Assembly (NCBI GenBank): GCA_965116865.1 | Contig: OZ220727.1 | Coordinates: forward strand, 1,156,798-1,220,797 | DNA length: 64,000 bases | Reading direction: 5' to 3' | Source: Acidimicrobiales bacterium | GTDB lineage: Bacteria > Actinomycetota > Acidimicrobiia > Acidimicrobiales > Aldehydirespiratoraceae | Shown here: positions 1-64,000 of the stretch, in pieces | How the letters are laid out: the number at the start of each line of letters is the position of its first letter | Numbering within the stretch: the first letter of the stretch is position 1 | Program-made: the position numbers and the translations under genes | The notes under the pieces: generated by a model | Seen by the model: only the letters and a program-made list of their open reading frames with translations | The model's database searches: none | What the model was told of the DNA's origin: nothing

Positions 1-304
1 CAGCGGCGGCGTTGGCGGTGCTAGTTGCGGTGGCGTCCGGCGTGGTGTTGCTTGAGCAACTACTGACCTGTCTAGCCGGTAGAGATCTGCCGGTGCAGAT
101 GCGCTTCGACGGTCCGATGGACCGCTAGGCGACGGCTTGTGCGGCTCGGTCGGCGCAGTCGAGCAGGTACCGGTAGAGGTTGCGGTTCGTGACCCGGTGC
201 CAGCGAAGTCTGACGTGCGGGCATTGGTTCGATGATTCTTGGCGTGGCGGCGATACCGGCCGGCGGACAGCGCACGGGAAGCCACAGATCGCTGACGCGC
301 GCTG

Positions 305-754
305 TCAGCGGCCGGTCGCCAGCGCCTGCTCGAGTCGAGGACCGAGCTCGACCCGGTACGGGTTCGACAGCGCTGTCCCGATGGAGACCTCGTCGACGTC
401 GATGCCGTGCATGCGGCGCAGACGCTCGCTCACCCATTCGGGCGCTGTCGGGCGATCCTGTTCGTACTGTCTGAAGCACTCGCGCACGGCGTGGGCGAAG
501 TTCTTGCACGTGTGGTTGTGCAGACTGGTGTTGAGCCCGCGGTCGCTGCGCACGACGTAGCGGCTGCCGTCGCTGAGTTCGAGGAACTCTACGAAGCCGA
601 TACTGACATCGTTGCGGCGCCACCGGGGCCGTCGGCGTCTGAGGGACCTTCCGGTTCCGTCGGGGCGGTTGTGCAATTCGCACGTCACGCCAAGAGCGGC
701 TGCGGTCACCATGAACGGTGTCAGCCCAGGTTGTGGGGTCGGCAGTTGAGCCAC
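305..754 (-). CDS. hypothetical protein
   Basis: 149-aa ORF with coding-like composition. Its start overlaps the 3' end of the upstream secreted-protein gene. Its stop lies in a GCTGAC/GTCAGC hairpin (about 291-309). No recognisable motif. Confidence 0.4.
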   Translation of the reverse strand: MAQLPTPQPGLTPFMVTAAALGVTCELHNRPDGTGRSLRRRRPRWRRNDVSIGFVEFLELSDGSRYVVRSDRGLNTSLHNHTCKNFAHAVRECFRQYEQDRPTAPEWVSERLRRMHGIDVDEVSIGTALSNPYRVELGPRLEQALATGR

Positions 755-1295
755 TTCTCGTCAGAAGTCTTGTTGGCATGCTTGTCGAACCACCAACTGA
801 TCGGGACCCGGACGACCGTGTATGTCCACCACTTTCCCGGTTCTGTGAGGTCGCACGGGACGTGCAGCGGCACTTGGTCTCTGGAGCGCACATGGCGTGT
901 CCTCGAAGACTGCGTGTGCCAGTGGCAGGTGTACGGGAACACCTGCAGGCATCCGTACGCCTGCAGGTGCACCGTCACATAGGCCCGGTCCGGGCACCGG
1001 CTTGCGGGGTTCGACGTGTTCACCCAGTTGCCGTGCCCCGACGCGTCGTTGCCGGAGCGGTGTGGCCAGTGGGCCGCGGCACGAAACTTGCATCTGCGTC
1101 CGGGCCATCGAGCCTGGCTTGCCTCGTCGCTGTCTTGTGCGTCAGGGGTGTCGAATTCTGTCTGGTCGGAGGTGCCGGGCTTCGGTGAGCTGGCTTCGGT
1201 GAGCTGGCTTCGGCGGGCGCCGCCAGCGCGGCGATCAGCAGTCCGGCGGCGGCTACAACCAACAAAGACCGCGCGGGCGACAGCTTCTTGAACAC
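721..1295 (-). pseudogene. secreted Cys/Trp/His-rich protein gene, reading frame broken by a 14-bp tandem duplication
   Basis: GTG at 1295 is preceded by GGGAGG (1303-1308). The frame of ORF 1020..1388 gives the signal peptide VFKKLSPARSLLVVAAAGLLIAALAAPAEA. The frame of ORF 721..1332 gives the mature part ending at 721. Both frames read EASSPKP across the duplication and fuse in frame if one 14-bp unit is removed. Confidence 0.55.
1181..1213. repeat. 14-bp tandem duplication (ttcggtgagctggc x2.4)
   Basis: Units at 1181-1194 and 1195-1208, plus a partial ttcgg at 1209-1213, read directly. Confidence 0.9.
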
Positions 1296-1506
1296 GGTTC
1301 GACCTCCCTGTGTCAGGATGCAGGCCGCGCATCCTACGGGCCGGTGTCGTATCGTGTCAAGACCGTTGCGCGGAGCTTGCCGGTACATCTGATCGCGGCC
1401 CAGCGGGAGTCGCCGCGCCGAGTGTCGGCGGCCATGAGATCCTGCCTACTGGCGGCCATCGGTTCTGCCCAGCGGTGGCCAACAGGGTTAACCCAGATTT
1501 TTTCAG

Positions 1507-1647
1507 TAAGAGCGTCCGCGAATAGGTGAGAGCCGATTGTGTCGCAGCGGTGTCATTCCCGCTCTTGTTCGCTGCGCTCACGGGCCGCTCGGGCCACGGC
1601 CTCGCCCGTATGATCCGGACTGGCCCGCCTATTCGCTCGGCCTCTAA
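1507..1647 (+). repeat. structured dispersed repeat (MITE/REP-like), copy 1
   Basis: About 140 bp. The core gtgtcgcagcggtgtcattcccgctcttgttcgctgcgctcacgggccgctcgggccacggcctcgcccgt is shared with the copies at 10244 and 13473. Imperfect terminal inverted repeats contain GCGAATAGG and CCTATTCGC. The ends are TAAGAG and CTCTAAG. Confidence 0.75.
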
Positions 1648-1649
1648 GG

Positions 1650-2302
1650 GGTTCGGTCATGGGCTAGCCGCCAAGCGGCTCCGCTGGCGATACGACATCA
1701 AGCGAACACTCAGCGACGGATCCCTCGAGCAAACATGTCCGTTCCACGCGGGCAAGCTCTACAACCCCCGCTTCGGGATCCCCAACAGACGCAAGTCCGC
1801 GCTGTTCGTCCCCGACGAGGACATCCCGAAAGGCGCCACGCGATGCTGCAACGGCAACGTGGTCGCCACCCCCGAGCAGCTCACCCGGTTCGAGTTCCAG
1901 AAGCCCACCTTCGGCACCGTCGCCCACCAGCAGTTGATGGGCTACCGCAACCCAGTCGAGGGCACCAACGCCGACGCCAAGCGCCGTCACGGCCTCCGGC
2001 ACGACACATGCCTCGCCCCCGGCCTCATCCCCCACGCCCTCGCCGCGGCCATCAGCGCCGCGGTACGCAACCTGCAGTTGACGCTCAACGCCGAATTCAA
2101 GCGGAGGCGAGAGCACCAACGACGCAAGACGACGAGAAGCGCTCGACGCAAGACCCGGCACCGTCACCAAGCCCCCCACGACGGCCGCCCTTCACCCACC
2201 GGGCACGCCTCCCCCCAAACCCCTGAGGCATCCGACCAGGAGCCCGCCGGCGCCACCAGCGCCGGCTCCGGCACGCTCACCCCGCTCCGAGCGCCCCCGT
2301 AA
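1650..2302 (+). pseudogene. DDE transposase C-terminal remnant (family uncertain)
   Basis: ORF 1526..2302 first reads through the dispersed repeat. The stretch GYRNPVEGTNADAKRRHGLRHDTCLAPGLIPHALAAAISAAVRNLQL then resembles the C-terminal end of IS4/IS5/IS1182-type transposases. There is no N-terminal catalytic part and no plausible start. The tail is Arg/His-rich. Confidence 0.35.
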
Positions 2303-2508
2303 CGATCCTCGGCAACGAGGTTTGAGGCTGGCGGTCCCGCACCGTCAGCCTCGCCGCGCCCATCGGCAGGCTCACAGACAGCCCCGCATCCCGAGACCCC
2401 GCAATCTGCCGCTGGATGCCTCCAAGACGGCCCGGGAACACCCTCCAAGGCTCCTACAGCAGATTGGTGTTAGGTGTCTGGGCCGCTAGGTGTTAGCGAA
2501 CCCGCCCG

Positions 2509-2582
2509 CACCCCCGACAGGACTCGAACCCGCAACCTGAGGGGTAGAAACCCTCCGCTCTATCCAGTTGAGCTACGGGGGC
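2509..2582 (-). tRNA. tRNA-Arg (anticodon TCT)
   Basis: Manual cloverleaf. Acceptor GCCCCCG/CGGGGGT, D-arm GCTC-AACTGGATA-GAGC, anticodon stem GAGGG/CCCTC, loop TTTCTAC, T-arm GCGGG-TTCGAGT-CCTGT. No encoded CCA. Confidence 0.85.
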
Positions 2583-2601
2583 GCCCCGAGGCTAGCGGAC
2601 G

Positions 2602-2707
2602 CCGTCCGAGTATCGACGATCGGCCCGCACCCGGCAGCGACCGCTGCCCCGAACCCGGCAATGACCGCGAACACCGCCCGAGTATCGACGATCGGCCCAC
2701 GCCCGGC
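2602..2707. repeat. X-Y-X junction repeat, period 72 bp
   Basis: The segment ccg(t/c)ccgagtatcgacgatcggccc.c.cccggc occurs at 2602-2635 and 2674-2707, between tRNA-Arg and tRNA-His. Confidence 0.85.
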
Positions 2708-2753
2708 TTCCGGCGGCTGCGGTACACTGTGCATCGCCCGCTTCGGCGGTCGT

Positions 2754-2828
2754 GGTGGCCGTAGCTCAGTCGGTTAGAGCGCCGGGTTGTGGTCCCGGAG
2801 GTCGGGGGTTCGACTCCCCTCGGTCACC
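2754..2828 (+). tRNA. tRNA-His (anticodon GTG) with encoded G-1
   Basis: Acceptor GTGGCCG/CGGTCAC, with G-1 (2754) opposite C73. D-arm GCTC-AGTCGGTTA-GAGC, anticodon loop TTGTGGT, T-arm GGGGG-TTCGACT-CCCCT. Confidence 0.9.
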
Positions 2829-3026
2829 CGCCCCCTCCCCTGTGCGGAGTCGTCGGTGCCGCCGCGGTCGAAGTCGACGGGTCCCGCCGTGGTCGGGAGA
2901 TGGGCCTTGGGAAGCGTCGCGGCTGCGGCCGGGCGACGCTGCAACCATCGGCAGCGCATGGGCCGACAACACCGCACCTACCGAGCCACGCGACTGGAGT
3001 ATCCGGGCTAGCCTGGAAGCTTGCAA

Positions 3027-3100
3027 GCGCCTCTAGCTCAATCAGGCAGAGCAACGGACTCTTAATCCGCAGGTTCTGGGTTCGAGTCCCAGGGGGCGTA
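3027..3100 (+). tRNA. tRNA-Lys (anticodon CTT)
   Basis: Acceptor GCGCCTC/GGGGCGT, with G1-T72 and T6-G67 wobbles. D-arm GCTC-AATCAGGCA-GAGC, anticodon loop CTCTTAA, T-arm CTGGG-TTCGAGT-CCCAG. Confidence 0.8.
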
Positions 3101-3233
3101 CTTACGCAAATGCAGGGACCATCGCAGGCAGGGGAAGCCGTCGGCACCAGGCTAGGCTGTAAGCGCCGGTCGGGCTCCGCCCGGTGGTGCAGGTCTGGAT
3201 GGACCTCGTGCAGGCGCGAAGGGTGACGCCGAC

Positions 3234-4130
3234 ATGGACCGCTACGCGATATTCGTAGACGCCGAGTTCCTCTACCGAGAGGGCGGCGTGCTGTGCTGCA
3301 ACAGCCCGGACCGGCAAGAGATCCTCCTCTACGCCCTAGGCGCCAACGACTTCCTCGTCGGTCTCGCGACTGAGGTCTGCGATCTCCGGCCGCTTCGCAC
3401 CTATTGGTACGACACCTCGAGCGACGGGGCGCCGACCCCGGCCCAGCAGATGGTGGCGACGCTTCCCGACATGAAGCTGCGACTCCAGACCGGCGCCGGC
3501 CAGGACTCGCAATCGTCGCTGGGCGCGGCGATCCGGCGCGACCTGTCCACGCTGGCCCGCGAGCGGGCCATCTGCGACGCCTTCCTGCTGACGGACGACG
3601 AGGATCTGCTCGACTGCGTCCTCGAGGTCCAGGACCAGGGACTGCGGGTGACCCTGATCGACATCGCGTCGCATGGGGAGAGCGGGGAGGGGCCGGCCAG
3701 ACTGGCCAACGAATCGGACGAGGTCATCAAATTGACCAAGGACGATCTGTCGAGGTTCATCAGACGCCGACGCACTCCCGACGACGCTTCTGCCGACACC
3801 TACGACCCGGTCGACTCGGTCGCCGCAGCAGCGGCAGCCTTCGCCGAGAACTGGCTCTGCCAGGCCAGCGACGACGAGTTCTACGCCATGCTCGGCCATC
3901 GCCCCCGCATACCCGAATCGCTGGACGGCGACCTGCTCTACGCTGTCGAGAACGTGATCGGTGGAAGCCTGCGAGGCCAGGACCGCCTCAGGATCGCTGT
4001 GCGCCAGGCCTTCTGGAACAGGATCGAACAGGAGATCGAAGGACTGGCCCCTGAACCGGTGCGGTCTGCGGCACGGGAGGCGGGACCGCCGAACCGCACA
4101 CGGATGAATCAGTCCGCGGGACCGCGGTAG
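3234..4130 (+). CDS. NYN (LabA/DUF88-like, PIN-fold) domain protein with uncharacterised C-terminal half
   Basis: N-terminus MDRYAIFVDAEFL and the later segment AFLLTDDEDLLDCVLEVQDQGLRVTLI match the acidic-residue pattern of NYN ribonuclease-like domains. 298-aa ORF. Confidence 0.65.
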   Translation: MDRYAIFVDAEFLYREGGVLCCNSPDRQEILLYALGANDFLVGLATEVCDLRPLRTYWYDTSSDGAPTPAQQMVATLPDMKLRLQTGAGQDSQSSLGAAIRRDLSTLARERAICDAFLLTDDEDLLDCVLEVQDQGLRVTLIDIASHGESGEGPARLANESDEVIKLTKDDLSRFIRRRRTPDDASADTYDPVDSVAAAAAAFAENWLCQASDDEFYAMLGHRPRIPESLDGDLLYAVENVIGGSLRGQDRLRIAVRQAFWNRIEQEIEGLAPEPVRSAAREAGPPNRTRMNQSAGPR

Positions 4131-4163
4131 CGGCCTCGGTTCTGAACGCCCGCCGCCGTCCGC

Positions 4164-5123
4164 TCAGCCGTCGGCCGCCGGAGCAGGTGCCGGCCCGCGC
4201 CGCGCTCCGAGAGCACGCAGCAACGCCCTCCGCCCAAGTGGCGGCATCTCCGCCGCCTGACCGGGCCCGCGCCGCGCTCCGAGAGCACGCAGCAACGTCT
4301 GCACCGTGAGCACGGCCAAGAACACGACGACGGTGGCGAGGGCCATGGTGGCTCCGGCTGCGGTGTCGTAGTGATAGCTGGCCAGCAGGCCGACCACCAC
4401 GGAGCCGATCCCGACCGCGGCTGCGACGACCATGATGCGCGGCACCCGCCGCACGAGCAGCACGGCAGTGGCCGGAGGAGCGATGAGGAAGGCGAACACC
4501 AGCAGGTTCCCCACGGCCTCGAACGATGCGATGATCGAGACGGCCAGCAGCACCAGCAGCACACCGTGGGCGAGACGGGGACGGAGGCCGAGGACCTGGG
4601 CCTGGGCGTGGTCGAACGTCATGACCAGGAACGCCCGATAGAAAACGACGACCCCGCCCACCGAGAGGACCGCCGCGACAGCCTGGCGGCGGAGGTCGCC
4701 CGCGTCCACTCCGGTGACGGACCCGAACAGGAAGCGGTTCAGGTCCCCGACGTAAGCTCCCGACGAACTGGACATGATGGCCACGGCTAGGGCCAGGAAA
4801 CCGACGAACAGCACCCCGATGGACGTGTCCTCCGGCAGCGGTGAGCAGCTGCGGATCATGTTGATGCCGCACACCATGGCGATGGCCGCCACGAAGGCGC
4901 CGATGGTGGTGTCGACCCCGATGATGAACGCCAGCGCGATCCCGGGAAGCACGCCGTGGGCCAGCGCGTCCCCTAGGAAGCTCATGCCCCGCAGCACTAC
5001 CCATGTGCCCACGACCGACGTGGTGAGGACCGCGAGCAGGCCCGCATAGAGAGCCCGGCGCATGAAGATGTTGGATGTGAACGGGTCGACCCACCACGAC
5101 ATGGGGTCGGTCAGGAACTCCAC
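4164..5123 (-). CDS. znuB: metal (zinc-type) ABC transporter permease, ABC-3 family
   Basis: 319-aa polytopic ORF typical of ZnuB/MntB/TroC permeases, directly downstream of the binding-protein gene. The C-terminus is extended in frame by the 72-bp repeat (LLRALGARRGP appears twice). Confidence 0.8.
   Translation of the reverse strand: MEFLTDPMSWWVDPFTSNIFMRRALYAGLLAVLTTSVVGTWVVLRGMSFLGDALAHGVLPGIALAFIIGVDTTIGAFVAAIAMVCGINMIRSCSPLPEDTSIGVLFVGFLALAVAIMSSSSGAYVGDLNRFLFGSVTGVDAGDLRRQAVAAVLSVGGVVVFYRAFLVMTFDHAQAQVLGLRPRLAHGVLLVLLAVSIIASFEAVGNLLVFAFLIAPPATAVLLVRRVPRIMVVAAAVGIGSVVVGLLASYHYDTAAGATMALATVVVFLAVLTVQTLLRALGARRGPGQAAEMPPLGRRALLRALGARRGPAPAPAADG
4190..4297. repeat. X-Y-X junction repeat, period 72 bp, inside the 3' end of znuB
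   Basis: The segment ggcccgcgccgcgctccgagagcacgcagcaacg occurs at 4192-4225 and 4264-4297. Confidence 0.9.
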
Positions 5124-5180
5124 AGCCGGATGTTCTAGTCCGGTTCAGCCGAAGACGCACGACCCGCTGGCGGCGCCGGC

Positions 5181-6332
5181 TCAGCCGAGAGCGTCGACAA
5201 TGAGGTCGGCGTTGGTACGCACGAAGTCGACGTAGGTCTCGGCGCCGCTGCCGGCGGGACCGAGGCTGCCGGTGTAGAGCGTGACCACGTCGACGTCGCC
5301 GACCCGGTCGGCCAGCGCCTCGACGTCGTCGACGGAGTGCAGGGTCTCGGCGAAGATGGCCTTGATCCCCTCGTGCTCGATGATCTCGGCCAGCTCCTCG
5401 AGCCCGGCGGGGCTGGCCTGCGCCATGCTCGCCGGCGTCGGGATGACCGTGCCGATGAGCTCGAACCCGTAGCGGTCGGCGAAGTACCCGAGCGCCTCGT
5501 GGTTGGTGACCAGCTTGCGGCTCTCGGCGGGGAGTCGCTCGACCTTGGCGGCGACCTCGGCGTCCACCGCCTCCAGCTCGGCCAGGTAGCTGTCCAGGCA
5601 GGCTTCGATCGCGGCGGAGTCGAGACCGACCTCGCTCGTCAGCACCCGGGCGAGGCTCGACAGCGCACCCGACACCCGCTGAGGATCGAACCACACGTGG
5701 GGATCGCCTCCGCTGCCGTGGCCCTCTTCCTCGTGGCCCTCTTCTTCTTCCTCGTGGCCCTCTTCTTCCTCGTGGCCCTCTTCTTCCTCGTGGCCCTCTT
5801 CTTCCTCGTGACCCTCTTCTTCCTCGTGACCCTCTTCTTCCTCGTGTCCTTCGTCTTCTCCACCCTCGCCGTGGTGGTGAGCGCCCTCGAACGAGAACGG
5901 GATGGTCTCCATCCCGTCTGCGAACTCGAACACCGGCGTGCCCGACTCTGCGACTGCTTCGAGCGTGTCTTCGAGGGCCTCCTCCAGCTCCAGGCCGTTG
6001 GCCACCACCAGCGCGGCGTTCTCCATGAGGGCCCGGTCCTGAAGGGAGGGCTCGTAGCTGTGGGGATCGCCGCCGACTGGGATGATCGTCTCGATGTCGG
6101 CCAGCCCGCCGCAGGCCACGTTCGAGACGATGTCGGCCCAGATGCCCGTGGTTACCAGGATTGCCGGAGTCTCAGCGGCAGCCTCGGGCTCGGCCTCTGA
6201 GTCAGTGCCGTCCCCGCTGCACGCTGCGGCTGTCAGGGCCATGACGGCAACAGCCGCGGACATGGCCGTCAGTATCGATGGTCGGGCGCGGGCGGCTGCA
6301 ATGGCGGTGCCGGGGCTTGCTGAACGGATCAC
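5181..6332 (-). CDS. znuA: metal ABC transporter substrate-binding lipoprotein (ZnuA/TroA family) with His/Glu-rich loop
   Basis: Cluster-9 binding-protein-like sequence with lipobox LTAAAC. Loop HHHGEGGEDEGHEEEEGHEEEEGH... The preferred start is GTG 6332, with AAGGAG (6340-6345) 7 nt upstream. The track ORF extends to TTG 6368. Confidence 0.8.
   Translation of the reverse strand: MIRSASPGTAIAAARARPSILTAMSAAVAVMALTAAACSGDGTDSEAEPEAAAETPAILVTTGIWADIVSNVACGGLADIETIIPVGGDPHSYEPSLQDRALMENAALVVANGLELEEALEDTLEAVAESGTPVFEFADGMETIPFSFEGAHHHGEGGEDEGHEEEEGHEEEEGHEEEEGHEEEEGHEEEEGHEEEEEGHEEEGHGSGGDPHVWFDPQRVSGALSSLARVLTSEVGLDSAAIEACLDSYLAELEAVDAEVAAKVERLPAESRKLVTNHEALGYFADRYGFELIGTVIPTPASMAQASPAGLEELAEIIEHEGIKAIFAETLHSVDDVEALADRVGDVDVVTLYTGSLGPAGSGAETYVDFVRTNADLIVDALG
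5717..5852. repeat. coding 18-bp repeat encoding (GHEEEE)n
   Basis: About 7-8 tandem copies of ctcttcttcctcgtggcc-like units on the plus strand. Confidence 0.85.
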
Positions 6333-6383
6333 GCATAGACTCCTTGTGGCAGGTGGGGCGGATGTCAACCGACCATCCTATAA

Positions 6384-6398
6384 TGGGAATAGTTCTCA
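6384..6398. promoter_or_regulatory. candidate Zur/Fur-family operator
   Basis: TGGGAATAGTTCTCA is an AT-rich imperfect palindrome (5 of 7 arm positions pair). It lies in the 78-bp divergent znuA-zur intergenic region. Confidence 0.45.
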
Positions 6399-6410
6399 AC
6401 AACGACCTGG

Positions 6411-6947
6411 ATGCCTGTGCCAAGCAATCGACCAGATCCTGACCTGTCGCCCGCCCTTCGAGATCTGCACGCCATGGTGCGTGCCCTCCTGGCCCGGCAC
6501 GATTCCCGCTACACCCCCGGTCGGCGGCGGTTGGTCGAGGCGCTGGTGGGCGCGGGACGCCCGGTGACGCTGACCGAGATCGCCTCGTCCGCCCCCGATC
6601 TGCCCGTCAGCTCGACTTACCGCAACCTCAGCGTGCTTGAACGCTCGGGCGTGGTCAACCGGATCTCGATCCGAAGCGATCGTGCCTATTTCGAGCTGGC
6701 TGAACCACTGCTGTCGCATCACCACCATCTCGTGTGCGTTGTCTGCGGCGCGATCACCGACGTACACTTGGACGACGAGTTGGAGGAGATGATCGACCAC
6801 CGTCTCGCCGAGGCGGCTTGTCGGGTCAATTTCACGCCCCTTCGTCACATGCTCGACCTGCACGGCCATTGCTCGCGCTGCGTTCATTTCGTCGAAGACT
6901 TGGCATCGGGAGATGGCGCTACTAATATGAGGAAGTCCCCGGCGTGA
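6411..6947 (+). CDS. zur: Fur-family metalloregulator, probably Zur
   Basis: Winged-helix part TLTEIASSAPDLPVSSTYRNLSVLERSGVV, then HHHH, then CVVCG ... CSRC metal sites. It is divergent from znuA. Confidence 0.75.
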   Translation: MPVPSNRPDPDLSPALRDLHAMVRALLARHDSRYTPGRRRLVEALVGAGRPVTLTEIASSAPDLPVSSTYRNLSVLERSGVVNRISIRSDRAYFELAEPLLSHHHHLVCVVCGAITDVHLDDELEEMIDHRLAEAACRVNFTPLRHMLDLHGHCSRCVHFVEDLASGDGATNMRKSPA

Positions 6948-7225
6948 CCGTCATCCACGACGTGCATGCCTGGACGGTGACCTCCGGGTACGTGTCGCTC
7001 ACCGCCCACGTGCTGGCCGACCCTGAGCATGCGGGCGACTTGGACGACATGCTTAGGGAGTTGCGGCGCATCGCCAACGAAGAGCACGGCATCGCTCACA
7101 GCACCATCCAGTTGGAGACCTCGGTCAGAGGATGCACCTCCGATGACCACCATGTGGACCATCTGCTGGAGCGCCAGATGGCCCGCAAGAAGAAGAAGCT
7201 CGCTTTCTTCGGCCACCATCACTGA
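6944..7225 (+). CDS. stand-alone cation-diffusion-facilitator C-terminal (ZT_dimer-like) domain protein with His tail
   Basis: VIHDVHAWTVTSGYVSLTAHV ... HGIAHSTIQLE matches the cytoplasmic C-terminal domain of CzcD/ZitB-type CDF proteins. There is no transmembrane part. GTG 6944 overlaps the zur TGA (GTGA). The protein ends FFGHHH. Confidence 0.55.
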   Translation: MTVIHDVHAWTVTSGYVSLTAHVLADPEHAGDLDDMLRELRRIANEEHGIAHSTIQLETSVRGCTSDDHHVDHLLERQMARKKKKLAFFGHHH

Positions 7226-7325
7226 GCGCATCCCCGCCTGCAACCCCGAATCGGGAACGCATGCCGGGAGCAGGCGCCGGAAGTTGTCAGCCCTCCTCGA
7301 CTAGGCCGGCAGCGGGTCCGGCCCG

Positions 7326-9830
7326 CTAGCCGCCTTCGTCCATCAAGGTGGCCGCTGCGACGGGCACCTCGATCTCGCTGCTGCGGTACCAGACGCCCAC
7401 ACGGGCGTCGGCCGGCAGGAAGGCGATGTCAGGCGTGATCGCTTCGCCGTCGGTGCCGATGAAGCCCACCTGGGAACGGCCGCCGGCGACGCGTCTCGCC
7501 CGGATCTTCCCGATGGCGTTCCCGTCCACCTCGACGTCGCCGCTCACCCGCCAGATGCCGACAGTGGCGTCGGCGGGCAAGAATCGGGCCGGTGGCAGGA
7601 CCCGCTCACCGCCGGCCAGTCTGACGCCGTGCTCCAGCCGACCGTCGTCCCCCAGCCGGACGACGACGCGCAGCCGGTGAGGTTCGGGTGCCGGTGTGGT
7701 GACCGGCGGCGTCAGCCTGAGCATCTCGGCGCTGCCGTCGAGCGAGAGGCCCCGGAGGAACCGCGAGAGCGCCGCGTCTGCGGCCTCGGCCGCGCACAGC
7801 GTCCGGTCGACAGCCAAGCCGTGGACTGGCCGTTCCAGCCGCATCCCGGCGTCCAACGCGAGCAGCTCGTCGACGTTGTCGATGCCGGCAGACTCGAGCG
7901 CTCGACGCAGCGCGTTCCCTCCCGGACGGCAGCCCGACTGCTCGGCCATCATCCTACGGACCTCGGGATCGTCCCATCCATCGTCGGCGCTGCGGGCCGC
8001 CGCGACGATGTCGCCGGCGACGACTGCGGACGCCACGATGCTCTCGGCATAGGCGATCTGGGAATGGACGGCGCGTGCATCCCAGTACGTGAGTTCCGGT
8101 TCACCTTCGGTCTGGTCCAGAAGCGATCGCCAGCCGGCGGCCATCGACGCGTAGTGGGAGGATGCGGCGCCGGCCGCGGCGAGCCACAGGTCCTCTACGG
8201 CGACCGGATCGATGACTTCTCGGGCGAGCCACCCGCCGATCAGTCCCGATGCGCTCAACGAAGCAGCGTACTGCTGCCCGAAAGTCCTGAGAAGAGTGCC
8301 CGAGGAAGGGTTCGCCACATCGATCCGTTGAGGGTCCGACTCCTCGGACAGGTCCGCGAGCGCGGGCCGCTCGAAGAAGCCGTCCAGAAGCTGGGTCAGC
8401 ACGCCCGCCGTGTAGACGGCCTGGATTCGAACCTGCGGGTCGACCGCCGCGTCCGGGTCGGAGACACGGGTCACCTCGACAGTCACCCGTCCCTCGTCGT
8501 CGGCCTCCGCAGCCACCGTGTAGTCGTTGAAGCCGACGGTGACATCAACGGGCCCGAAGACAGGGCCGCTCAACACCATCAGATTGTGCCAGAGCCCGTG
8601 GAATCCGATCTCGTTGCCGTAGGCGTCCTCCGTGACCACGCCGACGAACAGCCACGACGGGCCGTGACCGCCGATGGTCGCCTCGAACGGCGTCACTTCG
8701 TCGTTCGCGGAACTCGACGCACTGGCGGTCGCATCGCCGGTGTGGTAGGCGACACCGGCGTCCCAGATGCCCGAGACGGGGCCCAGCAGGTCGAATATCC
8801 GCCGCGGCGCCAAGTAGATGAGGGCGTGGCTGCCGTCGTCGGGAAGTTCGCCGCCGCCGATGTTGCCGACCCGGAAGTGGACGGAGAACGGGTCGCCCGC
8901 GACGACCTCCTCCGGAGTCCGGACTTCCTCGATCTTCAGCCGGGGCGCCTGCCGGCGGGCCGCCTCATCCACGCGGTGGACGGTGAGGGTGAAGTCGGCC
9001 TGCAGCGGCTGCAAGTCGCGCTCCAGGTAGGTCGTCGCCTCGATGAGGTAGACGCCAGGCAGCAGGTATTGCTCGATACGAGCGTTGCCGAACTCGCCGC
9101 CGTCGTCGTTGGCGCCGATGATGCCGTGCTCGAGCGACGCCAGCGACAGCACTGGGTCGCCGTTCTCGGACTGCAGGTCGATGCGCACTCGGGCGGCCTC
9201 GGTCATGATGAAGGAGTAGGAATGGGCGGGGTGCGCCGAAACGAATCGGGAGCCGCACGTCTCCAGCGACCAGGTTCCCGATGCGGTCAGGTCGGCGCCC
9301 GCTTCCAACGTGCCGAGATGAGCGAAGTCGCAGCCTTCGACCCGGCTCACGGTAAGCGTGAAGTCGGCCGGTCCCCGTCCGCGGCCGCCGACGGTGGTGG
9401 CCTCTGCCAAGTAAGTTCCGGGTACGAGGTCGCGCTCGACGCGGGCGTCGAGGCCCGCCCCGCTGTCGTCGTTGTCAGCGATGCGTTCGCCGTGCTCGGT
9501 GAGCAGGTAGAGGTAGGAGTCGGCCTCAGCGGATGTCAGGCCGATCCTGACCCTGCCCGCCTCGGCGACGCGGAACCGGTAGGTGTGGGCGTCGCTGGCC
9601 TCCCCGAAACGCGAGTCGCAGTCCTCGGTCGTCCAGCGGCCCTCCGCCTCCAGCACGCTGCCGGCCTCAGCACCCAGCGTCCCCAGGTCCGTGATTTCGC
9701 AGTCAGCGGCTTCTTGGCCCAGCGCGATGCTCGACCCGCCGACGGGCAGCACGCCGGCCAACATCGCAACGGCGACACAAGCACGCGCCAGCCGCCGCAC
9801 TCGAGAGCCGTCCCCAGTTCCCCTATTCAT
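7326..9830 (-). CDS. large secreted protein with two pre-peptidase C-terminal (PPC)-like domains
   Basis: ATG 9830 with GGGAGG upstream, and signal peptide RRLARACVAVAMLAGVLPVGG. There are two modules of about 110 aa of the type D.H.Y.F.V.EA.RV.I.L ... NDD ... L.PG.YL.EATT ... ADFTLTV. Confidence 0.7.
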   Translation of the reverse strand: MNRGTGDGSRVRRLARACVAVAMLAGVLPVGGSSIALGQEAADCEITDLGTLGAEAGSVLEAEGRWTTEDCDSRFGEASDAHTYRFRVAEAGRVRIGLTSAEADSYLYLLTEHGERIADNDDSGAGLDARVERDLVPGTYLAEATTVGGRGRGPADFTLTVSRVEGCDFAHLGTLEAGADLTASGTWSLETCGSRFVSAHPAHSYSFIMTEAARVRIDLQSENGDPVLSLASLEHGIIGANDDGGEFGNARIEQYLLPGVYLIEATTYLERDLQPLQADFTLTVHRVDEAARRQAPRLKIEEVRTPEEVVAGDPFSVHFRVGNIGGGELPDDGSHALIYLAPRRIFDLLGPVSGIWDAGVAYHTGDATASASSSANDEVTPFEATIGGHGPSWLFVGVVTEDAYGNEIGFHGLWHNLMVLSGPVFGPVDVTVGFNDYTVAAEADDEGRVTVEVTRVSDPDAAVDPQVRIQAVYTAGVLTQLLDGFFERPALADLSEESDPQRIDVANPSSGTLLRTFGQQYAASLSASGLIGGWLAREVIDPVAVEDLWLAAAGAASSHYASMAAGWRSLLDQTEGEPELTYWDARAVHSQIAYAESIVASAVVAGDIVAAARSADDGWDDPEVRRMMAEQSGCRPGGNALRRALESAGIDNVDELLALDAGMRLERPVHGLAVDRTLCAAEAADAALSRFLRGLSLDGSAEMLRLTPPVTTPAPEPHRLRVVVRLGDDGRLEHGVRLAGGERVLPPARFLPADATVGIWRVSGDVEVDGNAIGKIRARRVAGGRSQVGFIGTDGEAITPDIAFLPADARVGVWYRSSEIEVPVAAATLMDEGG

Positions 9831-9922
9831 ACAGACCTCCCTTGGTGGCCGATCCCAACGGCGCGGCATCGGCTGATCCATGCGTGAGCGCCTAGATCGG
9901 CGGCAGAGAACCTAGCGCCAGA

Positions 9923-10264
9923 CCTGGAACGGACCTCAGAGCAAACGCAGACAGGCGAGAGTCCCAGCCCCATTCGCCGGTCACGCGCACCCTGCCCGCT
10001 GGAACGGACCTCAGAGCAAACGCAGACAGGCGAGAGTCCCAGCCCCATTCGCCGGTCACGCGCACCCTGCCCGCTGGAACGGACCTCAGAGCAAACGCAG
10101 ACAGGCGAGAGTCCCAGCCCCATTCGCCGGTCACGCGCACCCTGCCCGCTGGAACGGACCTCAGAGCAAACGCAGACAGGCGAGAGTCCCAGCCCCATTC
10201 GCCGGTCACGCGCACCCTGCCCGCTGGAACGGACCTCAGAGCAAACGCAGACAGGCGAGAGTCC
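9923..10264. repeat. 75-bp tandem array, 4.5 copies
   Basis: The segment ggaacggacctcagagc starts at 9926, 10001, 10076, 10151 and 10226. The last unit runs directly into dispersed-repeat copy 2. Confidence 0.95.
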
Positions 10265-10378
10265 GTGGTGTCGCAGCGGTGTCATTCCCGCTCTTGTTAG
10301 CTGCGACCTGAGGGCCGCTCGGGCCACGGCCTCGCCTGTTGGTGGCGGATTCGCTCGCCTATTTGCTCGGCCTCTCAG
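10244..10378 (+). repeat. structured dispersed repeat (MITE/REP-like), copy 2
   Basis: The core gtgtcgcagcggtgtcattcccgctcttgttagctgcgacctgagggccgctcgggccacggcctcgcc and the right end cgcctatttgctcggcctctcag. Confidence 0.75.
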
Positions 10379-10460
10379 CCCATCTGGCCGCGCGCCGTCA
10401 TCGACGAACAGCCCGAGCCAGGCCCTCGGAGGTCGCGGCGCCACGCTAACGTGTGGACCT

Positions 10461-10886
10461 ATGCCGCCCAAAGTCCTCACCACGGCCCAGATGCAGGCCC
10501 GGACCCTCAAACGCGGCCAACGGATCCGACTCGTCTCGGAGTTGCCCGGAGTTCCCGCTGGAACCGAAGGCAAGGTGGCCATGGCCAACGGGTTCACCTG
10601 GAACCGCTACTGGGTGAGGCTGGTCGACGGCCGGGTGGTGGGCCATGTCGATCACGGCGACCTGGTGCGCGCCAAGGACTACGATCGGTACCTGGTCGCC
10701 CGCGACCGCGAGGCCGAGTTGGCCGCTCTGGCGGCCGCTGAGGCCGCGGAGGCAGACCCGCAGGACGCTCCGGCCGGCGGCGCCGGCGCGGACGGCGGCT
10801 CGGGTGACGCCGTCGTCAACGGCGTCACCGTGCCCGCCTACTTGCTGCAACGCTCGGCCGACGCCAGGGCCAGACTCGGCGCCTGA
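10461..10886 (+). CDS. hypothetical protein
   Basis: 141-aa ORF with coding-like composition. No motif recognised. Confidence 0.5.
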   Translation: MPPKVLTTAQMQARTLKRGQRIRLVSELPGVPAGTEGKVAMANGFTWNRYWVRLVDGRVVGHVDHGDLVRAKDYDRYLVARDREAELAALAAAEAAEADPQDAPAGGAGADGGSGDAVVNGVTVPAYLLQRSADARARLGA

Positions 10887-11024
10887 GCCGAGCTGCAGTC
10901 GACATTGGCGAACCGGAGCCGCCAGCCTGGCTCAGTGATCAAGCGAGGCTCTCGGATGAGGCTCTCAGACCGACAACCCCAGCCAGCCCAAGGATATATC
11001 GACGAATCCTGCAGGCTGCGGCGC

Positions 11025-11052
11025 GTCGCCCACGGTCCTCACCGTGGGCGAC
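11025..11052. terminator. perfect 11-bp-stem hairpin between convergent genes
   Basis: GTCGCCCACGG-tcctca-CCGTGGGCGAC. No T tract follows. Confidence 0.4.
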
Positions 11053-11104
11053 ACCCAGCGGTGGCGCCGAGGCGCCCCGAGCGGTTGCAGAGTGCGAGGA
11101 GCGG

Positions 11105-11722
11105 CTAGAGGGCTGCGCCCTCGTTGGCCAAGAGCTCGGCCTTGAGGCCGGGGCCGTAGCCGTAGTTGCCCACTCCCCCGCTGCTGGGCACCACCCGGTG
11201 GCAGGGAACCAGCAGCGGCACCGGGTTGCGGGCTACAGCCGTGCCGACCGCCCTGGCCGCCTTGGGCCGGCCCACGCTGACGGCCAGTTCCCTGTAGGTG
11301 CGAACCTCCCCGCGGGGGATGCGGGCGGTAGCCCTCAGGACCTCTTGATGGAACGGCGAGCGAGACGACAAGTCGACCGGCACGTCCGTGCGCCCGGTGG
11401 CGAGGGCCTCACTGACACCGGCCACGAGCCCGGGGTCGGGGTCGGGGTCGGGCTCCACGTCTTTGCCCACCTCGTCACGCATATAGTCGACGAACCGTCC
11501 GGGATCGGGCTCGCGGCCGTCACACGTGAGCATGAGACCGGACACCCACCCGTTCGAGTGGGCCACCAGCACCGGCCCCGCGGGACTATCGGCAATGAAC
11601 CACCGGTCGGCCCGGGCTGCCCGCTCGGTGCTGGCGTCGGGTGTGCAGTCGCCCTCGATTGTCGGGCTGTCGTGGGTTGCGATCATGGGTCGAGTCTCCG
11701 TTCTCGAATACTCGAACGACAT
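11105..11722 (-). CDS. ogt: methylated-DNA--protein-cysteine methyltransferase
   Basis: C-terminal active-site motif LLVPCHRVV, followed by GYGPGLKAELLANEG. Confidence 0.85.
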   Translation of the reverse strand: MSFEYSRTETRPMIATHDSPTIEGDCTPDASTERAARADRWFIADSPAGPVLVAHSNGWVSGLMLTCDGREPDPGRFVDYMRDEVGKDVEPDPDPDPGLVAGVSEALATGRTDVPVDLSSRSPFHQEVLRATARIPRGEVRTYRELAVSVGRPKAARAVGTAVARNPVPLLVPCHRVVPSSGGVGNYGYGPGLKAELLANEGAAL

Positions 11723-11780
11723 CGGTCAAGATTCGACCCGGACGGTAACCCCGGCACCCGCACTGTGCAAGTGCCTGCCG

Positions 11781-12464
11781 CTAGCCCAACTCCGGGATCG
11801 CCCAGTCCACGGGCTCACGCCCGGCAGCGGCGAGGGCCTCGTTGGCCCGGCTGAAGGGCCGGCTGCCGAAGAAACCGCCCGACGCCGACAACGGCGACGG
11901 GTGGGCCGACTCGATCACGGTGTGGCGGCCGGTGTCCACCAGCGTCCTCTTGCGGCGGGCCGAGCCGCCCCACAAGATGAACACCACCCGCTCATCCTTG
12001 GCGTCGACGACCCGGATCACCTCGTCGGTGAAGGTCTCCCAGCCCCTGCCCCGGTGGCTGGCCGCCTGCCGGGCCCGAACCGTGAGGGTGGCGTTGAGCA
12101 GCAGCACCCCCTGGCGAGCCCAGTGCTCCAGCGAGCCGTGGCCGGGAACGGGTGCTCCGATGTCTTCGTGCAGTTCGTTGAGGATGTTCACCAGCGAAGG
12201 CGGCTTGGCCACCCCGGGACGCACCGAGAAGCAGAGCCCGTGGGCCTGCCGGGGTGCGTGGTAGGGGTCCTGGCCCATGACCAGGACCTTGACCGACGCG
12301 TGGGGCGTCAAGCGCAGCGCGGCGAACACCTCGTCGTGGGGCGGGAACACCTCGTACCGGGCCCGCTCGCTCCGCACGAAGTCCTGCAGTTCACGCCAGT
12401 AGGGCCGGTCGAACTCACTCCGCAGCAGCGGGTTCCAGTCAGTCTTGGGCGCCATCGGCACCAC
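11781..12464 (-). CDS. ung: uracil-DNA glycosylase, family 1
   Basis: Motifs GQDPYH, HGLCFSV, LLLNATLTV and SAHPSPLSA. Confidence 0.9.
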   Translation of the reverse strand: MVPMAPKTDWNPLLRSEFDRPYWRELQDFVRSERARYEVFPPHDEVFAALRLTPHASVKVLVMGQDPYHAPRQAHGLCFSVRPGVAKPPSLVNILNELHEDIGAPVPGHGSLEHWARQGVLLLNATLTVRARQAASHRGRGWETFTDEVIRVVDAKDERVVFILWGGSARRKRTLVDTGRHTVIESAHPSPLSASGGFFGSRPFSRANEALAAAGREPVDWAIPELG

Positions 12465-12597
12465 AGTAGATCAGATCGAGCGGGACGGACGTCCACGATG
12501 CCGGCCCGCGCGATATATCCGGGCGTCCGGGCATCAGTCGCCGGCCACGGTTGTCGGGGTGGTGGCGGACGGCATGGTGCGAATATACGGTTGCAGC

Positions 12598-13476
12598 ATG
12601 GTCAACGCCGTAGAGGTCTCAGACCTCACCGTCAAGTTCGACCACGTCACCGCTCTCGACGGGGTGACCCACATCTTCGAGCCGGGCACGTCCACCGCGG
12701 TGATGGGGGTCAACGGTTCGGGCAAGACCACCATGCTGGAATGCCTGGCCGGGCTGCAGAAGCCCACCGCGGGCAGCGTCCGGGGGGTGACGTCGAACCT
12801 CGCCTACGTGTGCCAGCACCTGCCCGCCTGCTGGATGCCCATCACAGCCGGCGAGGTTTTGGCCATGGGCCGCTACGGCAAGCGGGGACTGCTCGGGCGG
12901 CTGGGGGACGAGGACCGGGCCGCCATGCGGGACGCGGGAACCAAGCTCGATGTGAACCAGCTCGCGAAGAGGAGTTTCGGCGACCTCAGCGGAGGCCAGC
13001 AGCAGAGGGTGCGGATCGCGCAGGTGCTGGCAGGCGAGCCGGACGTCCTCATGCTCGACGAGCCCGTCACCGGCTTGGACATTCCCAGCCAGGAACGGAT
13101 CCTCGAAGTGATCGACGACTGCTCGAGCCGGGGTGCCGTCGTGATCATCACCACCCACCATCTCGACGAGGCCCGGCATTGCGACTCGGTGATGTTGATG
13201 GCCAACCGGCTGATCGCCGCGGGCACGCCCGCGGAGATCCTCACCGAGGAGCGGTTGAGGGAAGCGTTCGCGGATCGGCTGCTCGGGGGCCACGCAGGCC
13301 ACGATCACGACCATGAGCTCATCGTGCTCGACGACCACGGCCACGGGCACGTCCACGGGCACGTCCGTGATGGCCATGACCATCACGGAACCGGTCACAG
13401 TCACGGACACAGCCACGACCACGACCACAGACACCGGGAGCACGGCCATCAGGACCACGGACCCCACGCCCATTAG
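12598..13476 (+). CDS. metal ABC transporter ATP-binding protein (ZnuC-like) with about 60-aa His-rich tail
   Basis: Walker A GVNGSGKTT, signature LSGGQQQR and Walker B LMLDEP. Tail HAGHDHDHELIVLDDHGHGHVHGHVRDGHDHHGTGHSHGHSHDHDHRHREHGHQDHGPHAH. The start could be 12598 or 12574. Confidence 0.8.
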   Translation: MVNAVEVSDLTVKFDHVTALDGVTHIFEPGTSTAVMGVNGSGKTTMLECLAGLQKPTAGSVRGVTSNLAYVCQHLPACWMPITAGEVLAMGRYGKRGLLGRLGDEDRAAMRDAGTKLDVNQLAKRSFGDLSGGQQQRVRIAQVLAGEPDVLMLDEPVTGLDIPSQERILEVIDDCSSRGAVVIITTHHLDEARHCDSVMLMANRLIAAGTPAEILTEERLREAFADRLLGGHAGHDHDHELIVLDDHGHGHVHGHVRDGHDHHGTGHSHGHSHDHDHRHREHGHQDHGPHAH

Positions 13477-13615
13477 AGCGAGCGCGAATAGGCGAGGAAC
13501 CATCGTGCCGCAGCGGTGCCGATCCCGCTCTTGTTCGCTTCGCTCACGGGCCGTTCGGGCCACGGCCTCACCCGTATGCGCCTGATCGCTCACCTCTCCG
13601 CTCGGCCTCTGAGAG
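13473..13615 (+). repeat. structured dispersed repeat (MITE/REP-like), copy 3
   Basis: The left end ttagagcgagcgcgaataggcgagg contains the ATPase stop TAG (13474-13476). The core gtgccgcagcggtgccgatcccgctcttgttcgcttcgctcacgggccgttcgggccacggcctcacccgt is conserved. The right end is cggcctctgagag. Confidence 0.75.
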
Positions 13616-13628
13616 ACAGCGCGGCGCG

Positions 13629-14861
13629 ATGAGAGCGGTTCGGCGGGATGTGGCCGTCATCGGTGCCGGTCCGGCCGGGGCGGCGGCCGCCATCCGGGCC
13701 GCTCGGGGCGGCGCCCGGGTGACGGTCTTCGAGAAAGGGTCTCCCGGTCGGGACAAGGTGTGCGGAGACGGCCTCACTCCCAGGGCGGTGGCGGCCCTCG
13801 ATGAGCTCGGCGTCACCCTCGACGGAGCGCACCGCATCGACGGACTGCGGATGATCGCGGGCAGCACGCGGCGTGAGCTGCTGTGGCCCTCGAACAACCG
13901 GTTCGGCCCCCACGGAGCTGTGTGGCCCCGCCGAGCGCTGGACAAGCACCTCGTCGAGGCGGCCGGGGAGGCCGGTGCCGAGATCCTATGGAACACCGAG
14001 GTCATGCCCACCCTGGCGGACGACGGCACGGTCGTCGGCGTGGAGAGCGCCGACGACGGGGGGCGCTGGCCGGCCGACCTGGTCGTGCTGGCCGCCGGCG
14101 CCCCCGGCGCAGCCGCCCGCGCTCTCGGGGCCGAACGTGTCGAGTCGGAGCCCTTCGGTCTTGCCATCCGCACCTATGCCCCCAGCCCCCGCCACTCCGA
14201 CCGCCACCTCGAGGCATGCCTCACTCTGCGAGGAGCCGGGGGCGGATGGGTTCCCGGCTACGGCTGGATGTTCCCGGCCGGCGACGGCACGGTGAACATC
14301 GGCGCGGGCTCCATGTCCACCATGAAGGGCTTCCGAAAGCTCAACCTCAACCGCTTGTTGAGCGACTACCGGGATCTGGTGGCAGAAGAGTGGGAGCTCG
14401 GCGACTTCCTGGAACGGCCCCGGGCCTGGAGGCTGCCCATGAGCGTCGGCCGTCGCCACGGCCCCGGATGGGCCGCAGTGGGCGACGCGGCCGGACTGAT
14501 CAATCCGATGAACGGCGAGGGCATCGACTACGGGTTGGAGTCGGGGATGCTTCTGGCCGATCTGTTCCTGGCCGGCCCGGCGGCTGCTCCCGACGCCTAC
14601 GACCGCATCATCGGCGAGCGCTTCGACGGGTTCCTGCGCACCGGGCGGCGCTTCAGCTTCCTCATCGGCCACCCTTGGATCCTGCGCAACGGCCTGCGCT
14701 TGGCCGTCGGAACGCAGGCGGTAGCCGACATCACCCTGCAGGTGATGGGCAACCTCGTCGACGGCGACACGCCGGGGCTCGCGCCGCGCGTCCTGGACGT
14801 AGTCGACCGGGGCCTGAAGCTCGCCGATCCGCTGCTGCGCCGCACCCGAGCGGCCGCCTAG
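13629..14861 (+). CDS. geranylgeranyl reductase family FAD-dependent oxidoreductase
   Basis: N-terminal dinucleotide-binding fold DVAVIGAGPAGAAAA, plus KVCGDGLTPRAV, typical of this family. Confidence 0.8.
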   Translation: MRAVRRDVAVIGAGPAGAAAAIRAARGGARVTVFEKGSPGRDKVCGDGLTPRAVAALDELGVTLDGAHRIDGLRMIAGSTRRELLWPSNNRFGPHGAVWPRRALDKHLVEAAGEAGAEILWNTEVMPTLADDGTVVGVESADDGGRWPADLVVLAAGAPGAAARALGAERVESEPFGLAIRTYAPSPRHSDRHLEACLTLRGAGGGWVPGYGWMFPAGDGTVNIGAGSMSTMKGFRKLNLNRLLSDYRDLVAEEWELGDFLERPRAWRLPMSVGRRHGPGWAAVGDAAGLINPMNGEGIDYGLESGMLLADLFLAGPAAAPDAYDRIIGERFDGFLRTGRRFSFLIGHPWILRNGLRLAVGTQAVADITLQVMGNLVDGDTPGLAPRVLDVVDRGLKLADPLLRRTRAAA

Positions 14862-14884
14862 AGGCCGAGCGGGTAGGCAGCACC

Positions 14885-17722
14885 GTGGAAACGGGGCCCC
14901 GGGCCCGAGCGGCCCGCGAACGCACCGAAGAACAGCGGGAAACCCAACCCCGAGCGGCCCGCGAACGCACCGCAGAACAGCGGGAAACCCGGCTCGACGG
15001 GCCGCTGGGAGAGCTCGACTCCGCGTTGCGCGGCGACATCCGGCGTATCGGCGCCCAGCTCGGCGACACGCTGGTCCGCCAGCACGGACCCGGGCTGCTC
15101 GAACGGGTGGAGCAGGTGCGCCGCTTGGCCCGGGGTCTGCGTCGCAGCTACGAGGACAGCACAGAGCTGGCCGAGTTCCTGGCCGATGTGGGCGTGGCCG
15201 AGGCCGGCCTGCTCGCCCGGGCCTTCACCGTGTACTTCCATCTCGCCAACACCGCCGAGCAGGTACACCGCATCGACGACCTCACCGAGAAACGGGCGGC
15301 CGGCTCCAACCGCTTCGGCGAGATGGTCGGCCGGCTGCGCGAGATGGGCTACGCCGACGACGAGATAGTCGCCACCGTCAACTCGGCCGAACTGCGGCCC
15401 GTGTTCACCGCCCATCCCACTGAGGCGTCGCGCCGGTCGATCCTGGACAAGCTGGCCGAGATCTCCAGCCTGATCGAGCAGCGGGCCCACGCGGGCGCCG
15501 ACGAGACGGCCCGCCGCCGAGTGGACCGCAGAGTGGACGAGTTGATCGACGCCATCTGGCAGACGGACGAGTTGCGCCGACAGCGTCCCGACCCGGTGGA
15601 CGAGGCCCGGTCGATCCTCTACTTCCTCACCGAGATCGCGGTGGAGGGTACGCCCGAACTGTTCGACGACATCGACTCCGTACTCGAGTCTGTGGGAGGG
15701 GAACTCGATCCCGACCGGTCGCCCGTCCGCTTCGGGTCGTGGGTGGGCGGCGACCGGGACGGCAACCCCAACGTCACCCCGGCCACCACTGTGGAGGTGC
15801 TCGAGTTTCAGCGTCACAGGGCTCTGCGCTTGCTGATCGAGGAGATCGAGGGGCTGTCGTCGGAGTTGAGCGTGGGTCTGGCGGTTCGCGGGGTCTCCGA
15901 GGAGCTGGCCGAGCGGCTGGAGGCCGACCGCGAGCAGTTCCGAGAAGTCACGGCCCGGTTCGACACGCTCAGCGCGGGCGAGCCCTACCGCCAGAGGCTG
16001 GCGGTCGTGCACCGGCGCCTGCTCGAGACGGACCAGCCGGCGCCCGGAGCTCGCGCCTACCGCTCGGCGGACGAGTTGGCCCGCGACCTGGCCGTGATCG
16101 CTCGGTCGCTGGAGGCCAACCAGGGCCGCCTGCTGGCCCGCGGGCGGCTGGCCCGGGTGCGGCGCATCGTGGCAATGATCGGGTTCGACCTCGCCACTCT
16201 CGACATCCGCGAGCACTCCGAGCGCCACCACTTGGCGCTGGCCCGCCTGTTCGCGCCGCTTGGAATCGACTACCCCCGGCTGCCGGCAGAGGAACGGGCG
16301 GCGCTGCTCGCCGGTGAGCTGGCCGGCCCCCGGCCGCTGGCGCCGCGCGGGCGGCCCCTGCCGGACGGCGCCGAGGACGTGCTGGAGCTGTTCCGGGTGC
16401 TGCGCCGTCAGATGGACGCGCGCGGCGACCAGATCGTGCGCAGCTACATCGTGTCCATGACCCGCGGTGTCGACGACGTGCTGGCGCCGGCAGTCCTGGC
16501 GCGGGAGGCCGGGCTCGTAGACCTGACCGCGGGAGTGGCCCGGCTGGGGTTCGTGCCCCTGTTCGAGACCATCGACGACCTGCGCTCGGTCGGGCCGGTG
16601 CTGAGGGATCTGCTCGCAGTGGAGCCCTACCGGCGCCTCGTCGAGTTGCGGGGCGGCGTCCAGGAGGTGATGGTCGGCTACTCCGACTCCAACAAGGACG
16701 GCGGGATCACGACGTCGCAATGGGAGATCCACAAGGCGCTGAGAGCTATCGCGGAGGTCTCGGACGCCACCGGGGTTCAGACGACGGTGTTCCACGGCCG
16801 GGGAGGCACCGTCGGGCGGGGCGGAGGACCCACCCACGCCTCCATCCTGGGCCAGCCGCCCGGCGCGGTGCGCGGCTCGGTCAAAATCACCGAGCAGGGA
16901 GAGGTGATAGCCGACAAGTACGGACTGCCACGGCTGGCTCATCGCAACCTTGACCTGGCTTTCGCAGCCGTGGTCGAGGCGTCGATGGCCCACCGGTCGC
17001 CCCGCCACGACCCCGCCGTGACCCGGAGGTGGAACCAGGTGATGGAGACGGCCTCCGGCGCGGCCTACGGCGCCTACCGGGCCTTCCTGCAGGCCCCCGG
17101 CCTGGTCGAGTACTTCCAATCGTCCACTCCGGTGGAGGAGCTGACCAAGATGAACATCGGCTCCCGTCCGTCACGGCGCAGCCGCGCCGACGAGGGAATC
17201 GAGGGTCTGCGGGCCATCCCCTGGGTGTTCGGCTGGACCCAGTCCCGCCAAATCGTGCCGGGATGGTTCGGGGTCGGCACGGGACTGGCGGCGGCTCGAG
17301 CGGCCGGCATGGGTTCGGACCTGGGCGAGATGCACGAGGGGTGGCAGTTCTTCCGCACGTTCGTCTCCAACGTGGAGATGACCCTGTTCAAGACCGACCT
17401 GGCCATCGCCCACCACTACGTGTCGACGCTGGTAGATCCGGCTCTGCACTGCCACTTCGACGCGGTGTGTGCCGAGTACGACCGCACCGTCACCCAAGTG
17501 ACCGAGCTCACCGGCAGGGGCCTGCTCGAGGACTTGCCGATCCTGCGCCGCACCCTGGCGGTGCGCGACGCCTACCTCGACCCGATCAACGTGCTGCAGG
17601 CCGACCTCCTGGCCCGGCACAGGGCCGGACGGGCCGGAGTCTCAGCCGAGGACGAGTTTCTGCTCCGCACGCTGCTGCTCACTGTCAACGGTGTGGCCGC
17701 CGGCATGCGCAACACCGGCTGA
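14885..17722 (+). CDS. ppc: phosphoenolpyruvate carboxylase
   Basis: Motifs TAHPTE and GYSDSNKDGG, and the C-terminal GMRNTG. The start is uncertain. GTG 14885 would translate the 45-bp repeat. TTG 15026 gives MRGDIRRIGAQLG. The upstream part of track ORF 13883.. overlaps the reductase gene and is not coding. Confidence 0.9.
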   Translation: METGPRARAARERTEEQRETQPRAARERTAEQRETRLDGPLGELDSALRGDIRRIGAQLGDTLVRQHGPGLLERVEQVRRLARGLRRSYEDSTELAEFLADVGVAEAGLLARAFTVYFHLANTAEQVHRIDDLTEKRAAGSNRFGEMVGRLREMGYADDEIVATVNSAELRPVFTAHPTEASRRSILDKLAEISSLIEQRAHAGADETARRRVDRRVDELIDAIWQTDELRRQRPDPVDEARSILYFLTEIAVEGTPELFDDIDSVLESVGGELDPDRSPVRFGSWVGGDRDGNPNVTPATTVEVLEFQRHRALRLLIEEIEGLSSELSVGLAVRGVSEELAERLEADREQFREVTARFDTLSAGEPYRQRLAVVHRRLLETDQPAPGARAYRSADELARDLAVIARSLEANQGRLLARGRLARVRRIVAMIGFDLATLDIREHSERHHLALARLFAPLGIDYPRLPAEERAALLAGELAGPRPLAPRGRPLPDGAEDVLELFRVLRRQMDARGDQIVRSYIVSMTRGVDDVLAPAVLAREAGLVDLTAGVARLGFVPLFETIDDLRSVGPVLRDLLAVEPYRRLVELRGGVQEVMVGYSDSNKDGGITTSQWEIHKALRAIAEVSDATGVQTTVFHGRGGTVGRGGGPTHASILGQPPGAVRGSVKITEQGEVIADKYGLPRLAHRNLDLAFAAVVEASMAHRSPRHDPAVTRRWNQVMETASGAAYGAYRAFLQAPGLVEYFQSSTPVEELTKMNIGSRPSRRSRADEGIEGLRAIPWVFGWTQSRQIVPGWFGVGTGLAAARAAGMGSDLGEMHEGWQFFRTFVSNVEMTLFKTDLAIAHHYVSTLVDPALHCHFDAVCAEYDRTVTQVTELTGRGLLEDLPILRRTLAVRDAYLDPINVLQADLLARHRAGRAGVSAEDEFLLRTLLLTVNGVAAGMRNTG
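14887..14990. repeat. 45-bp tandem repeat (2.3 copies) at the 5' end of ppc
   Basis: The segment cccgagcggcccgcgaacgcaccg.agaacagcgggaaaccc occurs at 14904 and 14949. Confidence 0.85.
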
Positions 17723-17873
17723 GCAACTGGCTACGGCCGGGCAATCAGCTGCCACAGCCTGCGCTATCGCAGCGAAAGGCAACCCATACGCGAAGGCGCT
17801 CCGGTCGTCGCGGTCGGTCCTCTCGACTGCGCTGCTCAGAAGCCTGGACCTCGCAACGAGACGTCCACTCCGG

Positions 17874-19061
17874 TCATGGCGACTCTGAACGGGATCTGAG
17901 CCCTTCAAGCACCTCGGCGGTGTCGGCGCCCAGCGCAGGGGGTGCCAGGCGGTGCGAGGCCGGCGTGCGCGAGAAGCTGATGGGGTTGGCGACGGTGGCA
18001 GCCGACTGGCCGTCGCCGCTCGACAAACGGCGCACCGGGTCGAGTCCGAGCTCAGCAGCCAACCGGAACGCGTCCTCGATCGTGTTGACCGGACTGCAGG
18101 GCACCCCATGAGCAGTCAAGCGCTCCACCCACTGACCACAGGGCCGGTGCCGCAGGATGGACTCCAGTTCGGCCCTCACGGCCTCCCGGTGCTCAACACG
18201 AGCGGGATTGGACGACAAGCGACGGTCGGAAGCCAGGTGGGGCGCGTCCAGCGCCTCGCACAGAGCCGAGAACTGGCGATCGTTGGTGGCGGCGACGGCA
18301 ATGGGTTCCGTGGCCGTCGAGAACGTCTGGTACGGGGTGATGCTCGGATGGAGGTTCCCGATCCGGCCCGGCACCACCCCGCCGCTGACGAATGACGACG
18401 CCTGATTGACCAGCGCCGCCAGCGCCGACGACAGCAGGTTGACCTCGATGAACTGGCCCAGACCACTGGACTGTCGCTCGACCAGCGCGGCGACGACGCC
18501 GATCGTTGCATACAGCCCGGTCACCACATCGACTATGGCCACTCCGGTTCTGGCGGGCGTCCCTTCGGCCTCTCCGGTGATGCTCATCAGGCCGCTGGCC
18601 GCCTGCACGATGAAGTCGTAGCCCGTCAAGTCACGCCCGCCGGCGGGCCCGTAGGCGCTCACCCGGCAGTAGACCAGGCCCGGGTTGCCGGCCTGCAGCG
18701 ACTCGTAGTCGAGACCGAAGCGCTCCGCGGTGCCGGCGCGAAAGTTCTCCACCACCACGTCGGCGGAGCGGGCCAGGGCCCGGGCCTGGGCGAGCTGCTC
18801 GGGGTCGGCGAGGTCGAGGGTCGCGCTGCGCTTGTTGCGGTTCGCCGACAGGTAATAGGTGGCCGAGCCGTCATCGGCGAATGGCGGGCCCCACGAGCGG
18901 GTGTCGTCACCGAGGCCTGGCCGCTCGATCTTGATCACATCGGCACCGAGATCGCCCAGCATCATGGCGGCCAAGGGGCCGGCCAGGATGCGCGAGAAGT
19001 CGACAACCACGACACCGTCCAGCGGCCCTCCAGCCGAGACCTCAGCACCGGACATTGACAT
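17874..19061 (-). CDS. CaiB/BaiF family (class III) CoA-transferase
   Basis: The N-terminal segment VVVVDFSRILAGPLAAMMLGDLGADVIKIE is typical of family III CoA-transferases. Confidence 0.8.
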   Translation of the reverse strand: MSMSGAEVSAGGPLDGVVVVDFSRILAGPLAAMMLGDLGADVIKIERPGLGDDTRSWGPPFADDGSATYYLSANRNKRSATLDLADPEQLAQARALARSADVVVENFRAGTAERFGLDYESLQAGNPGLVYCRVSAYGPAGGRDLTGYDFIVQAASGLMSITGEAEGTPARTGVAIVDVVTGLYATIGVVAALVERQSSGLGQFIEVNLLSSALAALVNQASSFVSGGVVPGRIGNLHPSITPYQTFSTATEPIAVAATNDRQFSALCEALDAPHLASDRRLSSNPARVEHREAVRAELESILRHRPCGQWVERLTAHGVPCSPVNTIEDAFRLAAELGLDPVRRLSSGDGQSAATVANPISFSRTPASHRLAPPALGADTAEVLEGLRSRSESP

Positions 19062-19153
19062 TCACCCCGCCACTCTACGGCCACGGCGCGAGCTGGTTGC
19101 GACGCTGGTCCGCAGAGCCGCAGCTACGGTTCAGCTCCGCCTCTGGCGTTGTC

Positions 19154-20110
19154 TCAGCGTTCCTCGCGGTGGTAGGGCAGGCAGAGTTCGGCCGGTGCGG
19201 GAGACGGCCGGTTGCGGGCCCGCCAACTCACCAGCACCAACACAAGGACCGTGAGGACGAATGGCAGGATCCCGAGCAGCGCGGGCGAGATCGAGTTGAG
19301 ATGGACCCCCAGCACCGACACGTCGAAGGTCTGCAGGCGAGGCTGCAACGCCAGCGTGAAGCCGAACAACAGCGCGCCCGCGGCCAGCCGGCCGGGCCGC
19401 CACGCCCCGAAAATCACCAGAGCGACCGCTATCCAGCCGCGCCCGGCGACCATTCCCTCGGTCCATCCGGCCGCCATGTAGAGCGACAGGAAGGCGCCCG
19501 CGGCACCCGCGAAGGCGCCCCCCACAAGCACAGCCCCCGCACGGAGGCCCACCACCGAGTGCCCAGCGCCGTCCGTCGTCGCGGCGGACTCACCCACCGC
19601 CCGCAGGGCCAGGCCCAGCCGGGTGCGGTTCAGCACGAACCACGTCGCCGCTCCGAGCAGACCGGCCAGGTACACCACCGGCGGATGGTCGAACAGGACG
19701 GGGCCGATCCACGGTATGTCCGCCAACCCGACGATCCCCAAGTCGGTGAACACCGACTCCGGCCGGCGGATCACCCAGTCGCGGCCCACATAGGCCGACA
19801 GCCCCACTCCGCCGATGGTGATCGCCAGGCCCGACACGACCTGCCCGGCGCCGGCGGCCACGCTGACCACAGCATGCACCGCGGCCACGAGCATGCCCAC
19901 CACCGCCGCCGCGACGAAGCCGGCCCACGGGCTTCGGGTGCCCAGCGCCACGATGAATCCCGACACCGCCCCCATCGACATCATCCCCTCGACGCCGAGG
20001 TTCAGCACCCCGGCCCGCTCTGCGATGAGCTCGCCGAGAGCGGCCAGGTATATGAGGGTCCCGAACTGCACGCTCGCCACCAGCAGGCCGACGACGGCGT
20101 CTTCAGACAC
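19154..20110 (-). CDS. ABC transporter permease (BMP/nucleoside-type system)
   Basis: Polytopic 318-aa ORF that overlaps the upstream permease stop by 8 nt. Confidence 0.8.
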   Translation of the reverse strand: MSEDAVVGLLVASVQFGTLIYLAALGELIAERAGVLNLGVEGMMSMGAVSGFIVALGTRSPWAGFVAAAVVGMLVAAVHAVVSVAAGAGQVVSGLAITIGGVGLSAYVGRDWVIRRPESVFTDLGIVGLADIPWIGPVLFDHPPVVYLAGLLGAATWFVLNRTRLGLALRAVGESAATTDGAGHSVVGLRAGAVLVGGAFAGAAGAFLSLYMAAGWTEGMVAGRGWIAVALVIFGAWRPGRLAAGALLFGFTLALQPRLQTFDVSVLGVHLNSISPALLGILPFVLTVLVLVLVSWRARNRPSPAPAELCLPYHREER

Positions 20111-21209
20111 GCTCGGCCGTCCCGCGGTCGCCGGCGCCGGCTACGGTGCGGCGCTCGCCGATCTCCCACCGGATCCGATAGTTGAGGAGCACGGCCACCG
20201 CCAGCGCTGCGAGAAGGATCAACGCCTGCAGGATCACCGAGATCGACGACTCCACACCGAGCGTCTGGATCGACTGGCCGCCGACCTGCACAGCGCCGAA
20301 CACGCAGGCCACCACGGCCACGCCGGAGGGCCGCATCAGCGCGAGCGCGGCCACGATGATTCCCGCGTATCCGTAGCCGTTCGACAGGCCGGGAGACAGA
20401 CGGCTGGCCGTCCCGGTCAACTCCACCGCCCCGGCCAGTCCGGCGATGGCTCCGGACAGCAGCAGAGAGACCAAGATCTTGCGCTCCAAGGAGATCCCCG
20501 CATAGCGCGCCGTCGCCGCCGACGATCCAGCGACCCGGAGCTCGTACCCCCAGGCGGTGCGCGCCACCGCCAGCCAGAACACGATCAGCAGCCCCGCCGC
20601 CATCAGCACACCGACATGCGCCCGACCGAACAGCACCGGCAAGGACGACTGGTCGGGCAGTTCGGCGATGACCGCGAACCCGAACGAGTCGGGATCCTTC
20701 CAAGGCCCCACCTCGAGCCATTCGACGATCCGGATCGACACCTCCACCAGCATCAGGGTGGTGATGATCTCGTTCACGTTCAGGTACGCACGGGCCAGCG
20801 CCGGCCCGACGGCGAGAACCAGTCCCCCCAGCGCGCCGGCGGCGACCATCACCACGATCAGCGGCGGCCCGGCGAGGTCCTCAGCCACTAGGGCGACGGC
20901 GGTGGCCAGCGTGGCGCCGGCCATCATCTGACCCTCCGCTCCGATGTTCCAGAGCCCCATCGACCCCGCCACCGCCACCGCCAGCCCGGTCAACGCCAGC
21001 GGGGTGGCCCTCACCAGGGTGCGCGACAGCGAGTCGGTCCCGCCGAGAGAGGAGTCCAGCATCCGCTCGTACACGGTGATCGGGGAATGGCCCGAAGCCG
21101 CCAGCAGGACCGCGCCCACCACGAGGGCCGCTCCGATCCCGACCAGGAAGGCGACGCCCTGCGCAGCCGGCACCACGCGCTCGCGCCGCTGGAGCACCGG
21201 AAGGATCAT
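20103..21209 (-). CDS. ABC transporter permease (BMP/nucleoside-type system)
   Basis: Polytopic ORF. The likely start is ATG 21209 (MILPVLQRRERVV). The upstream 53 codons of the track ORF are repeat read-through. Confidence 0.8.
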   Translation of the reverse strand: MILPVLQRRERVVPAAQGVAFLVGIGAALVVGAVLLAASGHSPITVYERMLDSSLGGTDSLSRTLVRATPLALTGLAVAVAGSMGLWNIGAEGQMMAGATLATAVALVAEDLAGPPLIVVMVAAGALGGLVLAVGPALARAYLNVNEIITTLMLVEVSIRIVEWLEVGPWKDPDSFGFAVIAELPDQSSLPVLFGRAHVGVLMAAGLLIVFWLAVARTAWGYELRVAGSSAATARYAGISLERKILVSLLLSGAIAGLAGAVELTGTASRLSPGLSNGYGYAGIIVAALALMRPSGVAVVACVFGAVQVGGQSIQTLGVESSISVILQALILLAALAVAVLLNYRIRWEIGERRTVAGAGDRGTAERV

Positions 21210-21368
21210 GGCCCCACCCGCACGGCGGCCCCGCGGCCGCGGAATGGTCCCGCAACTGCCAATGGGATCATGAGACGCACCCGCACGGCGGCCCCGCGGC
21301 CGCGGAATGGTCCCGCAACTGCCAATGGGATCATGAGACGCACCCGCACGGCGGCCCCGCGGCCGCAT
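21201..21368. repeat. 63-bp tandem array (2.4 copies) between the ATPase stop and the permease start
   Basis: Units start with acccgcacgg at 21216, 21279 and 21342. Each unit ends gggatcatgagacgc, mimicking the permease start region ggaaggatcatg. Confidence 0.9.
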
Positions 21369-21420
21369 GCCCTGCGCCGGCAGCCCGTCCCCAGCCGCTC
21401 GGCGACCCCGGCCGGGCCGG

Positions 21421-23022
21421 TCACACCGCCTCCGACACCCGGCCGGCCATGGCCGCGCCGACCTCGGCGCGGCTGGTCCTCGTCGGGTCGAGGACGGCCA
21501 CCACCTCGCCGTCGAACATCACCGCGAGCCGGTCCGACAGCGCCATCAGCTCGTCGAGGTCCTCCGAGATGAGGAGAACGCCCACCCCGCGGCCTCGCTG
21601 GGAGACGATCTGATCCTGGACCGCAGCGATCCCCTGCACGTCCAAGCCGCGGGTCGGCTGCGCTGCCAGCAGCACGCTGGGCTCTCCGCTCAGCTCGCGG
21701 CCCAGCAGGAGCCGCTGCAGGTTCCCGCCCGACAGGGTCGCAGCCGGATCCTGGACCCGGCCCACGCTCACGCCGAACCGCTCCACCAGCCGCATGCAGA
21801 AGTCCAGGCACCGGCGCAGGCTCAGCACCGGACCGTCACGGTGCGACTTGTACGAGCGGATCACGGCGTTGTCGACCACCGACATGTTGCGGGCCAGACC
21901 CACACCCATCCGGTCCTCCGGGACATAGGCGAGGCCCCGCTGGAACCGGTTCCGCGGCGAGGCCGAAGTGACGTCCGCACCGGCGAGCACTACCCGTCCT
22001 GCGGACGCGGCACGCAGCCCGCTGATGGCCTCGGCCAGTTCCTTCTGACCGTTGCCTGACACCCCGGCGATGCCGACGATCTCGCCGGAACGCACTTCGA
22101 GCGACACGTTCCTGAGCGCCGGCAACCCACGGTCGCTGAGAGCGCCCAGTCCCTCCAGCACCAAGACCGGATCACCGGTCATGGCCGGCGGCGGACGCGG
22201 GATGTGCCCGCCCTCGGAGGATCCGACCATCAACTCGGCGAGCGTCGCGGGATCGACCGACGCGAGATCGTCGACGACGGCGGTGGTGCGGCCCCTGCGC
22301 AGCACCGTGGCCTCGTCGCAGCAGGCGATCACCTCGTCAAGCTTGTGGCTGATGTAGATCACCGAGCGGCCGGAGTCGGCCATGGCTCGGATGGTTCTGG
22401 CGAGTTCCTCAGCCTCCGCGGGGGTGAGCACCGCGGTAGGTTCGTCCAAGATCAGGATGTCCGCGTCCCGCCACAAGGCCTTCAAGATCTCCACCCGCTG
22501 ACGCTCCCCCATGGAGAGCTGCCAAACCGGACGGGATGGGTCGACCGCCAGCGAATAGGTGTCGGCCAGCTGCGCCACTCGCTGCTCAATGTCGTGGGTG
22601 TCCATCAGGCGCGGCGCCAATCCGAGCACGATGTTCTCGGCCACGGTGAGCGTCGGCACCAGACGGAACTCCTGATGGACCATCCCGACGCCAGCGGCGA
22701 TCGCGTCTGCGGGCGAGCGGAACCGACGGCGCCGGCCGGAGACGAACACCTCGCCGTGGTCGGGCAGGTACACGCCCGCCAGGACGCTCACCAGCGACGT
22801 CTTCCCAGCGCCGTTCTCGCCGATCAGTGCATGCACCGTGCCGGGCCTGACTGTCAGGTTGGCGCCGTCGCAGGCCACCACCCCCGGGAACTGCTTGCGT
22901 ATCCCGTTGAGCCGCACCGCGTCCGACGGCGCGCCGGAGCCGCCCTCACAGCCGGAGCCGGCCCGGCCGTGAGGGTCTGGACGCTCACCGCCCGCGGGCG
23001 CGGGCAAACCCGGCGCGGTCAC
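21421..23022 (-). CDS. ABC transporter ATP-binding protein with two ATPase domains
   Basis: Two Walker A motifs (GENGAGKTS and GVSGNGQKE) and the signatures LSMGERQR and LSGGNLQR. Confidence 0.9.
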   Translation of the reverse strand: MTAPGLPAPAGGERPDPHGRAGSGCEGGSGAPSDAVRLNGIRKQFPGVVACDGANLTVRPGTVHALIGENGAGKTSLVSVLAGVYLPDHGEVFVSGRRRRFRSPADAIAAGVGMVHQEFRLVPTLTVAENIVLGLAPRLMDTHDIEQRVAQLADTYSLAVDPSRPVWQLSMGERQRVEILKALWRDADILILDEPTAVLTPAEAEELARTIRAMADSGRSVIYISHKLDEVIACCDEATVLRRGRTTAVVDDLASVDPATLAELMVGSSEGGHIPRPPPAMTGDPVLVLEGLGALSDRGLPALRNVSLEVRSGEIVGIAGVSGNGQKELAEAISGLRAASAGRVVLAGADVTSASPRNRFQRGLAYVPEDRMGVGLARNMSVVDNAVIRSYKSHRDGPVLSLRRCLDFCMRLVERFGVSVGRVQDPAATLSGGNLQRLLLGRELSGEPSVLLAAQPTRGLDVQGIAAVQDQIVSQRGRGVGVLLISEDLDELMALSDRLAVMFDGEVVAVLDPTRTSRAEVGAAMAGRVSEAV

Positions 23023-23084
23023 CGCTCAGAGCGACCGCGCCGGGCGCGCCGCGACACGTACGGCGGGTGTTGCCGACGGTTCGA

Positions 23085-24497
23085 TCAGGGTGCGGCGTTC
23101 CCCACGACGCCCTCGACGAACCAGCTCATGCCCAGCATCGAGCCGTCGTCCATCGTCTCGCCGGCGGCGACCATCTCTTTGCCGTCCTGGTCGTTGATCG
23201 GGCCGGTGAACACGTCCCACGATCCGCTGACGATCTCCTCCGTTCTCGACGCGATGAGGTCGGCCGTGGCGCTGGGAACATCGTCCGCCAAAGGCGCCAG
23301 GCCGACTATGCCGTCGTCCATGCCGCCCCAGTATGCGCCGGACTTGTAGCTGCCGTCGGCCACAGCTTCGATAGTGGCCGCATAGCGGGGACCCCAGTTC
23401 CAGACGGGGGCGGTGATCCATGCTTCGGGGGCGAACAGGCTCATGTCGGAGTTGTAGGCCACCCAGCGGGCGCCCGCGTCCTGCGCTGCCGTCCCTGCCG
23501 CGGTGGAGTCCTGGTGCATAGCGATCACGTCGGCACCCGCCTCGAGGAGCGCCTTGGCTGTGTCGCCCTCGATCGTGGGATCGAACCAGGTGAAAGTCCA
23601 GTTGACATGGACCTGAGCGTCCGGGTTGGTGTCGCGAACGCCCAGCGTGAACGCGTTGATGCCCCTGATCACCTCAGGGATCGGGAACGCGGCCACGTAG
23701 CCGATGTTGCCCGTCTGGGTCATGGCGCCGGCCGCCAGACCCGAGAGGTAGCGGGGCTGGTACATGCGTCCGAAGTAGTTGCCGAAGTTGGTGTCGTTCA
23801 TCTTGTACCCGCTGGCGTGCTCGAACACGACTCCGGGGTACTCGCCGGCCAGTTCCTCCATCGCGTCCATGTAGCCGAACGACGTGCCGAAGATCACGTC
23901 GGCGCCGTCGTTGTCGATGAAGTCGATGGCGAACGCCTTGAAGTCCTCGGCGTTCTCCGGGACGCTCTCCACGAACAGGGTGGCGGCGCCGGTGTGCTCC
24001 TCGGCGTACTGCCGGCCCTGGTCGTGAGCCCAGTTCCAGCCTGCGTCTCCGACCGGCCCGACGAGCACGAAGGCCGCCGTGATGTCCGAGGCGTCGTCCA
24101 TAGAACCGTCGTCCATGGAACCGTCGTCCATGGAACCGTCGTCCATAGAACCGTCGTCCATAGACCCGTCGTCCATAGACCCGTCGTCCATAGAACCGTC
24201 GTCCATAGACCCGTCGTCCATGGAACCGTCGTCCATGGAACCGTCGTCCATGGAACCGTCGTCCATGGAACCGTCGTCCATGGAACCGTCGTCAGACCCG
24301 TCGTCCATGGAACCGTCGTCGGCGTCGGCCGTCTGCTCGTCGACCGTCGACTCCTCGTCTGTGGCAGGATCAACGGCGTCGTCGTCGCCGCCGCAGGCCG
24401 CGGCGAACAGAGCGAGCGCGGCCAGCGCGGCTACGAGCGTCCAGATCGTCCGGCCACCGCTGGACCGTGATCTACGGCATCGATTGAATTTAAGCAT
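23085..24497 (-). CDS. BMP-family (Med/PnrA-like) ABC substrate-binding lipoprotein with (DDGSM)n linker
   Basis: Lipobox LFAAACGG. The mature domain ITAAFVLVGPVGDAGWNWAHDQG is typical of the basic membrane protein family. Confidence 0.8.
   Translation of the reverse strand: MLKFNRCRRSRSSGGRTIWTLVAALAALALFAAACGGDDDAVDPATDEESTVDEQTADADDGSMDDGSDDGSMDDGSMDDGSMDDGSMDDGSMDDGSMDDGSMDDGSMDDGSMDDGSMDDGSMDDGSMDDGSMDDASDITAAFVLVGPVGDAGWNWAHDQGRQYAEEHTGAATLFVESVPENAEDFKAFAIDFIDNDGADVIFGTSFGYMDAMEELAGEYPGVVFEHASGYKMNDTNFGNYFGRMYQPRYLSGLAAGAMTQTGNIGYVAAFPIPEVIRGINAFTLGVRDTNPDAQVHVNWTFTWFDPTIEGDTAKALLEAGADVIAMHQDSTAAGTAAQDAGARWVAYNSDMSLFAPEAWITAPVWNWGPRYAATIEAVADGSYKSGAYWGGMDDGIVGLAPLADDVPSATADLIASRTEEIVSGSWDVFTGPINDQDGKEMVAAGETMDDGSMLGMSWFVEGVVGNAAP
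24093..24318. repeat. coding 15-bp repeat encoding (DDGSM)n, about 14 copies
   Basis: Units of the form gtcgtccat(g/a)ga(a/c)cc are repeated in tandem. Confidence 0.9.
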
Positions 24498-24769
24498 CTT
24501 GATCCCTCCAAGAAACGCGGATTCTCCGTTGGCACGCCCAGAACCGGCCCGTGCCGGAAGTGAACTCTAGTACGAAGCGCTCGCCAGCGCCACGCCCCGA
24601 GCAGCCGGGCGAGCCGCGGCGCGGGCGCTGATGCCCTCCCACCGATCCGGAACCGACGCTCAGAACGGGGCGCCGAGGCGCGGACGCCGGGCTCGGAGGC
24701 TGATCCGAATCGTGGAACACGGCCCGGCAGGCATGGATCCAAGGCTCGGGATCGCTACACTTCCGCCGC

Positions 24770-25399
24770 ATGATCTCCTCAACCGTCCCACCTTCCTGCT
24801 CGAGTTCCGGTGCCCTGACCGTGGCCCTGACCATGGACGGCGTCATCGCGAACTGGGTGAAGGGTCTGAGGGCGCATGTCGCCGCCCGGCACGCGATCGC
24901 GGACAGGCAACTGGCGCTGAACGTCTCCTGGGACCTCTCCGAATGGGGCGTGGACGACCCGGCGGGCATGATCCGCGACTTCCTGCTGTCACCGATGTCT
25001 GGGCGGCTCAAGCTCGTCGAAGGAGCGCAGGCTGGGATATCCAGGCTTCAGTCGGCCGGCTTCAGGGTCGTGGCTGTGACCCGACGCGACCACCTAGTCG
25101 GCGACGATCCCGACGACCAGGACAAGACCCGCGGCATCGCCCGCCAGTGGTTCGCCGGTCAGCCGCATCTGTGCATAGGCGACAATGACATCGTGTTCAC
25201 CGACGACCCGGTCGCTGTGGACGCCGATTTGTGGGTGGACGACGCGCCTCGGCGAGTGAAGCGCCTGGTCGAGGCCGAGAAGCCGGTGTGGGTGCTGCCG
25301 CAGCCGTGGAACCGCTCAGTAGTGCAGCATCCAGGCGTGCATGTGCTGTTCGACGGCTGGGAATCGGTCGACGATCTCATAGCAGCCCACGCCTCCTGA
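24770..25399 (+). CDS. NT5C-like 5'(3')-deoxyribonucleotidase/HAD-superfamily protein, motif I atypical
   Basis: VALTMDGVIANW aligns with the DMDGVLADF motif I, but the first Asp is replaced by Thr. The C-terminal DLWVDD is motif-IV-like. The start is uncertain (24770, GTG 24821 or ATG 24833). Confidence 0.5.
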   Translation: MISSTVPPSCSSSGALTVALTMDGVIANWVKGLRAHVAARHAIADRQLALNVSWDLSEWGVDDPAGMIRDFLLSPMSGRLKLVEGAQAGISRLQSAGFRVVAVTRRDHLVGDDPDDQDKTRGIARQWFAGQPHLCIGDNDIVFTDDPVAVDADLWVDDAPRRVKRLVEAEKPVWVLPQPWNRSVVQHPGVHVLFDGWESVDDLIAAHAS

Positions 25400-25549
25400 T
25401 CCCAGTCCGATGATGTCGGCGAGCCAGCGGCCTCAGGACAGCAGGCACCCGCTCCGTGCATCGCATCGACCCCGCCCGTGGTGCGGACGAACCCCGGACG
25501 GCGGCGGTTGCCGCGATTCGAGCGGCGCGGGAACCGGCCCCGGCGGGGG

Positions 25550-25555
25550 TATAAT
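25550..25555 (+). promoter_or_regulatory. candidate -10 box for a leaderless carD mRNA
   Basis: TATAAT lies 7 nt upstream of the carD GTG (25563), with no Shine-Dalgarno sequence between them. Confidence 0.35.
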
Positions 25556-25562
25556 CGGTTGA

Positions 25563-26042
25563 GTGAGCTTCAAGGTCGGAGATCGGGTGGTGTACCCGCA
25601 TCACGGTGCCGCTGAGATAGTGAGGCTGGAGAAACGCACAGACTTCGGCAAGGAGCAGGACTATCTCGTGCTGCGCATGACCCACGGCGACATGATCGTG
25701 GCCGTGCCCGCCGAGAAGGCAGAGGACGTCGGGATGCGCTGGCCCATCAGCACCGAGGACGTGGACGACCTCTTCGAGGTGCTGGCGCGCCGCGACGTGC
25801 GCGAGCCCGCCAACTGGTCGCGACGCTACAAGAACCATCAGGAGAAGCTCAAGTCGGGCGACGTGTACCAGGTGGCCGAGGTGGTGCGCAACCTGGCCCT
25901 GCGGGAGCGGGCCAAAGGACTCTCAGCAGGCGAGAAGACGCTCTACAACACCGCTCGCAGCGTGCTGGTCTCGGAGCTGTCGTTCGCGCTCGAAGTGAGC
26001 GAGGACGATGCGTCGCGCCGCGTCGACAACGCCCTGAACTGA
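25563..26042 (+). CDS. carD: CarD family RNA-polymerase-binding transcription regulator
   Basis: MSFKVGDRVVYPHHGAAEIVRLEKRTDFGKEQDYLVLRM is the typical CarD N-terminal Tudor-like domain. 159 aa. Confidence 0.9.
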   Translation: MSFKVGDRVVYPHHGAAEIVRLEKRTDFGKEQDYLVLRMTHGDMIVAVPAEKAEDVGMRWPISTEDVDDLFEVLARRDVREPANWSRRYKNHQEKLKSGDVYQVAEVVRNLALRERAKGLSAGEKTLYNTARSVLVSELSFALEVSEDDASRRVDNALN

Positions 26043-26118
26043 CTCCCGCGGGGCCGGCCGACGCCGCCGGCCGCGAACGATGCGAGCGTCCATCGCCGCT
26101 GGTGCTTCCCTTGCTGCC

Positions 26119-27468
26119 TCAATCGGCAGTCAACGAGACCACGATGGATTCCGCTACTCTCCGTGCTACCTCGCTCGGCTTCAACCTGGCCACGCGCCCG
26201 TCGGGCAGACGCACTGTCCACTTGTCGGCATTCGGCAGCTCCAGTGTCAACTCCTCAACCCCTGGGGAATGCGAGCAGGCGCGCCTCCACCTTCGGGCGC
26301 CCGCGAGATCAGGGACCGACCAGAAGACAGCCGGTCCGTCACCCGCCTTGAGCCAGTCCTTCATATCGTTGCTGCGAAATCCACACCACGCCAGGTAGCG
26401 ATTGTGATCCAGCCCCGGAACGTCCACGTCGATGCGGAACAGCCACGCGTTGCCCGCCGAGTCGCCCTCGCACAAGGCCGCATAGTCGCCTGCCGACATC
26501 TCTGACTCATACCACCGCGTGGTGACACGGCCCGTGTCGCCGACCGCGGACTCGATGGCGTCCGTCACGAGAGAGAACAGCAGGCTCGCCGCGTCGTTCC
26601 AGATGGCGACGCGCCGGGCCTGCGCCTTGCGGAGCATCTCCTGAGCCGCGTCGTAGCCCTCGTGCCGCTTGGCTGCGCGCTCCAAGTCGCGGAGTGCGTC
26701 CTCGGCTCTGGCCAGGATCAGTTCCGATATGGGCTCGAGATCTCCGCCCATGTCCGACTCGGCGAGCGCGTCGTAGTACCTCAGCCGGTCCTTGCGGCGA
26801 ATGATGACGCTCGGAAGACCGGCCCTGATCAGCTCCAGGTTCATGACTGCTCTCGCCGTGCGGCCGTTGCCGTCGGCGAAAGGGTGGATGTGCGTGAGCC
26901 ACGCGTGCAGGACGATCGCACGCAGCAGCGGAAGGGTGCCGGCCTGATCGGCGGACCAGCGCTCCCAGTCCTCCATGCTCGACATGACCTGGCCCCAGGT
27001 TGCGGGAGGGGTGTGAGGCGCTCCGGAGATGCGCACGGGATTCGAGCGGAACAGGCCGGCGGCCGGCCCCCCACCGAGAATCAGGCTGTGGAGCTCCTTC
27101 GCCTGACGACAGTCCGACGGCGACGGATCCTTCGCCAGCTCGACCATGTGCGCGAGCGCTCGCGACAAGTTGACGGCGTCAGCCGAGTATGCGGGGTCGT
27201 GGCCTGTGATCGTCACACCCTTCTCGACCGCCAGTTCTGTCTCCCCGACGCTCAGCGTGCTGCCCTCGATGGCGTTCGACTCTGCGATCTGCTCGTAGCG
27301 CTTGTCGCCGAAGTACGCCCGCAACGTCGCGTCGGTCAGGCTTCCCCGCGCCCTGAGAAGGTCGGCGCGCTCCTGGAGCTTCGCTGCATCTTCGAGCACG
27401 TGCCGGCCGGTGGCGGCGATCGTGTAGGGGCTGCCGTCGAGGCTGATCGCAGTGGGCTGCCCTGGCAT
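26119..27468 (-). CDS. Fic/DOC family protein
   Basis: Fic motif HPFADGNGRTARAV in a 449-aa ORF. Confidence 0.85.
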   Translation of the reverse strand: MPGQPTAISLDGSPYTIAATGRHVLEDAAKLQERADLLRARGSLTDATLRAYFGDKRYEQIAESNAIEGSTLSVGETELAVEKGVTITGHDPAYSADAVNLSRALAHMVELAKDPSPSDCRQAKELHSLILGGGPAAGLFRSNPVRISGAPHTPPATWGQVMSSMEDWERWSADQAGTLPLLRAIVLHAWLTHIHPFADGNGRTARAVMNLELIRAGLPSVIIRRKDRLRYYDALAESDMGGDLEPISELILARAEDALRDLERAAKRHEGYDAAQEMLRKAQARRVAIWNDAASLLFSLVTDAIESAVGDTGRVTTRWYESEMSAGDYAALCEGDSAGNAWLFRIDVDVPGLDHNRYLAWCGFRSNDMKDWLKAGDGPAVFWSVPDLAGARRWRRACSHSPGVEELTLELPNADKWTVRLPDGRVARLKPSEVARRVAESIVVSLTAD

Positions 27469-27566
27469 CCGTTAGAACCTACAGGCCGAGCACAGACCGG
27501 CAAGCGGATACCACGCGGTGGTCGAGACAGGCGAAGCGGACCCTGCATCCCGACGACCAGCAAGCC

Positions 27567-27673
27567 GTCGCCGGGGTCTTCGGCGGACTGATTCGAGTTC
27601 GTGCGCGCGGCGCGCCGAAAATCGTCCAGCCCCTCGAGTCGCCGGGGTCTTCGGCGGACTGATTCGAGTTCGT
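27567..27673. repeat. X-Y-X junction repeat, period 71 bp
   Basis: The segment gtcgccggggtcttcggcggactgattcgagttcgt occurs at 27567-27602 and 27638-27673, between the Fic start and tRNA-Pro. Confidence 0.9.
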
Positions 27674-27771
27674 CTCACACCGAGTCCCGGCAGACTCGGC
27701 AGCGGGCCACGCAGACCGAGACTCATCGCGCTTGGGGGCATGATCGTGCATCGGTAGCCTGACGAGTCGCT

Positions 27772-27845
27772 CGGGACGTGGCGCAGCCAGGTAGCGCACC
27801 TGCTTTGGGAGCAGGGGGTCGCCGGTTCGAATCCGGCCGTCCCGA
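27772..27845 (+). tRNA. tRNA-Pro (anticodon TGG)
   Basis: Acceptor CGGGACG/CGTCCCG, D-arm GCGC-AGCCAGGTA-GCGC, anticodon stem CCTGC/GCAGG, loop TTTGGGA, T-arm GCCGG-TTCGAAT-CCGGC. Confidence 0.9.
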
Positions 27846-27853
27846 CCCTTGTC

Positions 27854-29560
27854 ATGAGCCCACTTCACGAAGCCCAGCGCAGGGCCGACGCGATCAAGCG
27901 ATATCTAGCGCCCGAGTCGTTGGAAGACGCTCTGGACGTGCTCGCGACGCGCGGCCCCTCGGCACGGGCCATCGCCGGCGGCACCGACCTGCTGTTGGAA
28001 CTCAGCCGCGGCGCGCGGACCGGCATCGACACCCTCGTCGATCTGAGCGTGCTCGACGGGCTCGACACCATAACCGAGCACCGTGAGCGGGTCGAGCTGG
28101 GGCCCCTCGTCACCCACGCCGATGTCGTCGGGTACGAGAGGATGCCGTCGGTGGGACTGCCGCTCGCGCAGGCCTGCCTGGAAGTCGGAGGACCGCAGCT
28201 CCGCAACCGGGCCACGGTCGCCGGCAACATCGTCACAGCCAGTCCCGCCAACGACACTGTCTCCGCTCTGTACGCGCTCGGCGCCGACGTGACCGTCTCA
28301 TCAGCCGGAGGCGGCAACCGGACCATGCCGATCTCGGACTTCCTCACCGGTTTCCGCACCACCGCGCTGCAACCGGGCGAACTGGTGACCAGGATCGCCT
28401 TCGACGTCTTGGGAGGCCCCCGGCGGGGGATCTTCGTGAAGCTCGGGCTGAGGAGGGCGCAGGCCATCTCGGTGGTCCACGCCGCCGCGGTCGTCACCGA
28501 AGACAGCGACGGCGCCGTGGCCGACCTGGTGGTGGCTCTCGGAAGCGTCGGCCCGACCATCGAACTGGTGGACGCAGCCGTCGGCATAGCCAGGGGCCGG
28601 CGCCTCGCCGCCGCCGCCGCCGACGTAGCGGCCGCGTCACGGGCTGCGGTCACACCCATCGACGACCTGCGCGCCACAGCCGAGTACCGCAGCCGCACGG
28701 TCGAGGCAGTGGTGGAACGAGCGCTGCGCTCGCTGGCGGCCGGCACCGAGGCCGCCACCTGGCCGTATCGGCCTCCGCGCCTCGCGGCGGCCGCCCGCCC
28801 CGCAGCAGCGCCCGCGCCAGCGACCGACGGCGCCTCGCGGCGGGAGGACGCCGACGACAGCGCCGCCACCCGCGACGTGCTCACGGGCAGCGCCGTCGCC
28901 ACGGGCTCGCAGCGGGAGATCACCGACGGCAACACCATCACGGCGACCCACACCCCCGGCTGGCAGCTCCACCGGCCAGACGTTCGGGAGATCACCGACG
29001 GCAACACCATCACGGCGACGGTCAACGGCGTCGAGCGCCGCGCTGCCAACGCCGCGGGGCGCACGCTGCTCGACTGGCTGCGACTCGACCTCGGACTGAC
29101 CGGCACCAAGGAGGGCTGCGCCGAGGGCGAGTGCGGCGCCTGCACCGTCCATCTCGACGGCCGAGCCGTGCTGGCGTGTCTGGTGCCGGCCGCCCGGGCC
29201 GCCGCCGCCAGCGTCACCACGGTCGAGGGTCTGGCCTCGCCGGACGGAGCGCTGCATCCGGTCCAGCAGGCCCTGGCGGACTGCGGGGGCGTCCAGTGCG
29301 GCTTCTGCACCCCCGGGTTCGTGATGAGCGCCGCCATGCTGGCCGAGGAGGAGCCCCACCCGAGCCGGGCACAGGTGGAGCACGGTCTGGCCGGGAACCT
29401 GTGCCGCTGCACGGGGTACTACTCGATCATCAACTCCCTCACCGACAGCGACGCGTCCCCCGCCGCCGACACCACACCGCGAACCGGCAGCCACAAGCCC
29501 TCGAACGGGACTCCCCCGCCGCCGACTCCCACCGACGCGTCCGGAGCGGCCGGGCTGTGA
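27854..29560 (+). CDS. fused FAD-binding (CoxM/XdhB-like) and [2Fe-2S] (CoxS/XdhC-small-like) subunit of a molybdenum hydroxylase
   Basis: The N-terminal half has AIAGGTDLLLEL and other FAD-binding features. The C-terminal part has GCAEGECGACTV, QCGFCTPG and NLCRCTGY. An Ala/Pro-rich linker contains a 72-bp duplication. Confidence 0.85.
   Translation: MSPLHEAQRRADAIKRYLAPESLEDALDVLATRGPSARAIAGGTDLLLELSRGARTGIDTLVDLSVLDGLDTITEHRERVELGPLVTHADVVGYERMPSVGLPLAQACLEVGGPQLRNRATVAGNIVTASPANDTVSALYALGADVTVSSAGGGNRTMPISDFLTGFRTTALQPGELVTRIAFDVLGGPRRGIFVKLGLRRAQAISVVHAAAVVTEDSDGAVADLVVALGSVGPTIELVDAAVGIARGRRLAAAAADVAAASRAAVTPIDDLRATAEYRSRTVEAVVERALRSLAAGTEAATWPYRPPRLAAAARPAAAPAPATDGASRREDADDSAATRDVLTGSAVATGSQREITDGNTITATHTPGWQLHRPDVREITDGNTITATVNGVERRAANAAGRTLLDWLRLDLGLTGTKEGCAEGECGACTVHLDGRAVLACLVPAARAAAASVTTVEGLASPDGALHPVQQALADCGGVQCGFCTPGFVMSAAMLAEEEPHPSRAQVEHGLAGNLCRCTGYYSIINSLTDSDASPAADTTPRTGSHKPSNGTPPPPTPTDASGAAGL
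28914..29019. repeat. X-Y-X repeat, period 72 bp, in frame inside the CoxM-CoxS linker
   Basis: The segment gggagatcaccgacggcaacaccatcacggcgac occurs at 28914-28947 and 28986-29019. The protein reads REITDGNTITAT twice. Confidence 0.9.
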
Positions 29561-31800
29561 GCATCGGCGCCTCCCCGGTCCGCATCGATGCGTCGGCCAA
29601 GCTGACCGGCGCGGCCGAGTACCCGAGCGACAGGATCCCGCCCGACGCGCTGTGGGCCATGGCGGTGTTCACCGACCAGCCCCACGCCCGCCTGACCGGA
29701 CTCGACTTCTCCGCCGCGGAGGCCGTCGACGGAGTGGTGGCGGTGTTCGGCTCGGTCAACGTGCCCGTGAACGAGTTCGGTCTCACGATGGCAGACCATC
29801 CCGTGTTCGTCGGCCTGGAGCACACCGGCCGCAGTCCGCTGCCCTGCGACGTGTCCCGCTGGGAGGCGGACCGTCTGGCGCTGGTGGTGGCCGAGACCCC
29901 CGAGGCGGCCCGGGCGGGGGCAGCCGCCATCGAGGCTCGGTGGGCGCCGCTGCCGGTGCTGGCCGACATCGACCAGGCGCTGGCCTCCGAGACGCTGGTC
30001 CATCCCGAGAACGGCGAGCCCTCCAACGCCTACTACTCGCTGCGCATCCGCAAGGGGAACATGGATCAGGGCTGGGCCGACGCCGACGTGGTGGTCGAGT
30101 CGACCTACGAGTTCCCCTACCAGGAGCACGCCTACCTGCAGCCCGAGGCGGGCATGGCCTACTTCGACCGAGAGGGCCGGGTGACGGTGAAGGTGGCGGG
30201 CCAGTGGACCCACGAGGACCGGGAGCAGATCGCCCATGCCCTCGACCTTCCCGTCGAGCGGGTGCGGGTGGTCTATCCGGCCATAGGCGGCGCGTTCGGC
30301 GGCCGTGAGGACATATCGGTCCAGATCGTGCTGGCCCTGGCCGCGATGAGGCTCCGCGAGCGGGGCATCGACCGTCCAGTGGCCACCGTGTGGTCGCGCG
30401 AGGAGTCGATCGTCGGGCACGGCAAGCGGCACCGGGGCCGGATCACCGCCCGCTGGGGCGCCCGCCGCGACGGCCGCATCACTGCGGTGAGCAGCACGGC
30501 CTGGCTCGATGCGGGGGCCTACAACTTCACCTCCAACAAGGTGCTGGGCAACTGCCACCTGCACCAGGCCGGCCCCTACGAGGTTCCCAACGCCGAGATC
30601 GACAGCTTCGCGGTGTACACCAACGCCACTCCGGCGGGAGCGTTCCGGGGCTTCGGCGCCCCTCAGGCTGCCTTCGCGGCCGAGAGCCAGATCAACAAGC
30701 TGGCCGCCGCGCTGGGCATGGACCCGGTGGAGATCCGCCGCATCAACGCGCTGCGCGAGGGCAGCATCGGCGTCACCCAGACAGCCATGCCCGAAGGCGT
30801 GACGATGGGTGAGGTGATCGACCGCTGCGCCGAGGCCGCGGCGGAGCCCGCCTCCAACGGCGACGGCGCGGCCTTCAGCCCGTTCCTGTCGCTGCCGCCG
30901 GAGCCGTCGGCGCTGCGCCGGGGCCGGGGTTTCGCCTGCTCATTCAAGAACGTCGGGTTCTCCTTCGGCTTCCCGGAGCGCTGCGAGGCCGAGATAGTGC
31001 TCCACGGAGGCCAGGACTCCGACGTGCCCGAGCGGGCCGAGCTGTACCACGCCGGCGCCGAGGTGGGCCAGGGCGCCCACACCGCGCTGGTGCAGATGGC
31101 CGCCGAAGCCACCGGGCTGCCCGCGGACCGCATCGAGCACCGCTTCTCCGACACGGCCACCTCAGGCGACGCGGGCTCGGCGTCGGCGTCGAGGCTCACA
31201 TGGATGTCGGGCAACGCCATCCTGGGCGCTGCCGAGGAGGCCGAGAAGGCCTGGCGCGACGGCCGGCGCCCGGCCGCGGGCCGTTTCCGCTTCGTGCCTC
31301 CGCCCACCGAGACGCTCGACCCCGTCGACGGACGCGGTATGCCCAACTTCAGCTACGGCTACGTGGCCCAGTACGTCGAGCTCACGGTGGACACCGGCAC
31401 CGGCCACATACGTGTCGACCGGGTAGTCAGCGCCCACGACGTGGGGCGGGCCATCAACCCGGACCTGGTGGTGGGCCAGATCGAGGGCGCGGTCGTCCAG
31501 GCCCACGGCTACGCGCTGAGCGAGAACCTCCGATCGGACGGCGGCCGCCTGCAGAACATGCGGCTCAGCACCTACCTGATGCCCGGCGTCGGCGACATAC
31601 CCACCACCGTCGACAGCGTGGTGCTGGAGCTGGCCGACCCGCTCGGCCCGTGGGGCGCCCGCGGCATGGCCGAGATGGGCATGATCCCCTACGCCCCCGC
31701 GGTGACAGCCGCCCTCCACGACGCCACCGGCGTCTGGTTCGACAGCTTCCCCCTCACCCCCGACCGGGTCCTGACCGACCTCCGGCGGGCGCTCGGCTAG
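29557..31800 (+). CDS. molybdopterin-binding large subunit of the xanthine dehydrogenase/CO dehydrogenase family
   Basis: GTG 29557 overlaps the upstream TGA (GTGA). Family-typical segments include AIGGAFGGRE and GFGAPQ. About 747 aa. Confidence 0.85.
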   Translation: MSIGASPVRIDASAKLTGAAEYPSDRIPPDALWAMAVFTDQPHARLTGLDFSAAEAVDGVVAVFGSVNVPVNEFGLTMADHPVFVGLEHTGRSPLPCDVSRWEADRLALVVAETPEAARAGAAAIEARWAPLPVLADIDQALASETLVHPENGEPSNAYYSLRIRKGNMDQGWADADVVVESTYEFPYQEHAYLQPEAGMAYFDREGRVTVKVAGQWTHEDREQIAHALDLPVERVRVVYPAIGGAFGGREDISVQIVLALAAMRLRERGIDRPVATVWSREESIVGHGKRHRGRITARWGARRDGRITAVSSTAWLDAGAYNFTSNKVLGNCHLHQAGPYEVPNAEIDSFAVYTNATPAGAFRGFGAPQAAFAAESQINKLAAALGMDPVEIRRINALREGSIGVTQTAMPEGVTMGEVIDRCAEAAAEPASNGDGAAFSPFLSLPPEPSALRRGRGFACSFKNVGFSFGFPERCEAEIVLHGGQDSDVPERAELYHAGAEVGQGAHTALVQMAAEATGLPADRIEHRFSDTATSGDAGSASASRLTWMSGNAILGAAEEAEKAWRDGRRPAAGRFRFVPPPTETLDPVDGRGMPNFSYGYVAQYVELTVDTGTGHIRVDRVVSAHDVGRAINPDLVVGQIEGAVVQAHGYALSENLRSDGGRLQNMRLSTYLMPGVGDIPTTVDSVVLELADPLGPWGARGMAEMGMIPYAPAVTAALHDATGVWFDSFPLTPDRVLTDLRRALG

Positions 31801-32136
31801 TGTCCCGAGTGGCTAGTTCCTCGCGGTTGTGTCTTTGCGGTGGTCGGCGTTTCTGGCGGCACGCCGGTCGGTGAACAGCGGCCGACTGGCGAGCACTCTC
31901 ATGTCACCGTCTCGCGCCCCCTGACCGTTCTTGATGCAGTTGACCGTCCATGAGACGCACAACTGCATCAAGAACGGCCGGGCACCCCACAGGCGCCGCA
32001 GACCCCGCGGCTGGACCGACAATTGGATCGACAACCGCAACGAGCATCCGCACCCCTCCGTGTGGCGCATGACCGCCGACGAGAACCCGAGACCATCGCA
32101 GCATATCTGCAACGCATTCCCCACTCGGGACACTAG
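31797..32136. mobile_element. 340-bp element bounded by perfect 16-bp inverted repeats (MITE-like)
   Basis: CTAGTGTCCCGAGTGG at 31797-31812 and CCACTCGGGACACTAG at 32121-32136. An internal perfect 18-bp-stem hairpin lies at 31925-31977. There is no convincing ORF. The left repeat contains the coxL stop TAG. Confidence 0.6.
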
Positions 32137-32154
32137 CGCGCTGTTGGCTGAGGT

Positions 32155-34188
32155 TCAGGCGACTGCGAAGAGCCGGTTCCCGGCGGCGGGTCGGTGGTGT
32201 CCGCTTGTCGGCGGCGGCGCCGGCGGCGGGTCGGGTGCGTGTGCTGGTCCGTGGCGGGTCTGTTCGGGTGGGTGCAGGGTGTGGTTGCCGTCGGGGTTTT
32301 TGCGGATGCGCCAGTTGTGGTGGTGGATCTTCTGGTGGCAGTCCCAGCAGACGGGGGTCATGTTGTCGAGTTTGGTGGATCCGCCCTGAGCGACGGGTTT
32401 GATGTGGTGGATCTGGCACAGCGCGGGGTGCGCCGCGCAGTGGAAGCATCCGCCGTGGCGGGCCAGCAAGATCTGGCGCTGGGACTCGGTGGCGGTGCGG
32501 ACCGAGTGCGTCCGCCAGATCGGCTTGCCGTCGCGGTCGTACACCAGGCCGGTCAGTCTGGCGTTGCACGAGAGCTCCTCCAGCACAGCCCGCGGCAGCC
32601 GGGTGCCGTCGGGCAACTCCGCGACGAGCCTGCCAGTGGCACCGTCGACATGGGCGACCACACAGATGTCCGCTATCGGCCGGCCACCACCCCCGACACT
32701 GCGGCCGGAGCCGTCTGCTCGGCTGTTGCCGGGACCGTCTGCTCGGCCGCTGGTGTCGTTGTTGCGGGAGCCGCCTGCTCGGCCGCTGTCGTTGTTGCGG
32801 GAGCCGCTGTCGTTGTTGCGGGAGCCGCCTGCTCGGCCGCTGTCGTTGTTGCGGGAGCCGCTGTCGTTGTTGCGGGAGCCGCCTGCTCGGCCGCTGGTGT
32901 CGTTGTTGCGGGAGCCGCCTGCTCGGCCGCTGTCGTTGTTGCGGGAGCCGCTGTCGTTGTTGCGGGAGCCGCCTGCTCGGCCGCTGGTGTCGTTGTTGCG
33001 GGAGCCGCTGTCGTTGTTGCGGGAGCCGCCTGCTCGGCCGCTGTCGTTGTTGCGGGAGCCGCTGTCGTTGTTGCGGGAGCCGCCTGCTCGGCCGCTGGTG
33101 TCGTTGTTGCGGGAGCCGCCTGCTCGGCCGCTGTCGTTGTTGCGGGAGCCGCTGTCGTTGTTGCGGGAGCCGCCTGCTCGGCCGCTGGTGTCGTTGTTGC
33201 GGGAGCCGCCTGCTCGGCCGCTGTCGTTGTTGCGGGAGCCGCTGTCGTTGTTGCGGGAGCCGCCTGCTCGGCCGCTGGTGTCGTTGTTGCGGGAGCCGCT
33301 GTCGTTGTTGCGGGAGCCGCCTGCTCGGCCGCTGGTGTCGTTGTTGCGGGAGCCGCCTGCTCGGCCGCTGGTGTCGTTGTTGCGGGAGCCGCTGTCGTTG
33401 TTGCGGGAGCCGTTGTTGTGGGGTTTGTCTGTTGGGGTGTTGGTGGTGGTGAGGGCGTCGAGGGCGTCGGCCATGCATTGACCGAAATTGCGGCGGCCGG
33501 TTCCGTCGGCGGGGGCTTTCTTGTCGGCGCTGTGCATGCGAGCGGCTTGCGAGCGCAGCCGGTTGGCGACGCGTCTGCCGGTCACCGGGTCGAGCTCGCC
33601 GCGGAGATGGACCATCCCGTCGTCGCCGTCCCAGACACGAACACAGCGCCGCGCCCGCGAACGGCGATGCTGGGACTCCCCGTCGTCGCCGTCGCGGTCG
33701 ACCACCCACCGGCGAGCCTCTCGGGCGAACTGCTCGGGACGCATCGACACAGCCTTCGCCAACAGCTCCCCGTCGCCGTCGACAGCGCTGGCGCCGGCCG
33801 TCTCGGAAGCTTCGGCCAGCCGCCGCGCGTTCGCCGCGGACACCCGCCCCGACTCGACCGCATCACGCGCCGCGGGCGCCTCCCGCAACGCCTCGGCCGT
33901 CTTTAGGTGGCTGCGGGCCTCGCGCCGCGACAACCCGGCCGAACCCGCCAGCACCTCAGCGCCGCCGTCGCCGTGACGCTCACGGCCCGCCACCGCCGCC
34001 GCAGCCGACACCTGCGCAGCCGACAGCGCCGCCATCGCCGACCTCGACACCGCCAGCATCTCACGCAACTCCGAACACGACGCCGCGCCCGCGCCCACCA
34101 GCTCCAGCATCTCGGAGGCAGCGGCCTCGGCCCGACGAGCAGCTTCGATCAACATGCACACAGCATCCCACAGGGCTATGACATCCAC
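32155..34188 (-). CDS. DUF222/HNH endonuclease (REP13E12-type) with about 230-aa internal tandem-repeat expansion
   Basis: The N-terminal region resembles the mycobacterial 13E12 repeat family. The C-terminal HNH segment is CFHCAAHPALCQIHHIKPVAQGGSTKLDNMTPVCWDCHQKIHH. The middle is (GSRNNDSGSRNNDTSGRAGG)n. Confidence 0.8.
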   Translation of the reverse strand: MDVIALWDAVCMLIEAARRAEAAASEMLELVGAGAASCSELREMLAVSRSAMAALSAAQVSAAAAVAGRERHGDGGAEVLAGSAGLSRREARSHLKTAEALREAPAARDAVESGRVSAANARRLAEASETAGASAVDGDGELLAKAVSMRPEQFAREARRWVVDRDGDDGESQHRRSRARRCVRVWDGDDGMVHLRGELDPVTGRRVANRLRSQAARMHSADKKAPADGTGRRNFGQCMADALDALTTTNTPTDKPHNNGSRNNDSGSRNNDTSGRAGGSRNNDTSGRAGGSRNNDSGSRNNDTSGRAGGSRNNDSGSRNNDSGRAGGSRNNDTSGRAGGSRNNDSGSRNNDSGRAGGSRNNDTSGRAGGSRNNDSGSRNNDSGRAGGSRNNDSGSRNNDTSGRAGGSRNNDSGSRNNDSGRAGGSRNNDTSGRAGGSRNNDSGSRNNDSGRAGGSRNNDSGSRNNDSGRAGGSRNNDTSGRADGPGNSRADGSGRSVGGGGRPIADICVVAHVDGATGRLVAELPDGTRLPRAVLEELSCNARLTGLVYDRDGKPIWRTHSVRTATESQRQILLARHGGCFHCAAHPALCQIHHIKPVAQGGSTKLDNMTPVCWDCHQKIHHHNWRIRKNPDGNHTLHPPEQTRHGPAHAPDPPPAPPPTSGHHRPAAGNRLFAVA
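32710..33412. repeat. coding compound tandem repeat (21- and 39-bp sub-units)
   Basis: Alternating gccgctgtcgttgttgcgggagcc and gcctgctcggccgctggtgtcgttgttgcgggagcc blocks span about 700 bp. Confidence 0.9.
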
Positions 34189-34595
34189 CCCCCACAGCCC
34201 CCATCCTCACGCATTTCTCGATACTCCTCCACGCGAAAACTCCCACCAACCACACGATCCCGCGGATCCAGCGCCGCCGTCGCCGTGACGCTCACGGCCC
34301 GCCACCGCCGCCGCAGCCGACACCTGCGCAGCCGACAGCGCCGCCATCGCCGACCTCGACACCACCAACATCTCACGCAACTCCGAACACGACGCCGCGC
34401 CCGCGCCCACCAGCTCCAGCATCTCGGAGGCAGCGGCCTCGGCCCGACGAGCGGCTTCGATCAACATGCACACAGCATCCCACAGGGGTATGACATCCAC
34501 CCCCCACAGCCCCCATCCTCACGCATTTCTCGATACTCCTCCACGCGGAACTCCCACCAACCACGCGATCCCGCGGATCTAGCGCCGCCGTCGGT
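33957..34595. repeat. 311/312-bp tandem duplication covering the 5' end and upstream region of the HNH gene
   Basis: The segment cagcgccgccgtcgccgtgacgctcacgg starts at 33957 and 34269, with a third partial start at 34580. By eye the copies are about 97% identical. Confidence 0.9.
34207..34500 (-). pseudogene. duplicated N-terminal fragment of the DUF222/HNH gene
   Basis: MDVIPLWDAVCMLIEAARRAEAAASEMLELVGAGAASCSELREMLVVSRSAMAALSAAQVSAAAAVAGRERHGDGG is nearly identical to residues 1-76 of the 32155..34188 product. It then diverges and stops. Confidence 0.8.
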
Positions 34596-34662
34596 TGTCG
34601 TGGTCATCTTCGACGACCTCGTCGAGGCCATCCATGCGGTTCCGCGGATCTAGCGCCGCCGC
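34571..34662. repeat. X-Y-X junction repeat, period 71 bp
   Basis: The segment ccgcggatctagcgccgccg occurs at 34571 and 34642. Confidence 0.75.
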
Positions 34663-34719
34663 CGTTGCCGTGTCCGTCGGTTCGGGGCCCCGGGCTGTTG
34701 CCGCGCGCCGACCGGTTGG

Positions 34720-35121
34720 ATGGACGTGACCCGCTTCGGGCGCTGCGCGGCTGCGCCGAACTGCTCTGCTGTCATCGACCCGGCGCCGCGCGGATGGATC
34801 GTCGCGCTGGTGTCGGCCGAGGAGACCGCCGCCCAGACAGCGTTCTGCGACGCCTTCGAAGCCGAGGACCTCGTCGGCGCCGTCGAGGGCCGCCCCGGCG
34901 CCGGCGAACTTCCCGGCAGCGACGAGATCCCCGTCTTGTCGGCGGTCTCCGACAACGGCGCGCCCGCGACCGTCGACGCCGCCGAGGCGTTCATGGCGCT
35001 GTGCTCGACCGTGCAGCACCCCGACCGGCCCGACACTCCCACCGACCAGGTGCCGCAGCGGCGCGTGCAGAGAACGTTGGACGCCCCAACGCCGGGAATG
35101 GCCGGTGCTTCGCACTCATAG
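34720..35121 (+). pseudogene. integrase-core (rve) transposase fragment
   Basis: SAVIDPAPRGWIVALVSAEETAAQTAFCDAFEAE ... VLSAVSDNGAPATVDAAEAFMALCSTVQHPDRPDTPTDQ follows the rve-domain pattern (viD..sR.ivgw ... hSDNG ... P.dN). It lacks both N- and C-terminal parts. Confidence 0.5.
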
Positions 35122-35742
35122 TGTTGGTGGTGTCTTCGATGGGTGCGGGTCTGACTCGGTGCTTCGCTGGCTTCGTGTCTTGCAAACGATCTGTCGGCTG
35201 GTGCCCGTCGGGGACGCGCGCCAGCCGGTCGGAGGGAATGTGACCTGATAGGAGCCTCGGTTCGAGCGCCTTGAGTGTATTGTCGGTTGTTCCGGCCGGT
35301 GGTGCCCAGCCAGCTGGAAGTGGTCCAAAGGAAGGGCAGACCGATTGTGCCAGATGTACAACGAATCGTCATGGGTGGGGTGGACACCCACCGTGACGAG
35401 CGCACGGTAGGTGTCCATCGATTTGGCGGGGCGGCTGCTGGGCACGGCCTCGTTCGCGGTGACACGGGAAGGCTATGGGCAGCTACTGGGGTGGTTGCGC
35501 AGTCTCGGCGGGGTGGAGTGTGTCGGAGCAGAGGGCACCAGCAGCTACGGCGCGGGCCTGGCGCGTCGTCTCGCAGCGGAGGGCGTGAGCGTGGTCGAGG
35601 TGCTGCGCCCCAAGCGCGGGGCGCGCCGCGGGGACAAGTCGGATCCCGCGGATACCGAGGCGGCCGCGCGGGCTGTGCTGTCAGGAGAGGCCACAGCCCG
35701 CCCGAAGTCCGCTGACGGCCCGGTGGAGGCGATCCGGGTGCT

Positions 35743-35850
35743 GCGCGCCGCGCGGCGCTCCGCGGTCAAGGCCCGCACCCGAATCGCTGCTGCCTGCCTC
35801 GCTCACGGCTCACGCGCGCCGCGCGGCGCTCCGCGGTCAAGGCCCGCACC
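35743..35850. repeat. X-Y-X repeat, period 71 bp, disrupting the IS110 transposase frame
   Basis: The segment gcgcgccgcgcggcgctccgcggtcaaggcccgcacc occurs at 35743-35779 and 35814-35850. Confidence 0.9.
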
Positions 35851-36218
35851 GCCGCCGTCAACCAGATCAAAGCGCTGTTGGTGACCGCCCCCGAGCAGAT
35901 CGCCGCCCCGCTGCGGGGCCTTCGCACCGCCGCTTTGGTCGGTGCCTGTGCTCGACTGCGGCCCGATACCGCCGGCGGCGAGGCTGCCGGCGCGGCGAAG
36001 AGGACCATGCGCGGCCTGGCGCGACGGCACCGGGCGCTCAGCGGCGAGATAGACGAGCTCGACGCTGAGATCGCCCGCCTGTGCATGCAGGCGAATCCCG
36101 CTTTGATGGCCGCGCCCGGCGTCGGCGCGCAGACTGCCGCCGCGCTGCTCGTCGCCGCTGGCGACAACCCGCGGCGCCTGCACAGCGAGGCGTCCCTCGC
36201 GGCGCTCTGCGGAGCCGG

Positions 36219-36306
36219 CCCCATCGAGGCGTCCTCGGGGCGCACAATGGCTGTCCTCGTGGGCCGCGACAGCCAGTCGCCCCATCGAGGCGTCCTCGGG
36301 GCGCAC
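36219..36306. repeat. X-Y-X repeat, period 61 bp, disrupting the IS110 transposase frame
   Basis: The segment ccccatcgaggcgtcctcggggcgcac occurs at 36219-36245 and 36280-36306. Confidence 0.9.
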
Positions 36307-36454
36307 CGTGCGCCACCGCCTCAACCGCGGCGGCGACCGAGCAGCCAAACTCAGGACATTAGAGACCGAGCGCTTTGCGCAGTACCTCGTCGATGGCGCG
36401 GCGGCGTCGCAGCCGCCGGACCTGGCCCCTGATCCGCACCGATAGACCGTCTCG

Positions 36455-36703
36455 ATGTCCAAGGGCGCCTGCTGCGAGGCCGACGGACCACCGCCAGAGA
36501 ACGAGATACCGGTAGCCGACTACTTCCTGCAGTGCGCTGTCGAGGACGGCGAGAGCGAACAGCACATCGCCGAGCGCGTCGCGGCCGCCCTCTCGAACGG
36601 CACATCATGGAAGCGAGTCGCCGAGATCCTCGGGGTGTCAGTCGGCGAGGCCGAACGGCGCTTCGCTCACCTCCGGGCCAGCACATCGCCCGAACAGTCG
36701 TAG
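36455..36703 (+). CDS. small hypothetical protein with possible helix-turn-helix
   Basis: 82-aa ORF. SWKRVAEILGVSVGEAERRF looks HTH-like. No Shine-Dalgarno sequence was seen. Confidence 0.3.
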   Translation: MSKGACCEADGPPPENEIPVADYFLQCAVEDGESEQHIAERVAAALSNGTSWKRVAEILGVSVGEAERRFAHLRASTSPEQS

Positions 36704-36765
36704 AAGCTCCAACAGCGGGCGAGAGTCGCCGTCGGCGGACCACCACTGCCGCAGTTCACGAACAG

Positions 36766-37026
36766 TACCGGCCGAGGCTAGTCAGGGGACCTCCGTCGAC
36801 AGCGTCGTGGTGTTCCCATACGGTGCCGAGTTCGAGGCACCGGCCGAAGCTGGTCAGAGGACCTCCGTCGACAGCGTCGTGGTGTTCCCATACGGTGCCG
36901 AGTTCGAGGCACCGGCCGAAGCTGGTCAGAGGACCTCCGTCGACAGCGTCGTGGTGTTCCCATACGGTGCCGAGTTCGAGGCACCGGCCGAAGCTGGTCA
37001 GGGGACCTCCGTCGACAGCGTCGTGC
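36766..37026. repeat. 72-bp tandem array (3.6 copies)
   Basis: The segment gacctccgtcgacagcgtcgtg starts at 36788, 36860, 36932 and 37004. Confidence 0.95.
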
Positions 37027-38392
37027 TGGAGCTGGCCGACCCGCTCGGCCCGTGGGGCACCCGCCGGGCGGTCAATTGGCGGGCGGCACCCGGCTGGTAG
37101 CGTTCGCTGCGGGGACGGGCGTTGTAGTTCTCCATCCATTCCTGCACGTCGGCGTCGTTGTCGAAGTCGACGCCGTCGGCGATCATGTCGGTGACGATGT
37201 TGGTGGTGGCCGACCTCTTGGCCGGGTCCGCCGCGTTGGCCCTCATATCGCCGAACGCCCCTCGGGCCGCCTCGAGGTTCTCCTGCAACCGGTCCTGCGC
37301 GAGGCCCCGTTGCTGCGCCGCGAAGCGCAGCCATTGCGGGAACACCGACTCGACGACGTCGTGCCACCCCTCGTCGCACACCGACTTGGCCGGTATCCAC
37401 ACACTCACGAACTCCACAACCCTTCGCGGGCTCCAGCACAGCACATCACCGTCCCACCATGCTTCAGAGAACCGGCAGGCCGCCGCGAGCACCGTGTCGG
37501 CGTCGGAGGCGTCCCGCTCGTCGACCACGGCGCGGAACTCCCCGCGGAGGTCGTCGATCTCCTCGTCGGTCAGCCATCGGGGCCCGTGCTCCTCACCACA
37601 TGCCGGCAGCAGCCCGATCCGATGCTCCAACAGCGCCCTCAGCTTCTCGTCCATCATTTCGTCGTCACCGCCGTTGTCGCCGCCGTTGTCGCCGCCATGG
37701 CGGAGCGCCGCTGCGACGTCCTGCACCTCCAGAGCGGCCTCGACGATCACCCGAGCGTCACCCAGGCTGATCTCCTCCACTACCGCGTCGGGCCACTGCT
37801 TGAATTCTGCGGCCACCGTCTCAACCGCCGGGCCGTAGGCGAGACTGCTCGCGCCCTTGCCTGCCGTCGCGTGGACTGCGACGCCCATCCCCCGCACCGC
37901 GCCGTCGGGGCGCTGGAAGTCGATCCACACCGCTCGCTCGTCTCCCCATGGGTCGGTGAGCAGCACCGAGCGGCGCGGCACGACATCGCCGAGCGCCGCA
38001 GCCCAGCCAGGCGGCGGCTCACCGTCACCGGCCAACTGCTCCAACAGGTCATGCGCCTGGGCCCGGCATCCGGGCGGCCCGTACACCCCCATCGCCGCGG
38101 CCACCGCCCCGGCCGCGGCACGGTCGTCGCAGACCTCCGCCGCGGCCAGCACCCTCGGCGCAGCCATCGCGGGATCGCACGCGTAGACGAAGGGACGGAA
38201 CAGCGCCTGTATCGACGACGCCCAATACTCCGCCACGTCGAGGTCGGTGAGGACTGCGGCGTCGGCGGCGTCCGTCAACAGCACCTGTTCCAGCTGCGGT
38301 TCCGGGCCCGCAGCCGCCCTGAGGCGATCGCCGGGCCTGGTCCCTTTCGGCGTGACGCGACCGCCCCCGCAGCGGCGCTTCGGTCGTGGCAT
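36998..38392 (-). CDS. hypothetical protein (Arg/Lys-rich N-terminus MPRPKRRCGGGRVTPKGTRPG)
   Basis: Long ORF with coding-like composition. The preferred start is ATG 38392. The last roughly 20 codons are antisense read-through of the coxL-like fragment and repeat. Confidence 0.6.
   Translation of the reverse strand: MPRPKRRCGGGRVTPKGTRPGDRLRAAAGPEPQLEQVLLTDAADAAVLTDLDVAEYWASSIQALFRPFVYACDPAMAAPRVLAAAEVCDDRAAAGAVAAAMGVYGPPGCRAQAHDLLEQLAGDGEPPPGWAAALGDVVPRRSVLLTDPWGDERAVWIDFQRPDGAVRGMGVAVHATAGKGASSLAYGPAVETVAAEFKQWPDAVVEEISLGDARVIVEAALEVQDVAAALRHGGDNGGDNGGDDEMMDEKLRALLEHRIGLLPACGEEHGPRWLTDEEIDDLRGEFRAVVDERDASDADTVLAAACRFSEAWWDGDVLCWSPRRVVEFVSVWIPAKSVCDEGWHDVVESVFPQWLRFAAQQRGLAQDRLQENLEAARGAFGDMRANAADPAKRSATTNIVTDMIADGVDFDNDADVQEWMENYNARPRSERYQPGAARQLTARRVPHGPSGSASSSTTLSTEVP
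37007..37068 (+). other. 62-bp ectopic copy of an internal coxL segment
   Basis: This segment matches coxL 31604-31665 at about 58 of 62 positions in the same orientation. The matching peptide is TVDSVVLELADPLGPWGARG. Confidence 0.85.
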
Positions 38393-38467
38393 GTGCGGCC
38401 CCCTTGTTCTCTCCGGCACGGAACCGATCTGGGCATCGTCGCGCACCGACCGGATCCGTCTCTTCTA

Positions 38468-38819
38468 GCCGCGGCCGACGCACAACTGGGCGATCCCCCG
38501 CCGACCCAGCGTCGAGGCACCGACCACCCTCGGAATCCTCCTCAAGCCGCGGCCGACACACAACTGGGCGATCCCCCGCCGACCCAGCGTCGAGGCACCG
38601 ACCACCCTCGGAATCCTCCTCAAGCCGCGGCCGACACACAACTGGGCGATCCCCCGCCGACCCAGCGTCGAGGCACCGACCACCCTCGGAATCCTCCTCA
38701 AGCCGCGGCCGACACACAACTGGGCGATCCCCCGCCGACCCAGCGTCGAGGCACCGACCACCCTCGGAATCCTCCTCAAGCCGCGGCCGACACACAACTG
38801 GGCGATCCCCCGCCGACCC
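38468..38819. repeat. 78-bp tandem array (4.5 copies) in a divergent intergenic region
   Basis: The segment gccgcggccgac starts at 38468, 38546, 38624, 38702 and 38780. Confidence 0.95.
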
Positions 38820-38981
38820 GGCAGTCAGCCGAGGTTCTGACCGTCGATGAGAACTGTCGGGCGTCGAGGGTGCAGTGATCATTCCCGCTCACCCCCGACC
38901 AGGCCATGGCCGGTTCCAGGGCCGTCTACCGGCGGCACGGCGCCTGAGAATTCGAGCCGTGAAGTAGATTCGAGACGGCAA

Positions 38982-39404
38982 GTGAGACTCAACACCGATT
39001 TCTTGAACCGCTGCGTGCGGACGCTGGCCGCGGCTCTCGACCGCCTCGATGACGTCGAGACCGGCGACGACGACTACGACATCTTCAGGGCGGCCTGCGT
39101 CAAGGAGTTCGAGATCATCCTGGAACAGTGCGGCAGCCTTCTCAGGAAACGCCTCCGGCCCTACTTCTCATCGAACCGCGAGGCCGACTCGCTCGCCTTC
39201 AAGGCCACGTTCCGCGAGGCCGCCCGGCACGGCCTGATCGCAGTGGAGGCGTGCGAGCGGTGGCTGGAGTACCGCGACTGCCGCAACGACACGTCCCACA
39301 AGCACGGCGAGGCGTTCGCGGAGGCCACGCTGGCGGTGCTTCCGGCGTTCGTGGCCGACGCCCGCCGGATCGCCGCCGTCGTCGGGGAACCCTTCGATGA
39401 CTGA
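38982..39404 (+). CDS. HEPN-type nucleotidyltransferase substrate-binding protein (HI0074 family; HepT-like toxin)
   Basis: FRAACVKEFEIILEQCGSLLRK ... WLEYRDCRNDTSHKHGE carries the R-x4-H HEPN motif. The GTG 38982 start is in frame. Confidence 0.75.
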   Translation: MRLNTDFLNRCVRTLAAALDRLDDVETGDDDYDIFRAACVKEFEIILEQCGSLLRKRLRPYFSSNREADSLAFKATFREAARHGLIAVEACERWLEYRDCRNDTSHKHGEAFAEATLAVLPAFVADARRIAAVVGEPFDD

Positions 39405-39741
39405 CCGGCTGGATCTTCGCTGCCGCCACCGCCGACGGGTCGAGGCGCTGCTCGCGGCCCATGTGCCCGACACCGAAGTGTGGGCCTACGGCAGCCGTGT
39501 CAACGGCGGAGGCCACGAGGCAAGCGACTTGGACCTCGTGCTGCGCGGCCCTAACCTCGGCCCGATCCCCCGCGGGCGCATGGCCCGGCTCGATACCGCT
39601 CTCGAACAGTCCAACATTCCCATCGTGGTGCAGACCCTCGACTGGGCAAGGCTGCCGCAGAGCTTCCGCGACGAGATCGAGAAGCAGTACGTGGTCCTAC
39701 GCGCGGCGCCTCAGCCCAGCCCCGACCGACAGGCAGAATGA
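39397..39741 (+). CDS. minimal nucleotidyltransferase (MNT/HI0073-like antitoxin)
   Basis: AYGSRVNGGGHEASDLDLVL matches the GS..G..DxD motif. Its ATG overlaps the upstream stop. Confidence 0.8.
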   Translation: MTDRLDLRCRHRRRVEALLAAHVPDTEVWAYGSRVNGGGHEASDLDLVLRGPNLGPIPRGRMARLDTALEQSNIPIVVQTLDWARLPQSFRDEIEKQYVVLRAAPQPSPDRQAE

Positions 39742-40400
39742 GCCGCGGCGGCGAACTGCACCGCCAGAGGCTCGACACCGGAGCCTGCGACGTCGGCGAG
39801 CCGTCCGGGACCGACTATGCGGCCTTGACAACGCACCGCCAGAGGCTCACACCGGAGCCTGCGACGTCATCTGACAGCGTCGACGAGCAGCACCTCAGGA
39901 GTTCCCTCGCCGTCTGGCTCGTGCGCGTCCGCGACGGCGCCGACCCCGACCCGGTCGCCGCCACACGCTTCGCGGACGTGTCCGCCGACCATCCCCACGC
40001 CGCGTTCATAGAACGCTTCGCTCAACTCGAAGTCACCGAAGGCTGCCGCGACGGCACCCGCTACTGCCCCGACGACACCGTCACCCGTGCCCAGATGGCG
40101 AGCTTCCTGCACCGTGCCCGGACCCTGAAACTCCTCGAGCTCGACGACGCGCCCGCGCTGGAGGTGCTCCGAGCCGACCCGCACCTGGTGGGCACCTACC
40201 CGCCGCCGGTGGTCATAATGGCAGCGCCTCCCCGCGGTGTTCGACGCCGTGAGACGGGCCGTGGACGACGACCGCTCCCCGGGGCGGTTCCTCATCACCG
40301 GCTCAACCTCGCCCAAGCGGCCTCCGACCACCACTCTTCACGGCTGAGCCGATGCACGGCTTCGGCCACGACATCGAGCATGGTCGTGCCCCGCTGCTGA
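39738..40400 (+). pseudogene. composite remnant: SLH-like domain fragment followed by a fragment of a DUF4143-type AAA ATPase
   Basis: FADVSADHPHAAFIERFAQLEVTEGCRDGTRYCPDDTVTRAQMASFLHRA is SLH-like. In another frame at about 40240-40350, AVFDAVRRAVDDDRSPGRFLITGSTSP parallels residues of the 41708..43000 ATPase (GRPGQFILTGSAVP). Confidence 0.35.
39759..39868. repeat. X-Y-X repeat, period about 75 bp
   Basis: The segment caccgccagaggctcgacaccggagcctgcgacgtc occurs at 39759. The second copy at 39834 has a 1-nt deletion. Confidence 0.85.
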
Positions 40401-40468
40401 GCCAAGCGAGAAATCTCGTCCCTCAACTCGACGGGGACCCGCAACGCAGTAGTCTCAGAAAGCGCCAT
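40295..40468 (-). CDS. orphan ribbon-helix-helix (CopG/Arc-like) protein
   Basis: MALSETTALRVPVELRDEISRLAQQRGTTMLDVVAEAVHRLS has the typical RHH beta-alpha-alpha pattern, starting at ATG 40468. No partner toxin is adjacent. Confidence 0.5.
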   Translation of the reverse strand: MALSETTALRVPVELRDEISRLAQQRGTTMLDVVAEAVHRLSREEWWSEAAWARLSR

Positions 40469-40613
40469 ATTTGTAGCCCAACAAAGCAACTCCATGCACC
40501 CTAGTGCTGTGTCGTCGAAATGGCTAGGGCAGCGCAGCAGGACCGAGACCCTGCTTGGGAGCGCTCCGGACACCCCGATTATTTCAGCGACGGACCCCTA
40601 GCTGGTAGCAATT

Positions 40614-40640
40614 CTACTGCTACTATAGTAGTATTATAAT
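40614..40640. promoter_or_regulatory. AT-rich operator/promoter of mazEF
   Basis: CTACTG CTACTATAGTAG contains a perfect 12-bp palindrome at 40620-40631. TAGTAT and TATAAT hexamers lie just upstream of ATG 40642. There is no Shine-Dalgarno sequence. Confidence 0.5.
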
Positions 40641-40641
40641 T

Positions 40642-40866
40642 ATGAAAATCAGTGTGAGCATTCCTGAGGGCGATGTCGAGTTCCTGGACGACTACGCCGC
40701 GACCCATGGCATGGCGTCCCGGTCGGCAGCACTGCAACGGGCGATACGGCTGCTACGGGCCAACGAACTGTCGCGGCACTACGCGGCAGCCTTCGCCGAA
40801 TGGGCTGACGACGCCGACAGCCGCGTGTGGGATGACGCCGTCGCCGACGGGCTGAGTGGAGACTGA
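40642..40866 (+). CDS. mazE: RHH antitoxin (MazE/CopG-like)
   Basis: MKISVSIPEGDVEFLDDYAATHGMASRSAALQRAIRLL is an RHH fold. Its stop overlaps the toxin ATG by 1 nt. Confidence 0.7.
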   Translation: MKISVSIPEGDVEFLDDYAATHGMASRSAALQRAIRLLRANELSRHYAAAFAEWADDADSRVWDDAVADGLSGD

Positions 40867-41213
40867 TGCGACGGGGCGAGATCCGCATCGTCGGGCTGGA
40901 CCCGGTGGTGGGCACCGAGTCGGCCCGGACCCGTCCCGCGGTGGTCGTCAGCAACGACGGCGCCAACACGATCGCGGCTCTGCTGGGGCAGGGCGTCGTG
41001 ACGGTCGTCCCGGTGACTTCCAACACCGAGGTGATCCACCCCTTCCAAGTGATGCTGGCCGCGTCCAGCACCGGCCTCAGGCTCGACTCGAAGGCCCAGG
41101 TCGAGCAGATCAGATCTGTAGACGTGAAGCGGATCGGCGACACGGTCGGCCTGGTGCCGCTCGATCTCATGGCGCAAATCGAAGACGCCATGCGACTGCA
41201 TCTGGAACTCTGA
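40866..41213 (+). CDS. mazF: MazF/PemK family endoribonuclease toxin
   Basis: MRRGEIRIVGLDPVVGTESARTRPAVVVSND ... VVPVTSN ... AQVEQIRSVDVKRI is the typical PemK pattern. Confidence 0.85.
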   Translation: MRRGEIRIVGLDPVVGTESARTRPAVVVSNDGANTIAALLGQGVVTVVPVTSNTEVIHPFQVMLAASSTGLRLDSKAQVEQIRSVDVKRIGDTVGLVPLDLMAQIEDAMRLHLEL

Positions 41214-41707
41214 CATCCGGCCCGGCAGCCGGCCGGAGCGCGAAGTGTCTGAGTTCGCCGCGGCCCGCCGTTCGATGACGACTCGCCGGGCGCCGACAAC
41301 GAGCACCGCGAGCCAGCACCGTTCCGAACTCACAAACCCCGCAACACAAAAACACCGCCCCCCGACGCCGAACACGCGCTACTCCGGCCCAGCTGGAAGC
41401 TGCTCGACACCCTCACCCCGACCTGAACGCGGAAAGCCTGTAATCGTCGATGAACTCGCCCAGTGACCGAGCCTCCACGCCGACCAAGCGCTCACAGCGA
41501 CGCCACGGCTCCAGAAGACTCTGCCACATTTTTCCTTTCTAAAAGGAGAAAATATCAGTGAATTGTCCTTTTCAAGAGGAGAAGTTTCTGCCATGGTGCG
41601 GTCCGGCAGCAGAGCGGATGCTTCGGATGGGACGTGTTGACTTGTAGCGAATTGCATTCGATCGCCGGCTTGAGGCAGCGCGCCGCTGCCCCGTGACGAC
41701 AGTCGTC

Positions 41708-43000
41708 TCAGGGTGCCAGGGCGGTGATGGGGGCCACTGCCACGCCGTCGGGGCGCTCGTAGGCGTATCCGCCGGCGGTGACGACGAGCAGTTTGGCCGG
41801 CTCGCCCGCCTTGTCGAGGTTCACCTTGTTGCGCAGCCGCAGAAGCGCGGCCGCGGCGTCATCGGGGCCGCGGCCGCCGCCGAGCTTGATCTCCGCGGCG
41901 ATCCACCGCCCGTCGGAGCGTTCGAGGACGGCGTCCACCTCCAGTCCGGTGTTGTCGCGGTAGTAGTGGATGCTCGCGTCGTTGGCCTCGGCGTACACCC
42001 GCAGGTCGCGCACCGCCAAGGCTTCGAACAGTGCGCCGAACCCCCTCGGGTCGGCCATGAGCCGGGCCCGGTTGGACCGCAGGGCCGCCACCGCCAGCGA
42101 CGGGTCCACCAGGTAGCGCTTCGGTGTGGCCGCGATGTGAGCCCGGGACCGCAGATCGGCGGGCCACGGGGTGAGATGCTCCAGGACGAACAGCTGCTCC
42201 AGGGCCGACAGGTAGGCGGCCACCGTCCTCGGGTCCGCGGGGCGGACCGTGTCCATGTCGGCCGCGAGGACCCTTCGTGAGGCGCTGGTGGCGATGTTGC
42301 GGGCCAGCGACTCCAGCAGCCGAGCCACGCCCGCAGGGTCGCGGCGGGCCCGGTCGACGTACTCGATGTCGGCCTTGCACAGGTCGGCCAGATAGTCGCG
42401 CAGCACCTGCTGGGCCCCGGCGCCGTCGGCAGTCACCAGCGCGGGCCAGCCGCCCCGGCACACCAGCTCGTAGACGTCGGGCTCGTCGCCGATCGCGGGC
42501 GCCGACACCTCCCCGGAGCCGAACAGGGCGCCCAGCGACACGGCCCCGGACGACTCGCCGGACTCGAACAGCGTCATGGGCCGCATCCGCACCCTGCGCA
42601 CCCGCCCCGCCCCGGTGTGGCGGGTGTGGCTGTCGGGCGGCACCGCCGAGCCGGTGAGGATGAACTGCCCCGGCCGTCCGATCTCGTCGCAGGCCCGCCG
42701 CATCGGGTTCCAGATGCCCGGCGACAGGTGGTACTCGTCGATGAGCCGGGGCCGCTCGCCCTCTAGCAGCAGCCTCCTGGCCATTGCCGAGGTGAGAGCT
42801 GCCGACTCCTCGGCGTCGATCAGCACGGCGCTGCGGGCCGCGTTGCCTCCCGTCCAGGTCTTGCCGCAGGCCCGCGGGCCCTCGACGAGCACCGCCGGGG
42901 CAGCCCCGAGGGCCTGAGCGAGAAGTGCGTCCGCGATCCGGGGCCGGTACCGCCCGCGGATCGTCATCAAGAGAGGATGCTCGCCCATCGCGCTGTCCAC
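41708..43000 (-). CDS. AAA ATPase with DUF4143-type C-terminal domain
   Basis: Walker A-like GPRACGKT and Walker B-like LIDEYH. The C-terminal restriction-endonuclease-like part contains YYRDNTGLEVDAVLE. 430 aa. The start could be GTG 43000 or ATG 42988. Confidence 0.75.
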   Translation of the reverse strand: MDSAMGEHPLLMTIRGRYRPRIADALLAQALGAAPAVLVEGPRACGKTWTGGNAARSAVLIDAEESAALTSAMARRLLLEGERPRLIDEYHLSPGIWNPMRRACDEIGRPGQFILTGSAVPPDSHTRHTGAGRVRRVRMRPMTLFESGESSGAVSLGALFGSGEVSAPAIGDEPDVYELVCRGGWPALVTADGAGAQQVLRDYLADLCKADIEYVDRARRDPAGVARLLESLARNIATSASRRVLAADMDTVRPADPRTVAAYLSALEQLFVLEHLTPWPADLRSRAHIAATPKRYLVDPSLAVAALRSNRARLMADPRGFGALFEALAVRDLRVYAEANDASIHYYRDNTGLEVDAVLERSDGRWIAAEIKLGGGRGPDDAAAALLRLRNKVNLDKAGEPAKLLVVTAGGYAYERPDGVAVAPITALAP

Positions 43001-43252
43001 AAAATCAATGTATCAAATTTGAGCTGTACAATGCACTAATATCAAATGCCGCAATGCATGAATGCTCGCCCGTGAGATTCTGCTCGAGAAGGACGGCCCG
43101 GCTGGAATTGTCTCTTGCGGAACGGAGACCGCGCAGGAGGCGAGCGGGCCCGCCGTGCGCGGCCGGCGCCGCAGGACACCATTGATCGCGGGCCGCGCAG
43201 GCGACGGAGCCGCCCGCCTGAACCGGAACCGCTCGCCTGTGCGCTCGGCCGA

Positions 43253-43678
43253 TCAGAGCGGGTTGCGCCAGCGCAGCCCCGGGAAGCGAGCGAAGTCGCT
43301 GTCGTTGGAGTGGACTTCGGCTTGGTGCTCGACGGCCAGCGCGGCGATGTGAGTGTCCGTGACGAGGTTGCCCCCCACGCCGGCGGCAGTCAGCATGCTT
43401 CGGAAGACAGCGATGTGCTGCGTGCCCGGGTTCAGCGGTGTGACGCCGGGCGACCGGAACCATTCGGCCACGAGGTCGACGGCGTGCTCCGGAGCCGCCG
43501 GCGCGTCCATGACACTGGGATGGGTGAGCAGCCGCACGAACCCGGCAGCCACGAGCCACGGAACCCCCACTCGCTCAGTTCCGTTCACCGCGTCCTCCCA
43601 CCACCGGCGCGCCGGTCCGTGCAACCGCGCACCGGTGCTGTGTGCGTAGACGAGCAAGTTCAGGTCTGGGACGATCAA
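43253..43678 (-). CDS. vapC: PIN-domain toxin
   Basis: TTG 43678 gives (M)IVPDLNLLVYAH... with VTDTHIAALAVEH and SNDSDFARF. A 4-nt TTGA overlap links it to the antitoxin stop. Confidence 0.8.
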   Translation of the reverse strand: MIVPDLNLLVYAHSTGARLHGPARRWWEDAVNGTERVGVPWLVAAGFVRLLTHPSVMDAPAAPEHAVDLVAEWFRSPGVTPLNPGTQHIAVFRSMLTAAGVGGNLVTDTHIAALAVEHQAEVHSNDSDFARFPGLRWRNPL

Positions 43679-43932
43679 TGTGGCGGCGAGCCCGTGAAGC
43701 CGGCAGCCTCGAGCGAGTCGTTGACCTGGTTCAGCCGCAACGGATCGACGCCGGGCCTGAAACCGCTGTCGTGGCACCTGACCACATAGTCGGGCCTCGG
43801 CTCTGCCGGCACAGGGGACAGACCCCGCCGCAGAGTGTCGTTGACGACCTTCTTGAACGGCTCCCCCGCCAGTTGGGCCTGCTCCTTCAGAGCCGCGGCC
43901 AAGTCGTCGTCGAGAGTCAACGTTGTACGCAT
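43675..43932 (-). CDS. vapB: VapB-type antitoxin
   Basis: MRTTLTLDDDLAAALKEQAQLAGEPFKKVVNDTLRRGL from ATG 43932. The upstream part of the track ORF is repeat read-through. Confidence 0.75.
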   Translation of the reverse strand: MRTTLTLDDDLAAALKEQAQLAGEPFKKVVNDTLRRGLSPVPAEPRPDYVVRCHDSGFRPGVDPLRLNQVNDSLEAAGFTGSPPH

Positions 43933-44004
43933 CAAGACATCGTAGCACCTTCTTTGAATGATGCCTTGACGCTCCGCCTCGATCGCAGCAGGCCCTCGAT
44001 GCTC

Positions 44005-44550
44005 GGAAGACCCCCGCGTGGGCGGCGCCTCAGACGGTCCACCTCCTCGCAGACCCGGCGCTTGGGGAAGACCCCCGCGTGGGCGGCGCCTCACCCCCGG
44101 ATCCGTCGCAGCGCCTCTGTCGCGTTCATCGGCAAAGCGGTCCGCACCCGCGTGGGCGGCCCTTCACCCCCGGATCCGTCGCAGCGCCTCTGTCGCGTTC
44201 ATCGGCAAAGCGGTCCGCACCCGCGTGGGCGGCCCTTCACCCCCGGATCCGTCGCAGCGCCTCTGTCGCGTTCATCGGCAAAGCGGTCCGCACCCGCGTG
44301 GGCGGCCCTTCACCCCCGGATCCGTCGCAGCGCCTCTGTCGCGTTCATCGGCAAAGCGGTCCGCACCCGCGTGGGCGGCCCTTCACCCCCGGATCCGTCG
44401 CAGCGCCTCTGTCGCGTTCATCGGCAAAGCGGTCCGCACCCGCGTGGGCGGCGCCTCACTCCCGGATCCGTCGCAGCGCCTCTGTCGCGTTCATCGGCAA
44501 AGCGGTCCGTACCCGCGTGGGCGGCCCTTCACCCCCGGATCCGTCGCAGC
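44005..44550. repeat. tandem array, 8 X copies (first interval 61, then 75, then 72 bp x5), seeded on the HIT gene stop
   Basis: The segment acccccgcgtgggcgg / acccgcgtgggcgg starts at 44010, 44071, 44146, 44218, 44290, 44362, 44434 and 44506. The unit contains ccttcacccccggatccgtcgcagc, which is the last 6 codons plus the TGA of the HIT gene. Confidence 0.95.
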
Positions 44551-45134
44551 TGGCCAGCCGCCGCCTGGCTCGGCCATGCGGCGGTCAGGCGCTCCCAGCA
44601 GTCCTGGAGGCTCCGGGGCAGGACCCTCACGTCGGCGATGGCGGTCATGAAGTTGGTGTCGGAACGCCAACGGGGCAGCACGTGAATATGGACATGGTCG
44701 AAGACGCTGGGGCCGGCGCCCTCTCCGAGATTGGCGCCGATGTTCACCCCGTCGGGCGAGAACGCGGCCTTCACCGCGGCCACAGCGTCGTGGACGGTGT
44801 CCCAGAGCTCGCGGCGCTCGCCGGAGTCCAGGCCCTCCAGGTCTCCAACAGCCCGATAGGGCAGGATCAGCAGGTGGCCCGTGGAGTACGGGTAGCGGTT
44901 CAGGATGGCGAAGACCAGTTCGCCCCGATGCACGATGTGGGTCTTGTCGTCGGGCAGGCCCGAGCTGAGGATGGCCTCGAACAGGCTCTTGCCCTCCCCG
45001 ACGCCCGGGCCGGTCCCGGCGCCGGGGACCGTGCCCGGGATGGTGCCGGAAGAGTTCACGATCCCGGCGGCGGCCGCCTCCCGGCCCTCCATCATGGCAG
45101 GGATCCGCCACCCGGCCCAGAGGCGCTCCACCAT
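44529..45134 (-). CDS. HIT-family nucleotide hydrolase/transferase (Ap4A phosphorylase-like)
   Basis: Histidine triad HVHIHVLPR, plus NRYPYSTGHLLILPYR. Confidence 0.8.
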   Translation of the reverse strand: MVERLWAGWRIPAMMEGREAAAAGIVNSSGTIPGTVPGAGTGPGVGEGKSLFEAILSSGLPDDKTHIVHRGELVFAILNRYPYSTGHLLILPYRAVGDLEGLDSGERRELWDTVHDAVAAVKAAFSPDGVNIGANLGEGAGPSVFDHVHIHVLPRWRSDTNFMTAIADVRVLPRSLQDCWERLTAAWPSQAAAGQLRRIRG

Positions 45135-45135
45135 G

Positions 45136-47124
45136 TCAGCCCCGAGCCTCCACCTCGGCCGCCAAACGGGCCGCGAAGGACTCCAGCGGGACGTCGCGCT
45201 CGGGGCTCTTGGCGCCCCGGGCGTTGACCCCGACCGTGCCGCCGGCCATATCGTCGTCGCCCACCACCAGCACGTACGGGACCTTGGCCACCTTGGCGTT
45301 GCGGACCCGCTTCCCCAGGGGATCTTCCGCCAGACTCACCTCAGTGCGGAAGCCTCGGCGCCGCAGCACGGCGGCCACCTCGGCGGCGTAGTCGGCGTGG
45401 GCCGCCGCCACCGGCAGAACCTCGGCCTGCACTGGCGCCAGCCAGGCCGGGAAGGCGCCTGCGTAATGCTCGATCAACACCCCGAAGAAGCGCTCGACCG
45501 ACCCGAACAGAGCGCGGTGGATCATCACCGGGCGAGGACGGGAACCGTCCGACGCCACATATTCCAGCCCGAAGCGCTCGGGCAGGTTGAAGTCCACCTG
45601 GATGGTGGAGAGCTGCCACGACCGTCCGATGGCGTCGCGCACGTCGACGTCGATCTTGGGGCCGTAGAAGGCGCCGCCGCCCTCGTCGGTCTCGTAGTCG
45701 AGCCCGGCCGACTCCAGCGCAGCCCGCAGACCGGCGGTGGCGTCGTCCCACAGCGCCTCCTCGCCCACGTACTTCTCTGCGGGCCGGGTGGACAGCTTGG
45801 CTTGGAACTCGGTGAAGCCGAAAGCCTCGAGCACGCTCAGCACGAACTCCAGCAGCGAGGCCAACTCGGCTCCGACATGCTCGCGGACGCAGAAGATATG
45901 GGCGTCGTCCTGGGTGAAGCCCCGGCTGCGAAGCAGACCGTGCACCGCGCCCGACAGCTCGTAGCGGTACACCGCGCCGAGCTCGAACAACCGCATGGGC
46001 AGTTCCCGGTAGCTGCGCTGCGACGACCGGTAGACCATCACATGGAACGGACAGTTCATCGGCTTCGGGTAGTAGTCGGCGCCGTCCATCTCCATGGGCG
46101 GGTACATGCTCTCGGCGTAGAAGTCGAGATGTCCGGAGGTCTCCCACAGCACCGACTTGGCGATGTGGGGCGAGAACACGAGCTCGTACCCGCCGTCTGC
46201 GTGGCGCCTGCGCGAGTAGTCCTCCATCAGCGTGCGCACCAGCGCTCCCTTGGGATGCCATACCGCCAGGCCGGGACCCAGCTCGGTCGGCCACGACACC
46301 AGGTCGAGCTCCGCTGCCAGGCGCCGGTGGTCGCGCCGCTCGGCCTCGGCAAGGCGGTACAGGTGGGCCTTGAGCTCCTTGCGGGCAGCCCAGGCCGTGC
46401 CGTAGATGCGCTGCAGCATCGGGTTGCTCTCACTGCCCCGCCAGTAGGCCCCGCTGACCCGCTGCAGCGCGAAATGCCCCAGCCGCCCGGTGGACGGCAC
46501 ATGGGGGCCGAGGCACAGGTCCACGAACCCGTCGGAGTCGCCGTTGCCGTCATCGTTGCGGTAGCAGCTGACGTTGCCGCCCTCGGACGCCTCCGAGACC
46601 AGGTCGCGGCCGGCGTCCGCGCCCATGGCCACCGCCTCGATGATGGCCCGCTTGTAGGGATGCTCAGCGAACAGCTCCAGAGCGTCCGCGGCGGCCATCT
46701 CGACCCGCCGGAACGGCTGGTCGGCCTCGATGATCTCCCGCATGCGGGCCTCGATGCGATCCAGGTCGGCGTCGGAGAATGTGCCGCCTTCGGGAAGCTC
46801 GAAGTCGTAGTAGAAGCCGTGCTCTATGGGCGGCCCGATGGCGAAAGTGGCCCCCGGAAAGAGGTCCAGCACCGCTTGGGCCAGCACATGCGCGGTGGAG
46901 TGGCGCAGAGTGTGCAATCCCCGGTCCGACGATGCGGCGACGATCTCCACCGACGCGCCGTCGGGCAGTGGCGCAACCAGGTCCCTCTCGTGGCCATCGA
47001 CCACCGCGACCACCGCATCGGCAGCCAGTCGGGGGCCGATGGCGGCAGCCAGATCGGCCGCGCTGGACCCCTCGGGCAGCTCACGAGCGGAGCCGTCAGG
47101 CAGCGAGACCGAGACCACGGACAT
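45136..47124 (-). CDS. thrS: threonine--tRNA ligase
   Basis: TGS-domain start MSVVSVSLPDGSARELPEGSSAADLA, editing-domain HSTAHVLAQAV, and class II motifs. The likely start is ATG 47124. Confidence 0.9.
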   Translation of the reverse strand: MSVVSVSLPDGSARELPEGSSAADLAAAIGPRLAADAVVAVVDGHERDLVAPLPDGASVEIVAASSDRGLHTLRHSTAHVLAQAVLDLFPGATFAIGPPIEHGFYYDFELPEGGTFSDADLDRIEARMREIIEADQPFRRVEMAAADALELFAEHPYKRAIIEAVAMGADAGRDLVSEASEGGNVSCYRNDDGNGDSDGFVDLCLGPHVPSTGRLGHFALQRVSGAYWRGSESNPMLQRIYGTAWAARKELKAHLYRLAEAERRDHRRLAAELDLVSWPTELGPGLAVWHPKGALVRTLMEDYSRRRHADGGYELVFSPHIAKSVLWETSGHLDFYAESMYPPMEMDGADYYPKPMNCPFHVMVYRSSQRSYRELPMRLFELGAVYRYELSGAVHGLLRSRGFTQDDAHIFCVREHVGAELASLLEFVLSVLEAFGFTEFQAKLSTRPAEKYVGEEALWDDATAGLRAALESAGLDYETDEGGGAFYGPKIDVDVRDAIGRSWQLSTIQVDFNLPERFGLEYVASDGSRPRPVMIHRALFGSVERFFGVLIEHYAGAFPAWLAPVQAEVLPVAAAHADYAAEVAAVLRRRGFRTEVSLAEDPLGKRVRNAKVAKVPYVLVVGDDDMAGGTVGVNARGAKSPERDVPLESFAARLAAEVEARG

Positions 47125-47188
47125 CGCCTGCGAGGCTACCGCTGCCCCTGAGGGCGCGGCTCCGCTCGAACGGCGGTCCACGGCGTCC

Positions 47189-47464
47189 GAGCCGCTCCAA
47201 GGGGGCCGAGCCGCCCCAAGGAGGTCTCGTGCGGACGACTCCCTGCAGCCGCCGACGCCGGAGCCTCACCGTGCGCATCGCCCGCAACCGGAGAGGTCTC
47301 GTGCGGACGACTCCCTGCAGCCGCCGACGCCGAGATCTGGCAGCGGCGGCGCTGGTGCCCCAAGGAGGTCCCGTGCGGACGACTCCCTGCAGCCGCCGAC
47401 GCCGAGAGCTGGCAGCGGCGGCGCTGGTGCCCCAAGGAGGTCTCGTGCGGACGACTCCCTGCAG
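47189..47464. repeat. repeat-spacer-like array, period 72 bp (X 40 bp, Y 32 bp), in the thrS/fabI divergent region
   Basis: X (gaggtctcgtgcggacgactccctgcagccgccgacgccg) occurs at 47221, 47293 and 47365, with a partial copy at 47437. Y1 at 47261-47292 differs from Y2 and Y3 (47333, 47405), which differ from each other by 1 nt. Confidence 0.9.
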
Positions 47465-47582
47465 TGCTGTCCGGGGCTGATCCGTGGCCGGCGTGCTCCC
47501 TGATCGTCGCGACGCCCGAGAAGACCCCCGCGCCCCGGGCCGCGTCGTGGAACGGCACGTTCTCAAGGTACCGTTGGCGGCT

Positions 47583-48350
47583 GTGGGCATCCTCGACGGC
47601 AAGCGCATCGTCGTCACCGGAGTCCTGACCGATGCCTCGCTCGCCTACGGCGCGGCCGCGCTGGCACTGGCCGAGGGCGCCGAGATCGTTTTGACCGGAG
47701 CCGGCCGGGCCATGCGCCTCACCCAGCGCACCGCCCGCAAGCTCGGCGACGGCATCGACGTGGTGGAGTTCGACGCTACCGAGCCGTCCCACGCCGACGC
47801 CCTGCGCGAGCACCTCGCCGGCAGCTGGGGGCAGGTGGACGGCGCGCTCCACGCCATCGGGTTCGCTCCCGAGGTGTGCCTGGGCGGCACGTTCATGGAA
47901 GCCAGCTGGGAAGACGTCAAGGTGGCGCTGGAGATCTCCACCTACTCGCTGAAGATGCTCGCCGACGCGGTCGCTCCTCTGATGCCGGCCGGCGGCTCGA
48001 TCCTGGGCCTGGACTTCGACGCCACCCGTGCCTGGCCGGGCTACGACTGGATGGGCGTGGCCAAGGCCGGCCTCGAGTCCACCTGCCGGTACCTGGCCCG
48101 CTACCTCGGACCGAAGGGGATCCGGGTGAACCTGGTCTCCGCCGGTCCGATGAGGACCATGGCCGCACGCTCCATCCCCGGCTTCTCCGACTTCGAGGAC
48201 GCCTGGGCGATGCGGGCGCCGCTCGGTTGGAGCGTCACCGACCCGACCGGCGTGTCGCGCACGATCGTGGCCATGCTGAGCGACTGGCTGCCGGCCACCA
48301 CCGGATCGGTCGTGCATGCGGACGGCGGCTACCACGCCGTCGGCGCCTGA
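47583..48350 (+). CDS. fabI: enoyl-[acyl-carrier-protein] reductase (NADH), FabI/InhA type
   Basis: GTG 47583 gives (M)GILDGKRIVVTGVLTDASLAYG. Later segments include GYDWMGVAKAGLES and VNLVSAGPMRT. Confidence 0.85.
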   Translation: MGILDGKRIVVTGVLTDASLAYGAAALALAEGAEIVLTGAGRAMRLTQRTARKLGDGIDVVEFDATEPSHADALREHLAGSWGQVDGALHAIGFAPEVCLGGTFMEASWEDVKVALEISTYSLKMLADAVAPLMPAGGSILGLDFDATRAWPGYDWMGVAKAGLESTCRYLARYLGPKGIRVNLVSAGPMRTMAARSIPGFSDFEDAWAMRAPLGWSVTDPTGVSRTIVAMLSDWLPATTGSVVHADGGYHAVGA

Positions 48351-48353
48351 GCA

Positions 48354-48546
48354 TCCCGAGCACCGGATCCGCCGAGCGTCGGACAATCTCGGCTTGCCGC
48401 CTCCGGCTCGCCCCATGGTGCGAACTCGGCAACGGAGCGGGCTCCAGAGCGTCCCGAGCACCGGATCCGCCGCGCGTCGGACAATCTCGGCTTGCCGCCT
48501 CCGGCTCGCCCCATGGTGCGAACTCGGCAACGGAGCGGGCTCCAGG
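48354..48546. repeat. 98-bp tandem duplication (about 2 copies) between convergent genes
   Basis: The segment tcccgagcaccggatccgcc occurs at 48354 and 48452. Confidence 0.9.
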
Positions 48547-48595
48547 CCGCACCGTGTCGCCGGGCCGGAGACCGGCTGAGAAACCGTTGCAACCC

Positions 48596-49654
48596 TCACG
48601 GGCCGCTGTCGTCGGTCTCGTCGAAGATGTCGCCCACCAGGCCCTCGAGGATGTCCTCCAGGGTGACCACGCCCAGCATGCGCCCGGTGTCGCTTCGCAC
48701 CAGAGCCATGTGAACTCGCGACCGCCGCATGTCGAGCAGGAGGTCGCGACCGGCCATATCAGGGCCCACCACCCGCATGCGGCGCACCAACTCCAACGGC
48801 AGCGGATCGTCGCAGGCCTCCTCCGGCATGCGGATCAGGTCCTTGGCGTGGACGAACCCCAGCACGTCGTCGGGTTCCGACCCCCACATCGGGATCCGGG
48901 TGTGTCCGGTGGCGGCCACCACATCCTCGAGTCGGGCCGCGGACGCCCCCCGGGGCACGGACACCAGCCGGTCGGCGGGCACCATCACCGATCCGACCGA
49001 CTGGGCACGGAACTCCAGCGCGCCCGACAGCAACTCGTGCTCGGTGGGCTCGATCACGCCCTCCTCGCGGGCGCCCGCGAGCAGCGTCCGGAACTCGTTG
49101 ATGGTGAGCGCGGTGTTGATCTCGTCCACCGGATTGATGCCCATCAGGCGCACGATGCGGTTCCCCACGAAGTTGAGGGACGCGATGACCGGTCTGAACA
49201 CTGCACCGTAGATGCGCATGGCCGGCGCCAGCAGCCGTGCCGACGCCTCCGGCTCGGCAATGGCCATGTTCTTGGGGACCATCTCGCCCACCACCACATG
49301 CAGCGTCGTCACCACGAACAGCGCCACCGCGAAGGAGATCGTGTGCAGGACGCCGGACGGAACCTCCACGACCCTCTCGATGACCGGCTCGATGAGGTGG
49401 GCGATGGCCGGCTCGGCCACATAGCCCAGCACCAGCGAGGCCATGGTGATGCCGAACTGGGCTCCAGCGAGCTGGGTCTGCAGGTCGCGCACCGCTGCCA
49501 GGGCGATGCCGCTGCGCCTGTCGCCGTCGGACGCGGCCGCCTCCAAGCGAACAGCACGGGCCGCGACCAGCGCGAACTCGGCCGCCACGAAAAAGGCGTT
49601 GGCCCCGAGCATCACCACCGCCACAACCAAGGCTACGACCGTCGCCGTGCTCAC
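48596..49654 (-). CDS. CNNM/CorC/TlyC family protein (DUF21 + CBS pair)
   Basis: GTG 49654 gives VSTATVVALVVAVVMLGANAFFVAAEFALV (DUF21), followed by CBS-pair-like regions. The track ORF start at 49849 lies inside the repeat. Confidence 0.8.
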   Translation of the reverse strand: MSTATVVALVVAVVMLGANAFFVAAEFALVAARAVRLEAAASDGDRRSGIALAAVRDLQTQLAGAQFGITMASLVLGYVAEPAIAHLIEPVIERVVEVPSGVLHTISFAVALFVVTTLHVVVGEMVPKNMAIAEPEASARLLAPAMRIYGAVFRPVIASLNFVGNRIVRLMGINPVDEINTALTINEFRTLLAGAREEGVIEPTEHELLSGALEFRAQSVGSVMVPADRLVSVPRGASAARLEDVVAATGHTRIPMWGSEPDDVLGFVHAKDLIRMPEEACDDPLPLELVRRMRVVGPDMAGRDLLLDMRRSRVHMALVRSDTGRMLGVVTLEDILEGLVGDIFDETDDSGP

Positions 49655-49876
49655 CGCGACACCCCCGAACCGACCAAGCACCGACCCCGCCGAAAAAAAC
49701 AGCCCACAACCGTCGCCGCGCTCACCGCGACACCCCCGAACCGACCAAGCACCGACCCCGCCGAAAAAACAGCCCACGACCGTCGCCGTGCTCACCGCGA
49801 CACCCCCGAACCGACCAAGCACCGACCCCGCCGAAAAAACAGCCCGCAACCGTCGCCGTGCTCACCGCGACACCCC
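49636..49876. repeat. 70/71-bp tandem array (3.4 copies) seeded on a GTGA stop/start junction
   Basis: The segment g(t/c)gctcaccgcgacaccccc occurs at 49647, 49718, 49788 and 49858. The A7 tract at 49693-49699 contrasts with A6 tracts in the other units. Confidence 0.95.
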
Positions 49877-51235
49877 CGGTGCTGCCGGGCCGCACCCGTC
49901 CCTTCGCCCCAGCGCGGGCGCGGCTACGGATACGACAGGCGCCGCCACCCGGACAGCGGCGATCCTCAAACGGTCGACAGCCACCACCTCGAGGCGCCAG
50001 CCGTCCACGGTGACGACCTCGCCGGGCACCGGTATGTGGCCCAGCCTGTCCAGCACCAGCCCGGCCAGCGTCTCGTAGCCGCCTTCGGGCATGGCGAAGC
50101 CGGTAGCGTCGAACACCTCGTCGGTGTGCAGCGACGCGGACAGCACCGTCGAGCCCCGGGACTCGGACCGGGTGCGCTCAGGGGTGGACGAGTCGTGCTC
50201 GTCGTCGATCTCACCGACGATCTCCTCAAGCACGTCCTCGAGGGTGATGATCCCCGCCGTGCCGCCGTGCTCGTCGACCACCACGGCCAGCAGACCCGCG
50301 CCGGCGCGCAGGTCGTGCAGGATGTCGTTGAGATCGCGGGACTCGGGCACGGCAAGCACCGGCTGCATCAACTGCGACACCGGCGTGGAATGCCGTTGCG
50401 GCCCGGGCACGGCGAACAGCGATTTCACATGGACCACGCCGGCCACGTTGTCGAGATGGCCCGCCGTGACCGGAAACCGGGAATGGCCGGTGCCGACGGC
50501 CAGTTCGGCGAGGTAAGCCACCGAGGCGTCGGCCTCGATGGCGACCACCTCCACCCTGGGCACCATGGCGTCGTCGGCCTGCTTGTCGGCCAGGCGGATC
50601 GACCGGGTGAGCAGCCACACCTCGTCCTCGTCGAGCATCCCCCCCTGCCCCGATGAAACGAAGAGGTGTTCGAGTTCGTCGCGATCAGGCACCGTGTCTA
50701 TCTCCTCGCGCGGCTCCATGCCGAGTCGGCGCACCATCCAGTTGGCCGCGCCGTTGAGGAAAGCCACCACAGGCCGGGCCAGCACGCCGTACACGGTGGT
50801 CGGAACGGCCACCGCCACCGCTGTCCCGAAGGGCTTCGTGGTGGCCACCGCCTTGGGGACGAGCTCGCCCATCATCATCTGCACGATCGTGGCCAGCATC
50901 AGCGCGACCGCGACGGACACGCCCGAGGGCGTGTTGCCCCCGAACAGCGCCTCGACTCCGGGCGCAATCATCGGCGCCAGGGCCGGTTCGACCATGAAGC
51001 CGAGAAGCAACGACGAGACCGTGATGCCGATCTGCGCGCCCGACAGGTGAAACGACAGCCGGGCCACCAAGCGCTGGACCATCCGGGCCCGGCGGTCTCC
51101 GGCCCCTGCCCGTTCGTCCACTCGGGTGCGGTCCACCGCCACCAGCGCGAACTCCATGGCGACGAAGAAGGCGTTGGCTGCCATCAGCGCGAGAGCGGCC
51201 AAGAGCCACAGCGCGGTCTCTATCGGTCCTCCCAA
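49862..51235 (-). CDS. CNNM/CorC/TlyC family protein (DUF21 + CBS pair + CorC_HlyC)
   Basis: N-terminus LLAALALMAANAFFVAMEFALVAVDR, then CBS-like segments and the C-terminal transporter-associated domain. 457 aa. Confidence 0.85.
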   Translation of the reverse strand: MGGPIETALWLLAALALMAANAFFVAMEFALVAVDRTRVDERAGAGDRRARMVQRLVARLSFHLSGAQIGITVSSLLLGFMVEPALAPMIAPGVEALFGGNTPSGVSVAVALMLATIVQMMMGELVPKAVATTKPFGTAVAVAVPTTVYGVLARPVVAFLNGAANWMVRRLGMEPREEIDTVPDRDELEHLFVSSGQGGMLDEDEVWLLTRSIRLADKQADDAMVPRVEVVAIEADASVAYLAELAVGTGHSRFPVTAGHLDNVAGVVHVKSLFAVPGPQRHSTPVSQLMQPVLAVPESRDLNDILHDLRAGAGLLAVVVDEHGGTAGIITLEDVLEEIVGEIDDEHDSSTPERTRSESRGSTVLSASLHTDEVFDATGFAMPEGGYETLAGLVLDRLGHIPVPGEVVTVDGWRLEVVAVDRLRIAAVRVAAPVVSVAAPALGRRDGCGPAAPGVSR

Positions 51236-51280
51236 GAATCTCCGGGCCCTTCGGGACCCGAATCTATCCGGCCGGCCCTC

Positions 51281-51320
51281 TCATGCCCGCTCCTGTTCGA
51301 TGCGACCTGAGGGCCGTGTC
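51281..51320 (+). repeat. partial fourth copy of the structured dispersed repeat
   Basis: By eye, tcatgcccgctcctgttcgatgcgacctgagggccgtgtc is about 80% identical to copy 2 (tcattcccgctcttgttagctgcgacctgagggccgctc). Confidence 0.5.
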
Positions 51321-51339
51321 GAGCTGGGACGGTTCCTGT

Positions 51340-51650
51340 GGCCCCACCGATACGGCTCGTGGTGGCATTCCTGCTGGTGGGCGGCGAGACCGTCGAGCTG
51401 CAGCTCGGACCGCTGTTCACCCAGATCGGGGTTGACGACGGCATCACGGCCCGCGACACGCGCCGCCGCCGCGGTGACCATCGCCCATCGCCTCACCACC
51501 GCCCGGCGGGCGGATCGCATCGCGGTGGTCGATGCTGGTCGTATCGTCGAGATCGGGACCCACCGCGAGCTGGTGGATCTGGGCGGGCGCTATGCGACGA
51601 TGTGCGAGATGTGGGAGAGCCACGACGAAAAGATCCCCGTCCGCGCAGAG
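51340..51650 (+). pseudogene. decayed 3' remnant of an ABC exporter-type ATPase
   Basis: VTIAHRLTTARRADRIAVVDAGRIVEIGTHRELVDLGGRYATMCEMW is the typical C-terminal end of MsbA/CydCD-type ATPases. Weaker signature and Walker B-like traces (LVGGETVELQLGPLF..IGVDDGIT) lie in a different frame upstream. Confidence 0.55.
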
Positions 51651-51772
51651 CCTCGACCGCGACGGTGCGACCCGGTGACCGCGCCGGACGCACAGGGGCC
51701 GCCCGGGGCTGCCGTGCCGGTGCCCGGAGGCCGAGCGGATGCACGACAATCTCACGAGAGCCCCGAGAGACC

Positions 51773-52696
51773 GTGAGCGAGGCCGAGGCCCGAGCGGCCC
51801 TTGGGCGCAGCAAGCAGGAGCGAGACGCGCAACGCTGCACAGCCAAGCGGCTCCACCTGCCCGTTCTGGCTCTGCGGGGTGTTCAGCGCACGATCGACGG
51901 AGCCTGCCTGCTGCGGGACGTCGACTGGGAGGTGCGACCAGGCCAGAGGTGGGTGGTGCTCGGTCCGAACGGCTCGGGCAAGACCACGCTCATGCGTATC
52001 GCCACGATGTGGGACCACCCCTCCGCAGGCGCCGTCGAGCTGCTCGGCGAGCGGCTGGGGAGCACCGATGTGCGAAAGCTGCGAGCCAGGGTCGGGTTCA
52101 CGAGCGCGGCGCTGGCCGCCATGCTGCAGCCGTCGTTGACCGTGGCCGAGGTGGTGATGACGGCCAGGCACGCTGCGCTGGCCCCGTGGTGGCATGCCTA
52201 CGAAGCCGACGATGCCGGCCGGGCTCGGGCCGCCCTGGCTCGAGTCGGTTGCGAGGACCGGGCCGACCGGCGCTTCGGGACGCTTTCCTCGGGTGAGCAG
52301 CAGCGGGTGCTGCTGGCTCGAGTGCTGTCACTGGAGCCAGCAGTGATCGTTCTCGACGAGCCCAACGCCGGGCTCGACCTGGCGGGACGCGAGCAGTTGA
52401 TGGTCACGTTGAGCGGCCTGGCTCACGATCCGCTGACCCCGCCGTTGGTGCTGGTGACCCACCACACCGAGGAGATACCGGACGGTTTCACCCACGCGCT
52501 GCTGCTCCGCGACGGAGCAGTGCTGGCGGCGGGACCGATCGACGAGACGCTGACGAGCACCGGCCTCTCGGAGTGCTTCGGGCTCGACCTGATGCTGGAA
52601 CGCCGACGCGGCCGCTGGACCGTCCGAGCGACCGGCCCCGAGACGCAAAGGCCAGGACGCCCGGCCGCCGACTCGCGGACCCCAGACTCGGCTTGA
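51773..52696 (+). CDS. ABC transporter ATP-binding protein (single domain, no adjacent permease)
   Basis: Walker A GPNGSGKTT, signature LSSGEQQR and Walker B VLDEPNAGLD. The start is uncertain. GTG 51773 is in frame. Confidence 0.75.
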   Translation: MSEAEARAALGRSKQERDAQRCTAKRLHLPVLALRGVQRTIDGACLLRDVDWEVRPGQRWVVLGPNGSGKTTLMRIATMWDHPSAGAVELLGERLGSTDVRKLRARVGFTSAALAAMLQPSLTVAEVVMTARHAALAPWWHAYEADDAGRARAALARVGCEDRADRRFGTLSSGEQQRVLLARVLSLEPAVIVLDEPNAGLDLAGREQLMVTLSGLAHDPLTPPLVLVTHHTEEIPDGFTHALLLRDGAVLAAGPIDETLTSTGLSECFGLDLMLERRRGRWTVRATGPETQRPGRPAADSRTPDSA

Positions 52697-52708
52697 CACA
52701 TACTGTGA

Positions 52709-53110
52709 TTGCATCTCGCTATTCTCAGTGCTAAGGTGGAGGATGTGCAGACGCTCTCATTCGCAGACCTGGCGCCCGTGCTCGCCGCCGTCCTCGGACC
52801 GATACTGCTGTTAGCGGTCACGATCATGCGCTACCAGCACGTCGACAGCACCAAGACCCGCGACCTCATCGACCGCAACCGCGAAGCCAGCGAACAAGCC
52901 CACAAAGAAACCCGCGACCTCATCGACCGCAACCGCGAAGCCAGCGAACAAGCCCACAAAGAAACCCGCGACCTCATCGACAAGAACTATCGGGAGATGG
53001 TCAGCGGCCTCGGACGCGCCGATGCGCGACTGAGCCGCATAGAGGGCACCCTGGGTATTCTGTCGGCGACTGCTCACAACGTGGACGACAGCGGCACCGA
53101 GGCAGCCTGA
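52709..53110 (+). CDS. small membrane-anchored protein with 18-aa tandem repeat
   Basis: One TM segment, LAPVLAAVLGPILLLAVTIM. TRDLIDRNREASEQAHKE occurs 2.3 times, encoded by a 54-bp repeat at 52856-52981. AAGGTGGAGG lies upstream of the alternative GTG starts at 52736 and 52745. Confidence 0.55.
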   Translation: MHLAILSAKVEDVQTLSFADLAPVLAAVLGPILLLAVTIMRYQHVDSTKTRDLIDRNREASEQAHKETRDLIDRNREASEQAHKETRDLIDKNYREMVSGLGRADARLSRIEGTLGILSATAHNVDDSGTEAA

Positions 53111-53147
53111 GCCACCCACTCGAGAACCCGACGCGGGCGCGCCGACG

Positions 53148-53325
53148 GTCGTTCCGGAGGACCGCGACCTGACGGCACCGCACCCCCGGGCTCCGGAACC
53201 TCACCGGCATGTTCCTCGCAGACCGTGACCTGACGGCACCGCACCCCCGGGCTCCGGACAAGCCCGCAGCCTCATGAGGCAAGTCGTTCTGGAGGACCGC
53301 GACCTGACAGCGCCGCGCCGGTGCC
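53148..53325. repeat. three-copy X-Y repeat (intervals 61 and 74 bp) between convergent genes
   Basis: The segment gaccg(c/t)gacctgac(g/a)gc(a/g)ccgc occurs around 53161, 53222 and 53296. Confidence 0.75.
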
Positions 53326-53365
53326 GACGTGACCGTGCCGGTGCGGGCTCTGCAGGCCCGCCGTG

Positions 53366-54028
53366 CTAGACCGCGGCCAGGCCGGGACCGCCGACCGCGC
53401 CGCAGGGGCGGATGGCCAGCAGCACGCCCTCGGCCACCTCCACCGTCGGCGGCGCGGCAACGATCACGTTGGAGGTGCCCCGTCCGGAAGTCGGGCTGAG
53501 CGCCTCCTCGACCAGCGGGAACAGCAGACCAGAGGTGGACGCGACCAGCGCGGGCCCGCCGACAGCCAGCAGCGACACGACCTCCCCCACCTCGCCGCGG
53601 AGACGACGCAGTCCCCGCACCACAGTCACATGGGCCTCCCCCACCGTGGCCGACACCTCCAGCGAGGACCAGCGAGGCGAGGCCAGAACCGCCAGGCTGG
53701 CCATCGCCTGGTCGAGCCGCCCTCCGGTGGGGAGCAGCACATGCACCGCCGAGACCTGCCGCAGCGCCAGCGCCATGGCCAGCTCGAGGTCGGTGGCGTC
53801 CTTGTCGACAGGATGCGCGTCGACGGTGCTGCCGCAGCGCTCGGCCCAATCCAGCGCGGCCTCGCCGGCGGAGTCCAGGTCGCCCACCACGGCATCGACG
53901 CGCAACCGCCAGCGGCGGGCCGCGTCAAGCCCGCCGTCAGCTGCGATCACGAGGTCGGGAGATCCCGTCGCGGGCGCCTCGCCGTGCTGGTCGCCCGCCA
54001 CCAGCAACGCCCACGATCGACGTCTCAC
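53366..54028 (-). CDS. thiamine pyrophosphokinase
   Basis: VIAADGGLD ... VVGDLDS ... DKDATDLELA and a C-terminal thiamine-binding-like domain. The start is GTG 54028. Confidence 0.8.
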   Translation of the reverse strand: MRRRSWALLVAGDQHGEAPATGSPDLVIAADGGLDAARRWRLRVDAVVGDLDSAGEAALDWAERCGSTVDAHPVDKDATDLELAMALALRQVSAVHVLLPTGGRLDQAMASLAVLASPRWSSLEVSATVGEAHVTVVRGLRRLRGEVGEVVSLLAVGGPALVASTSGLLFPLVEEALSPTSGRGTSNVIVAAPPTVEVAEGVLLAIRPCGAVGGPGLAAV

Positions 54029-54046
54029 GATCGACGTCTCACGATC
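54013..54046. repeat. 14-bp tandem duplication (acgatcgacgtctc x2.4) covering the thiamine pyrophosphokinase start codon
   Basis: Units at 54013-54026 and 54027-54040, with a partial unit at 54041-54046. Confidence 0.9.
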
Positions 54047-54070
54047 CTGCCGGCGCTGTGCAGTCGAACC

Positions 54071-55288
54071 TCACGGGAGGTACGGCGTGGGGTCCACGGC
54101 CCTGCCGTCGATGCGCATCTCGAAGTGCAGGTGGGGGCCGGTGGACCATCCGGTGGAGCCGATCGCACCGATGCGGTCCCCGCTCTGCACGTCCTGGCCC
54201 TCGGACACCTCGATACGGCTGAGATGGCCGTAGAGGGTGCTGTATCCGAAACCGTGGTAGATGACGACCACGTTGCCGAAACCGCCCCGCTGCCCGGCCA
54301 GGATCACTTCACCGGAGCGGGCCGCTCTGACCCGGTCGCCGGTGTCGCCGTCGAGGTCGATCCCGTTGTGCTGGCGCACCGACCCGAAGATGGGGTGGAC
54401 CCTCGGCCCGAAGCCCGACGTCGTCTCGCCGTCCGCGGGCCAGGCCACCAGCTCGAACGGGCCGTTCTCCGCCTCGTGGCGACGGCGCTCCTCCTCGATC
54501 GCGCGGCGGCGCTCCTCCTCCTCCTGGCGGCGGCGCTCCTCCTCCCTGCGGCGGATCTCGTCCTCGATGCGGAAGATCTCCCGCTCCATCTCCTCGTCCG
54601 CCTGCTCGATCTCGGCCGAGACGAGGTCCCATTCGCGGATGCGGGCCTGGATCTCCCGGCGCAGCTCCAGCGCAGCCGACCGGGCGTCCTCGAGGTCTGC
54701 GAGCCGCTGCTGCTGGGCTAAGCGCTCCTCGTCGGCGTCGGCGGCCCGGTCGAGGGCCCGCCGACGCACCACTTCGATCTGCGCCTCCGCGGTCCGCAGC
54801 TCGTCGGTGATCTCCAACTCGTTGCCGAGGGCGAGGTCGAGCAGGAACAGCTTCACAGCGCTCTGGTTGAGGCCCGTCGAGAACTGCTCGACGAGATTGG
54901 CCGGCGGCTGGACGTAAGCCTCCACAGCCCGTCGGCGCAGCCGTTCTCGGAGGGCCTCGATCTCGTCCACGAACCATTCGGCCTCGGCCCGGGCCGCGTC
55001 AGCCTCGGCCTCCGCAGCCGCGATGGCTGCCTCCGCCGCTTCGACCCGGGTGTGTTGGAGGTCGATGTAGTCGTCCAGCTGCTGGAGCGCATCGACGAGG
55101 GCCGCGTCGTCCGCGACGAGCGCATCGACCTGGACAGCGACGTCAGCGGCATCGCGGGCCAGCTGCACCCGCTGCCGACGGAGGCCGTCGAGGCGCTCGT
55201 CGTCCTGTGCCGGCGCGGCTGCCGCCATCAGCGCTGCCGCGGAAACGATCAGAAGTAGCGCTCCGCAGAGGCGTCGCAGCCTACGCAC
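54071..55288 (-). CDS. M23 family metallopeptidase with long N-terminal coiled coil
   Basis: C-terminal HNGIDLDG ... GHLSRI ... GSTGWSTGPHLHFE. The candidate start GTG 55288 gives the signal peptide RRLRRLCGALLLIVSAAALMAAAAPA. The track ORF extends to 55450. Confidence 0.85.
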   Translation of the reverse strand: MRRLRRLCGALLLIVSAAALMAAAAPAQDDERLDGLRRQRVQLARDAADVAVQVDALVADDAALVDALQQLDDYIDLQHTRVEAAEAAIAAAEAEADAARAEAEWFVDEIEALRERLRRRAVEAYVQPPANLVEQFSTGLNQSAVKLFLLDLALGNELEITDELRTAEAQIEVVRRRALDRAADADEERLAQQQRLADLEDARSAALELRREIQARIREWDLVSAEIEQADEEMEREIFRIEDEIRRREEERRRQEEEERRRAIEEERRRHEAENGPFELVAWPADGETTSGFGPRVHPIFGSVRQHNGIDLDGDTGDRVRAARSGEVILAGQRGGFGNVVVIYHGFGYSTLYGHLSRIEVSEGQDVQSGDRIGAIGSTGWSTGPHLHFEMRIDGRAVDPTPYLP

Positions 55289-55309
55289 GAAGATCAGCGT
55301 GACGGAACC

Positions 55310-55342
55310 GCAATATTTCCGCAATTTTAGTGCAATATTTCT
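55310..55342. promoter_or_regulatory. three helically phased 11-bp direct repeats upstream of the M23 peptidase gene
   Basis: The units gcaatatttcc, gcaattttagt and gcaatatttct lie at 55310, 55321 and 55332. The block is AT-rich in a GC-rich background and sits 22 nt upstream of the candidate start. Confidence 0.5.
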
Positions 55343-55380
55343 GGCGGTGCGCCCATGGCGGCCCGACCCGGTCCCTCCCG

Positions 55381-55492
55381 GCCCGCGCAACAGAGACAAC
55401 GCCTGTGGTTGTCGCACCTTGAAGATCTCGTCGGCGGTCATGCGCCGCACGGAGCCCGCGCAACATAGACAACGCCTGTGGTTGTCGCACCT
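55381..55492. repeat. X-Y-X junction repeat, period 73 bp, seeded on the stop of the 55491..56912 gene
   Basis: The segment gcccgcgcaaca(g/t)agacaacgcctgtggttgtcgcacct occurs at 55381-55419 and 55454-55492. Each X carries the hairpin gacaac-gcctgtg-gttgtc. Confidence 0.9.
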
Positions 55493-56912
55493 AGGCGCCG
55501 AGCAGCAGGAGCAGGCCGATGACGGTGTAGCAGACCATCACGGCCAGCATCGGGTACTGCGAGCGCATCGCCAACCTGTGAGGCCAGCGCTCCACCGCCC
55601 GGTCGTGGGACACCGCGACGGCCAGGACATGGCCCACTGCGATGGCCGCGGTCTGCGTCCAGGCGATTGTGTCGGTGGAGACGGCGGTGAAGTTCACCAG
55701 ATAGGAGGCAGTGCCGAAGAGGTCCCATCCCCGACCGAAGGGGTCGGAGACGTGCGCGATGATCTGCTGGCCCTCCAGCATCAGGTAGCTGAAATAGTGG
55801 GCGACTGTGTAGGCCGCCGCGATGGGCAGAAGCGAGGGCGCGAAGGCGTCGGCCAGTTCCCTCTCGCTGTCGCCGGTGACGGCGGCCATCCCGGCAATGG
55901 CCGCCCGGTACAGCACGAACACGACGAAGATCGCGAACACGAGCCCTACGGTGTTGACCGCGGTCAACTCCCAGCCGGTGCGTTGGGCGGCGACGTCGAG
56001 CCACACCGAACTGCGGGTGAAGCCGTCGTAGGTGGTGGAGCCGAGCACCACGAGGATGAACGCCACCGAGCCTCGCTTGACCGGCAGCACGGCCAGACCG
56101 GCCAGCGGCGCCCTCAGTCTCAGGGCGCCGCCCTCACGGTGCAGCGGCGCCATGGCAGACAGCTTGGTGAACAGCACGCCGAACCCCTCGGCGTCGTGCA
56201 GCCAGCCCCGACCGAACGCTGCCGCGCCCGCTAGCAACGCGACCGTGTAGGCAACCAGGCACATACCGAGCACCCGGATGTCGGTGTTGTCGTGGAAGGC
56301 GAGCTCGAACCAGACGAAGCCGAACACTGCGGCGGTGGCCCACCAGTGGTTTCCGGCGCCGCGGTCGGCGTCGGTTGCCGCCTGACCGCGGAGGCGGGCC
56401 CGCAGTCGGGCCGATCCGTCGGCGATGGTGGTGAACGGGCTGAGGTGCAGCCACACATCCCCCACCAGCACCGACACCACCTGGAGGCCCACCCAGAAGA
56501 TGACGTAGACCGCGACCGGGGCGATGTTCACCGACGGGTTGGTGTTGCCGGCCAGCCCTGCGTAGAGCAGCACGGCCAGCATGAACAGGCCGAGCGCTCT
56601 GAGCAGCGCCGCCAGGAACCGGCAGGCCTGCTGGAACAGCTCTGGGAGGATCCGTCCGGCTGCGGCCGCCCGGAACTTCGGCGTGTCCCAGAACATGCCC
56701 AGCGCCACGAACGAGGCAGCCACCGCGAACGACGCGGCCCATGCCAGTTGCCAGACGGGGACGGGCAGGTCGAGCCGTCCGCCCACGCCGTGCGCGGCCG
56801 CGTCGCCGGCCGACACCCACAGCACAGCGGCGGCCAGCGCCCCTGCGGCCAGGGTTCGGCAGACGGTGGGGCTCACGGCAGCAACGGCTCCTGGTCTATG
56901 GCGGTCCCGCAA
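55491..56912 (-). CDS. polytopic membrane protein, function unknown
   Basis: 473-aa ORF with more than 10 hydrophobic segments. The N-terminus contains AAAHGVGGRLDLPVPVWQLAW. Confidence 0.7.
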   Translation of the reverse strand: MRDRHRPGAVAAVSPTVCRTLAAGALAAAVLWVSAGDAAAHGVGGRLDLPVPVWQLAWAASFAVAASFVALGMFWDTPKFRAAAAGRILPELFQQACRFLAALLRALGLFMLAVLLYAGLAGNTNPSVNIAPVAVYVIFWVGLQVVSVLVGDVWLHLSPFTTIADGSARLRARLRGQAATDADRGAGNHWWATAAVFGFVWFELAFHDNTDIRVLGMCLVAYTVALLAGAAAFGRGWLHDAEGFGVLFTKLSAMAPLHREGGALRLRAPLAGLAVLPVKRGSVAFILVVLGSTTYDGFTRSSVWLDVAAQRTGWELTAVNTVGLVFAIFVVFVLYRAAIAGMAAVTGDSERELADAFAPSLLPIAAAYTVAHYFSYLMLEGQQIIAHVSDPFGRGWDLFGTASYLVNFTAVSTDTIAWTQTAAIAVGHVLAVAVSHDRAVERWPHRLAMRSQYPMLAVMVCYTVIGLLLLLGA

Positions 56913-56936
56913 GAGGTGGCGACGGATCTGAACCGG

Positions 56937-57010
56937 TGGGCGATACTGGACTCGAACCAGTGACCTCTGCCGTGTGAAAGCAGCACTCTAGCCATCTGAG
57001 CTAATCGCCC
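56937..57010 (-). tRNA. tRNA-Val (anticodon CAC)
   Basis: The reverse complement reads GGGCGAT-TA-GCTC-AGATGGCTA-GAGT-G-CTGCT-TTCACAC-GGCAG-AGGTC-ACTGG-TTCGAGT-CCAGT-ATCGCCC-A. Confidence 0.9.
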
Positions 57011-57103
57011 TGGTAACGGTCGAGGCTACCAGCGGCATGGGAGTTGAGAACGCCGGGTTGACGGCAAGGGGACCGCGCCGCCGGCTTCAGCCCCAAACCG
57101 AGA

Positions 57104-57194
57104 GTCCGGTCAGACCGCGTCGGGGGCGATGGTCCGACCGCATCGCCGTTGCCGCCGCCGGCGCCGTCCGGTCAGACCGCGTCGGGGGCGATGG
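57104..57194. repeat. X-Y-X junction repeat, period 62 bp, seeded on the amidase stop
   Basis: The segment gtccggtcagaccgcgtcgggggcgatgg occurs at 57104-57132 and 57166-57194. The second copy contains the amidase TGA (57172-57174). Confidence 0.9.
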
Positions 57195-58584
57195 GATCGA
57201 GGGCCAGAAGGTCCTCAATCACGGCGACGGTCTCAAGGACGGACAGATCGTCGAGCTGGTGGCCCACAACCTGCAAGCCGATGGGCACGCCCTCGGTGCT
57301 GAAGCCGCAGCACACCGTGCCGGCCGGGCGCCGGGCGAGGTTGGCCAGAGGCGTGAAACGGAACCAGTTGGGGGTCTCGACGCCGTTGATGGTGCCGTGC
57401 CCGGCCGGGGCCGGGGCCTGACCCGCCAGGGTGGGCGTCAGCAAGACATCGTAGCCGTCCATTAGTTCGGCCAGGCGGATGGACAGCTCACCGGCCTGCC
57501 GACGGGCGCCGTAGAGCGACTCCGGCGTGGCGCGCTGGTAGGCGTCCTCCAGCATGACTGCCAGCACGTCGGTGACGTCGTCCCACTCGTCGGTGCCGTA
57601 CAGCGGGCGGAGCGCGGGCCCGATCAAACCCCCCAGGAACAGCTGGAGGAACGCTCCGGGCACTGCGGTGATCACCGCGCCGGCCTCGACCACCGCCACA
57701 CCCTCGGCGGCCAGACGTTCGACCGCTGCTGTGCAGGCCGCCGCGATCTCGGCGTCTACCGGCTCTCCGTCGATCGCCGGCGCCCACAGCACCCGGGCCG
57801 GCGCCCGCGGGCTGTCGAGCGCGGCCCGCCAGGACGTGTCCGGCTTGGGCAGGCTGCGCAGGTCAGCCGGATGGGGGCCGACCACGGCGTCCAGGCACAG
57901 GGCCACGTCGCGGATGAGGCGGGCCATCGGACCCACGCACGACAGGTCGATCAGGCCCGACGGCGGCGGGCCGCTCGGCACCCGGCCCTGGCTTGTCTTG
58001 ATGCCCGACAAGCCGCACAGAGCCGACGGTATGCGGATCGAGCCGCCCCCGTCTGACCCGGTGCCTGCCGGGACCATCCCCGACGCGATGGCCGCGCCCG
58101 TGCCCCCCGAGGACCCGCCCGGCGAGCGCTCCAGGTTCCAGGGGTTGAGCGTGGGCCCGAACCGGGGGTTCCAGGTGTCGCCCATGCAGCCGTGCTCGGG
58201 AGTGTTGGTCTTGCCCACGATCACGCAGCCCGCAGCCCGCATCCGGGCGACCTCTGTGCTGTCGAAAGCGGCCTGCGGGTCGTCGCGGGTGTGCATCGCT
58301 CCCTTGGAGGTGCAGAACCCGGCCGCGTCCGCCAGGTCCTTCACGCCGATGGGGATCCCCGCCAGCGGACCGACGTCCTCGCCGGCTTCGATCCGGGCAT
58401 CGATCGCCTCTGCCTGGGATCGTGCGCCGTCGACATCCACGGACACGAAGGCGTTCAGCACCGGGTTGAGCGCCTCTATGCGCTCGAGCGCATGCTCGAC
58501 AACCGCGGCGGCGGTGAGGGCGCCGTCCCGCACCATGGTCGCGAGGGCCTCCACGGTCACCGTCCGGAAGTCGGGTACTTCCAT
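57172..58584 (-). CDS. amidase-signature family amidase
   Basis: GGSSGGTGAAIASG and GSDGGGSIRIPSALCG motifs. 470 aa. Confidence 0.85.
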   Translation of the reverse strand: MEVPDFRTVTVEALATMVRDGALTAAAVVEHALERIEALNPVLNAFVSVDVDGARSQAEAIDARIEAGEDVGPLAGIPIGVKDLADAAGFCTSKGAMHTRDDPQAAFDSTEVARMRAAGCVIVGKTNTPEHGCMGDTWNPRFGPTLNPWNLERSPGGSSGGTGAAIASGMVPAGTGSDGGGSIRIPSALCGLSGIKTSQGRVPSGPPPSGLIDLSCVGPMARLIRDVALCLDAVVGPHPADLRSLPKPDTSWRAALDSPRAPARVLWAPAIDGEPVDAEIAAACTAAVERLAAEGVAVVEAGAVITAVPGAFLQLFLGGLIGPALRPLYGTDEWDDVTDVLAVMLEDAYQRATPESLYGARRQAGELSIRLAELMDGYDVLLTPTLAGQAPAPAGHGTINGVETPNWFRFTPLANLARRPAGTVCCGFSTEGVPIGLQVVGHQLDDLSVLETVAVIEDLLALDPIAPDAV

Positions 58585-58679
58585 TGACTCAGCCCTCCCG
58601 TGTATGTCTCCCGCCGCCGGCCCGAGCAGCCAGTCCGAAGGGGCTCACCCACAACCTGCCGGCCGGGTGGGTGGGCATT

Positions 58680-59087
58680 TCACCACACCGTCGGCGCCGA
58701 GGGGGACCCGCGGTGCCGTCTCATGCGGTCGTCCTTGGCGACGAGGCTCCAGCCGTGCTCGACGGCAGTGGCGTAGATCAGACGGTCCGCGGGGTCGCCG
58801 GGGAACGTGTCGGGCAGAGACGCCGCGATGGACGCGACGGACGGGCTCGACACCGCTGCACGAACGGACTCGGCGAGCTGTCCGAGCCATCTGCCAATGG
58901 GCAGGCTCACACTGATCCGGCCCCGTCGGGCCAGCCAGCCGAGCTCATACCAGGTGATGGCGGCCACCGCTAGCTCGTCGGCTTCCTCCAGTGCGGTCCG
59001 CGCTGCGGCACTGACCCGTTCGGGCTCGGCAGACCACCAATGAAGAACATGAGTGTCGACAAGGAGCGCGCTCAATCGAAGTCCCAC
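58680..59087 (-). CDS. vapC: PIN-domain toxin
   Basis: LLVDTHVLHWW ... ITWYELGWL ... DPADRLIYATAVEH. The GTG 59087 start overlaps the antitoxin 3' end. Confidence 0.75.
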   Translation of the reverse strand: MGLRLSALLVDTHVLHWWSAEPERVSAAARTALEEADELAVAAITWYELGWLARRGRISVSLPIGRWLGQLAESVRAAVSSPSVASIAASLPDTFPGDPADRLIYATAVEHGWSLVAKDDRMRRHRGSPSAPTVW

Positions 59088-59299
59088 TCCGCGCCGGTAG
59101 TGAAGAGGGGCTCGCCATCGGTGACGCTTCGAGCCACGCCGATGAACCGGCCCCGCAGAGAGGCGGGTCCGGAGGCCGGTACGAGCCGGGCGACGGTGCG
59201 GCCGTGCTTGGTTATCTCGATCTCGTCTCCGGCTGCGACATCGTCCAGCAGAGCGAGGATGCCGGCCTTCGCCTGAGTTGCCGTCACTTGCCTGGCCAT
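59072..59299 (-). CDS. Phd/YefM-type antitoxin
   Basis: QVTATQAKAGILALLDDVAAGDEIEITKHGRTVARLVP is the typical Phd/YefM N-terminal fold pattern. Confidence 0.75.
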   Translation of the reverse strand: MARQVTATQAKAGILALLDDVAAGDEIEITKHGRTVARLVPASGPASLRGRFIGVARSVTDGEPLFTTGAEWDFD

Positions 59300-59318
59300 A
59301 TTGCCATTGTAATGGCCA

Positions 59319-60677
59319 TCACCGGTGTGCGCTGCCGCCAGAGAGATGCTCCACTAGCCGTTCCAGCCCGGCGACCCGCGATCCCTTCACCAGCACGGCC
59401 GATGAATCGTCCAAGGGACCGATGCCTGCCAGTGCGGCCAGGGCTCCGGCGATGCCCTCTGCCTCCACGGCTGCGGCTCCGCCCGACGAATAGAGCGGCG
59501 CGTCGACTGCGATCACCTTGATTCCGAGCTGTCCTGCCAACGAGCCGACGGCGGCATGCTCCGCGGCTTCGAACTCCCCGAGTTCCGCCATAGTGCCCAG
59601 CACGGCGATACGGCGCGAGGCTGGCAGCGCTGCCAAGGCGCGCAGGGCCGCCCGCATCGACAGCGGATTGGCGTTGTAGGTGTCGTTCAGGAGTCTGGCG
59701 CCCCCTGCAGTCCGCACGACCTCCATACGCAACGGCGACAGCGTCGGCTCCGCCAGCCCCGCCGCCACATCGTCCAGCGCCACCCCGAGTTCGATGCCGA
59801 CCGCGGCTGCGGCCAGGGCATTGTCGACCGAATGCAGGCCGCGGGCTCCCAGCTCGACCTCGATCTCCCCGGCCGGGCTCTGAAGCACGAAGCGGGGGGT
59901 GAGTTCGTCATCGAGGGTGAGGTTCCGTGCCCGCACCTCGCCGCCGGCGCCGAATGTGACCACCCGGACGTCCGCGGCCTTCGCCATGGCGGCCACCTCG
60001 GGCACGCCCGAGTTGAGGAAGGCCACTCCCCCGACGCCGGCAGCGGGGAGGCACTCGACCAGCTCCCGCTTGGCCGCCACCACCGCGGCGAGCGACCCCA
60101 GCTCGCTGGTGTGCGACAGCCCCACCGTGGTGACCACGCCCATGGTCGGACGGGCCACACGACACATTTCGGCGATGTGCCCGGCGCCCCTCGAACCCAT
60201 CTCGACCACCAGCGCTTCGACGTCGTCCGGGGCCGACAGCAGAGTGATCGGCACTCCGATCTCGTTGTTGAACGACCGGGTGCTGGCCCACACCCGTCTG
60301 TCCCGCCCGAGCACCGCTGCCAGCAGGTCCTTGGTGATGGTCTTGCCCACCGACCCGGTCACGCCCACCACCGGCGCCGACCCGAGCCGGCGCCGTGCAG
60401 CGCAGGCCAGGGCGGTCAACGCTGCCAGGGTGTCGTCCACCTCCACCGCGGCGGCGTCGACACCGACGGGCCCGCGGGCGGTCAGATAGGCGGACGCGCC
60501 TGCTGCGACCGCATCGGCGATGAAGTCGTGACCGTCGCGCTCGGCCACCAGCGGGACGAACAGCATGCCCGGCTGCACGTCTCGGCTGTCCTGGATGGCG
60601 CCGTCGATCGTGGCGGCACCGTCGCCGCGCAGGCAGCCCCCGGTGGCCGCCGCGACCTCATCGAGCGTCCAGCGCAT
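59319..60677 (-). CDS. murF: UDP-N-acetylmuramoyl-tripeptide--D-alanyl-D-alanine ligase
   Basis: ATG 60677 gives MRWTLDEVAAATGG...IQDSRDVQPGMLFVPL. P-loop VGVTGSVGKTITKD. The C-terminal end is Mur-ligase-like. The upstream 181 codons of the track ORF are repeat read-through. Confidence 0.85.
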   Translation of the reverse strand: MRWTLDEVAAATGGCLRGDGAATIDGAIQDSRDVQPGMLFVPLVAERDGHDFIADAVAAGASAYLTARGPVGVDAAAVEVDDTLAALTALACAARRRLGSAPVVGVTGSVGKTITKDLLAAVLGRDRRVWASTRSFNNEIGVPITLLSAPDDVEALVVEMGSRGAGHIAEMCRVARPTMGVVTTVGLSHTSELGSLAAVVAAKRELVECLPAAGVGGVAFLNSGVPEVAAMAKAADVRVVTFGAGGEVRARNLTLDDELTPRFVLQSPAGEIEVELGARGLHSVDNALAAAAVGIELGVALDDVAAGLAEPTLSPLRMEVVRTAGGARLLNDTYNANPLSMRAALRALAALPASRRIAVLGTMAELGEFEAAEHAAVGSLAGQLGIKVIAVDAPLYSSGGAAAVEAEGIAGALAALAGIGPLDDSSAVLVKGSRVAGLERLVEHLSGGSAHR

Positions 60678-60708
60678 GCCGCGAGTGTTGCACGCCCAGC
60701 CACGGCTG

Positions 60709-60885
60709 GCAGAACAAAGCACGCGCGCGCACGCCATGCACGACCGGTGCGCGTGTTTGGACCGAACACGCGCACCGGTGGCAGAACAAAGCGCGCGCAC
60801 GCCATGCACGACCCCGGTGGCCCGGCCCCGGTGGACGGCCCGCAGCCGCGCAGAACAAAGCACGCGCGCGCACGCCATGCACGAC
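60709..60885. repeat. repeat-spacer-like array (X 36/32/36 bp, two unrelated Y of 36 and 37 bp) in the murF/ddl divergent region
   Basis: X (gcagaacaaagc(ac)gcgcgc(gc)acgccatgcacgac) occurs at 60709, 60781 and 60850. Y1 (60745-60780) is a perfect 14-bp-stem hairpin. Y2 (60813-60849) is unrelated to Y1. Confidence 0.9.
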
Positions 60886-60935
60886 GCTGCCATTTCGGCG
60901 CCGGCGCTAGCGTCGTCGGCGTGGAGGACCGCAGG

Positions 60936-62048
60936 GTGAGGCTGGTCGTGCTGTTCGGAGGACGCTCCGCCGAACACGACGTGTCGTGCGTCTCGGCCCG
61001 TCATGTGGTGGCCGCCGCCGATCCCGCGAAGTACATCGTCGAGCCGGTGGGCATAACCCGGGAGGGCCGCTGGGTGCGGGCGACGGAAGCCCTCGGCGCC
61101 GGCTCCGACGCTCTGCCCGAGCGACTCAGCGCCGCCGGTCAGGAGATCGAGCCTCTGACGCTGGCCGCAGACCGCGGAGACGACCCGTCCCGACCGACGG
61201 TGGTGCTTCCGATCCTGCACGGTCCGATGGGCGAGGACGGAACGGTGCAGGGCTTGCTGGAGCTGGCCCGGGTCCCCTACGCCGGGGCCGGGGTGCTGGC
61301 CTCAGCGCTGTGCATGGACAAGACCGCGGCCGCGACGATGCTGACAGCGGCCGGCATCGCCCACACCCGCTGGCGCAGCATGACGCTCGACGACCCGGAC
61401 GCTAGCGACGCCGCGCTGGCACCGCAGGTCGAGGCCATCGTCGATGATCTCGGCCTGCCGGTGTTCGTGAAGCCGGCCGGCATGGGATCGTCGGTCGGCA
61501 TCTCCAGGGCGGCCACCCGCCGCGGCATAGCCGACGGACTGCGCCTGGCATGCCGCTACGACCGATCCGTCATCGTGGAGGAGGAGGCCCGTGCCCGCGA
61601 GATCGAGGTGGCCGTGCTCGGCAACGACGAGCCCGCAGCGAGCCTGCCCGGTGAGATAGTCCCCGGCGCGGACTTCTACGACTACGCAGACAAGTACGAC
61701 GACGGCGCCGATCTGCTGGTCCCGGCGCCCCTCGACGACGACGAGACCGACGCTTGCCGGAGCCTCGCCGTCGCCGCCTACCGGGCGCTGCGGGCGGAGG
61801 GCCTGGCCCGGGTGGACTTCCTGTACGAGGACGGGCGCGGCGGGCGCGGCGACCGGGGCTGGATGGTGAGCGAACTGAACACGATGCCGGGCTTCACTCC
61901 CATATCGATGTACCCGAAGCTCTGGGCCGCGACCGGGCTCACCTACCCCCGGCTCATCGACCGTCTCGTGGAGCTTGCCCTGGAACGCCACGCCCGCCGC
62001 GAGCACCACACCCGCACCGATCCCGACACCGCCCTTCGCTTCGACTGA
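60936..62048 (+). CDS. ddl: D-alanine--D-alanine ligase
   Basis: GTG 60936 with GGAGGA 7 nt upstream. VVLFGGRSAEHDVSCVSA, ILHGPMGEDGTVQGLLEL and ELNTMPGFT. Confidence 0.9.
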   Translation: MRLVVLFGGRSAEHDVSCVSARHVVAAADPAKYIVEPVGITREGRWVRATEALGAGSDALPERLSAAGQEIEPLTLAADRGDDPSRPTVVLPILHGPMGEDGTVQGLLELARVPYAGAGVLASALCMDKTAAATMLTAAGIAHTRWRSMTLDDPDASDAALAPQVEAIVDDLGLPVFVKPAGMGSSVGISRAATRRGIADGLRLACRYDRSVIVEEEARAREIEVAVLGNDEPAASLPGEIVPGADFYDYADKYDDGADLLVPAPLDDDETDACRSLAVAAYRALRAEGLARVDFLYEDGRGGRGDRGWMVSELNTMPGFTPISMYPKLWAATGLTYPRLIDRLVELALERHARREHHTRTDPDTALRFD

Positions 62049-62139
62049 CAGGCCGATCGGCGCGCCGTGCATGGCGAGCGGCCCGTGATGCCGGTGGATT
62101 CAGGCTCCATCAGAAGTCGGCCGCGCTCGGCAGCAGGCT

Positions 62140-62403
62140 TCATCGAGACCTGCAGACGTCGCGGCGATGGCCGACGCGGATCACATGGATCACCAGGCGC
62201 TCGCCGATGACCTCATACAAGATCCGATAGTCGCCGACGCTCACCCGATACACGGACTCCTCACCCGCGAGAGCGACACAGTTCGGAGGCCTCGGCTCGT
62301 CAGCCAGCAGGTCTATCGCGGCTCGAACACGGCGCTGTTCGTGACGGGGCGCGGTTGGAGTTGGTGTTACCGCGTTCATTCGTCGCAGCATCGCCGGGGT
62401 CAC
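62140..62403 (-). CDS. relE: RelE/ParE-family toxin, N-terminally atypical and without a cognate antitoxin gene
   Basis: C-terminal YRVSVGDYRILYEVIGERLVIHVIRVGHRRDV is the canonical RelE/ParE core. The N-terminal strand and helix are replaced by repeat-derived sequence. Confidence 0.6.
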   Translation of the reverse strand: MTPAMLRRMNAVTPTPTAPRHEQRRVRAAIDLLADEPRPPNCVALAGEESVYRVSVGDYRILYEVIGERLVIHVIRVGHRRDVCRSR

Positions 62404-62459
62404 GGCCTCGACGTCCAGTCAATAGTTGGAGTTGGTGCTACCGCGTTCATTCGTCACAG
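62354..62459. repeat. X-Y-X junction repeat, period 71 bp, at the relE 5' end
   Basis: The segment gttggagttggtg(t/c)taccgcgttcattcgtc(g/a)cag occurs at 62354-62388 and 62425-62459. X contains an ATGA stop/start junction on the minus strand. Confidence 0.9.
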
Positions 62460-62520
62460 TGTCTTGAGACCGGCTGAACTGGAGAGATTTCGTATGATGT
62501 TCCACCCTCGCCGAGGCCGC

Positions 62521-63279
62521 TCACCCAGCCTGACCCTCAGCCGCTCCGGGTTGGATGTCGAGGAGGGGGCCGAGCTCCCGGAGGCGGGCGCGTCGTATGC
62601 GGTAGTCGGGCACGGCCTGGGCGACCACAGCCCAGTATTCGGGCGTGTGGCCGCGGACGCGCAGGTGTGCGAGCTCGTGGGCGATCACGTAGTCGAGGAG
62701 GGCGGGCGGGGCCATGACGGCACGCCAGTTGAAGCGCAGCGTGCCGTCCGGGGCGCAGCTCGCCCAGCGGCGGCGCTGACCGCGGACGAGGACCGCTTTC
62801 GGCTGCGCGCCGAGGAGGCTCGCGATGCGCTCCACGCGCGGCGGGAGCTTCAGCGCGGCGCGGTCGCGGTACCACGCCTCGAATGCGGCCCGCACCTTCT
62901 CGAGCCGTTCCTCGCCTCGCAGAAAGCGGGGGACGCCGACGTCGAACTCCCAGTGGTGGAACCCGACCTCGACCCTGGCGCCGTCGATGGGATGCACGGT
63001 GAGGCGCACCGACCGGCCGAGATAGGGCAGGGACTCGCCGCTGACGAACCGGCGGGGCGGTGCGCACGCCGTGGCCGCGCCGTCGTGCCGGACGATCCAG
63101 CCGGCACGGCGACGCACAGTCTCCTCGACTTGCTCCGCAGGCGTGTCGACAGGCGCCGCCACCCTGACGACACCGGGCGCATCGACGGTGACCTCGATCG
63201 TCTTGCGCCGTCTCGGGCTGCGGACGACCTGGTACTCGATCCGGGCTTCGCCGAAGACGACCTCCCCGCGCTCTGTCAC
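62521..63279 (-). CDS. DUF45/YgjP-like (M48-type) zinc metallopeptidase
   Basis: The HELAHL zinc motif lies within LDYVIAHELAHLRVRGH. The real start is GTG 63279 (VTERGEVVFGEARIEYQVVRS). This gene type is a common companion of type I R-M systems. Confidence 0.8.
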   Translation of the reverse strand: MTERGEVVFGEARIEYQVVRSPRRRKTIEVTVDAPGVVRVAAPVDTPAEQVEETVRRRAGWIVRHDGAATACAPPRRFVSGESLPYLGRSVRLTVHPIDGARVEVGFHHWEFDVGVPRFLRGEERLEKVRAAFEAWYRDRAALKLPPRVERIASLLGAQPKAVLVRGQRRRWASCAPDGTLRFNWRAVMAPPALLDYVIAHELAHLRVRGHTPEYWAVVAQAVPDYRIRRARLRELGPLLDIQPGAAEGQAG

Positions 63280-63450
63280 ACGAGCCTCTTGCGGGCCATC
63301 TCCATGACCTTCGAGCACCGCGACGACGACGCCGTACAGGCCCGCGTCACACGAGCCTCTTGCGGGCCATCTCCATGACCTTCGAGCACCGCGACGACGA
63401 CGCCGTACAGGCCCGCGTCACACGAGCCTCTTGCGGGCCATCTCCATGAC
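63275..63450. repeat. 71-bp tandem array (X-Y-X-Y-X) seeded on the hsdR stop / DUF45 start GTGA junction
   Basis: X (gtcacacgagcctcttgcgggccatctccatgac) occurs at 63275, 63346 and 63417. Y (cttcgagcaccgcgacgacgacgccgtacaggcccgc) occurs twice. Confidence 0.95.
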
Positions 63451-64000
63451 TTGGCGGGCCAGCTCCTCGACCTCGCCCTCGTCGTAAGGGCCGGCACGCA
63501 GGCGGCGCTTAATGTCGCGCCGCACCTCGCGCTGGCTCTCGAGGTTCTCGTGCCAGTCGAGCAAGGACTGGAGGTTCCGAACGATCTCCTCGATGTCGAG
63601 GGCCGTCTCTTTGACCCTGGCGTCAAGGTCGGCGGGTTGGAGCTCCAGGTGCTCCGATGCTGCGGGTGAGGAGCCGCCGGGGTCGCCTGCCTCGGTGCGT
63701 TTGCGGCCCAGCAGGCCGTACACCGCGTACGCCATCGGCGTGAGGCCCTGGTCTGCGGCGAACATTTCCTCCTGAGTGACCTGCTCGCGCAGCGCGGCCA
63801 TGCGTTTGCAGCCCTCGGCCGCGTCGATCACCTTGCCCCGCAGCTCGCCGATGATGCGGGCGAGCGCCTCCGAGAGCCTCTCGTAGAGGGCGGGATTCTC
63901 TGCGACCCGCTCGTTGATCTGGGCCCGCAGCGCGTGCTCCATCAGCGAGGCCCGCGCCTCGTCGTGGGGCAGGCTCTCGATCTTCTGTTCGAAGTCGCGG
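63418..64000 (-). CDS. hsdR: type I restriction enzyme R subunit, C-terminal part (gene continues beyond the window)
   Basis: The frame is open to the window edge. FEQKIESLPHDEARASLMEHALRAQINERVAENPALYERLSEALARII resembles the HsdR C-terminal (DUF3387-like) region. It ends MEMARKRLV. Confidence 0.7.
   Translation of the reverse strand, partial: RDFEQKIESLPHDEARASLMEHALRAQINERVAENPALYERLSEALARIIGELRGKVIDAAEGCKRMAALREQVTQEEMFAADQGLTPMAYAVYGLLGRKRTEAGDPGGSSPAASEHLELQPADLDARVKETALDIEEIVRNLQSLLDWHENLESQREVRRDIKRRLRAGPYDEGEVEELARQVMEMARKRLV

What the first reader, a model, noticed from the sequence alone, without database searches (positions are those of the whole stretch)
1507..1647. Structured dispersed element of about 140 bp with imperfect terminal inverted repeats, in 3 full copies and 1 partial copy
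Copies lie at 1507-1647, 10244-10378 and 13473-13615, with a 40-bp fragment at 51281-51320. All are in the same orientation and all are intergenic.

They share a core of the form gtg.cgcagcggtg.c..tcccgctcttgtt.gct.cg..c..gggccg.tcgggccacggcctc.cc. The ends contain GCGAATAGG and CCTATTCGC inside TAAGAG/TTAGAG ... CTCT(A/C/G)AG termini.

The core can form nested stems (cgcagcg/cgctgcg, agcgg/ccgct, ggccg/cggcc). At copy 3 the stop codon of the His-tailed ATPase gene lies in the left terminus. At copy 2 the left terminus seeds a 75-bp tandem array.

The element could be a MITE, a REP-like element or a small structured RNA gene family.
Basis: seen in the sequence. Interest (0 to 1): 0.6.

Follow-up and report, generated by a model that had tools for sequence, protein, structure and literature searches.

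The report
Small jumping DNA element (MITE) family
The repeat is a 135-bp non-coding mobile element (a MITE) moved by an IS5-type transposase, present about 250 times in this sponge-associated Acidimicrobiia genome; it is an ordinary kind of element, and its one odd feature is a nearly invariant 50-bp centre.

Summary

The element is 134-136 bp in the window's copies (GAGCG...GGCCTC) and has imperfect terminal inverted repeats. It is flanked by a 3-bp TNA target duplication at a C|TWA|G target.

The genome holds about 250 copies, about 25 of them at least 98% identical. Empty sites exist both in a paralogue and in six sister species.

An IS5-family insertion sequence (IS427/IS1031-like) has the same target duplication and similar ends. 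Related IS lineages in sister genomes carry ends that match the individual MITE subfamilies.

Head-to-tail arrays with a 139-bp period arise because each element edge recreates the target.

The proposed internal stems show no covariation. There is no Rfam match and no fixed orientation relative to genes, so the RNA-gene and REP readings are rejected.

The 75-bp array at copy 2 is not seeded by the MITE. It belongs to a genome-wide class of CRISPR-geometry insertion scars.

This scan had already found the same MITE family elsewhere in this genome and in relatives.

One point stays unexplained: the 50-bp centre is far more conserved than the ends.

The parts
1507..1647 (+). MITE copy 1, young subfamily A. 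TSD TAA 1507-1509, element 1510-1644 (135 bp), TSD TAA 1645-1647.
   Evidence: Sequence. 100% identical over 141 bp to six other loci in the genome. Flanks and duplications.
10236..10377 (+). MITE copy 2, older, with a subfamily C-like left end (GAGCAAACGCAGACAGG). TSD TCA 10236-10238, element 10239-10374, TSD TCA 10375-10377.
   Evidence: row 1167033+; 129.5 bits.
13473..13612 (+). MITE copy 3, older. TSD TTA 13473-13475, element 13476-13609, decayed right TSD TGA 13610-13612. The TAG stop of the upstream His-tailed ABC ATPase (13474-13476) spans the left junction.
   Evidence: Orthologous empty sites CCCA|TTA|GAGACA in six sister genomes.
51281..51316 (+). Fragment of the conserved centre of the element.
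   Evidence: genome 1208078-1208113.
51727..51873 (-).
   Evidence: nhmmer profile positions 3-138, E=2.4e-14, 54 bits.
43185..43256 (+). Partial copy (right half, profile positions 71-142).
   Evidence: nhmmer E=2.3e-6, 28 bits.
14859..14942 (-). Weak partial copy (profile positions 49-140).
   Evidence: nhmmer E=2.8e-5, 24.7 bits. This is the least certain part.
9924..10264 (+). 75-bp x 4.5 perfect tandem array. It is not part of the MITE. T (41 bp) is 15 bp of flank including TSD TCA plus the first 26 bp of MITE copy 2. S (34 bp) is foreign. Structure is (T S)x4 T.
   Evidence: TRF 100% match. S occurs only inside the array. Same geometry as hundreds of unrelated arrays in the genome.

Best explanation
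The element is a miniature inverted-repeat transposable element (MITE). It is a 134-137-bp non-coding DNA with imperfect terminal inverted repeats (left GAGCGTCCGCGAATAGG, right reverse complement GAGGCCGAGCGAATAGG).

It is cut and pasted, or copied, in trans by a DDE transposase of the IS5 family (IS427/IS1031-like, a single ORF of 280 aa). Integration occurs at a C|TWA|G target and duplicates the central TNA.

Shown here:
- The ends, the duplication and the target preference.
- Filled and empty site pairs.
- A recent burst of identical copies.
- An IS with the same duplication and related ends.
- IS lineages in sister species whose ends match the separate MITE subfamilies.

Inferred:
- The resident IS, with one intact transposase gene at genome 2088974-2089939, mobilised the young subfamily A although its ends differ at about 5 of 19 positions.
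- Each element edge reads ...CTC TNA GAG..., which recreates the target. New copies therefore land on the edge of old ones and build head-to-tail arrays with one shared TNA (period 139).
- In this 68.5% G+C genome, TWA targets survive mostly at stop codons and between genes. This would explain why copies are intergenic and often abut stop codons.
For: **Copy number and identity:** 249 profile hits, 138 near full length. Seven copies are 100% identical over all 141 bp of the query (element plus both 3-bp duplications), and about 25 are at least 98% identical.

**Target duplication:** the 3-bp flanks are identical in 52 of 100 scorable copies, against about 1.6% expected by chance. Of these, 46 are TNA. 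Among the best-scoring copies 39 of 53 have identical flanks.

**Target context:** C at position -1 in 21 of 31 copies and G at +1 in 23 of 31.

**Paralogous empty site:** ...cagcctgcTAAgaggagacgcc at 206993(-) against the same sequence with TAA-element-TAA at 1034979(+).

**Orthologous empty sites for window copy 3:** G047, G043, G042, G016, G044 and G051 read CCCA TTA GAGACA where the window has TTA-element-TGA. G007 has an independent insertion on the same gene's TAG stop.

**Insertion polymorphism between species:** of 16 sites filled in relatives with both flanks found in G000, 10 have a gap of 105 bp or less in G000, too short to hold the element.

**Partner IS:** a roughly 960-bp IS flanked by TAA or TTA. 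Its ends are GAGGCCGCGCGGATTGACC and (reverse complement) GAGCGAGCGCGGATTGATC. Its transposase matches NF033580 (IS5 family, 138 bits against a cut-off of 110) and PF13340 plus PF01609.

**IS lineages in relatives match MITE subfamilies:**
- G003 GGGGCTGCGCGGATAGG equals the subfamily B left end, 17 of 17.
- G008/G024 GAGCGCGCGCAAATAGG against subfamily C GAGCAAGCGCAAATAGG.
- G024 GAGCGTGCGCGGATAGG against subfamily A.

**Head-to-tail arrays:** there are 10. In at least 6, neighbouring units belong to different subfamilies, so they are separate insertions and not duplications.

**Co-varying ends:** the two ends co-vary only at inverted-repeat positions 15-17/125-127. The same variants appear at both ends of the IS lineages.
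Against: - No autonomous element with exactly the subfamily A ends exists in this genome. The only IS of this clade here differs at about 5 of 19 terminal positions.
- The transposase was found in only 12 of 39 genomes of the genus, while the MITE was found in 23 of 24 sampled. Many genomes therefore carry the MITE without a detectable partner.
- The IS shares nothing with the MITE beyond the ends, so the MITE is not a simple deletion derivative.
- The centre of the element is more conserved than its ends. This is the reverse of what transposase recognition alone predicts.
- No transposition was observed directly.
Confidence: 0.93

Rival explanations
1. The copies are genes for, or cis-acting copies of, a small structured RNA such as an sRNA or leader family. 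The stems cgcagcg/cgctgcg, agcgg/ccgct and ggccg/cggcc would form its fold.
For: - The stems can be drawn, and the minimum-free-energy fold uses the 8-bp stem CGCAGCGG/CCGCTGCG plus a terminal stem.
- The 50-bp centre that holds most of these stems is unusually conserved.
Against: - Folding energy is barely below shuffled controls (z -1.5 to -2.0).
- RNAalifold gives only -10.5 and -2.2 kcal/mol on the two strands.
- In 412 distinct copies, four internal stems pair exactly as often as independent columns would (0.840 vs 0.842, 0.821 vs 0.818, 0.939 vs 0.940, 0.856 vs 0.860). Compensatory double changes number 17/2338, 10/1489, 0/2084 and 7/1643 cells. A frequent A-to-T change at column 40 breaks both alternative stems without compensation.
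- No Rfam match even at E of 1 or less.
- No promoter-like or terminator-like site.
- Orientation relative to flanking genes is mixed: 51, 29, 21 and 19 in the four classes.
- Target duplications and empty sites show the copies are insertions.
Confidence: 0.03
2. It is a REP/BIME-like host repeat spread by a RAYT (IS200/IS605-type tyrosine transposase) or by recombination, without classical transposition.
For: It is dispersed, mostly intergenic, sometimes in head-to-tail clusters, and contains G+C-rich hairpins.
Against: - Copies carry 3-bp TNA duplications and IS5-type GAG ends. Empty sites differ from filled sites by exactly element plus TNA.
- The ends match the ends of IS5-family elements.
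- From general knowledge, REPs are 20-40-bp palindromes without target duplications.
- RAYT genes were not searched for.
Confidence: 0.02
3. It is a MITE as above, but its invariant 50-bp centre (profile columns 50-100) is kept by selection for a function of its own. This could be a protein-binding site or a DNA or RNA hairpin that helps the element spread or serves the host. New subfamilies would arise by grafting different IS ends onto this same centre.
For: - Nearest-neighbour copies differ at 7.8% of centre positions, against 14-17% in the left arm and 21% in columns 101-119.
- Across copies from about 30 relatives, the unselected half of the centre (columns 71-100) is 94% identical pairwise, against 50-60% for the arms.
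- Left ends fall into at least four types that match different IS lineages, while the centre and right end stay the same.
- An IS lies directly next to a MITE in G003, which is the arrangement such grafting needs.
Against: - There is no covariation and no recognisable motif, promoter, terminator or Rfam family.
- The contrast could come from replacement of the arms rather than constraint on the centre.
- The contrast could also come from horizontal spread of recent master copies. The IS is 96-97% identical between G000 and G049, while a flanking gene region is about 84-85% identical.
- The copies from relatives were picked by an exact 20-mer in the centre, which biases the set.
- Too few clearly orthologous filled sites (about 3) were found to test selection in place.
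Confidence: 0.2

Closest known systems
IS5-family insertion sequences of the IS427/IS1031 groups, for example IS1237 and ISLxx6 of the actinobacterium Leifsonia xyli (PMC2516522)
   Same: - The partner IS here is about 960 bp and has a single transposase ORF. It matches NF033580, PF13340 and PF01609, has GAG ends and makes a 3-nt target duplication.
- PMC2516522 describes ISLxx6 as having a single ORF and a 3-nt insertion site, features it attributes to the IS1031 group.
- The MITE shares the end sequences and the duplication.
   Different: - The MITE is 135 bp and encodes nothing. It shares only about 17-19 terminal bases with the IS.
- Group assignment within IS5 was not tested with a tree or with ISfinder.
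Tourist-like MITEs and their PIF/Harbinger transposases in eukaryotes (from general knowledge; not tested here)
   Same: Short non-coding elements that share only their terminal repeats with the autonomous element. They make 3-bp TWA/TNA target duplications. The DDE transposases are related to the IS5 family.
   Different: Those are eukaryotic hosts, and PIF/Harbinger needs a second Myb-like protein. Nothing comparable was looked for here.
Bacterial MITEs such as the Correia elements of Neisseria (general knowledge; prokaryotic MITEs reviewed in PMC10969869)
   Same: Elements of about 100-150 bp with terminal inverted repeats and short A/T-containing duplications. They occur in hundreds of copies, mostly between genes, and sometimes alter gene ends.
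   Different: The ends and partner family are different. Here the partner IS is identifiable, the element targets its own edges to form 139-bp arrays, and the centre is more conserved than the ends.
REP/BIME elements and MIRUs (mycobacterial interspersed repetitive units)
   Same: Dispersed or tandem intergenic repeats in high copy number. MIRU-like tandem arrays are common in this genome.
   Different: This element has transposon ends, target duplications and empty sites. Its arrays contain units of different subfamilies, so they come from insertion and not slippage.

Membership tests
MITE (miniature inverted-repeat transposable element) | Short (under about 600 bp) and without coding capacity | tested here: met
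   Elements are 135-137 bp in 77 of 100 measured copies. There is no transposase ORF. The ORFs that cross copy 1 have no Pfam match.
MITE (miniature inverted-repeat transposable element) | Terminal inverted repeats | tested here: met
   Left GAGCGTCCGCGAATAGG against the reverse complement of the right end, GAGGCCGAGCGAATAGG: 13 of 17 in register. The ends co-vary at positions 15-17/125-127.
MITE (miniature inverted-repeat transposable element) | Target-site duplication of fixed length | tested here: met
   3-bp duplications are identical in 52 of 100 copies, and 46 of them are TNA. Flank context is C|TWA|G.
MITE (miniature inverted-repeat transposable element) | Evidence of insertion: filled and empty sites differ by element plus duplication | tested here: met
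   Paralogous pair 206993(-) and 1034979(+). Orthologous empty sites in six sister genomes for window copy 3.
MITE (miniature inverted-repeat transposable element) | Multiple copies, including near-identical ones | tested here: met
   249 hits, with about 25 copies at least 98% identical.
MITE (miniature inverted-repeat transposable element) | An autonomous element with matching ends and the same duplication that can supply transposase | tested here: met
   An IS5-family IS with TNA duplication has ends matching at 14 of 19 positions in this genome, and at 15-17 of 17-19 positions for the IS lineages of sister genomes. Mobilisation itself was not tested.
IS5 family, IS427/IS1031 groups (partner IS) | DDE transposase of the IS5 type | tested here: met
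   NF033580, 138 bits (cut-off 110). PF13340 and PF01609 both above their cut-offs.
IS5 family, IS427/IS1031 groups (partner IS) | Size of about 800-1000 bp, GAG ends and a 2-4-bp duplication (3-bp TNA for IS1031-like elements) | tested here: met
   960-bp element. Its ends are GAGGCC... (left) and GAGCGA... (right end, read as reverse complement), flanked by TAA or TTA in three copies. The group criteria come from general knowledge and from PMC2516522.
IS5 family, IS427/IS1031 groups (partner IS) | Placement within a named group by phylogeny or ISfinder comparison | not tested
   No ISfinder library is available, and no tree was built.
Structured non-coding RNA family | Base pairs supported by compensatory changes | tested here: not met
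   Four internal stems show paired fractions equal to the independent-column expectation, with 0-17 double changes per stem in 412 sequences.
Structured non-coding RNA family | Match to a curated family or a constant position relative to genes | tested here: not met
   No Rfam hit at the gathering threshold or at E of 1 or less. Orientation classes are 51, 29, 21 and 19.
Structured non-coding RNA family | A discrete transcript | not testable with these tools
REP/BIME (RAYT-dependent) | Short imperfect palindromes without target duplication, associated with a RAYT gene | tested here: not met
   The element makes TNA duplications and has IS5-like ends. RAYT genes were not searched for.

The most novel reading that the evidence does not exclude
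The MITE may be a vehicle for a functional 50-bp module. Its centre (TCCCGCTCTTGTTCGCTGCGCTCACGGGCCGCTCGGGCCACGGCCTCGCC) would be kept nearly invariant across subfamilies and across a whole genus of sponge-associated Acidimicrobiia by selection, acting as a protein-binding site or a DNA or RNA hairpin. Different IS5-type ends would be grafted onto it repeatedly, so the element would outlive any single transposase lineage.
Probability: 0.18. Interest if true: 0.6.

Novelty: new member of a known kind. Interest (0 to 1): 0.3.

Why it matters
**For annotation.** About 250 copies, close to 1% of a 3.3-Mb genome, sit between genes and on stop codons. They create spurious ORFs, as at 1526-2302, and break assemblies of related MAGs.

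**For biology.**
- The family gives a clean natural record of an IS5-type transposase acting in trans in uncultured sponge symbionts.
- It shows how a TWA target in a G+C-rich genome funnels insertions to stop codons.
- It shows how self-targeting builds tandem arrays.

**Insertion polymorphism.** Differences between sister species could serve as strain markers.

**Open point.** The only feature that is more than routine is the centre being more conserved than the ends. If this reflects a function, it would be an unusual case of a MITE carrying a selected module.

Tried and rejected
- **Rfam:** nothing but tRNAs at the gathering threshold on the whole window, and nothing at E of 1 or less on copy 1.
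- **Promoter and terminator scan of copy 1:** none found.
- **Single-sequence folds on both strands and as DNA:** z only -1.5 to -2.0. The RNAalifold consensus is weak.
- **Autonomous element with exactly the MITE ends in this genome:** not found. The search used fuzzy end motifs near all IS5-type transposase loci and pairs of solo ends.
- **PF13586:** no hit.
- **MITE profile against the IS loci of this and sister genomes:** no similarity inside the IS, only neighbouring MITE copies. The deletion-derivative idea is therefore rejected.
- **Plasmid and phage collections:** no match.
- **Literature:** no paper on repeats or MITEs in these taxa. The MITE review holds nothing specific.
- **Orthologous state of copies 1 and 2 in five close relatives:** synteny is broken there, so there is no empty or filled call.
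- **In-place selection test on orthologous filled sites:** only about 3 candidate pairs were found, and it is unclear whether they are orthologous or independent hits.
- **Gene context:** this rests on my own crude codon-usage gene caller (2505 genes, 81% coverage). The counts of copies inside ORFs (18 of 138) and on stop codons (11 of 104) are approximate.

Full report
**Observation**

Reading the junctions gives these boundaries:
- Copy 1: TAA | 1510-1644 | TAA.
- Copy 2: TCA | 10239-10374 | TCA.
- Copy 3: TTA | 13476-13609 | TGA.

A profile built from the copies finds three more in the window: a degenerate full-length copy at 51727-51873 on the minus strand, and partial copies at 43185-43256 (+) and 14859-14942 (-). 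The shared orientation of the listed copies is therefore not a rule.

**Genome-wide picture**

The window lies at 1156798-1220797 of a single 3.32-Mb contig with 68.5% G+C.
- blastn with the three copies gives 221 clusters.
- Iterated nhmmer gives 216, then 245, then 249 hits, of which 138 are at least 120 bp long.
- Seven copies are 100% identical over all 141 bp of the query (element plus both 3-bp duplications), and about 25 are at least 98% identical.
- Another identical copy lies 538 bp before the window start.

Using my own codon-usage gene caller (2505 genes, 81% of the genome), 120 of 138 long copies are intergenic.

Orientation relative to the flanking genes is mixed. The four classes hold 51, 29, 21 and 19 copies, and the strand split is 79 plus to 59 minus.

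**It is an insertion with a 3-bp duplication**

Lining up the near-identical copies shows unrelated flanks up to TAA or TTA on both sides of GAGCG...GGCCTC.
- Of 100 copies whose two ends could be located, 52 have identical 3-bp flanks, and 46 of those are TNA. Among the best-scoring copies the figure is 39 of 53.
- The base before the duplication is C in 21 of 31 copies and the base after is G in 23 of 31. The target is therefore C|TWA|G.

Two kinds of empty site were found.
- **Paralogous.** An IS3-type element carries the MITE between its left end and orfA in three copies. A sister copy at 206993(-) reads ...cagcctgcTAAgaggagacgcc. The copy at 1034979(+) reads the same with TAA-element-TAA.
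- **Orthologous.** For window copy 3, the genomes G047, G043, G042, G016, G044 and G051 read CCCA TTA GAGACA... where the window has TTA-element-TGA.

The TAG stop of the His-tailed ABC ATPase (Pfam ABC_tran) is already present in the empty sites. It is preserved after insertion because the element begins with G.

G007 has a separate insertion on the same gene's TAG stop. G023 and G024 hold a shorter derivative in the same spacer.

Of 16 sites filled in relatives for which both flanks were found in this genome, 10 leave a gap of 105 bp or less here, too short to hold the element.

**The partner**

The genome has seven DUF4096 (PF13340) hits, all in one IS type of about 960 bp.
- Its copies are flanked by TAA or TTA in a C...G context.
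- Its ends are GAGGCCGCGCGGATTGACC and, as reverse complement, GAGCGAGCGCGGATTGATC.
- The MITE's right end resembles the first and its left end resembles the second, at 14 of 19 positions each.
- One copy, at 2088974-2089939, has an intact 280-aa ORF. Two others carry a stop.
- The protein matches NF033580 (IS5 family, 138 bits, cut-off 110), PF13340 and PF01609.

PMC2516522 describes related actinobacterial elements (IS1237 and ISLxx6) assigned to the IS427 group. ISLxx6 has the IS1031-like traits of a single ORF and a 3-nt target.

Homologues of the transposase (58-70% identical) in sister genomes sit in ISs whose ends match the MITE subfamilies seen here:
- G003 GGGGCTGCGCGGATAGG equals subfamily B, 17 of 17.
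- G008 and G024 GAGCGCGCGCAAATAGG resembles subfamily C (GAGCAAGCGCAAATAGG).
- G024 GAGCGTGCGCGGATAGG resembles subfamily A (GAGCGTCCGCGAATAGG).

The IS interior has no similarity to the MITE, so only the ends are shared.

The MITE occurs in 23 of 24 sampled genomes of the genus and weakly in 1 of 16 outside it. The transposase was found in 12 of 39. Many genomes therefore hold copies without a detectable partner.

Record titles of matching contigs name Acidimicrobiia MAGs, including Candidatus Aldehydirespirator and Candidatus Poriferisodalis.

**Tandem arrays of the element**

There are ten head-to-tail arrays of 2-4 units with a single TNA between units (period 138-139).
- In at least six, neighbouring units belong to different subfamilies. 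They are successive insertions, not duplications.
- The junction ...CTC TNA GAG... is itself a C|TNA|G target. This is the simplest reason why new copies land on old edges (inference).

**Structure**

Folds of copy 1 are only slightly better than shuffles (z -1.52, -1.99 and -1.88). The alignment fold is weak.

In 412 distinct copies from this genome and its relatives, the four internal stems pair as often as independent columns would, with almost no compensatory changes. A common A-to-T change at column 40 breaks both alternative stems.

Only inverted-repeat positions 15-17/125-127 co-vary (119 double-change cells). The same variants occur at both ends of the IS lineages, so recognition by a shared transposase is enough to explain this.

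There is no Rfam hit and no promoter-like or terminator-like site.

**What remains odd**

The centre (columns 50-100) differs between nearest-neighbour copies at 7.8% of positions. The left arm differs at 14-17% and columns 101-119 at 21%.

Among copies from about 30 relatives, the half of the centre that played no part in their selection is 94% identical pairwise, against 50-60% for the arms.

Possible reasons, which could not be separated here:
- Selection on the centre.
- Repeated replacement of the arms by IS ends. An IS lies directly against a MITE in G003.
- Recent horizontal spread of master copies. The IS is 96-97% identical between this genome and G049, while a neighbouring gene region is about 84-85% identical.

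**The 75-bp array at copy 2**

TRF reports 4.5 perfect copies at 9924-10264.
- The repeated 41 bp (T) consists of 15 bp of flank including the TCA duplication plus the first 26 bp of the MITE.
- The other 34 bp (S) is not in the MITE consensus and occurs nowhere else in the genome.
- S was therefore inserted into an existing MITE junction with T duplicated. The MITE did not seed the array.

The same (T S)n T geometry recurs genome-wide:
- 368 arrays have periods of 58-80 bp, and 344 of them are unrelated in sequence.
- T is about 36 bp for periods 71-74 and about 28 bp for periods 61-62.
- About 300 more single T-S-T structures lie outside those arrays at offsets 60-61 and 71-75.
- The genome's one CRISPR array has 146 repeats of 36 bp, with periods of 72 or 73, next to its single Cas1 gene.
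- Some S segments have exact 32-37-bp matches elsewhere in the genome.

I reached this reading before looking up earlier notes. The scan had already reported it for this window (e1-3342317).

**Comparison and verdict**

The element meets every defining feature of a MITE that could be tested. Its partner meets the features of an IS5-family element of the IS427/IS1031 type.

No paper in the searchable library describes it. This scan had already described the family in this genome and in relatives (e1-2141069 and e1-2150168), and my independent tests agree.

It is a new member of a known kind. Interest is modest, and the conserved centre is the only feature worth further work.

Noticed in passing
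window 9924-10264; genome-wide in G000: Hundreds of unrelated tandem arrays and single T-S-T structures share the geometry of the resident CRISPR array.
- 368 arrays have periods of 58-80 bp and total 119 kb. About 300 single units lie outside them at offsets 60-61 and 71-75.
- T is about 36 bp and S about 36 bp, or T about 28 bp and S about 33 bp.
- The resident CRISPR array at G000 1358520-1369103 has a 36-bp repeat and a period of 72/73, next to one Cas1 at 1369791-1370630.
- Some S segments match other genome sites exactly.
- This looks like off-target spacer integration followed by slippage.
- The T28/S33 class has no matching second Cas1 in the genome.
   Followed up: partly
G000 2088974-2089939, 1858592-1859557, 2408121-2409086; G049 (L132, L143, L150): The IS5-family IS is 96-97% identical in protein between this genome and G049, which has 7 intact copies. 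A neighbouring gene region is only about 84-85% identical between the two. This suggests recent horizontal transfer of the IS between species of the genus.
   Followed up: no
G000 1024853(+), 75878(-), 1034979(+), 2751287(-): An IS3-type element carries the MITE at a TAA just upstream of its orfA in three copies. In a fourth copy the IS5-type IS itself sits at the same TAA. Either this is a hot spot, or the MITE hitch-hikes inside the IS3 element.
   Followed up: partly
L163 (G023) and L162 (G024), spacer orthologous to window 13473-13625: A shorter derivative of about 75 bp (GATTCCCGCTCTTGTT...CTCGCAAGCTCGGCCTCT) occupies the same spacer. It consists of the centre plus the right end. It is tandemly doubled in G023.
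   Followed up: no
window 1526-2302 (+): A 258-aa ORF starts inside MITE copy 1 and runs into the downstream sequence. It has no Pfam match, and the part beyond the element looks like a gene remnant. It is probably a spurious or MITE-extended ORF.
   Followed up: partly
G000 1156259-1156399 and window 1507-1647: Two identical, same-strand copies of the MITE bracket a 1.9-kb segment that holds a split secreted-protein gene. Whether the pair moved as a composite was not examined.
   Followed up: no
window 9800-10420 compared with G047, G044, G042, G016 and G043: The genes on either side of copy 2 and the 75-bp array are adjacent here but 3-4 kb apart in five close relatives. This genome has therefore lost or rearranged the intervening genes at this spot.
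   Followed up: no

Follow-up and report, generated by a model that had tools for sequence, protein, structure and literature searches.

How do tandem repeats that have no sequence in common come to share one architecture? Such repeats recur along the 64-kb segment of an Acidimicrobiia chromosome analysed here (the window, meaning the whole stretch). A first-pass annotation had counted at least 21 of them with clustered periods, and had offered two readings: a MIRU-like VNTR family, or scars of a staggered-cut integration that duplicates its target and inserts about 33-37 bp.

Census and geometry of the arrays

We identified 22 locus-specific arrays, which together make up ~6% of the window (Table 1). 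Each consists of a segment X that is found at both ends and a segment Y that lies between consecutive X copies, giving X-Y-X or (X-Y)n + X. TRF detects arrays of about 2 copies or more; our own scan, which required s[i]=s[i+p] for 19/20 positions or more at p from 20 to 400, also recovered all of the 1.3-1.6-copy arrays annotated earlier, with starts within 1-3 bp. The periods of the 25 separable events were 61 (three), 62, 63, 70, 71 (five), 72 (seven), 73 (three), 74, 75 (two) and 78, with none at 64-69. Both the number of arrays and the clustering thus agree with the annotation, as does the lack of sequence shared between loci: an all-against-all BLAST of the units returned same-locus matches only.

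Table 1. Coordinates, arrangement and genetic context of the X-Y-X arrays in the window.
Coordinates	Arrangement	Period, bp (X/Y)	Context and remarks
2599..2707	X-Y-X	72 (37/35)	between tRNA-Arg and tRNA-His; a few X mismatches
4190..4297	X-Y-X	72 (36/36)	znuB C-terminal tail, in frame: TLLRALGARRGP-GQAAEMPPLGRR-ALLRALGARRGP
9924..10264	(X-Y)x4 + X	75 (41/34)	upstream of 851-aa PPC-domain gene; copies 100% identical
21213..21366	(X-Y)x2 + X	63 (28/35)	5' end of BPD_transp_2 permease ORF
27567..27673	X-Y-X	71 (36/35)	between Fic gene and tRNA-Pro; sharp edges
28913..29019	X-Y-X	72 (35/37)	in frame in FAD/Fe-S subunit gene of xanthine-dehydrogenase-type enzyme; empty site in relatives
34561..34661	X-Y-X, imperfect	71 (about 30/41)	in island
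35743..35850	X-Y-X	71 (37/34)	within IS110 transposase gene; frameshift
36218..36306	X-Y-X	61 (28/33)	within same IS110 transposase gene as 35743 array; frameshift
36767..37025	(X-Y)x3 + X	72 (43/29)	last X includes stop and last codons of gene 36998-38446(-)
38464..38819	(X-Y)x4 + X	78 (44/34)	divergent intergenic region
39758..39869	X-Y-X	75/74 (about 36/39)	end of MNT nucleotidyltransferase gene; 1-bp indel between X copies
44005..44093	X-Y-X	61 (28/33)	second X overlaps first X of 44074 array by 20 bp
44074..44550	(X-Y)x6 + X	73 (39/34)	last X includes last 7 codons and stop of HIT gene
47213..47465	composite; four X, two different Y	72 (nested ~35/37 and 40/32)	thrS/fabI intergenic region
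49638..49879	(X-Y)x3 + X	70/71 (about 30/41)	X spans start codon of second CNNM gene; empty site in relatives
53149..53311	composite; 74-bp event with nested 61-bp event	74 (37/37); 61 (strict 28/33, apparent 38/23)	convergent intergenic region
55381..55492	X-Y-X	73 (39/34)	junction of gene 55491-56912(-) and M23 peptidase gene
57104..57194	X-Y-X	62 (29/33)	X includes last 7 codons and stop of amidase gene
60708..60887	X-Y1-X-Y2-X; three repeats, two inserts	(X 36-37, Y1 35, Y2 37)	murF/ddl divergent region
62354..62459	X-Y-X	71 (about 35/36)	downstream of ddl; two X mismatches
63275..63450	(X-Y)x2 + X	71 (34/37)	X includes last 10 codons and stop of hsdR C-terminal fragment; copies 100% identical

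Thirteen arrays have a copy number of ~1.5, while the multi-copy arrays have 2.44, 2.48, 3.4, 3.5, 3.6, 4.55, 4.56 and 6.53 copies. The fractional part lies at 0.41-0.60 in all eight of the latter, for which a uniform terminal phase gives a chance of ~5e-6, so that the half-unit ends described in the annotation are indeed systematic.

The events with sharp edges fall into a short class with (X,Y) lengths of (28,33), (28,33) and (29,33), and a long class with (36,35), (35,37), (37,34), (36,36), (34,37) and (41,34). Across events, Y has a median length of 35 and an interquartile range of 34-37. Within the 70-78 class, the period (72.5+/-1.85) varies less than either X (+/-3.7) or Y (+/-2.8), with r = -0.87, a pattern that two independent rulers would not predict. 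X is also longer in multi-copy arrays (39-44 bp) than elsewhere (34-37 bp).

Three arrays (60708, 47213 and 53149) carry different Y segments between identical copies of X; the first two had been recognized before. At these sites the target was used again with identical edges, as happens at a CRISPR repeat. Identical copies of Y, on the other hand, are repeated in eight arrays (seven uniform ones and the composite at 47213), and integration alone cannot produce such arrays. SNPs between copies are present. Two arrays previously described as mixed were redrawn. At 44005 the 61-bp event stands, and the part given as 75, then five times 72, is a 73-bp array of 6.5 copies whose X overlaps that of its neighbor. 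The array given as 72/69 at 60709 does contain two different Y segments, of 35 and 37 bp; its periods, however, are 72/72, the middle X having lost 2 bp.

Further repeats in the window have other structures. The 45-bp repeat at 14903 (x1.96) represents a dispersed element in dimeric form and, like the 98-bp repeat at 48342 (x2.07), lies outside the X-Y-X class. A 54-bp repeat at 52854 (x2.39, X 21, Y 33) may be an outlying member of it.

Native X and inserted Y

The arrays are insertions and not duplications of native DNA, X being native and duplicated and Y being inserted. The annotation had called for a comparison with related strains, and two sites (28913 and 49638) proved to be empty in relatives whose nucleotide identity is 86-92% (best 92% ThrS), where X occurs once and Y is absent. 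At 28913, the window reads REITDGNTITAT-HTPGWQLHRPDV-REITDGNTITAT, where the relative L050 has REVTDVWTITAT once; Y is absent from other close relatives too. At 49638, the two CNNM genes of relatives share a 4-bp overlap and have nothing between them. When emptied in silico, the sites of the window yield alignments to L083 and L082 that pass straight through X.

Removal of single units gave a similar picture within the IS110 transposase gene. Once a 71-bp period at 35743 and a 61-bp period at 36218 had been deleted, two out-of-frame fragments became a single transposase ORF, whose Pfam matches extend to 15-151/155 and 3-64/87. The PDB alignment of this restored ORF to the ISCro4 transposase (9t56) crosses both joints, and the range of its IS621 match (8wt6) covers the second.

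We then compared Y with genomic DNA. Its GC 3-periodicity (0.363) is close to that of random genomic fragments (0.392+/-0.037) and far above that of shuffled Y (0.234+/-0.027), with none of 3000 shuffles reaching the observed value. Y consists of A 17%, C 40%, G 28% and T 14%; its GC content of 68% compares with 69.5% in the window as a whole, and its orientation is random (10:14). Neither the rest of the window nor the loci compared with it contained a match to Y, each Y being unique to its locus. A codon-type periodicity as in high-GC coding DNA, together with the lack of local matches and the random orientation, identifies Y as a captured piece of coding DNA of non-local origin. Searches for protospacers in phages, plasmids, IMG/VR and JGI metagenomes gave no significant match. 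The empty sites, the two IS110 excisions, the tight Y lengths and the coding-type periodicity all support the staggered-cut reading of the annotation, with a duplicated target and an insert of ~33-37 bp.

The surviving arrays are located in intergenic DNA, at gene ends whose terminal codons X retains, within protein tails that tolerate an in-frame insert, and in dead genes. The earlier observation that X sits at gene boundaries also holds, X including the last codons and stop of the HIT gene, the amidase gene and the hsdR fragment. Purifying selection acting on random insertions would result in such a bias towards boundaries, with X preserving the gene end. A motif search in X found a weak G at the 5' base (19/36) and no other common motif; X had no excess of hairpin potential and no Rfam CRISPR-DR match.

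No array of 61-78 bp period was found in seven loci of the closest relatives (orthologous 15-22 kb each), which come from five genomes at 89-92% ThrS identity and include two circular contigs and one linear contig of hifiasm style. In a control of 80 thrS-region loci from other Actinomycetota, almost no such repeats were present, and the window contains no decayed arrays. The absence of arrays from the loci of close relatives and of decayed copies from the window shows a recent, lineage-specific burst.

Origin of the insertions

The arrays are best explained, in our opinion, by off-target integration of the Cas1-Cas2 type followed by expansion through slippage, an explanation in which confidence and doubt are about evenly balanced. 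Each array would have started as a single insertion of a captured fragment Y, usually of 33-37 bp, at paired staggered nicks spaced by either 28-29 bp or about 34-44 bp. Gap repair would then duplicate the target X between the nicks to give X-Y-X; this is the reaction that CRISPR Cas1-Cas2 integrases catalyze. One or two adaptation modules of the lineage may thus have integrated prespacers at non-CRISPR chromosomal sites, one of them type I-E-like, with a 28/29+32/33 ruler, and the other with the ruler of a 36/37-bp repeat. Selection would have purged the hits in essential sequence, a few sites would have been hit twice, and some X-Y-X units could later have reached n+0.5 copies via slippage or unequal exchange between X copies. 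We infer both the staggered-nick chemistry and this route of expansion.

It is the geometry that suggests Cas1-Cas2 as the enzyme, the sharp size classes of 28/33 and about 36/36 matching those of type I-E and of 36/37-bp-repeat CRISPR systems. Repeats of 36 bp with spacers of 35-41 bp are typical, for example in the mycobacterial type III-A array. In a type I-E array of an actinobacterium, 29-bp repeats alternate with ~32-bp spacers at a period of 61 (PMC13572051). Displaced mid-repeat anchor motifs lead to aberrant duplication sizes (PMC4872114), which fits the spread of X over 34-44 bp at sites that have no such motifs. As the annotation had stated, the 64-kb window contains no cas gene or reverse transcriptase; we found no cas1, cas2, cas4, reverse transcriptase or canonical CRISPR array in it.

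A different insertion pathway, involving an unknown integrase or break repair that captures ~34-bp fragments at 28-44-nt staggered ends, would also fit all the anatomy, as would any staggered-cut mechanism that captures fragments; we regard it as unlikely, but as an alternative to be taken seriously. Such a pathway might measure the whole period, as 6 or 7 helical turns, and not X and Y separately. In its favor, the period is steadier than X or Y and avoids 64-69, the window lacks cas genes, and X carries no repeat-like motif. Borg tandem repeats, moreover, pose the same puzzle with no enzyme assigned (PMC9879509). Against it, the two sharp classes coincide with real CRISPR types. We know of no bacterial integrase or repair route that yields target duplications of 28-44 bp together with a tightly sized random insert; casposases duplicate 14-15 bp and IS elements 2-14 bp. 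Selection for function, as regulatory RNAs, protein-binding phased repeats or working mini-CRISPR arrays, would account for the location at gene starts and stops and for a constant period near whole numbers of helical turns, and protein binding or a role as sRNAs has been proposed for Firmicutes repeats of constant size and variable sequence (PMC8161180). Yet all close relatives have the same genes without arrays, two arrays destroy the transposase gene in which they lie, the arrays are unrelated in sequence to each other, and purifying selection is expected to give the same boundary bias. We therefore consider a selected function very improbable.

The MIRU-like family of the annotation, or ordinary VNTRs arising by slippage of native sequence, would suit arrays that sit at gene boundaries, some with 2.5-6.5 perfect copies, and slippage is very likely the reason why copy numbers rose, X being longer in multi-copy arrays. 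As the primary event, however, this reading was rejected, and we rate it as extremely unlikely: the empty sites lack Y, which makes the unit non-native; 1.5 copies is the most frequent state, and native-unit slippage does not lead to it, tandem duplication giving at least 2.0; the loci have no consensus; and the IS110 gene interrupted by two arrays is restored on their removal. The true integer-copy duplications in the window, of 98 and 45 bp, look different. That the arrays are an artefact of long-read metagenome assembly or sequencing is barely conceivable. Related contigs do carry hifiasm-style names (ctg...c / ctg...l), and the source is probably a long-read MAG. An artefact, however, would not invent unique 34-bp inserts with codon periodicity, respect the frames of live genes, spare gene ends or carry SNPs between copies, and relatives assembled in the same way have no arrays.

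We hold it at even balance that a wild bacterial lineage has recently experienced a burst of CRISPR-adaptation-type integration, at non-CRISPR sites throughout its genome, or, more radically, that the scars were left by an as yet undescribed system that inserts fragments and measures one whole period (6 or 7 helical turns). To our knowledge, off-target spacer integration has been demonstrated only with over-expressed E. coli Cas1-Cas2, and we know of no natural precedent for ~one scar per 3 kb. The arrays bear on how frequent such integration is in nature and what it costs in evolution. If the window is typical, a 3.3-Mb genome would hold hundreds to about a thousand events. If the burst is real, the adaptation machinery would then act as a mutator: it would seed new tandem-repeat (VNTR) loci, extend proteins by peptide segments, kill genes of mobile elements and create proto-CRISPR arrays de novo. 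A genome of which ~6% consists of such scars would demonstrate that adaptation modules are able to remodel both intergenic regions and proteins and to seed new CRISPR-like arrays. The scars would also give a concrete origin for locus-specific VNTRs that are half native and half foreign, including the central part of Borg repeats, and supply a natural set of hundreds of off-target sites from which the target rules of the integrase could be read. If no Cas1 is involved, they point to an unknown DNA-insertion mechanism.

Comparison with known repeat systems

Canonical CRISPR arrays have similar repeat (28-37 bp) and spacer (33-37 bp) lengths, and the array at 60708 has three repeats and two spacers. 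Here, however, each locus has a repeat of its own, made of ordinary genic or intergenic DNA, and there is no leader, cas neighborhood or Rfam CRISPR-DR match. Most arrays hold one insert or several identical ones, with two different Y only at 60708, 47213 and 53149. We therefore rejected an assignment to canonical CRISPR arrays, which have a conserved common repeat and several spacers each. Mycobacterial MIRU/VNTR loci resemble the arrays in their 50-100 bp units at operon junctions, sometimes overlapping stop or start codons, and in their variable copy number. MIRUs have a family consensus, whereas the units described here have none, are part native and part foreign, and end systematically at half a unit. 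The constant-size repeats of Firmicutes (Subirana & Messeguer, PMC8161180) likewise occupy many loci per genome with the same length and different sequences. They belong to another phylum and to other sizes (52 or 20-21 nt, at least 4 copies), with no X-Y-X insertion anatomy reported.

Borg tandem repeats (Schoelmerich et al. 2023, PMC9879509) are closer, being pervasive, locus-unique, near-perfect and absent from relatives, in both genic (in-frame) and intergenic positions. They also have flanking partial repeats around a center of unexplained origin, an organization that resembles that of the arrays, and a CRISPR-integrase-like origin has been floated for them. The arrays share with them locus-unique perfect repeats with flanking partial repeats that relatives lack. 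Borg units, on the other hand, are A-rich and of many lengths, while the units here are not A-enriched, have the composition of the genome and periods of 61-63 or 70-78 bp, and occur most commonly as a single insert.

Over-expressed E. coli Cas1-Cas2 integrates spacers into non-array genomic sites and so seeds 'neo-CRISPR' loci (Nivala, Shipman & Church 2018, as covered in PMC6698737, bioRxiv 10.1101/148544 and PMC11788318). Natural cases were circumstantial only in that work. The arrays described here, by contrast, would amount to ~22 events fixed within 64 kb of a wild genome, fall into two size classes and are in many cases amplified to identical copies, in a window that has no cas genes. 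As in the neo-CRISPR loci, a repeat-length native, non-CRISPR sequence is duplicated on both sides of an insert that is spacer-length and, here, non-local. The 28-bp duplication and 33-bp insert reported there match three of our sharp-edged events, and in both cases a site that is hit more than once yields a small array with different inserts.

Tandem arrays with half-integer copy numbers

A scan for periods of 20 to 400 bp, in which runs with s[i]=s[i+p] were retained at a minimum of 19 matches in 20 and candidates were printed in one-period rows, recovered all 21 loci listed in the first-pass annotation, with starts within 1-3 bp. As the arrays at 44005 and 44074 (arrays are named by start position) are separate events, the total is 22, and together they account for ~6% of the window (~3.8 kb). 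Each array reads X-Y-X(-Y-X...), where X is the segment repeated at both ends, Y the segment between X copies and X+Y the period. Tandem Repeats Finder, which needs ~1.8 copies to report an array, returned those with ~2 or more copies (9924, 21203, 36767, 38460, 44074, 47215, 49638 and 63275). Outside coding-repeat regions, nearly all short-range direct repeats of the window have periods of 61-63 or 70-78 bp, the sole exceptions being a 45-bp dimer at 14903, the 98-bp repeat at 48342 and the 54-bp repeat at 52854.

Thirteen arrays hold ~1.5 copies, while the multi-copy arrays hold 2.44, 2.48, 3.4, 3.5, 3.6, 4.55, 4.56 and 6.53. In the multi-copy arrays the fractional part is free of detection bias, and it fell at 0.41-0.60 in eight of eight cases (chance under uniform phase, ~5e-6), bearing out the earlier remark that the arrays stop near half a unit. 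An all-against-all comparison of the units found no sequence common to different loci. The proposal of a MIRU-like family was dropped, the arrays being without a family consensus. The array set is a confirmed, highly non-random observation, and the feature is unusual whether Cas1-Cas2 or another pathway made it.

The window also contains repeats of other kinds, listed below. The ~55-bp dispersed element is present in two related genomes as well (comparison loci L050 and L081), and the 45-bp repeat previously placed at the ppc 5' end proved to consist of two copies of this element joined head to tail, without the X-Y-X structure. The repeats of the DUF222-HNH gene and the adjoining duplication are ordinary tandem repeats outside the X-Y-X class; the 98-bp, 15-bp and 18-bp repeats are also unlike this class and contrast with its n+0.5 arrays. 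The 54-bp repeat splits into an X of 21 bp and a Y of 33 bp, and may be a short-X member. The 12.7-kb island is missing in close relatives, as judged by alignment in L050 and by gene order in L081-L083 and L086. Its genes comprise DUF222-HNH, a truncated IS110, MNT/HEPN-like, MazF and PIN toxin-antitoxin genes and a DUF4143 ATPase, and 8 of the 22 arrays lie within it.

Other repeats, the island and individual segments mentioned in the text (window coordinates)
Feature	Position	Location or remark
~55-bp dispersed element (TCCCGCTCTTGTTCGCTGCGCTCACGGGCCGCTCGGGCCACGGCCTCGCC)	1556-1605, 10285-10335, 13523-13583, 51776-51825 (-), 14903-14990	
12.7-kb island	31800-44530	between XDH large-subunit gene and HIT
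21/54/57/90-bp complex coding repeats and adjoining 312-bp x2 duplication	32754-33416, 33957-34593	DUF222-HNH gene
98 bp x2.07	48342-48546	integer-copy duplication, fabI-CNNM gap
15 bp x15.5	24092-24320	Bmp/PnrA lipoprotein gene
18 bp x7.3	5725-5858	znuA
54 bp x2.39	52854-52982	in-frame repeat, ORF 52709-53110
Region with the composite array, where relatives have a tRNA-synt_1e gene	47181-47484	fabI-thrS gap
Y1 of array 60708	60745-60779	
Y of array 55381	55420-55453	

Insertion with target duplication

Four sites independently demonstrated that X is native and duplicated and that Y is inserted, in line with one of the two explanations offered in the first-pass annotation. Array 28913 lies within the FAD/Fe-S subunit gene of a xanthine-dehydrogenase-type enzyme, and its product reads REITDGNTITAT-HTPGWQLHRPDV-REITDGNTITAT-VNGVERR; the corresponding site of L050 has a single copy of X, REVTDVWTITAT-INGVQR, and Y is likewise missing from other close relatives. 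At 49638, two CNNM genes that overlap by 4 bp in relatives are separated by ~290 bp, with X covering the start codon of the second. Emptied in silico, 28913 and 49638 aligned straight across X (to relatives L083 and L082). Arrays 35743 (71 bp) and 36218 (61 bp) both lie inside an IS110-family transposase gene that occupies two frames, and removal of one period at each gave a single ORF, reading ...RSAVKARTAAVNQIKALL... and ...GPIEASSGRTVRHRLNRGGDR... The Pfam matches were thereby extended from 15-143 to 15-151 of 155 (DEDD_Tnp_IS110) and from 3-50 to 3-64 of 87 (Transposase_20). Both joints fall within the alignment of the restored ORF to the solved ISCro4 transposase (9t56), and the second also lies in the range matched to IS621 (8wt6). 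Plain tandem duplication is contradicted by the empty sites and by the restoration of the IS110 ORF, and it cannot give 1.5 copies.

Y has a median length of 35 bp (interquartile range 34-37), and X measures 28-29 or ~34-44 bp. The sharp-edged events with identical X copies form a short class, with X and Y lengths in bp of (28,33), (28,33) and (29,33), and a long class of (36,35), (35,37), (37,34), (36,36), (34,37) and (41,34). Array 60708 reads X-Y1(35)-X-Y2(37)-X, 47213 and 53149 each combine two nested events, and the X segments of 44005 (61 bp) and 44074 (73 bp) overlap; independent events with the same edges point to some target preference. The edges of X showed no consensus except a weak 5'-G (19 of 36), X segments showed no preference for hairpins or cruciforms (mean MFE -5.1, against -4.96+/-0.54 for random segments), and an Rfam scan of the window returned five tRNAs only. 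Repetition of an identical Y is beyond the reach of integration and fits later slippage between X copies; X is 39-44 bp long in arrays with multiple identical Y, compared with 34-37 bp in single-insert arrays.

Two further observations concern individual loci. Y1 of array 60708 is a perfect hairpin with a 15-bp stem (CGGTGCGCGTGTTTGGACCGAACACGCGCACCG), resembling a terminator or palindromic element that had been captured. In relatives, the fabI-thrS gap contains a tRNA-synt_1e (cysS/mshC-like) gene (L081 8773-9897, L082 8057-9142, L083 8788-9927); in the window this gene is lost and the composite array stands in its place.

Age, placement and source of the inserts

The window was assigned to Acidimicrobiia by ThrS. 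Its best species-representative match, L050 (MAG Acidimicrobiaceae SB0677_bin_3), is 86-92% identical to it at the nucleotide level where the two are syntenic, and a ThrS protein search gave relatives reaching 92% identity. No arrays with periods of 61-78 bp were present in 15-22 kb around thrS in L050 and each of L081-L086; of these, L081 is a linear contig and L082 and L086 are circular, with names (ctg…c / ctg…l) resembling hifiasm-meta output, and L083-L085 are NCBI MAGs. Such arrays are almost absent from 80 comparison loci, 24 of them from Streptomyces, and a relaxed scan of the window (at least 77% identity, period 55-85) found no decayed older arrays. Their absence from the closest relatives and the lack of decayed copies in the window mark the arrays as young and lineage-specific. 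The more distant L005 (OZ220474.1, an Acidimicrobiales chromosome) carries, within 22 kb, 13 clusters of short-range direct repeats; their periods span 33-144 bp, and copy numbers are near-integer in the well-developed ones. This is another kind of repeat richness.

The distribution of the arrays is the expected residue of selection on near-random insertion. Since X is duplicated, an insertion with X over a gene end spares one intact end: X keeps the stop and last 7-10 codons in the HIT, amidase, hsdR-fragment and 36998 genes, and in the second CNNM gene it keeps the start region. Two arrays are in live coding sequence, both of 72 bp and in frame, one in the XDH linker and one in the ZnuB tail, which reads TLLRALGARRGP-GQAAEMPPLGRR-ALLRALGARRGP; those in the dead IS110 gene have periods of 71 and 61 bp. 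The array density of this dispensable gene, 2 per ~1.1 kb, is similar to that of intergenic DNA, so the primary process is probably not aimed at gene boundaries. At 55381, Y reads ...ATGACCGCCGACGAGATCTTC on the minus strand, and the M23 peptidase gene now has its longest ORF beginning within the insert, so that a new 5' end may have come from the insertion.

Searches of the window and 82 comparison loci found no match to any Y other than itself. The GC content of Y is 68%, equal to that of the genome, and its three-base GC periodicity is of coding type (0.363, where fragments drawn at random from the genome score 0.392+/-0.037 and shuffled Y scores 0.234+/-0.027, no shuffle in 3000 being as high as the observed value). 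Y is accordingly copied high-GC coding DNA rather than a product of untemplated synthesis. The inferred coding strand of Y is random relative to the chromosome (10 against 14), without orientation bias. No phage or plasmid source was found when a concatenate of 21 Y was compared with INPHARED and PLSDB (only E values of at least 0.3), and wobble-degenerate patterns had no matches in IMG/VR (seven Y) or in JGI metagenomes (two Y). The organism's own genome is the most likely source of Y.

Candidate mechanisms and known systems

To our knowledge, Cas1-Cas2 spacer integration is the sole reaction that joins a tightly sized random insert to a target duplication of 28-37 bp. In E. coli, 28 bp are duplicated and 33 inserted. 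The 28/29+33 class has the geometry of type I-E, of which one actinobacterial array shows 29-bp repeats and ~32-bp spacers (PMC13572051), and the ~36+~36 class agrees with that of 36/37-bp-repeat systems. Secondary accounts of Nivala 2018 describe integration by over-expressed E. coli Cas1-Cas2 at non-array genomic sites (PMC6698737, bioRxiv 10.1101/148544, PMC11788318). The duplication size drifts when mid-repeat anchor motifs are moved (PMC4872114), and we propose that the spread of X over 34-44 bp would follow from sites lacking such motifs. The arrays would then go back to one or two adaptation modules, perhaps deregulated or no longer with arrays of their own, that integrated off target; selection and slippage would have followed. 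Of the staggered-cut integration proposed in the first-pass annotation, insertion with target duplication stands; Cas1-Cas2 is the best mechanism available for it, an attribution that we consider about evenly balanced between right and wrong. Its weak points are that the 64-kb window contains no cas gene, that no protospacer was found, that no repeat-like motif was found in X and that arrays at this density have no reported natural precedent.

The main rival is a fragment-inserting pathway of another kind. A quantitative oddity is a further weak point of the Cas1-Cas2 reading: periods of the 70-78 class (72.5+/-1.85) vary less than the lengths of X (+/-3.7) and Y (+/-2.8) do, with r = -0.87, which two independent rulers do not predict, and no periods fall at 64-69. 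The steady period could mark a different, period-measuring mechanism, but it could also mean that there are three or more integrase classes, the pair (30,41) having been seen twice, or, speculatively, closure over whole helical turns, with 61.6/6 and 72.5/7 both giving ~10.3 bp/turn.

Ordinary VNTRs differ from these arrays, since the array unit here is not native. Canonical CRISPR arrays differ too, as here the repeat changes with each locus, there is mostly one insert and a cas or leader context is absent; the arrays do behave as neo-CRISPR units. In Firmicutes, constant-size repeats measure 52 or 20-21 nt, with no insertion anatomy reported (PMC8161180). Among natural parallels, the Borg tandem repeats come closest; their units are A-rich and of many lengths, unlike those here, but they are likewise pervasive and unique to each locus, relatives lack them and within genes they keep the frame, and they too have partial-repeat flanks and a central part of unknown origin (PMC9879509).

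Follow-up and report, generated by a model that had tools for sequence, protein, structure and literature searches.

Short tandem arrays across an Acidimicrobiales chromosome as very probable scars of off-target CRISPR spacer integration

The 3.32-Mb chromosome of an uncultured Acidimicrobiales bacterium contains about 450 high-confidence loci in which a short insert Y lies between two direct copies of a segment X. Together they make up 1.8% of the DNA. They fall into two classes, one with a 36-bp duplicated target X and an insert Y of 35-39 bp (72-class, I-G geometry) and one with a 28-bp duplicated target and an insert of 32-35 bp (61-class, I-E geometry). We consider it very probable that these arrays are scars of CRISPR spacers which were integrated off-target by Cas1-Cas2 and were later amplified by slippage; the sequence features presented below point to Cas1-Cas2 as the integrating enzyme. 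The starting point was an initial annotation of a 64-kb stretch (genome positions 1,156,798 to 1,220,797; the window), which had offered two explanations for its arrays, a MIRU-like VNTR family and ectopic Cas1-Cas2 integration (28+33 = 61, 36+36 = 72). The latter is supported by the module and array lengths, the insert sources, the PAM, the junction motif and the empty sites.

Results

Arrays in the window

A direct-repeat scan recovered all 21 arrays that had been claimed for the window, with the periods given and with starts within a few bases. Tandem Repeats Finder, which had been suggested as a check, reported the 8 arrays with at least about 2.5 copies and missed the others, since most of them are simply X-Y-X and have only about 1.5 copies. 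Further repeats at 14904 (45 bp), 48342 (98 bp) and 52856 (54 bp) turned out to be ordinary tandem repeats outside the X-Y-X kind. All coordinates in this section are unstranded window positions unless a genome position is given.

Plain X-Y-X scars with spacing 72 are found at 2606-2707 (one unit between tRNA-Arg and tRNA-His, X about 30-36 bp and 93% identical), at 4192-4297 (one unit, X 34 bp) and at 28913-29019 (X 35 bp), a site that is empty in the relative L054, which has X once and lacks Y. The scars at 27567-27673 (one unit, X exactly 36 bp), 35743-35850 (X 37 bp, entire scar within a multi-copy element) and 62354-62455 (X 31 bp, 97% identical) have spacing 71, and the one at 55381-55492 has spacing 73, an X of 39 bp and a Y matching a dispersed family of about 40 copies. 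Two arrays, at 34571-34661 (spacing 71, within a multi-copy element) and 39775-39868 (spacing 74), are present as claimed and are weak members with an X of only 20 bp.

Amplified scars are located at 9924-10264 (4.5 copies of period 75 at 100% identity, with a terminal X of 41 bp), 36767-37025 (period 72, 3.6 copies), 38460-38819 (4.6 copies of period 78, which falls in the upper tail of spacer length, with a terminal X of 41 bp), 49638-49878 (period 70-71, 3.4 copies) and 63275-63450 (period 71, 2.5 copies, 100% identical, within the 3′ part of a long gene). A membrane-protein gene has the array at 49638 at its 5′ end, and here too L054 shows one X without Y. I-E geometry is seen at 21203-21366 (period 63, 2.6 copies, X 26-28 bp), 36218-36306 (spacing 61, X 28 bp, Y 33 bp), 57104-57194 (spacing 62, X 29 bp) and 44005-44093 (spacing 61, X 28 bp); the last abuts an amplified scar of I-G geometry at 44074-44550 (period 73, 6.5 copies, terminal X 39 bp). 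Both geometries are mixed at 53148-53319, where one X occurs three times with spacings 61 and 74.

The annotation had also noticed that the Y segments of two arrays differ from each other, and this is borne out. At 47221-47464 one X occurs four times with spacing 72, and the first Y is unlike the second and third, which implies two separate integrations at one site with one unit duplicated later. At 60709-60885 a 36-bp X occurs three times with spacings 68 and 73 and encloses two different Y.

Geometry of the arrays in the whole chromosome

The clustering of periods seen in the window holds chromosome-wide. When close direct repeats are counted by spacing, peaks appear at 71-75 (72: 278; 73: 117; 74: 69; 71: 57; 75: 38) and at 61-63 (61: 51; 62: 24; 63: 25), most other spacings having 0-20. 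The phase of the terminal partial copy, proposed as a test, is fixed and not uniform: X is 36-39 bp long in 284 of the 582 loci of spacing 70-76 and 28-31 bp long in 61 of the 122 loci of spacing 60-64, with modes of 36 and 28 at 1-bp resolution, and repeats of period 30-58 show no comparable terminal-copy peak. The loci are evenly spread (about 10 per 50 kb) and range from 1.5 to about 16 units. At some loci the two classes are interleaved, and some sites were reused; at genome position 3308530, for instance, a 28-bp X occurs six times with five different 33-bp Y.

Empty sites and selection

Relatives had been proposed as a source of empty sites, and at the loci compared they have a single X without Y. 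The comparison identifies X as native local sequence. X is present once in five congeners at the cas1/cas2 junction, where this genome has X, 37 bp and X again; in the reverse case, the congener G047 carries a scar for which this genome has the empty site.

The preference for gene boundaries described in the annotation is real and is best explained by selection against insertions within genes rather than by targeting. Of the scars, 21% lie inside genes, and 84% of these have a period divisible by 3, vs 47% elsewhere. This selection signature also bears on the possibility of an assembly artefact. The genome is a single-contig, MAG-like assembly, which could be taken in favour of errors of a long-read metagenome-assembled genome, but errors cannot make a 36-bp duplication around exact copies of distant genes, nor a PAM, a junction motif or the conservation of frame within genes. 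We regard the chance of an artefact as negligible.

Sources of the inserts and PAM

A search of the Y segments against the genome itself gave near-full-length identical copies elsewhere in the chromosome for 87 of 450. Among these source copies 56 are unique non-array sites, which are spread uniformly and in 85% of cases are in genes. About 80% of the inserts have no identifiable source. In the window, the Y of the scar at 35743 (35779-35812) equals genome 805584-805617 (34/34 identical), that of 44005 (44031-44065) equals 972161-972195 (35/35), that of 57104 (57133-57164) equals 2100384-2100415 (32/32), and a Y of the array at 53148 (53197-53229) matches 2326689-2326721 with 32/33 identical. 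Of the 48 loci at which a source copy sets the limits of Y, 32 have a duplication of 35-37 bp, with a mode of 36; the mode of the 61-class is 28.

The motif T[A/T]N is present on one side only in 20 of 38 sources of the I-G class, against a background of 6% (p about 1e-14), and in none of the 23 sources of the 61-class, for which no PAM was detectable.

These findings decide against two rival explanations for the arrays. A MIRU-like family, that is a dispersed minisatellite of common origin, located at operon junctions and variable through slippage, would agree with short arrays that are mostly intergenic or at gene ends and with copy numbers varying from 1.5 to about 16. The units, however, share no sequence across loci: an all-vs-all comparison of Y gave 29 pairs, almost all of which belong to a small number of multi-copy elements. 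In addition, the terminal partial copy has a set length of 36 or 28 bp, Y is foreign to its locus with identical copies in unrelated genes, and relatives have X without Y. The absent family consensus and the empty sites refute this proposal of the annotation, and we give it hardly any credence.

Plain tandem duplication of native sequence by slippage or unequal crossing-over, with a length preference of for example about seven helical turns, can point to periods of 61-63 and 72-74, which are near 6 and 7 helical turns, and the later amplification of units probably is slippage. As the founding event it would give integer copies and microhomology, not a constant extra copy of 36 bp. It also conflicts with Y being copied from distant genes and not native to the locus in relatives, with the PAM and the target motif, and with different Y between identical X in some arrays. 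Plain duplication is therefore refuted as the founding event, for which we judge it very improbable, and is kept only as the amplification step.

A target motif at the edge of X

Among the 102 sites with X = 36, an exact AGCNG is found at one end in 31, vs 1.5% background (p about 8e-32), and at both ends in only 1. The motif was replicated in the independent set with X = 37 (22 of 98, p about 7e-14); in the 61-class it occurs at 1 of 43 sites. The leader of the canonical CRISPR array of this genome ends with AGCG and its repeat starts with G, so that AGCN|G is the leader-repeat junction of the array. Within the target, R at +5 and G at +31 are enriched, and both agree with the canonical repeat. 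The side of the PAM is uncoupled from the side of the junction motif (7 vs 9), and directional integration is therefore not demonstrated at the scar sites.

The resident type I-G system

The window had been described as being without cas genes, which is correct, and the cas loci sit beyond its end. The genome search for cas1/cas2 proposed in the annotation found a type I-G adaptation module with cas2 and cas4/1 about 149 kb past the window end. The sole Cas1 of the genome is a 549-aa Cas4g/Cas1g fusion (NF049935, 754 bits), and Cas2 (34.7 bits), Cas3g, Csb1 (Cas7g) and Csb2 (Cas5/6g) were also found. The Cas8g (Csx17) profile TIGR04113 had no match in the genome, and the control for the same search likewise matched nowhere. 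A 358-aa ORF of no known family occupies the expected place of Cas8g.

The canonical array (genome 1358520-1369103) starts about 138 kb past the window end and consists of 146 repeats of exactly 36 bp; the repeat occurs nowhere else. The mode of X in the 72-class equals this repeat length. Its spacers are mostly 36 bp long (66), followed by 37 (32), 38 (29), 35 (10) and 39 (6), and this ranking, 36>37>38>35>39, is paralleled by the ranking of scar spacings, 72>73>74>71>75. The scars are not canonical arrays, in which one conserved repeat, next to a leader and processed into crRNA, is common to all units and arrays; here X differs from locus to locus. No match to the chromosome was found for any of the 145 canonical spacers, vs 19% of the stray inserts with one, a contrast that would be expected if only the real array made self-targeting lethal.

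Across the sampled genomes scar density follows the presence of the I-G system. With strict geometry the counts per 400 kb (I-G plus I-E class) are 42+13 in G000, 4+0 in G005 and 2+0 in G017, and G047 has 10+2 in 360 kb. The congeners G006 and G018, the latter without Cas1, have 0+0 in the 400 kb sampled in each, which excludes plain chance or GC content as the cause of the arrays. G006 has a Cas4/1 with 93% identity and yet no scars; presence of the enzyme is thus not sufficient.

The case of G006 could be held in favour of another integrase or transposase, which would make 36-bp and 28-bp staggered cuts and add short inserts. We know of no transposase with target duplications of this size. 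Moreover, the lengths of duplication and insert are the ones seen in the resident I-G array and in the I-E array of a congener, the target motif is the leader-repeat junction of the array, and the PAM is of the I-G kind (PMC6547450). An enzyme other than Cas1 is accordingly very unlikely.

The 61-bp class

An I-E array with a period of 61 and a repeat of 28-29 bp is present in the congener G047. The 28-bp targets of our genome match this repeat at 12.9 of 28 positions, vs 9.4 for random sequence (p = 1.5e-11), and the cross-controls were null. Cas1e is encoded in 4 of 39 congeners. As no I-E cas gene or I-E array was found in this assembly, we infer the enzyme of the 61-class rather than see it: the class would be the work of a type I-E Cas1-Cas2 whose system has since been lost from the assembly. 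The identity between X copies does not make the 61-class the older of the two.

This relative age, the missing I-E genes and the interleaving of both classes at some loci would also suit two other origins: the same I-G complex with a second mode of action, or a plasmid-borne I-E module that escaped assembly. Against the former version speak the resemblance of the 28-bp targets to the I-E repeat of the congener and not to the I-G repeat, the lack of both AGCN|G and T[A/T]N in the 61-class, and the joint shift of duplication and insert lengths, as for a different Cas1-Cas2 ruler; these points do not bear on the plasmid version. We hold this pair of alternatives to be unlikely, with a small chance of being right.

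Discussion

We propose the following scheme for off-target integration. The I-G adaptation complex (Cas4/Cas1 fusion and Cas2) would capture a 35-39-bp fragment, often of its own chromosome, beside T[A/T]N. The fragment ends would then be joined to the two strands 36 bp apart, at an edge resembling AGCN|G, and gap filling would double the 36-bp target to give X(36)-Y(about 36)-X(36). The type I-E Cas1-Cas2 would have produced X(28)-Y(about 33)-X(28), the other class, by an equivalent process. After integration, slippage or unequal recombination between the X copies could generate (X-Y) arrays of up to about 16 units, and repeated integrations at one X would add different Y and form small true CRISPR-like arrays. 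Selection would purge insertions that break genes, leaving scars between genes, at gene ends or in frame within genes; at gene ends they would persist because the duplication keeps both stop and start. An enzyme of immune memory would here act as a genome-wide mutator.

Whether CRISPR adaptation in this lineage is naturally promiscuous or de-regulated and still active all over the chromosome is a further matter; we regard this as possible and rather doubtful. If it were true, a target would need little more than AGCN|G, and the process would be the main source of tandem repeats of the genome and a birth route for new multi-spacer CRISPR arrays; it would also supply dozens of proteins with in-frame insertions of 24 residues, and the scars would be a readable fossil record of a lost type I-E system. 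Some of the neo-arrays may be expressed and used. We found no published report of natural off-target spacer integration on this scale.

Of the known systems the mycobacterial MIRU/VNTR loci are similar in being short intergenic tandem arrays of variable copy number at gene junctions. Mycobacterial MIRUs are one sequence family, whereas here the units are all different, the terminal half-unit is fixed and the insert is imported from elsewhere. For isolated repeat-spacer-repeat units far from cas genes, off-target acquisition is one proposed origin, as it is here; the loci described in this study differ in that the "repeat", a native target in duplicate, is unique to each of them, that they occur about once per 7 kb and that many inserts are self-derived.

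Canonical type I-G (formerly I-U) adaptation has the same gene set, mainly 36-bp spacers and a T-rich 5′ PAM on about half of the unique naive spacers (PMC6547450; PMC10504553); for the Geobacter Cas4/1, 36-bp spacers and a TTN PAM on 50% of the unique naive spacers were reported (Almendros et al. 2019, PMC6547450). In our case the target is outside the array, the PAM is T[A/T]N instead of strict TTN, and orientation is not coupled to the junction motif. Off-target integration was also observed for Pyrococcus furiosus Cas1-Cas2 in an in vitro plasmid assay, at sites which likewise have a few sequence features in common with the repeat and the leader-proximal bases at a fixed spacing (PMC6698737); unlike that assay, the scars are a natural record shaped by selection.

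The closest parallel are the "neo-CRISPR" loci formed by non-canonical spacer integration (Nivala, Shipman and Church, Nat Microbiol 2018, as cited in PMC6698737 and 10.1101/148544). In that study, Cas1-Cas2 of the E. coli type I-E system was artificially induced, and the natural cases reported were only circumstantial and from two other species (10.1101/148544). There too a fragment of spacer length enters a non-CRISPR site, a target of repeat length is duplicated, the sites are similar to the repeat or to the leader-repeat junction, and reuse of a site can seed a new array. By comparison, the events described here are natural, number at least 450 in one chromosome, involve two subtypes, I-G and I-E, one of which is absent from the assembly, and are often tandem-amplified. 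The mechanism itself is known from the E. coli experiments.

Geometry and number of the repeat loci

The genome consists of one contig of 3,324,494 bp with 68.5% G+C, in which the window occupies C1:1156798-1220797. Tandem Repeats Finder reported eight arrays in the window, with periods of 63-78 bp and all ending in a fractional copy of 0.4-0.6. Because this program alone overlooks loci with 1.5 copies, we wrote a direct-repeat scan and applied it to the whole genome (repeats of at least 20 nt, spacings of 25-400 bp). All 21 arrays listed for the window in the initial annotation were recovered, with starts within a few bases. The clustering of periods claimed there extends to the whole genome as two sharp peaks and not as a broad spread. 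The main peak lies at 72 bp (278 repeats, with 117 at 73, 69 at 74, 57 at 71 and 38 at 75 bp) and the second at 61 bp (51, with 24 at 62 and 25 at 63 bp). An inflation of the main peak by the resident CRISPR array of 146 repeats was ruled out, as only about 24 of the 582 hits derive from it; this array was left out thereafter.

The loci read X-Y-X(-Y-X...), and the terminal partial X measures 36-39 bp in 284 of the 582 loci with a spacing of 70-76 bp and 28-31 bp in 61 of the 122 loci with a spacing of 60-64 bp. For repeats of other periods the terminal copy had no favoured phase. The remark that the arrays do not end at random within the unit is thereby borne out genome-wide, X being fixed at 36 or 28 bp. 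When plotted per single base, the X lengths set in abruptly at 36 (or 28) bp and tail off to the right, which fits a chance extension of a fixed duplication. The loci, referred to as scars below, are evenly scattered along the chromosome; strict criteria gave 450 loci, whose inserted DNA adds up to 58.7 kb or 1.8% of the genome, and looser criteria gave 742.

The window also contains ordinary tandem repeats without X-Y-X geometry, mostly inside predicted genes: 18 bp x7 (5725-5858), 45 bp x1.9 (14904-14990), 15 bp x15 (24092-24320), a nested 21/54/57/291 bp repeat (32754-33416), 312 bp x2 (33957-34593), 98 bp x2.1 (48342-48545) and 54 bp x2.3 (52856-52981). Two further families in the genome are coding repeats unrelated to the scars, namely a 186-bp period family of 34 loci (e.g., genome 81185, 425398, 701784) encoding 62-residue repeats that resemble SLH domains, and a 360-363-bp family clustered in a few very large repetitive genes (clusters 77983-80459 and 824524-830565).

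The resident CRISPR system

The search for cas1/cas2 and for repeats of matching length, which the initial annotation had proposed, led to a type I-G module with 36-bp repeats. The single Cas1 of the genome is a 549-aa Cas4g/Cas1g fusion (NF049935, 754 bits), accompanied by Cas2, a Cas3-extension protein and Cas3g and also by Csb2 and Csb1; the cas locus is of type I-G. The array adjoins cas2 at genome 1358520-1369103, 138 kb past the end of the window. It has 146 repeats of exactly 36 bp, 145 of them identical and one degenerate at the cas2-distal end; the leader is accordingly at the cas2-proximal end. Its spacers are 36 (66), 37 (32), 38 (29), 35 (10) or 39 bp long (6). In the dominant class of scars X therefore has the length of the repeat, and Y follows the spacer-length distribution in the same rank order.

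The Cas8g profile TIGR04113 had no match in this locus, and its positive control likewise matched nowhere. At the usual place of cas8g (csx17), L004:3290-5194 (genome 1378290-1380194), there are a 358-aa ORF without family match and short ORF fragments, followed by a methionine aminopeptidase gene. The I-G large subunit may have diverged, been replaced or disappeared. Comparison with congeners revealed no obvious defect in Cas4/1 or Cas2 that would explain promiscuity. Cas4/1 shares 92-96% identity with its counterparts in six congeners (L085-L090, L154), and Cas2 shares 90% with the protein of G047, which by thrS (88% identical nucleotides) is the nearest congener with a closed genome. The ThrS genes of those congeners reach only 84-88% identity at the DNA level (the nearest relative has 90% in protein). 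This difference may reflect a recent transfer of the I-G locus between these species.

Origin of the inserts

We compared the Y segments of all 450 strict loci with the whole genome, as had likewise been suggested, and found a near-full-length identical copy elsewhere in the chromosome for 87 of them; about 80% of the inserts had no source match. For 56 of the 87 the copy lies at a unique site outside any array. The source sites are uniformly distributed, 85% of them in genes, and the distance between scar and source corresponds to a random draw. Within the window sources were traced for inserts of arrays 35743, 44005, 53148 and 57104. When Y is bounded by the source match, the insert measures mostly 34-38 bp and the duplication 35-37 bp (mode 36) in the long class, and 32-34 bp and 27-29 bp (mode 28) in the short class. 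For array 55381, the insert (window 55421-55454) has matches at about 40 scattered genomic places, with 27-32 identical positions over 28-34 nt; judged by these matches, its source is a short dispersed repeat family.

Phages had also been named as a place to look for the inserts. This was unproductive for the window, where no Y segment matched and only tRNA-Pro and an amidase/lysin gene gave hits. The tRNA-Pro hit, which is no insert, is the only one near an array. The window has five tRNA genes (Arg, His, Lys, Pro, Val; 2508-3101, 27771-27848 and 56935-57010), and array 2606-2707 sits between tRNA-Arg and tRNA-His.

Empty sites confirm that the event was an insertion. In the relative L054 (ThrS 90% identical) the sites of window arrays 28913 and 49638 have a single X without any Y. 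Where cas4/1 meets cas2, L003:14570-14678 (genome 1369570-1369678), our genome has X (36 bp), 37 bp and again X (36 bp), and five congeners have a single X containing the cas1 stop and the cas2 start. Both genes are intact because the duplication repeats this stop and start. The reverse case was found as well, a scar in G047 with its empty counterpart in this genome. On the evidence of these sequence comparisons X is a target-site duplication and Y is imported.

The initial annotation had offered two explanations, a MIRU-like VNTR family at gene junctions and ectopic integration by Cas1-Cas2. The MIRU reading shares with the scars their position at gene boundaries, and many scars do form multi-unit arrays, yet it is rejected as the founding event, and so is plain tandem duplication. 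An explanation of the periods by 6 or 7 helical turns was dropped in view of the source copies and the empty sites. Ectopic Cas1-Cas2 integration is supported by these two findings, by the ruler lengths, and by a PAM and a junction motif.

PAM and target motif

Of 38 sources of the 36-bp class, 20 carry T[A/T]N on one side only (6% expected, p ~1e-14), and one case has it on both sides. At the sources of the short class this PAM was found in none of 23. Since a search of the canonical spacers in congeners gave no protospacers, the PAM is derived exclusively from stray inserts: against 39 congeners the canonical array gave only repeat-to-repeat or partial chance matches. Searches of the canonical spacers against phages gave no match. 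Geobacter I-G Cas4/1-Cas2 has been described to acquire predominantly 36-bp spacers, and among the unique naive ones 50% have a TTN PAM (PMC6547450).

On the target side, a symmetric weak signal at the sites with X = 36 resolves into the one-sided motif AGCNG, whose last G is the first duplicated base. An exact match occurs at a single end of 31 of 102 such sites, against a background of 1.5%, and one site has it at either end; the motif was replicated in the independent X = 37 set (22/98, p ~7e-14); in the short class it occurs in 1 of 43. The leader of the canonical array ends with AGCG and the repeat starts with G, the same junction as AGCN|G. Oriented targets are further enriched for a purine at +5 and G at +31, both in agreement with the I-G repeat (0.68 bits observed, at most 0.12 bits per position in the shuffled-position control). 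As the similarity of the whole 36-bp target to the repeat is marginal (12.1 vs 11.6 matches, p = 0.046), recognition would rely mainly on the junction and the 36-bp ruler. No coupling between the PAM side and the motif side was seen at the 16 informative sites.

The short class

The 28+33 geometry is that of type I-E. Searches of the genome for Cas1e, Cas2e, Cas7e and an orphan I-E array were all negative, and in a search of 39 species of the genus Cas1e scored above the curated cut-off in 4 genomes. G047 possesses both an I-E array (repeat of 28-29 bp, period 61) and an I-G array with a period of 72-74. The 28-bp targets resemble this I-E repeat (mean best identity 12.9/28 vs 9.4 for random, p = 1.5e-11), mainly at GC-rich stem positions; the cross-controls of target-repeat similarity were both null. 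By X-X identity the short class is not older than the I-G class, and the classes interleave at some loci. The missing I-E genes, the array of the congener and the target resemblance together suggest that the short class is probably the footprint of an I-E adaptation module, lost or unassembled.

Selection and later history

A fifth of the stray inserts (19%) match the host's own chromosome against none of the 145 canonical spacers, a contrast that would follow if self-targeting spacers kill the cell in a real array and do no harm when flanked by unprocessed 'repeats' peculiar to each locus. Scars within genes make up only 21% of the total while about 77% of the genome is coding (conservative gene calls), and the period is divisible by three in 84% of these scars vs 47% elsewhere. 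The pattern noted earlier, in which native sequence at a gene boundary usually serves as X, thus stands, and its cause is mainly a filter by purifying selection, with few in-gene scars and the frame kept. At a gene junction a 36-bp duplication would keep both stop and start, as at cas1/cas2.

Arrays of two or more units with near-identical Y make up 160 of the 450 strict loci (~36%). Their unit number is roughly geometric and reaches about 16; slippage or unequal exchange between X copies would amplify the units. Some scars were multiplied without new integration because they are carried inside multi-copy elements. One such element (window 34500-36300) bears arrays 34571, 35743 and 36218 and has further copies near genome 1986.6-1987.2, 2174.1-2175.5, 3169.3 and 1102.4 kb.

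Differing Y segments between copies of one X, pointed out earlier for arrays 47221 and 60709 and upheld here, occur at about 40 candidate loci, a few of which are ordinary coding repeats. Three CRISPR-like arrays outside the cas locus have locus-specific 28-bp X and different 33-bp Y segments: six X and five Y at genome 3308530-3308863, four and three at 3259025-3259236, and three and two at 1864313-1864463. We read loci of this kind as sites that were hit by integration more than once and thereby gave rise to small CRISPR-like arrays.

Scars in related genomes

The host is a member of an uncultured genus within the Acidimicrobiales, and among named records the MAG Acidimicrobiaceae bacterium SB0677_bin_3 is the nearest. 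Counted with strict geometry per 400 kb, this genome (I-G adaptation genes) has 42 I-G-class and 13 I-E-class scars, G047 (I-G and I-E, 360 kb sampled) 10 and 2, G005 (I-G and I-E) 4 and 0, G017 (I-G) 2 and 0, and both G006 (I-G) and G018 (no Cas1) none of either class, a pattern rather than a statistical test as the genomes are few and related. From these counts, several I-G genomes have scars at low density, with the present one as the extreme case. The geometry was absent from thrS-centred loci of 80 other genomes (~1.4 Mb, at most 22 kb each). The G047 sample (L136-L153; e.g., 129143, 199603, 212653, 222032) also contains a dispersed repeat family starting TTCTCGGGTTGG, whose direct copies lie close together (60-71 bp); this family is unrelated to the scars of CRISPR geometry.

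Comparison with known systems

The I-G-class scars are very probably off-target spacer integrations by Cas1-Cas2. Fixed scars of the integrase would then number in the hundreds in at least one lineage in nature. They form a large natural data set on target choice, by AGCN|G and a 36-bp ruler for I-G and by repeat-like targets for I-E, as well as on the choice of prespacers, including self DNA with a PAM, and they reveal a route from scar to VNTR-like array and to small new CRISPR array. The quantised X/Y signature offers a simple cas-independent screen for past CRISPR activity, lost systems included, and many annotated 'tandem repeats' or 'questionable CRISPRs' in such genomes would have this origin.

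In the prevailing view spacer integration is tightly confined to the CRISPR leader, stray integration being mutagenic. To our knowledge natural off-target integrations have so far been isolated or circumstantial cases. A full-text literature search, in which Nivala 2018 and Shmakov 2020 were represented by works citing them, turned up no natural genome described as carrying such scars in the hundreds, and no account of their amplification into VNTR-like arrays. According to such citing works, off-target integration in E. coli with induced Cas1-Cas2 duplicates a target of repeat length and seeds 'neo-CRISPR' arrays, and circumstantial natural cases exist in two other species (Nivala et al. 2018, via 10.1101/148544 and PMC6698737); for isolated arrays, off-target integration is likewise cited as one of the listed origins (Shmakov et al. 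2020, via PMC13142298). With P. furiosus Cas1-Cas2 in vitro, off-target sites share a few repeat and leader features (PMC6698737).

The mechanism as such was thus already known. What appears to be new is its scale and its occurrence in nature, its association with the I-G subtype, inserts derived from self DNA, the amplification of the units, and the 'ghost' record of I-E. As with P. furiosus Cas1-Cas2, the targets found here share features of repeat and leader, and as in E. coli they are duplicated over the length of a repeat, but whereas the neo-CRISPR arrays of E. coli arose under induced Cas1-Cas2, the scars described here are natural, number in the hundreds and are read from the sequence.
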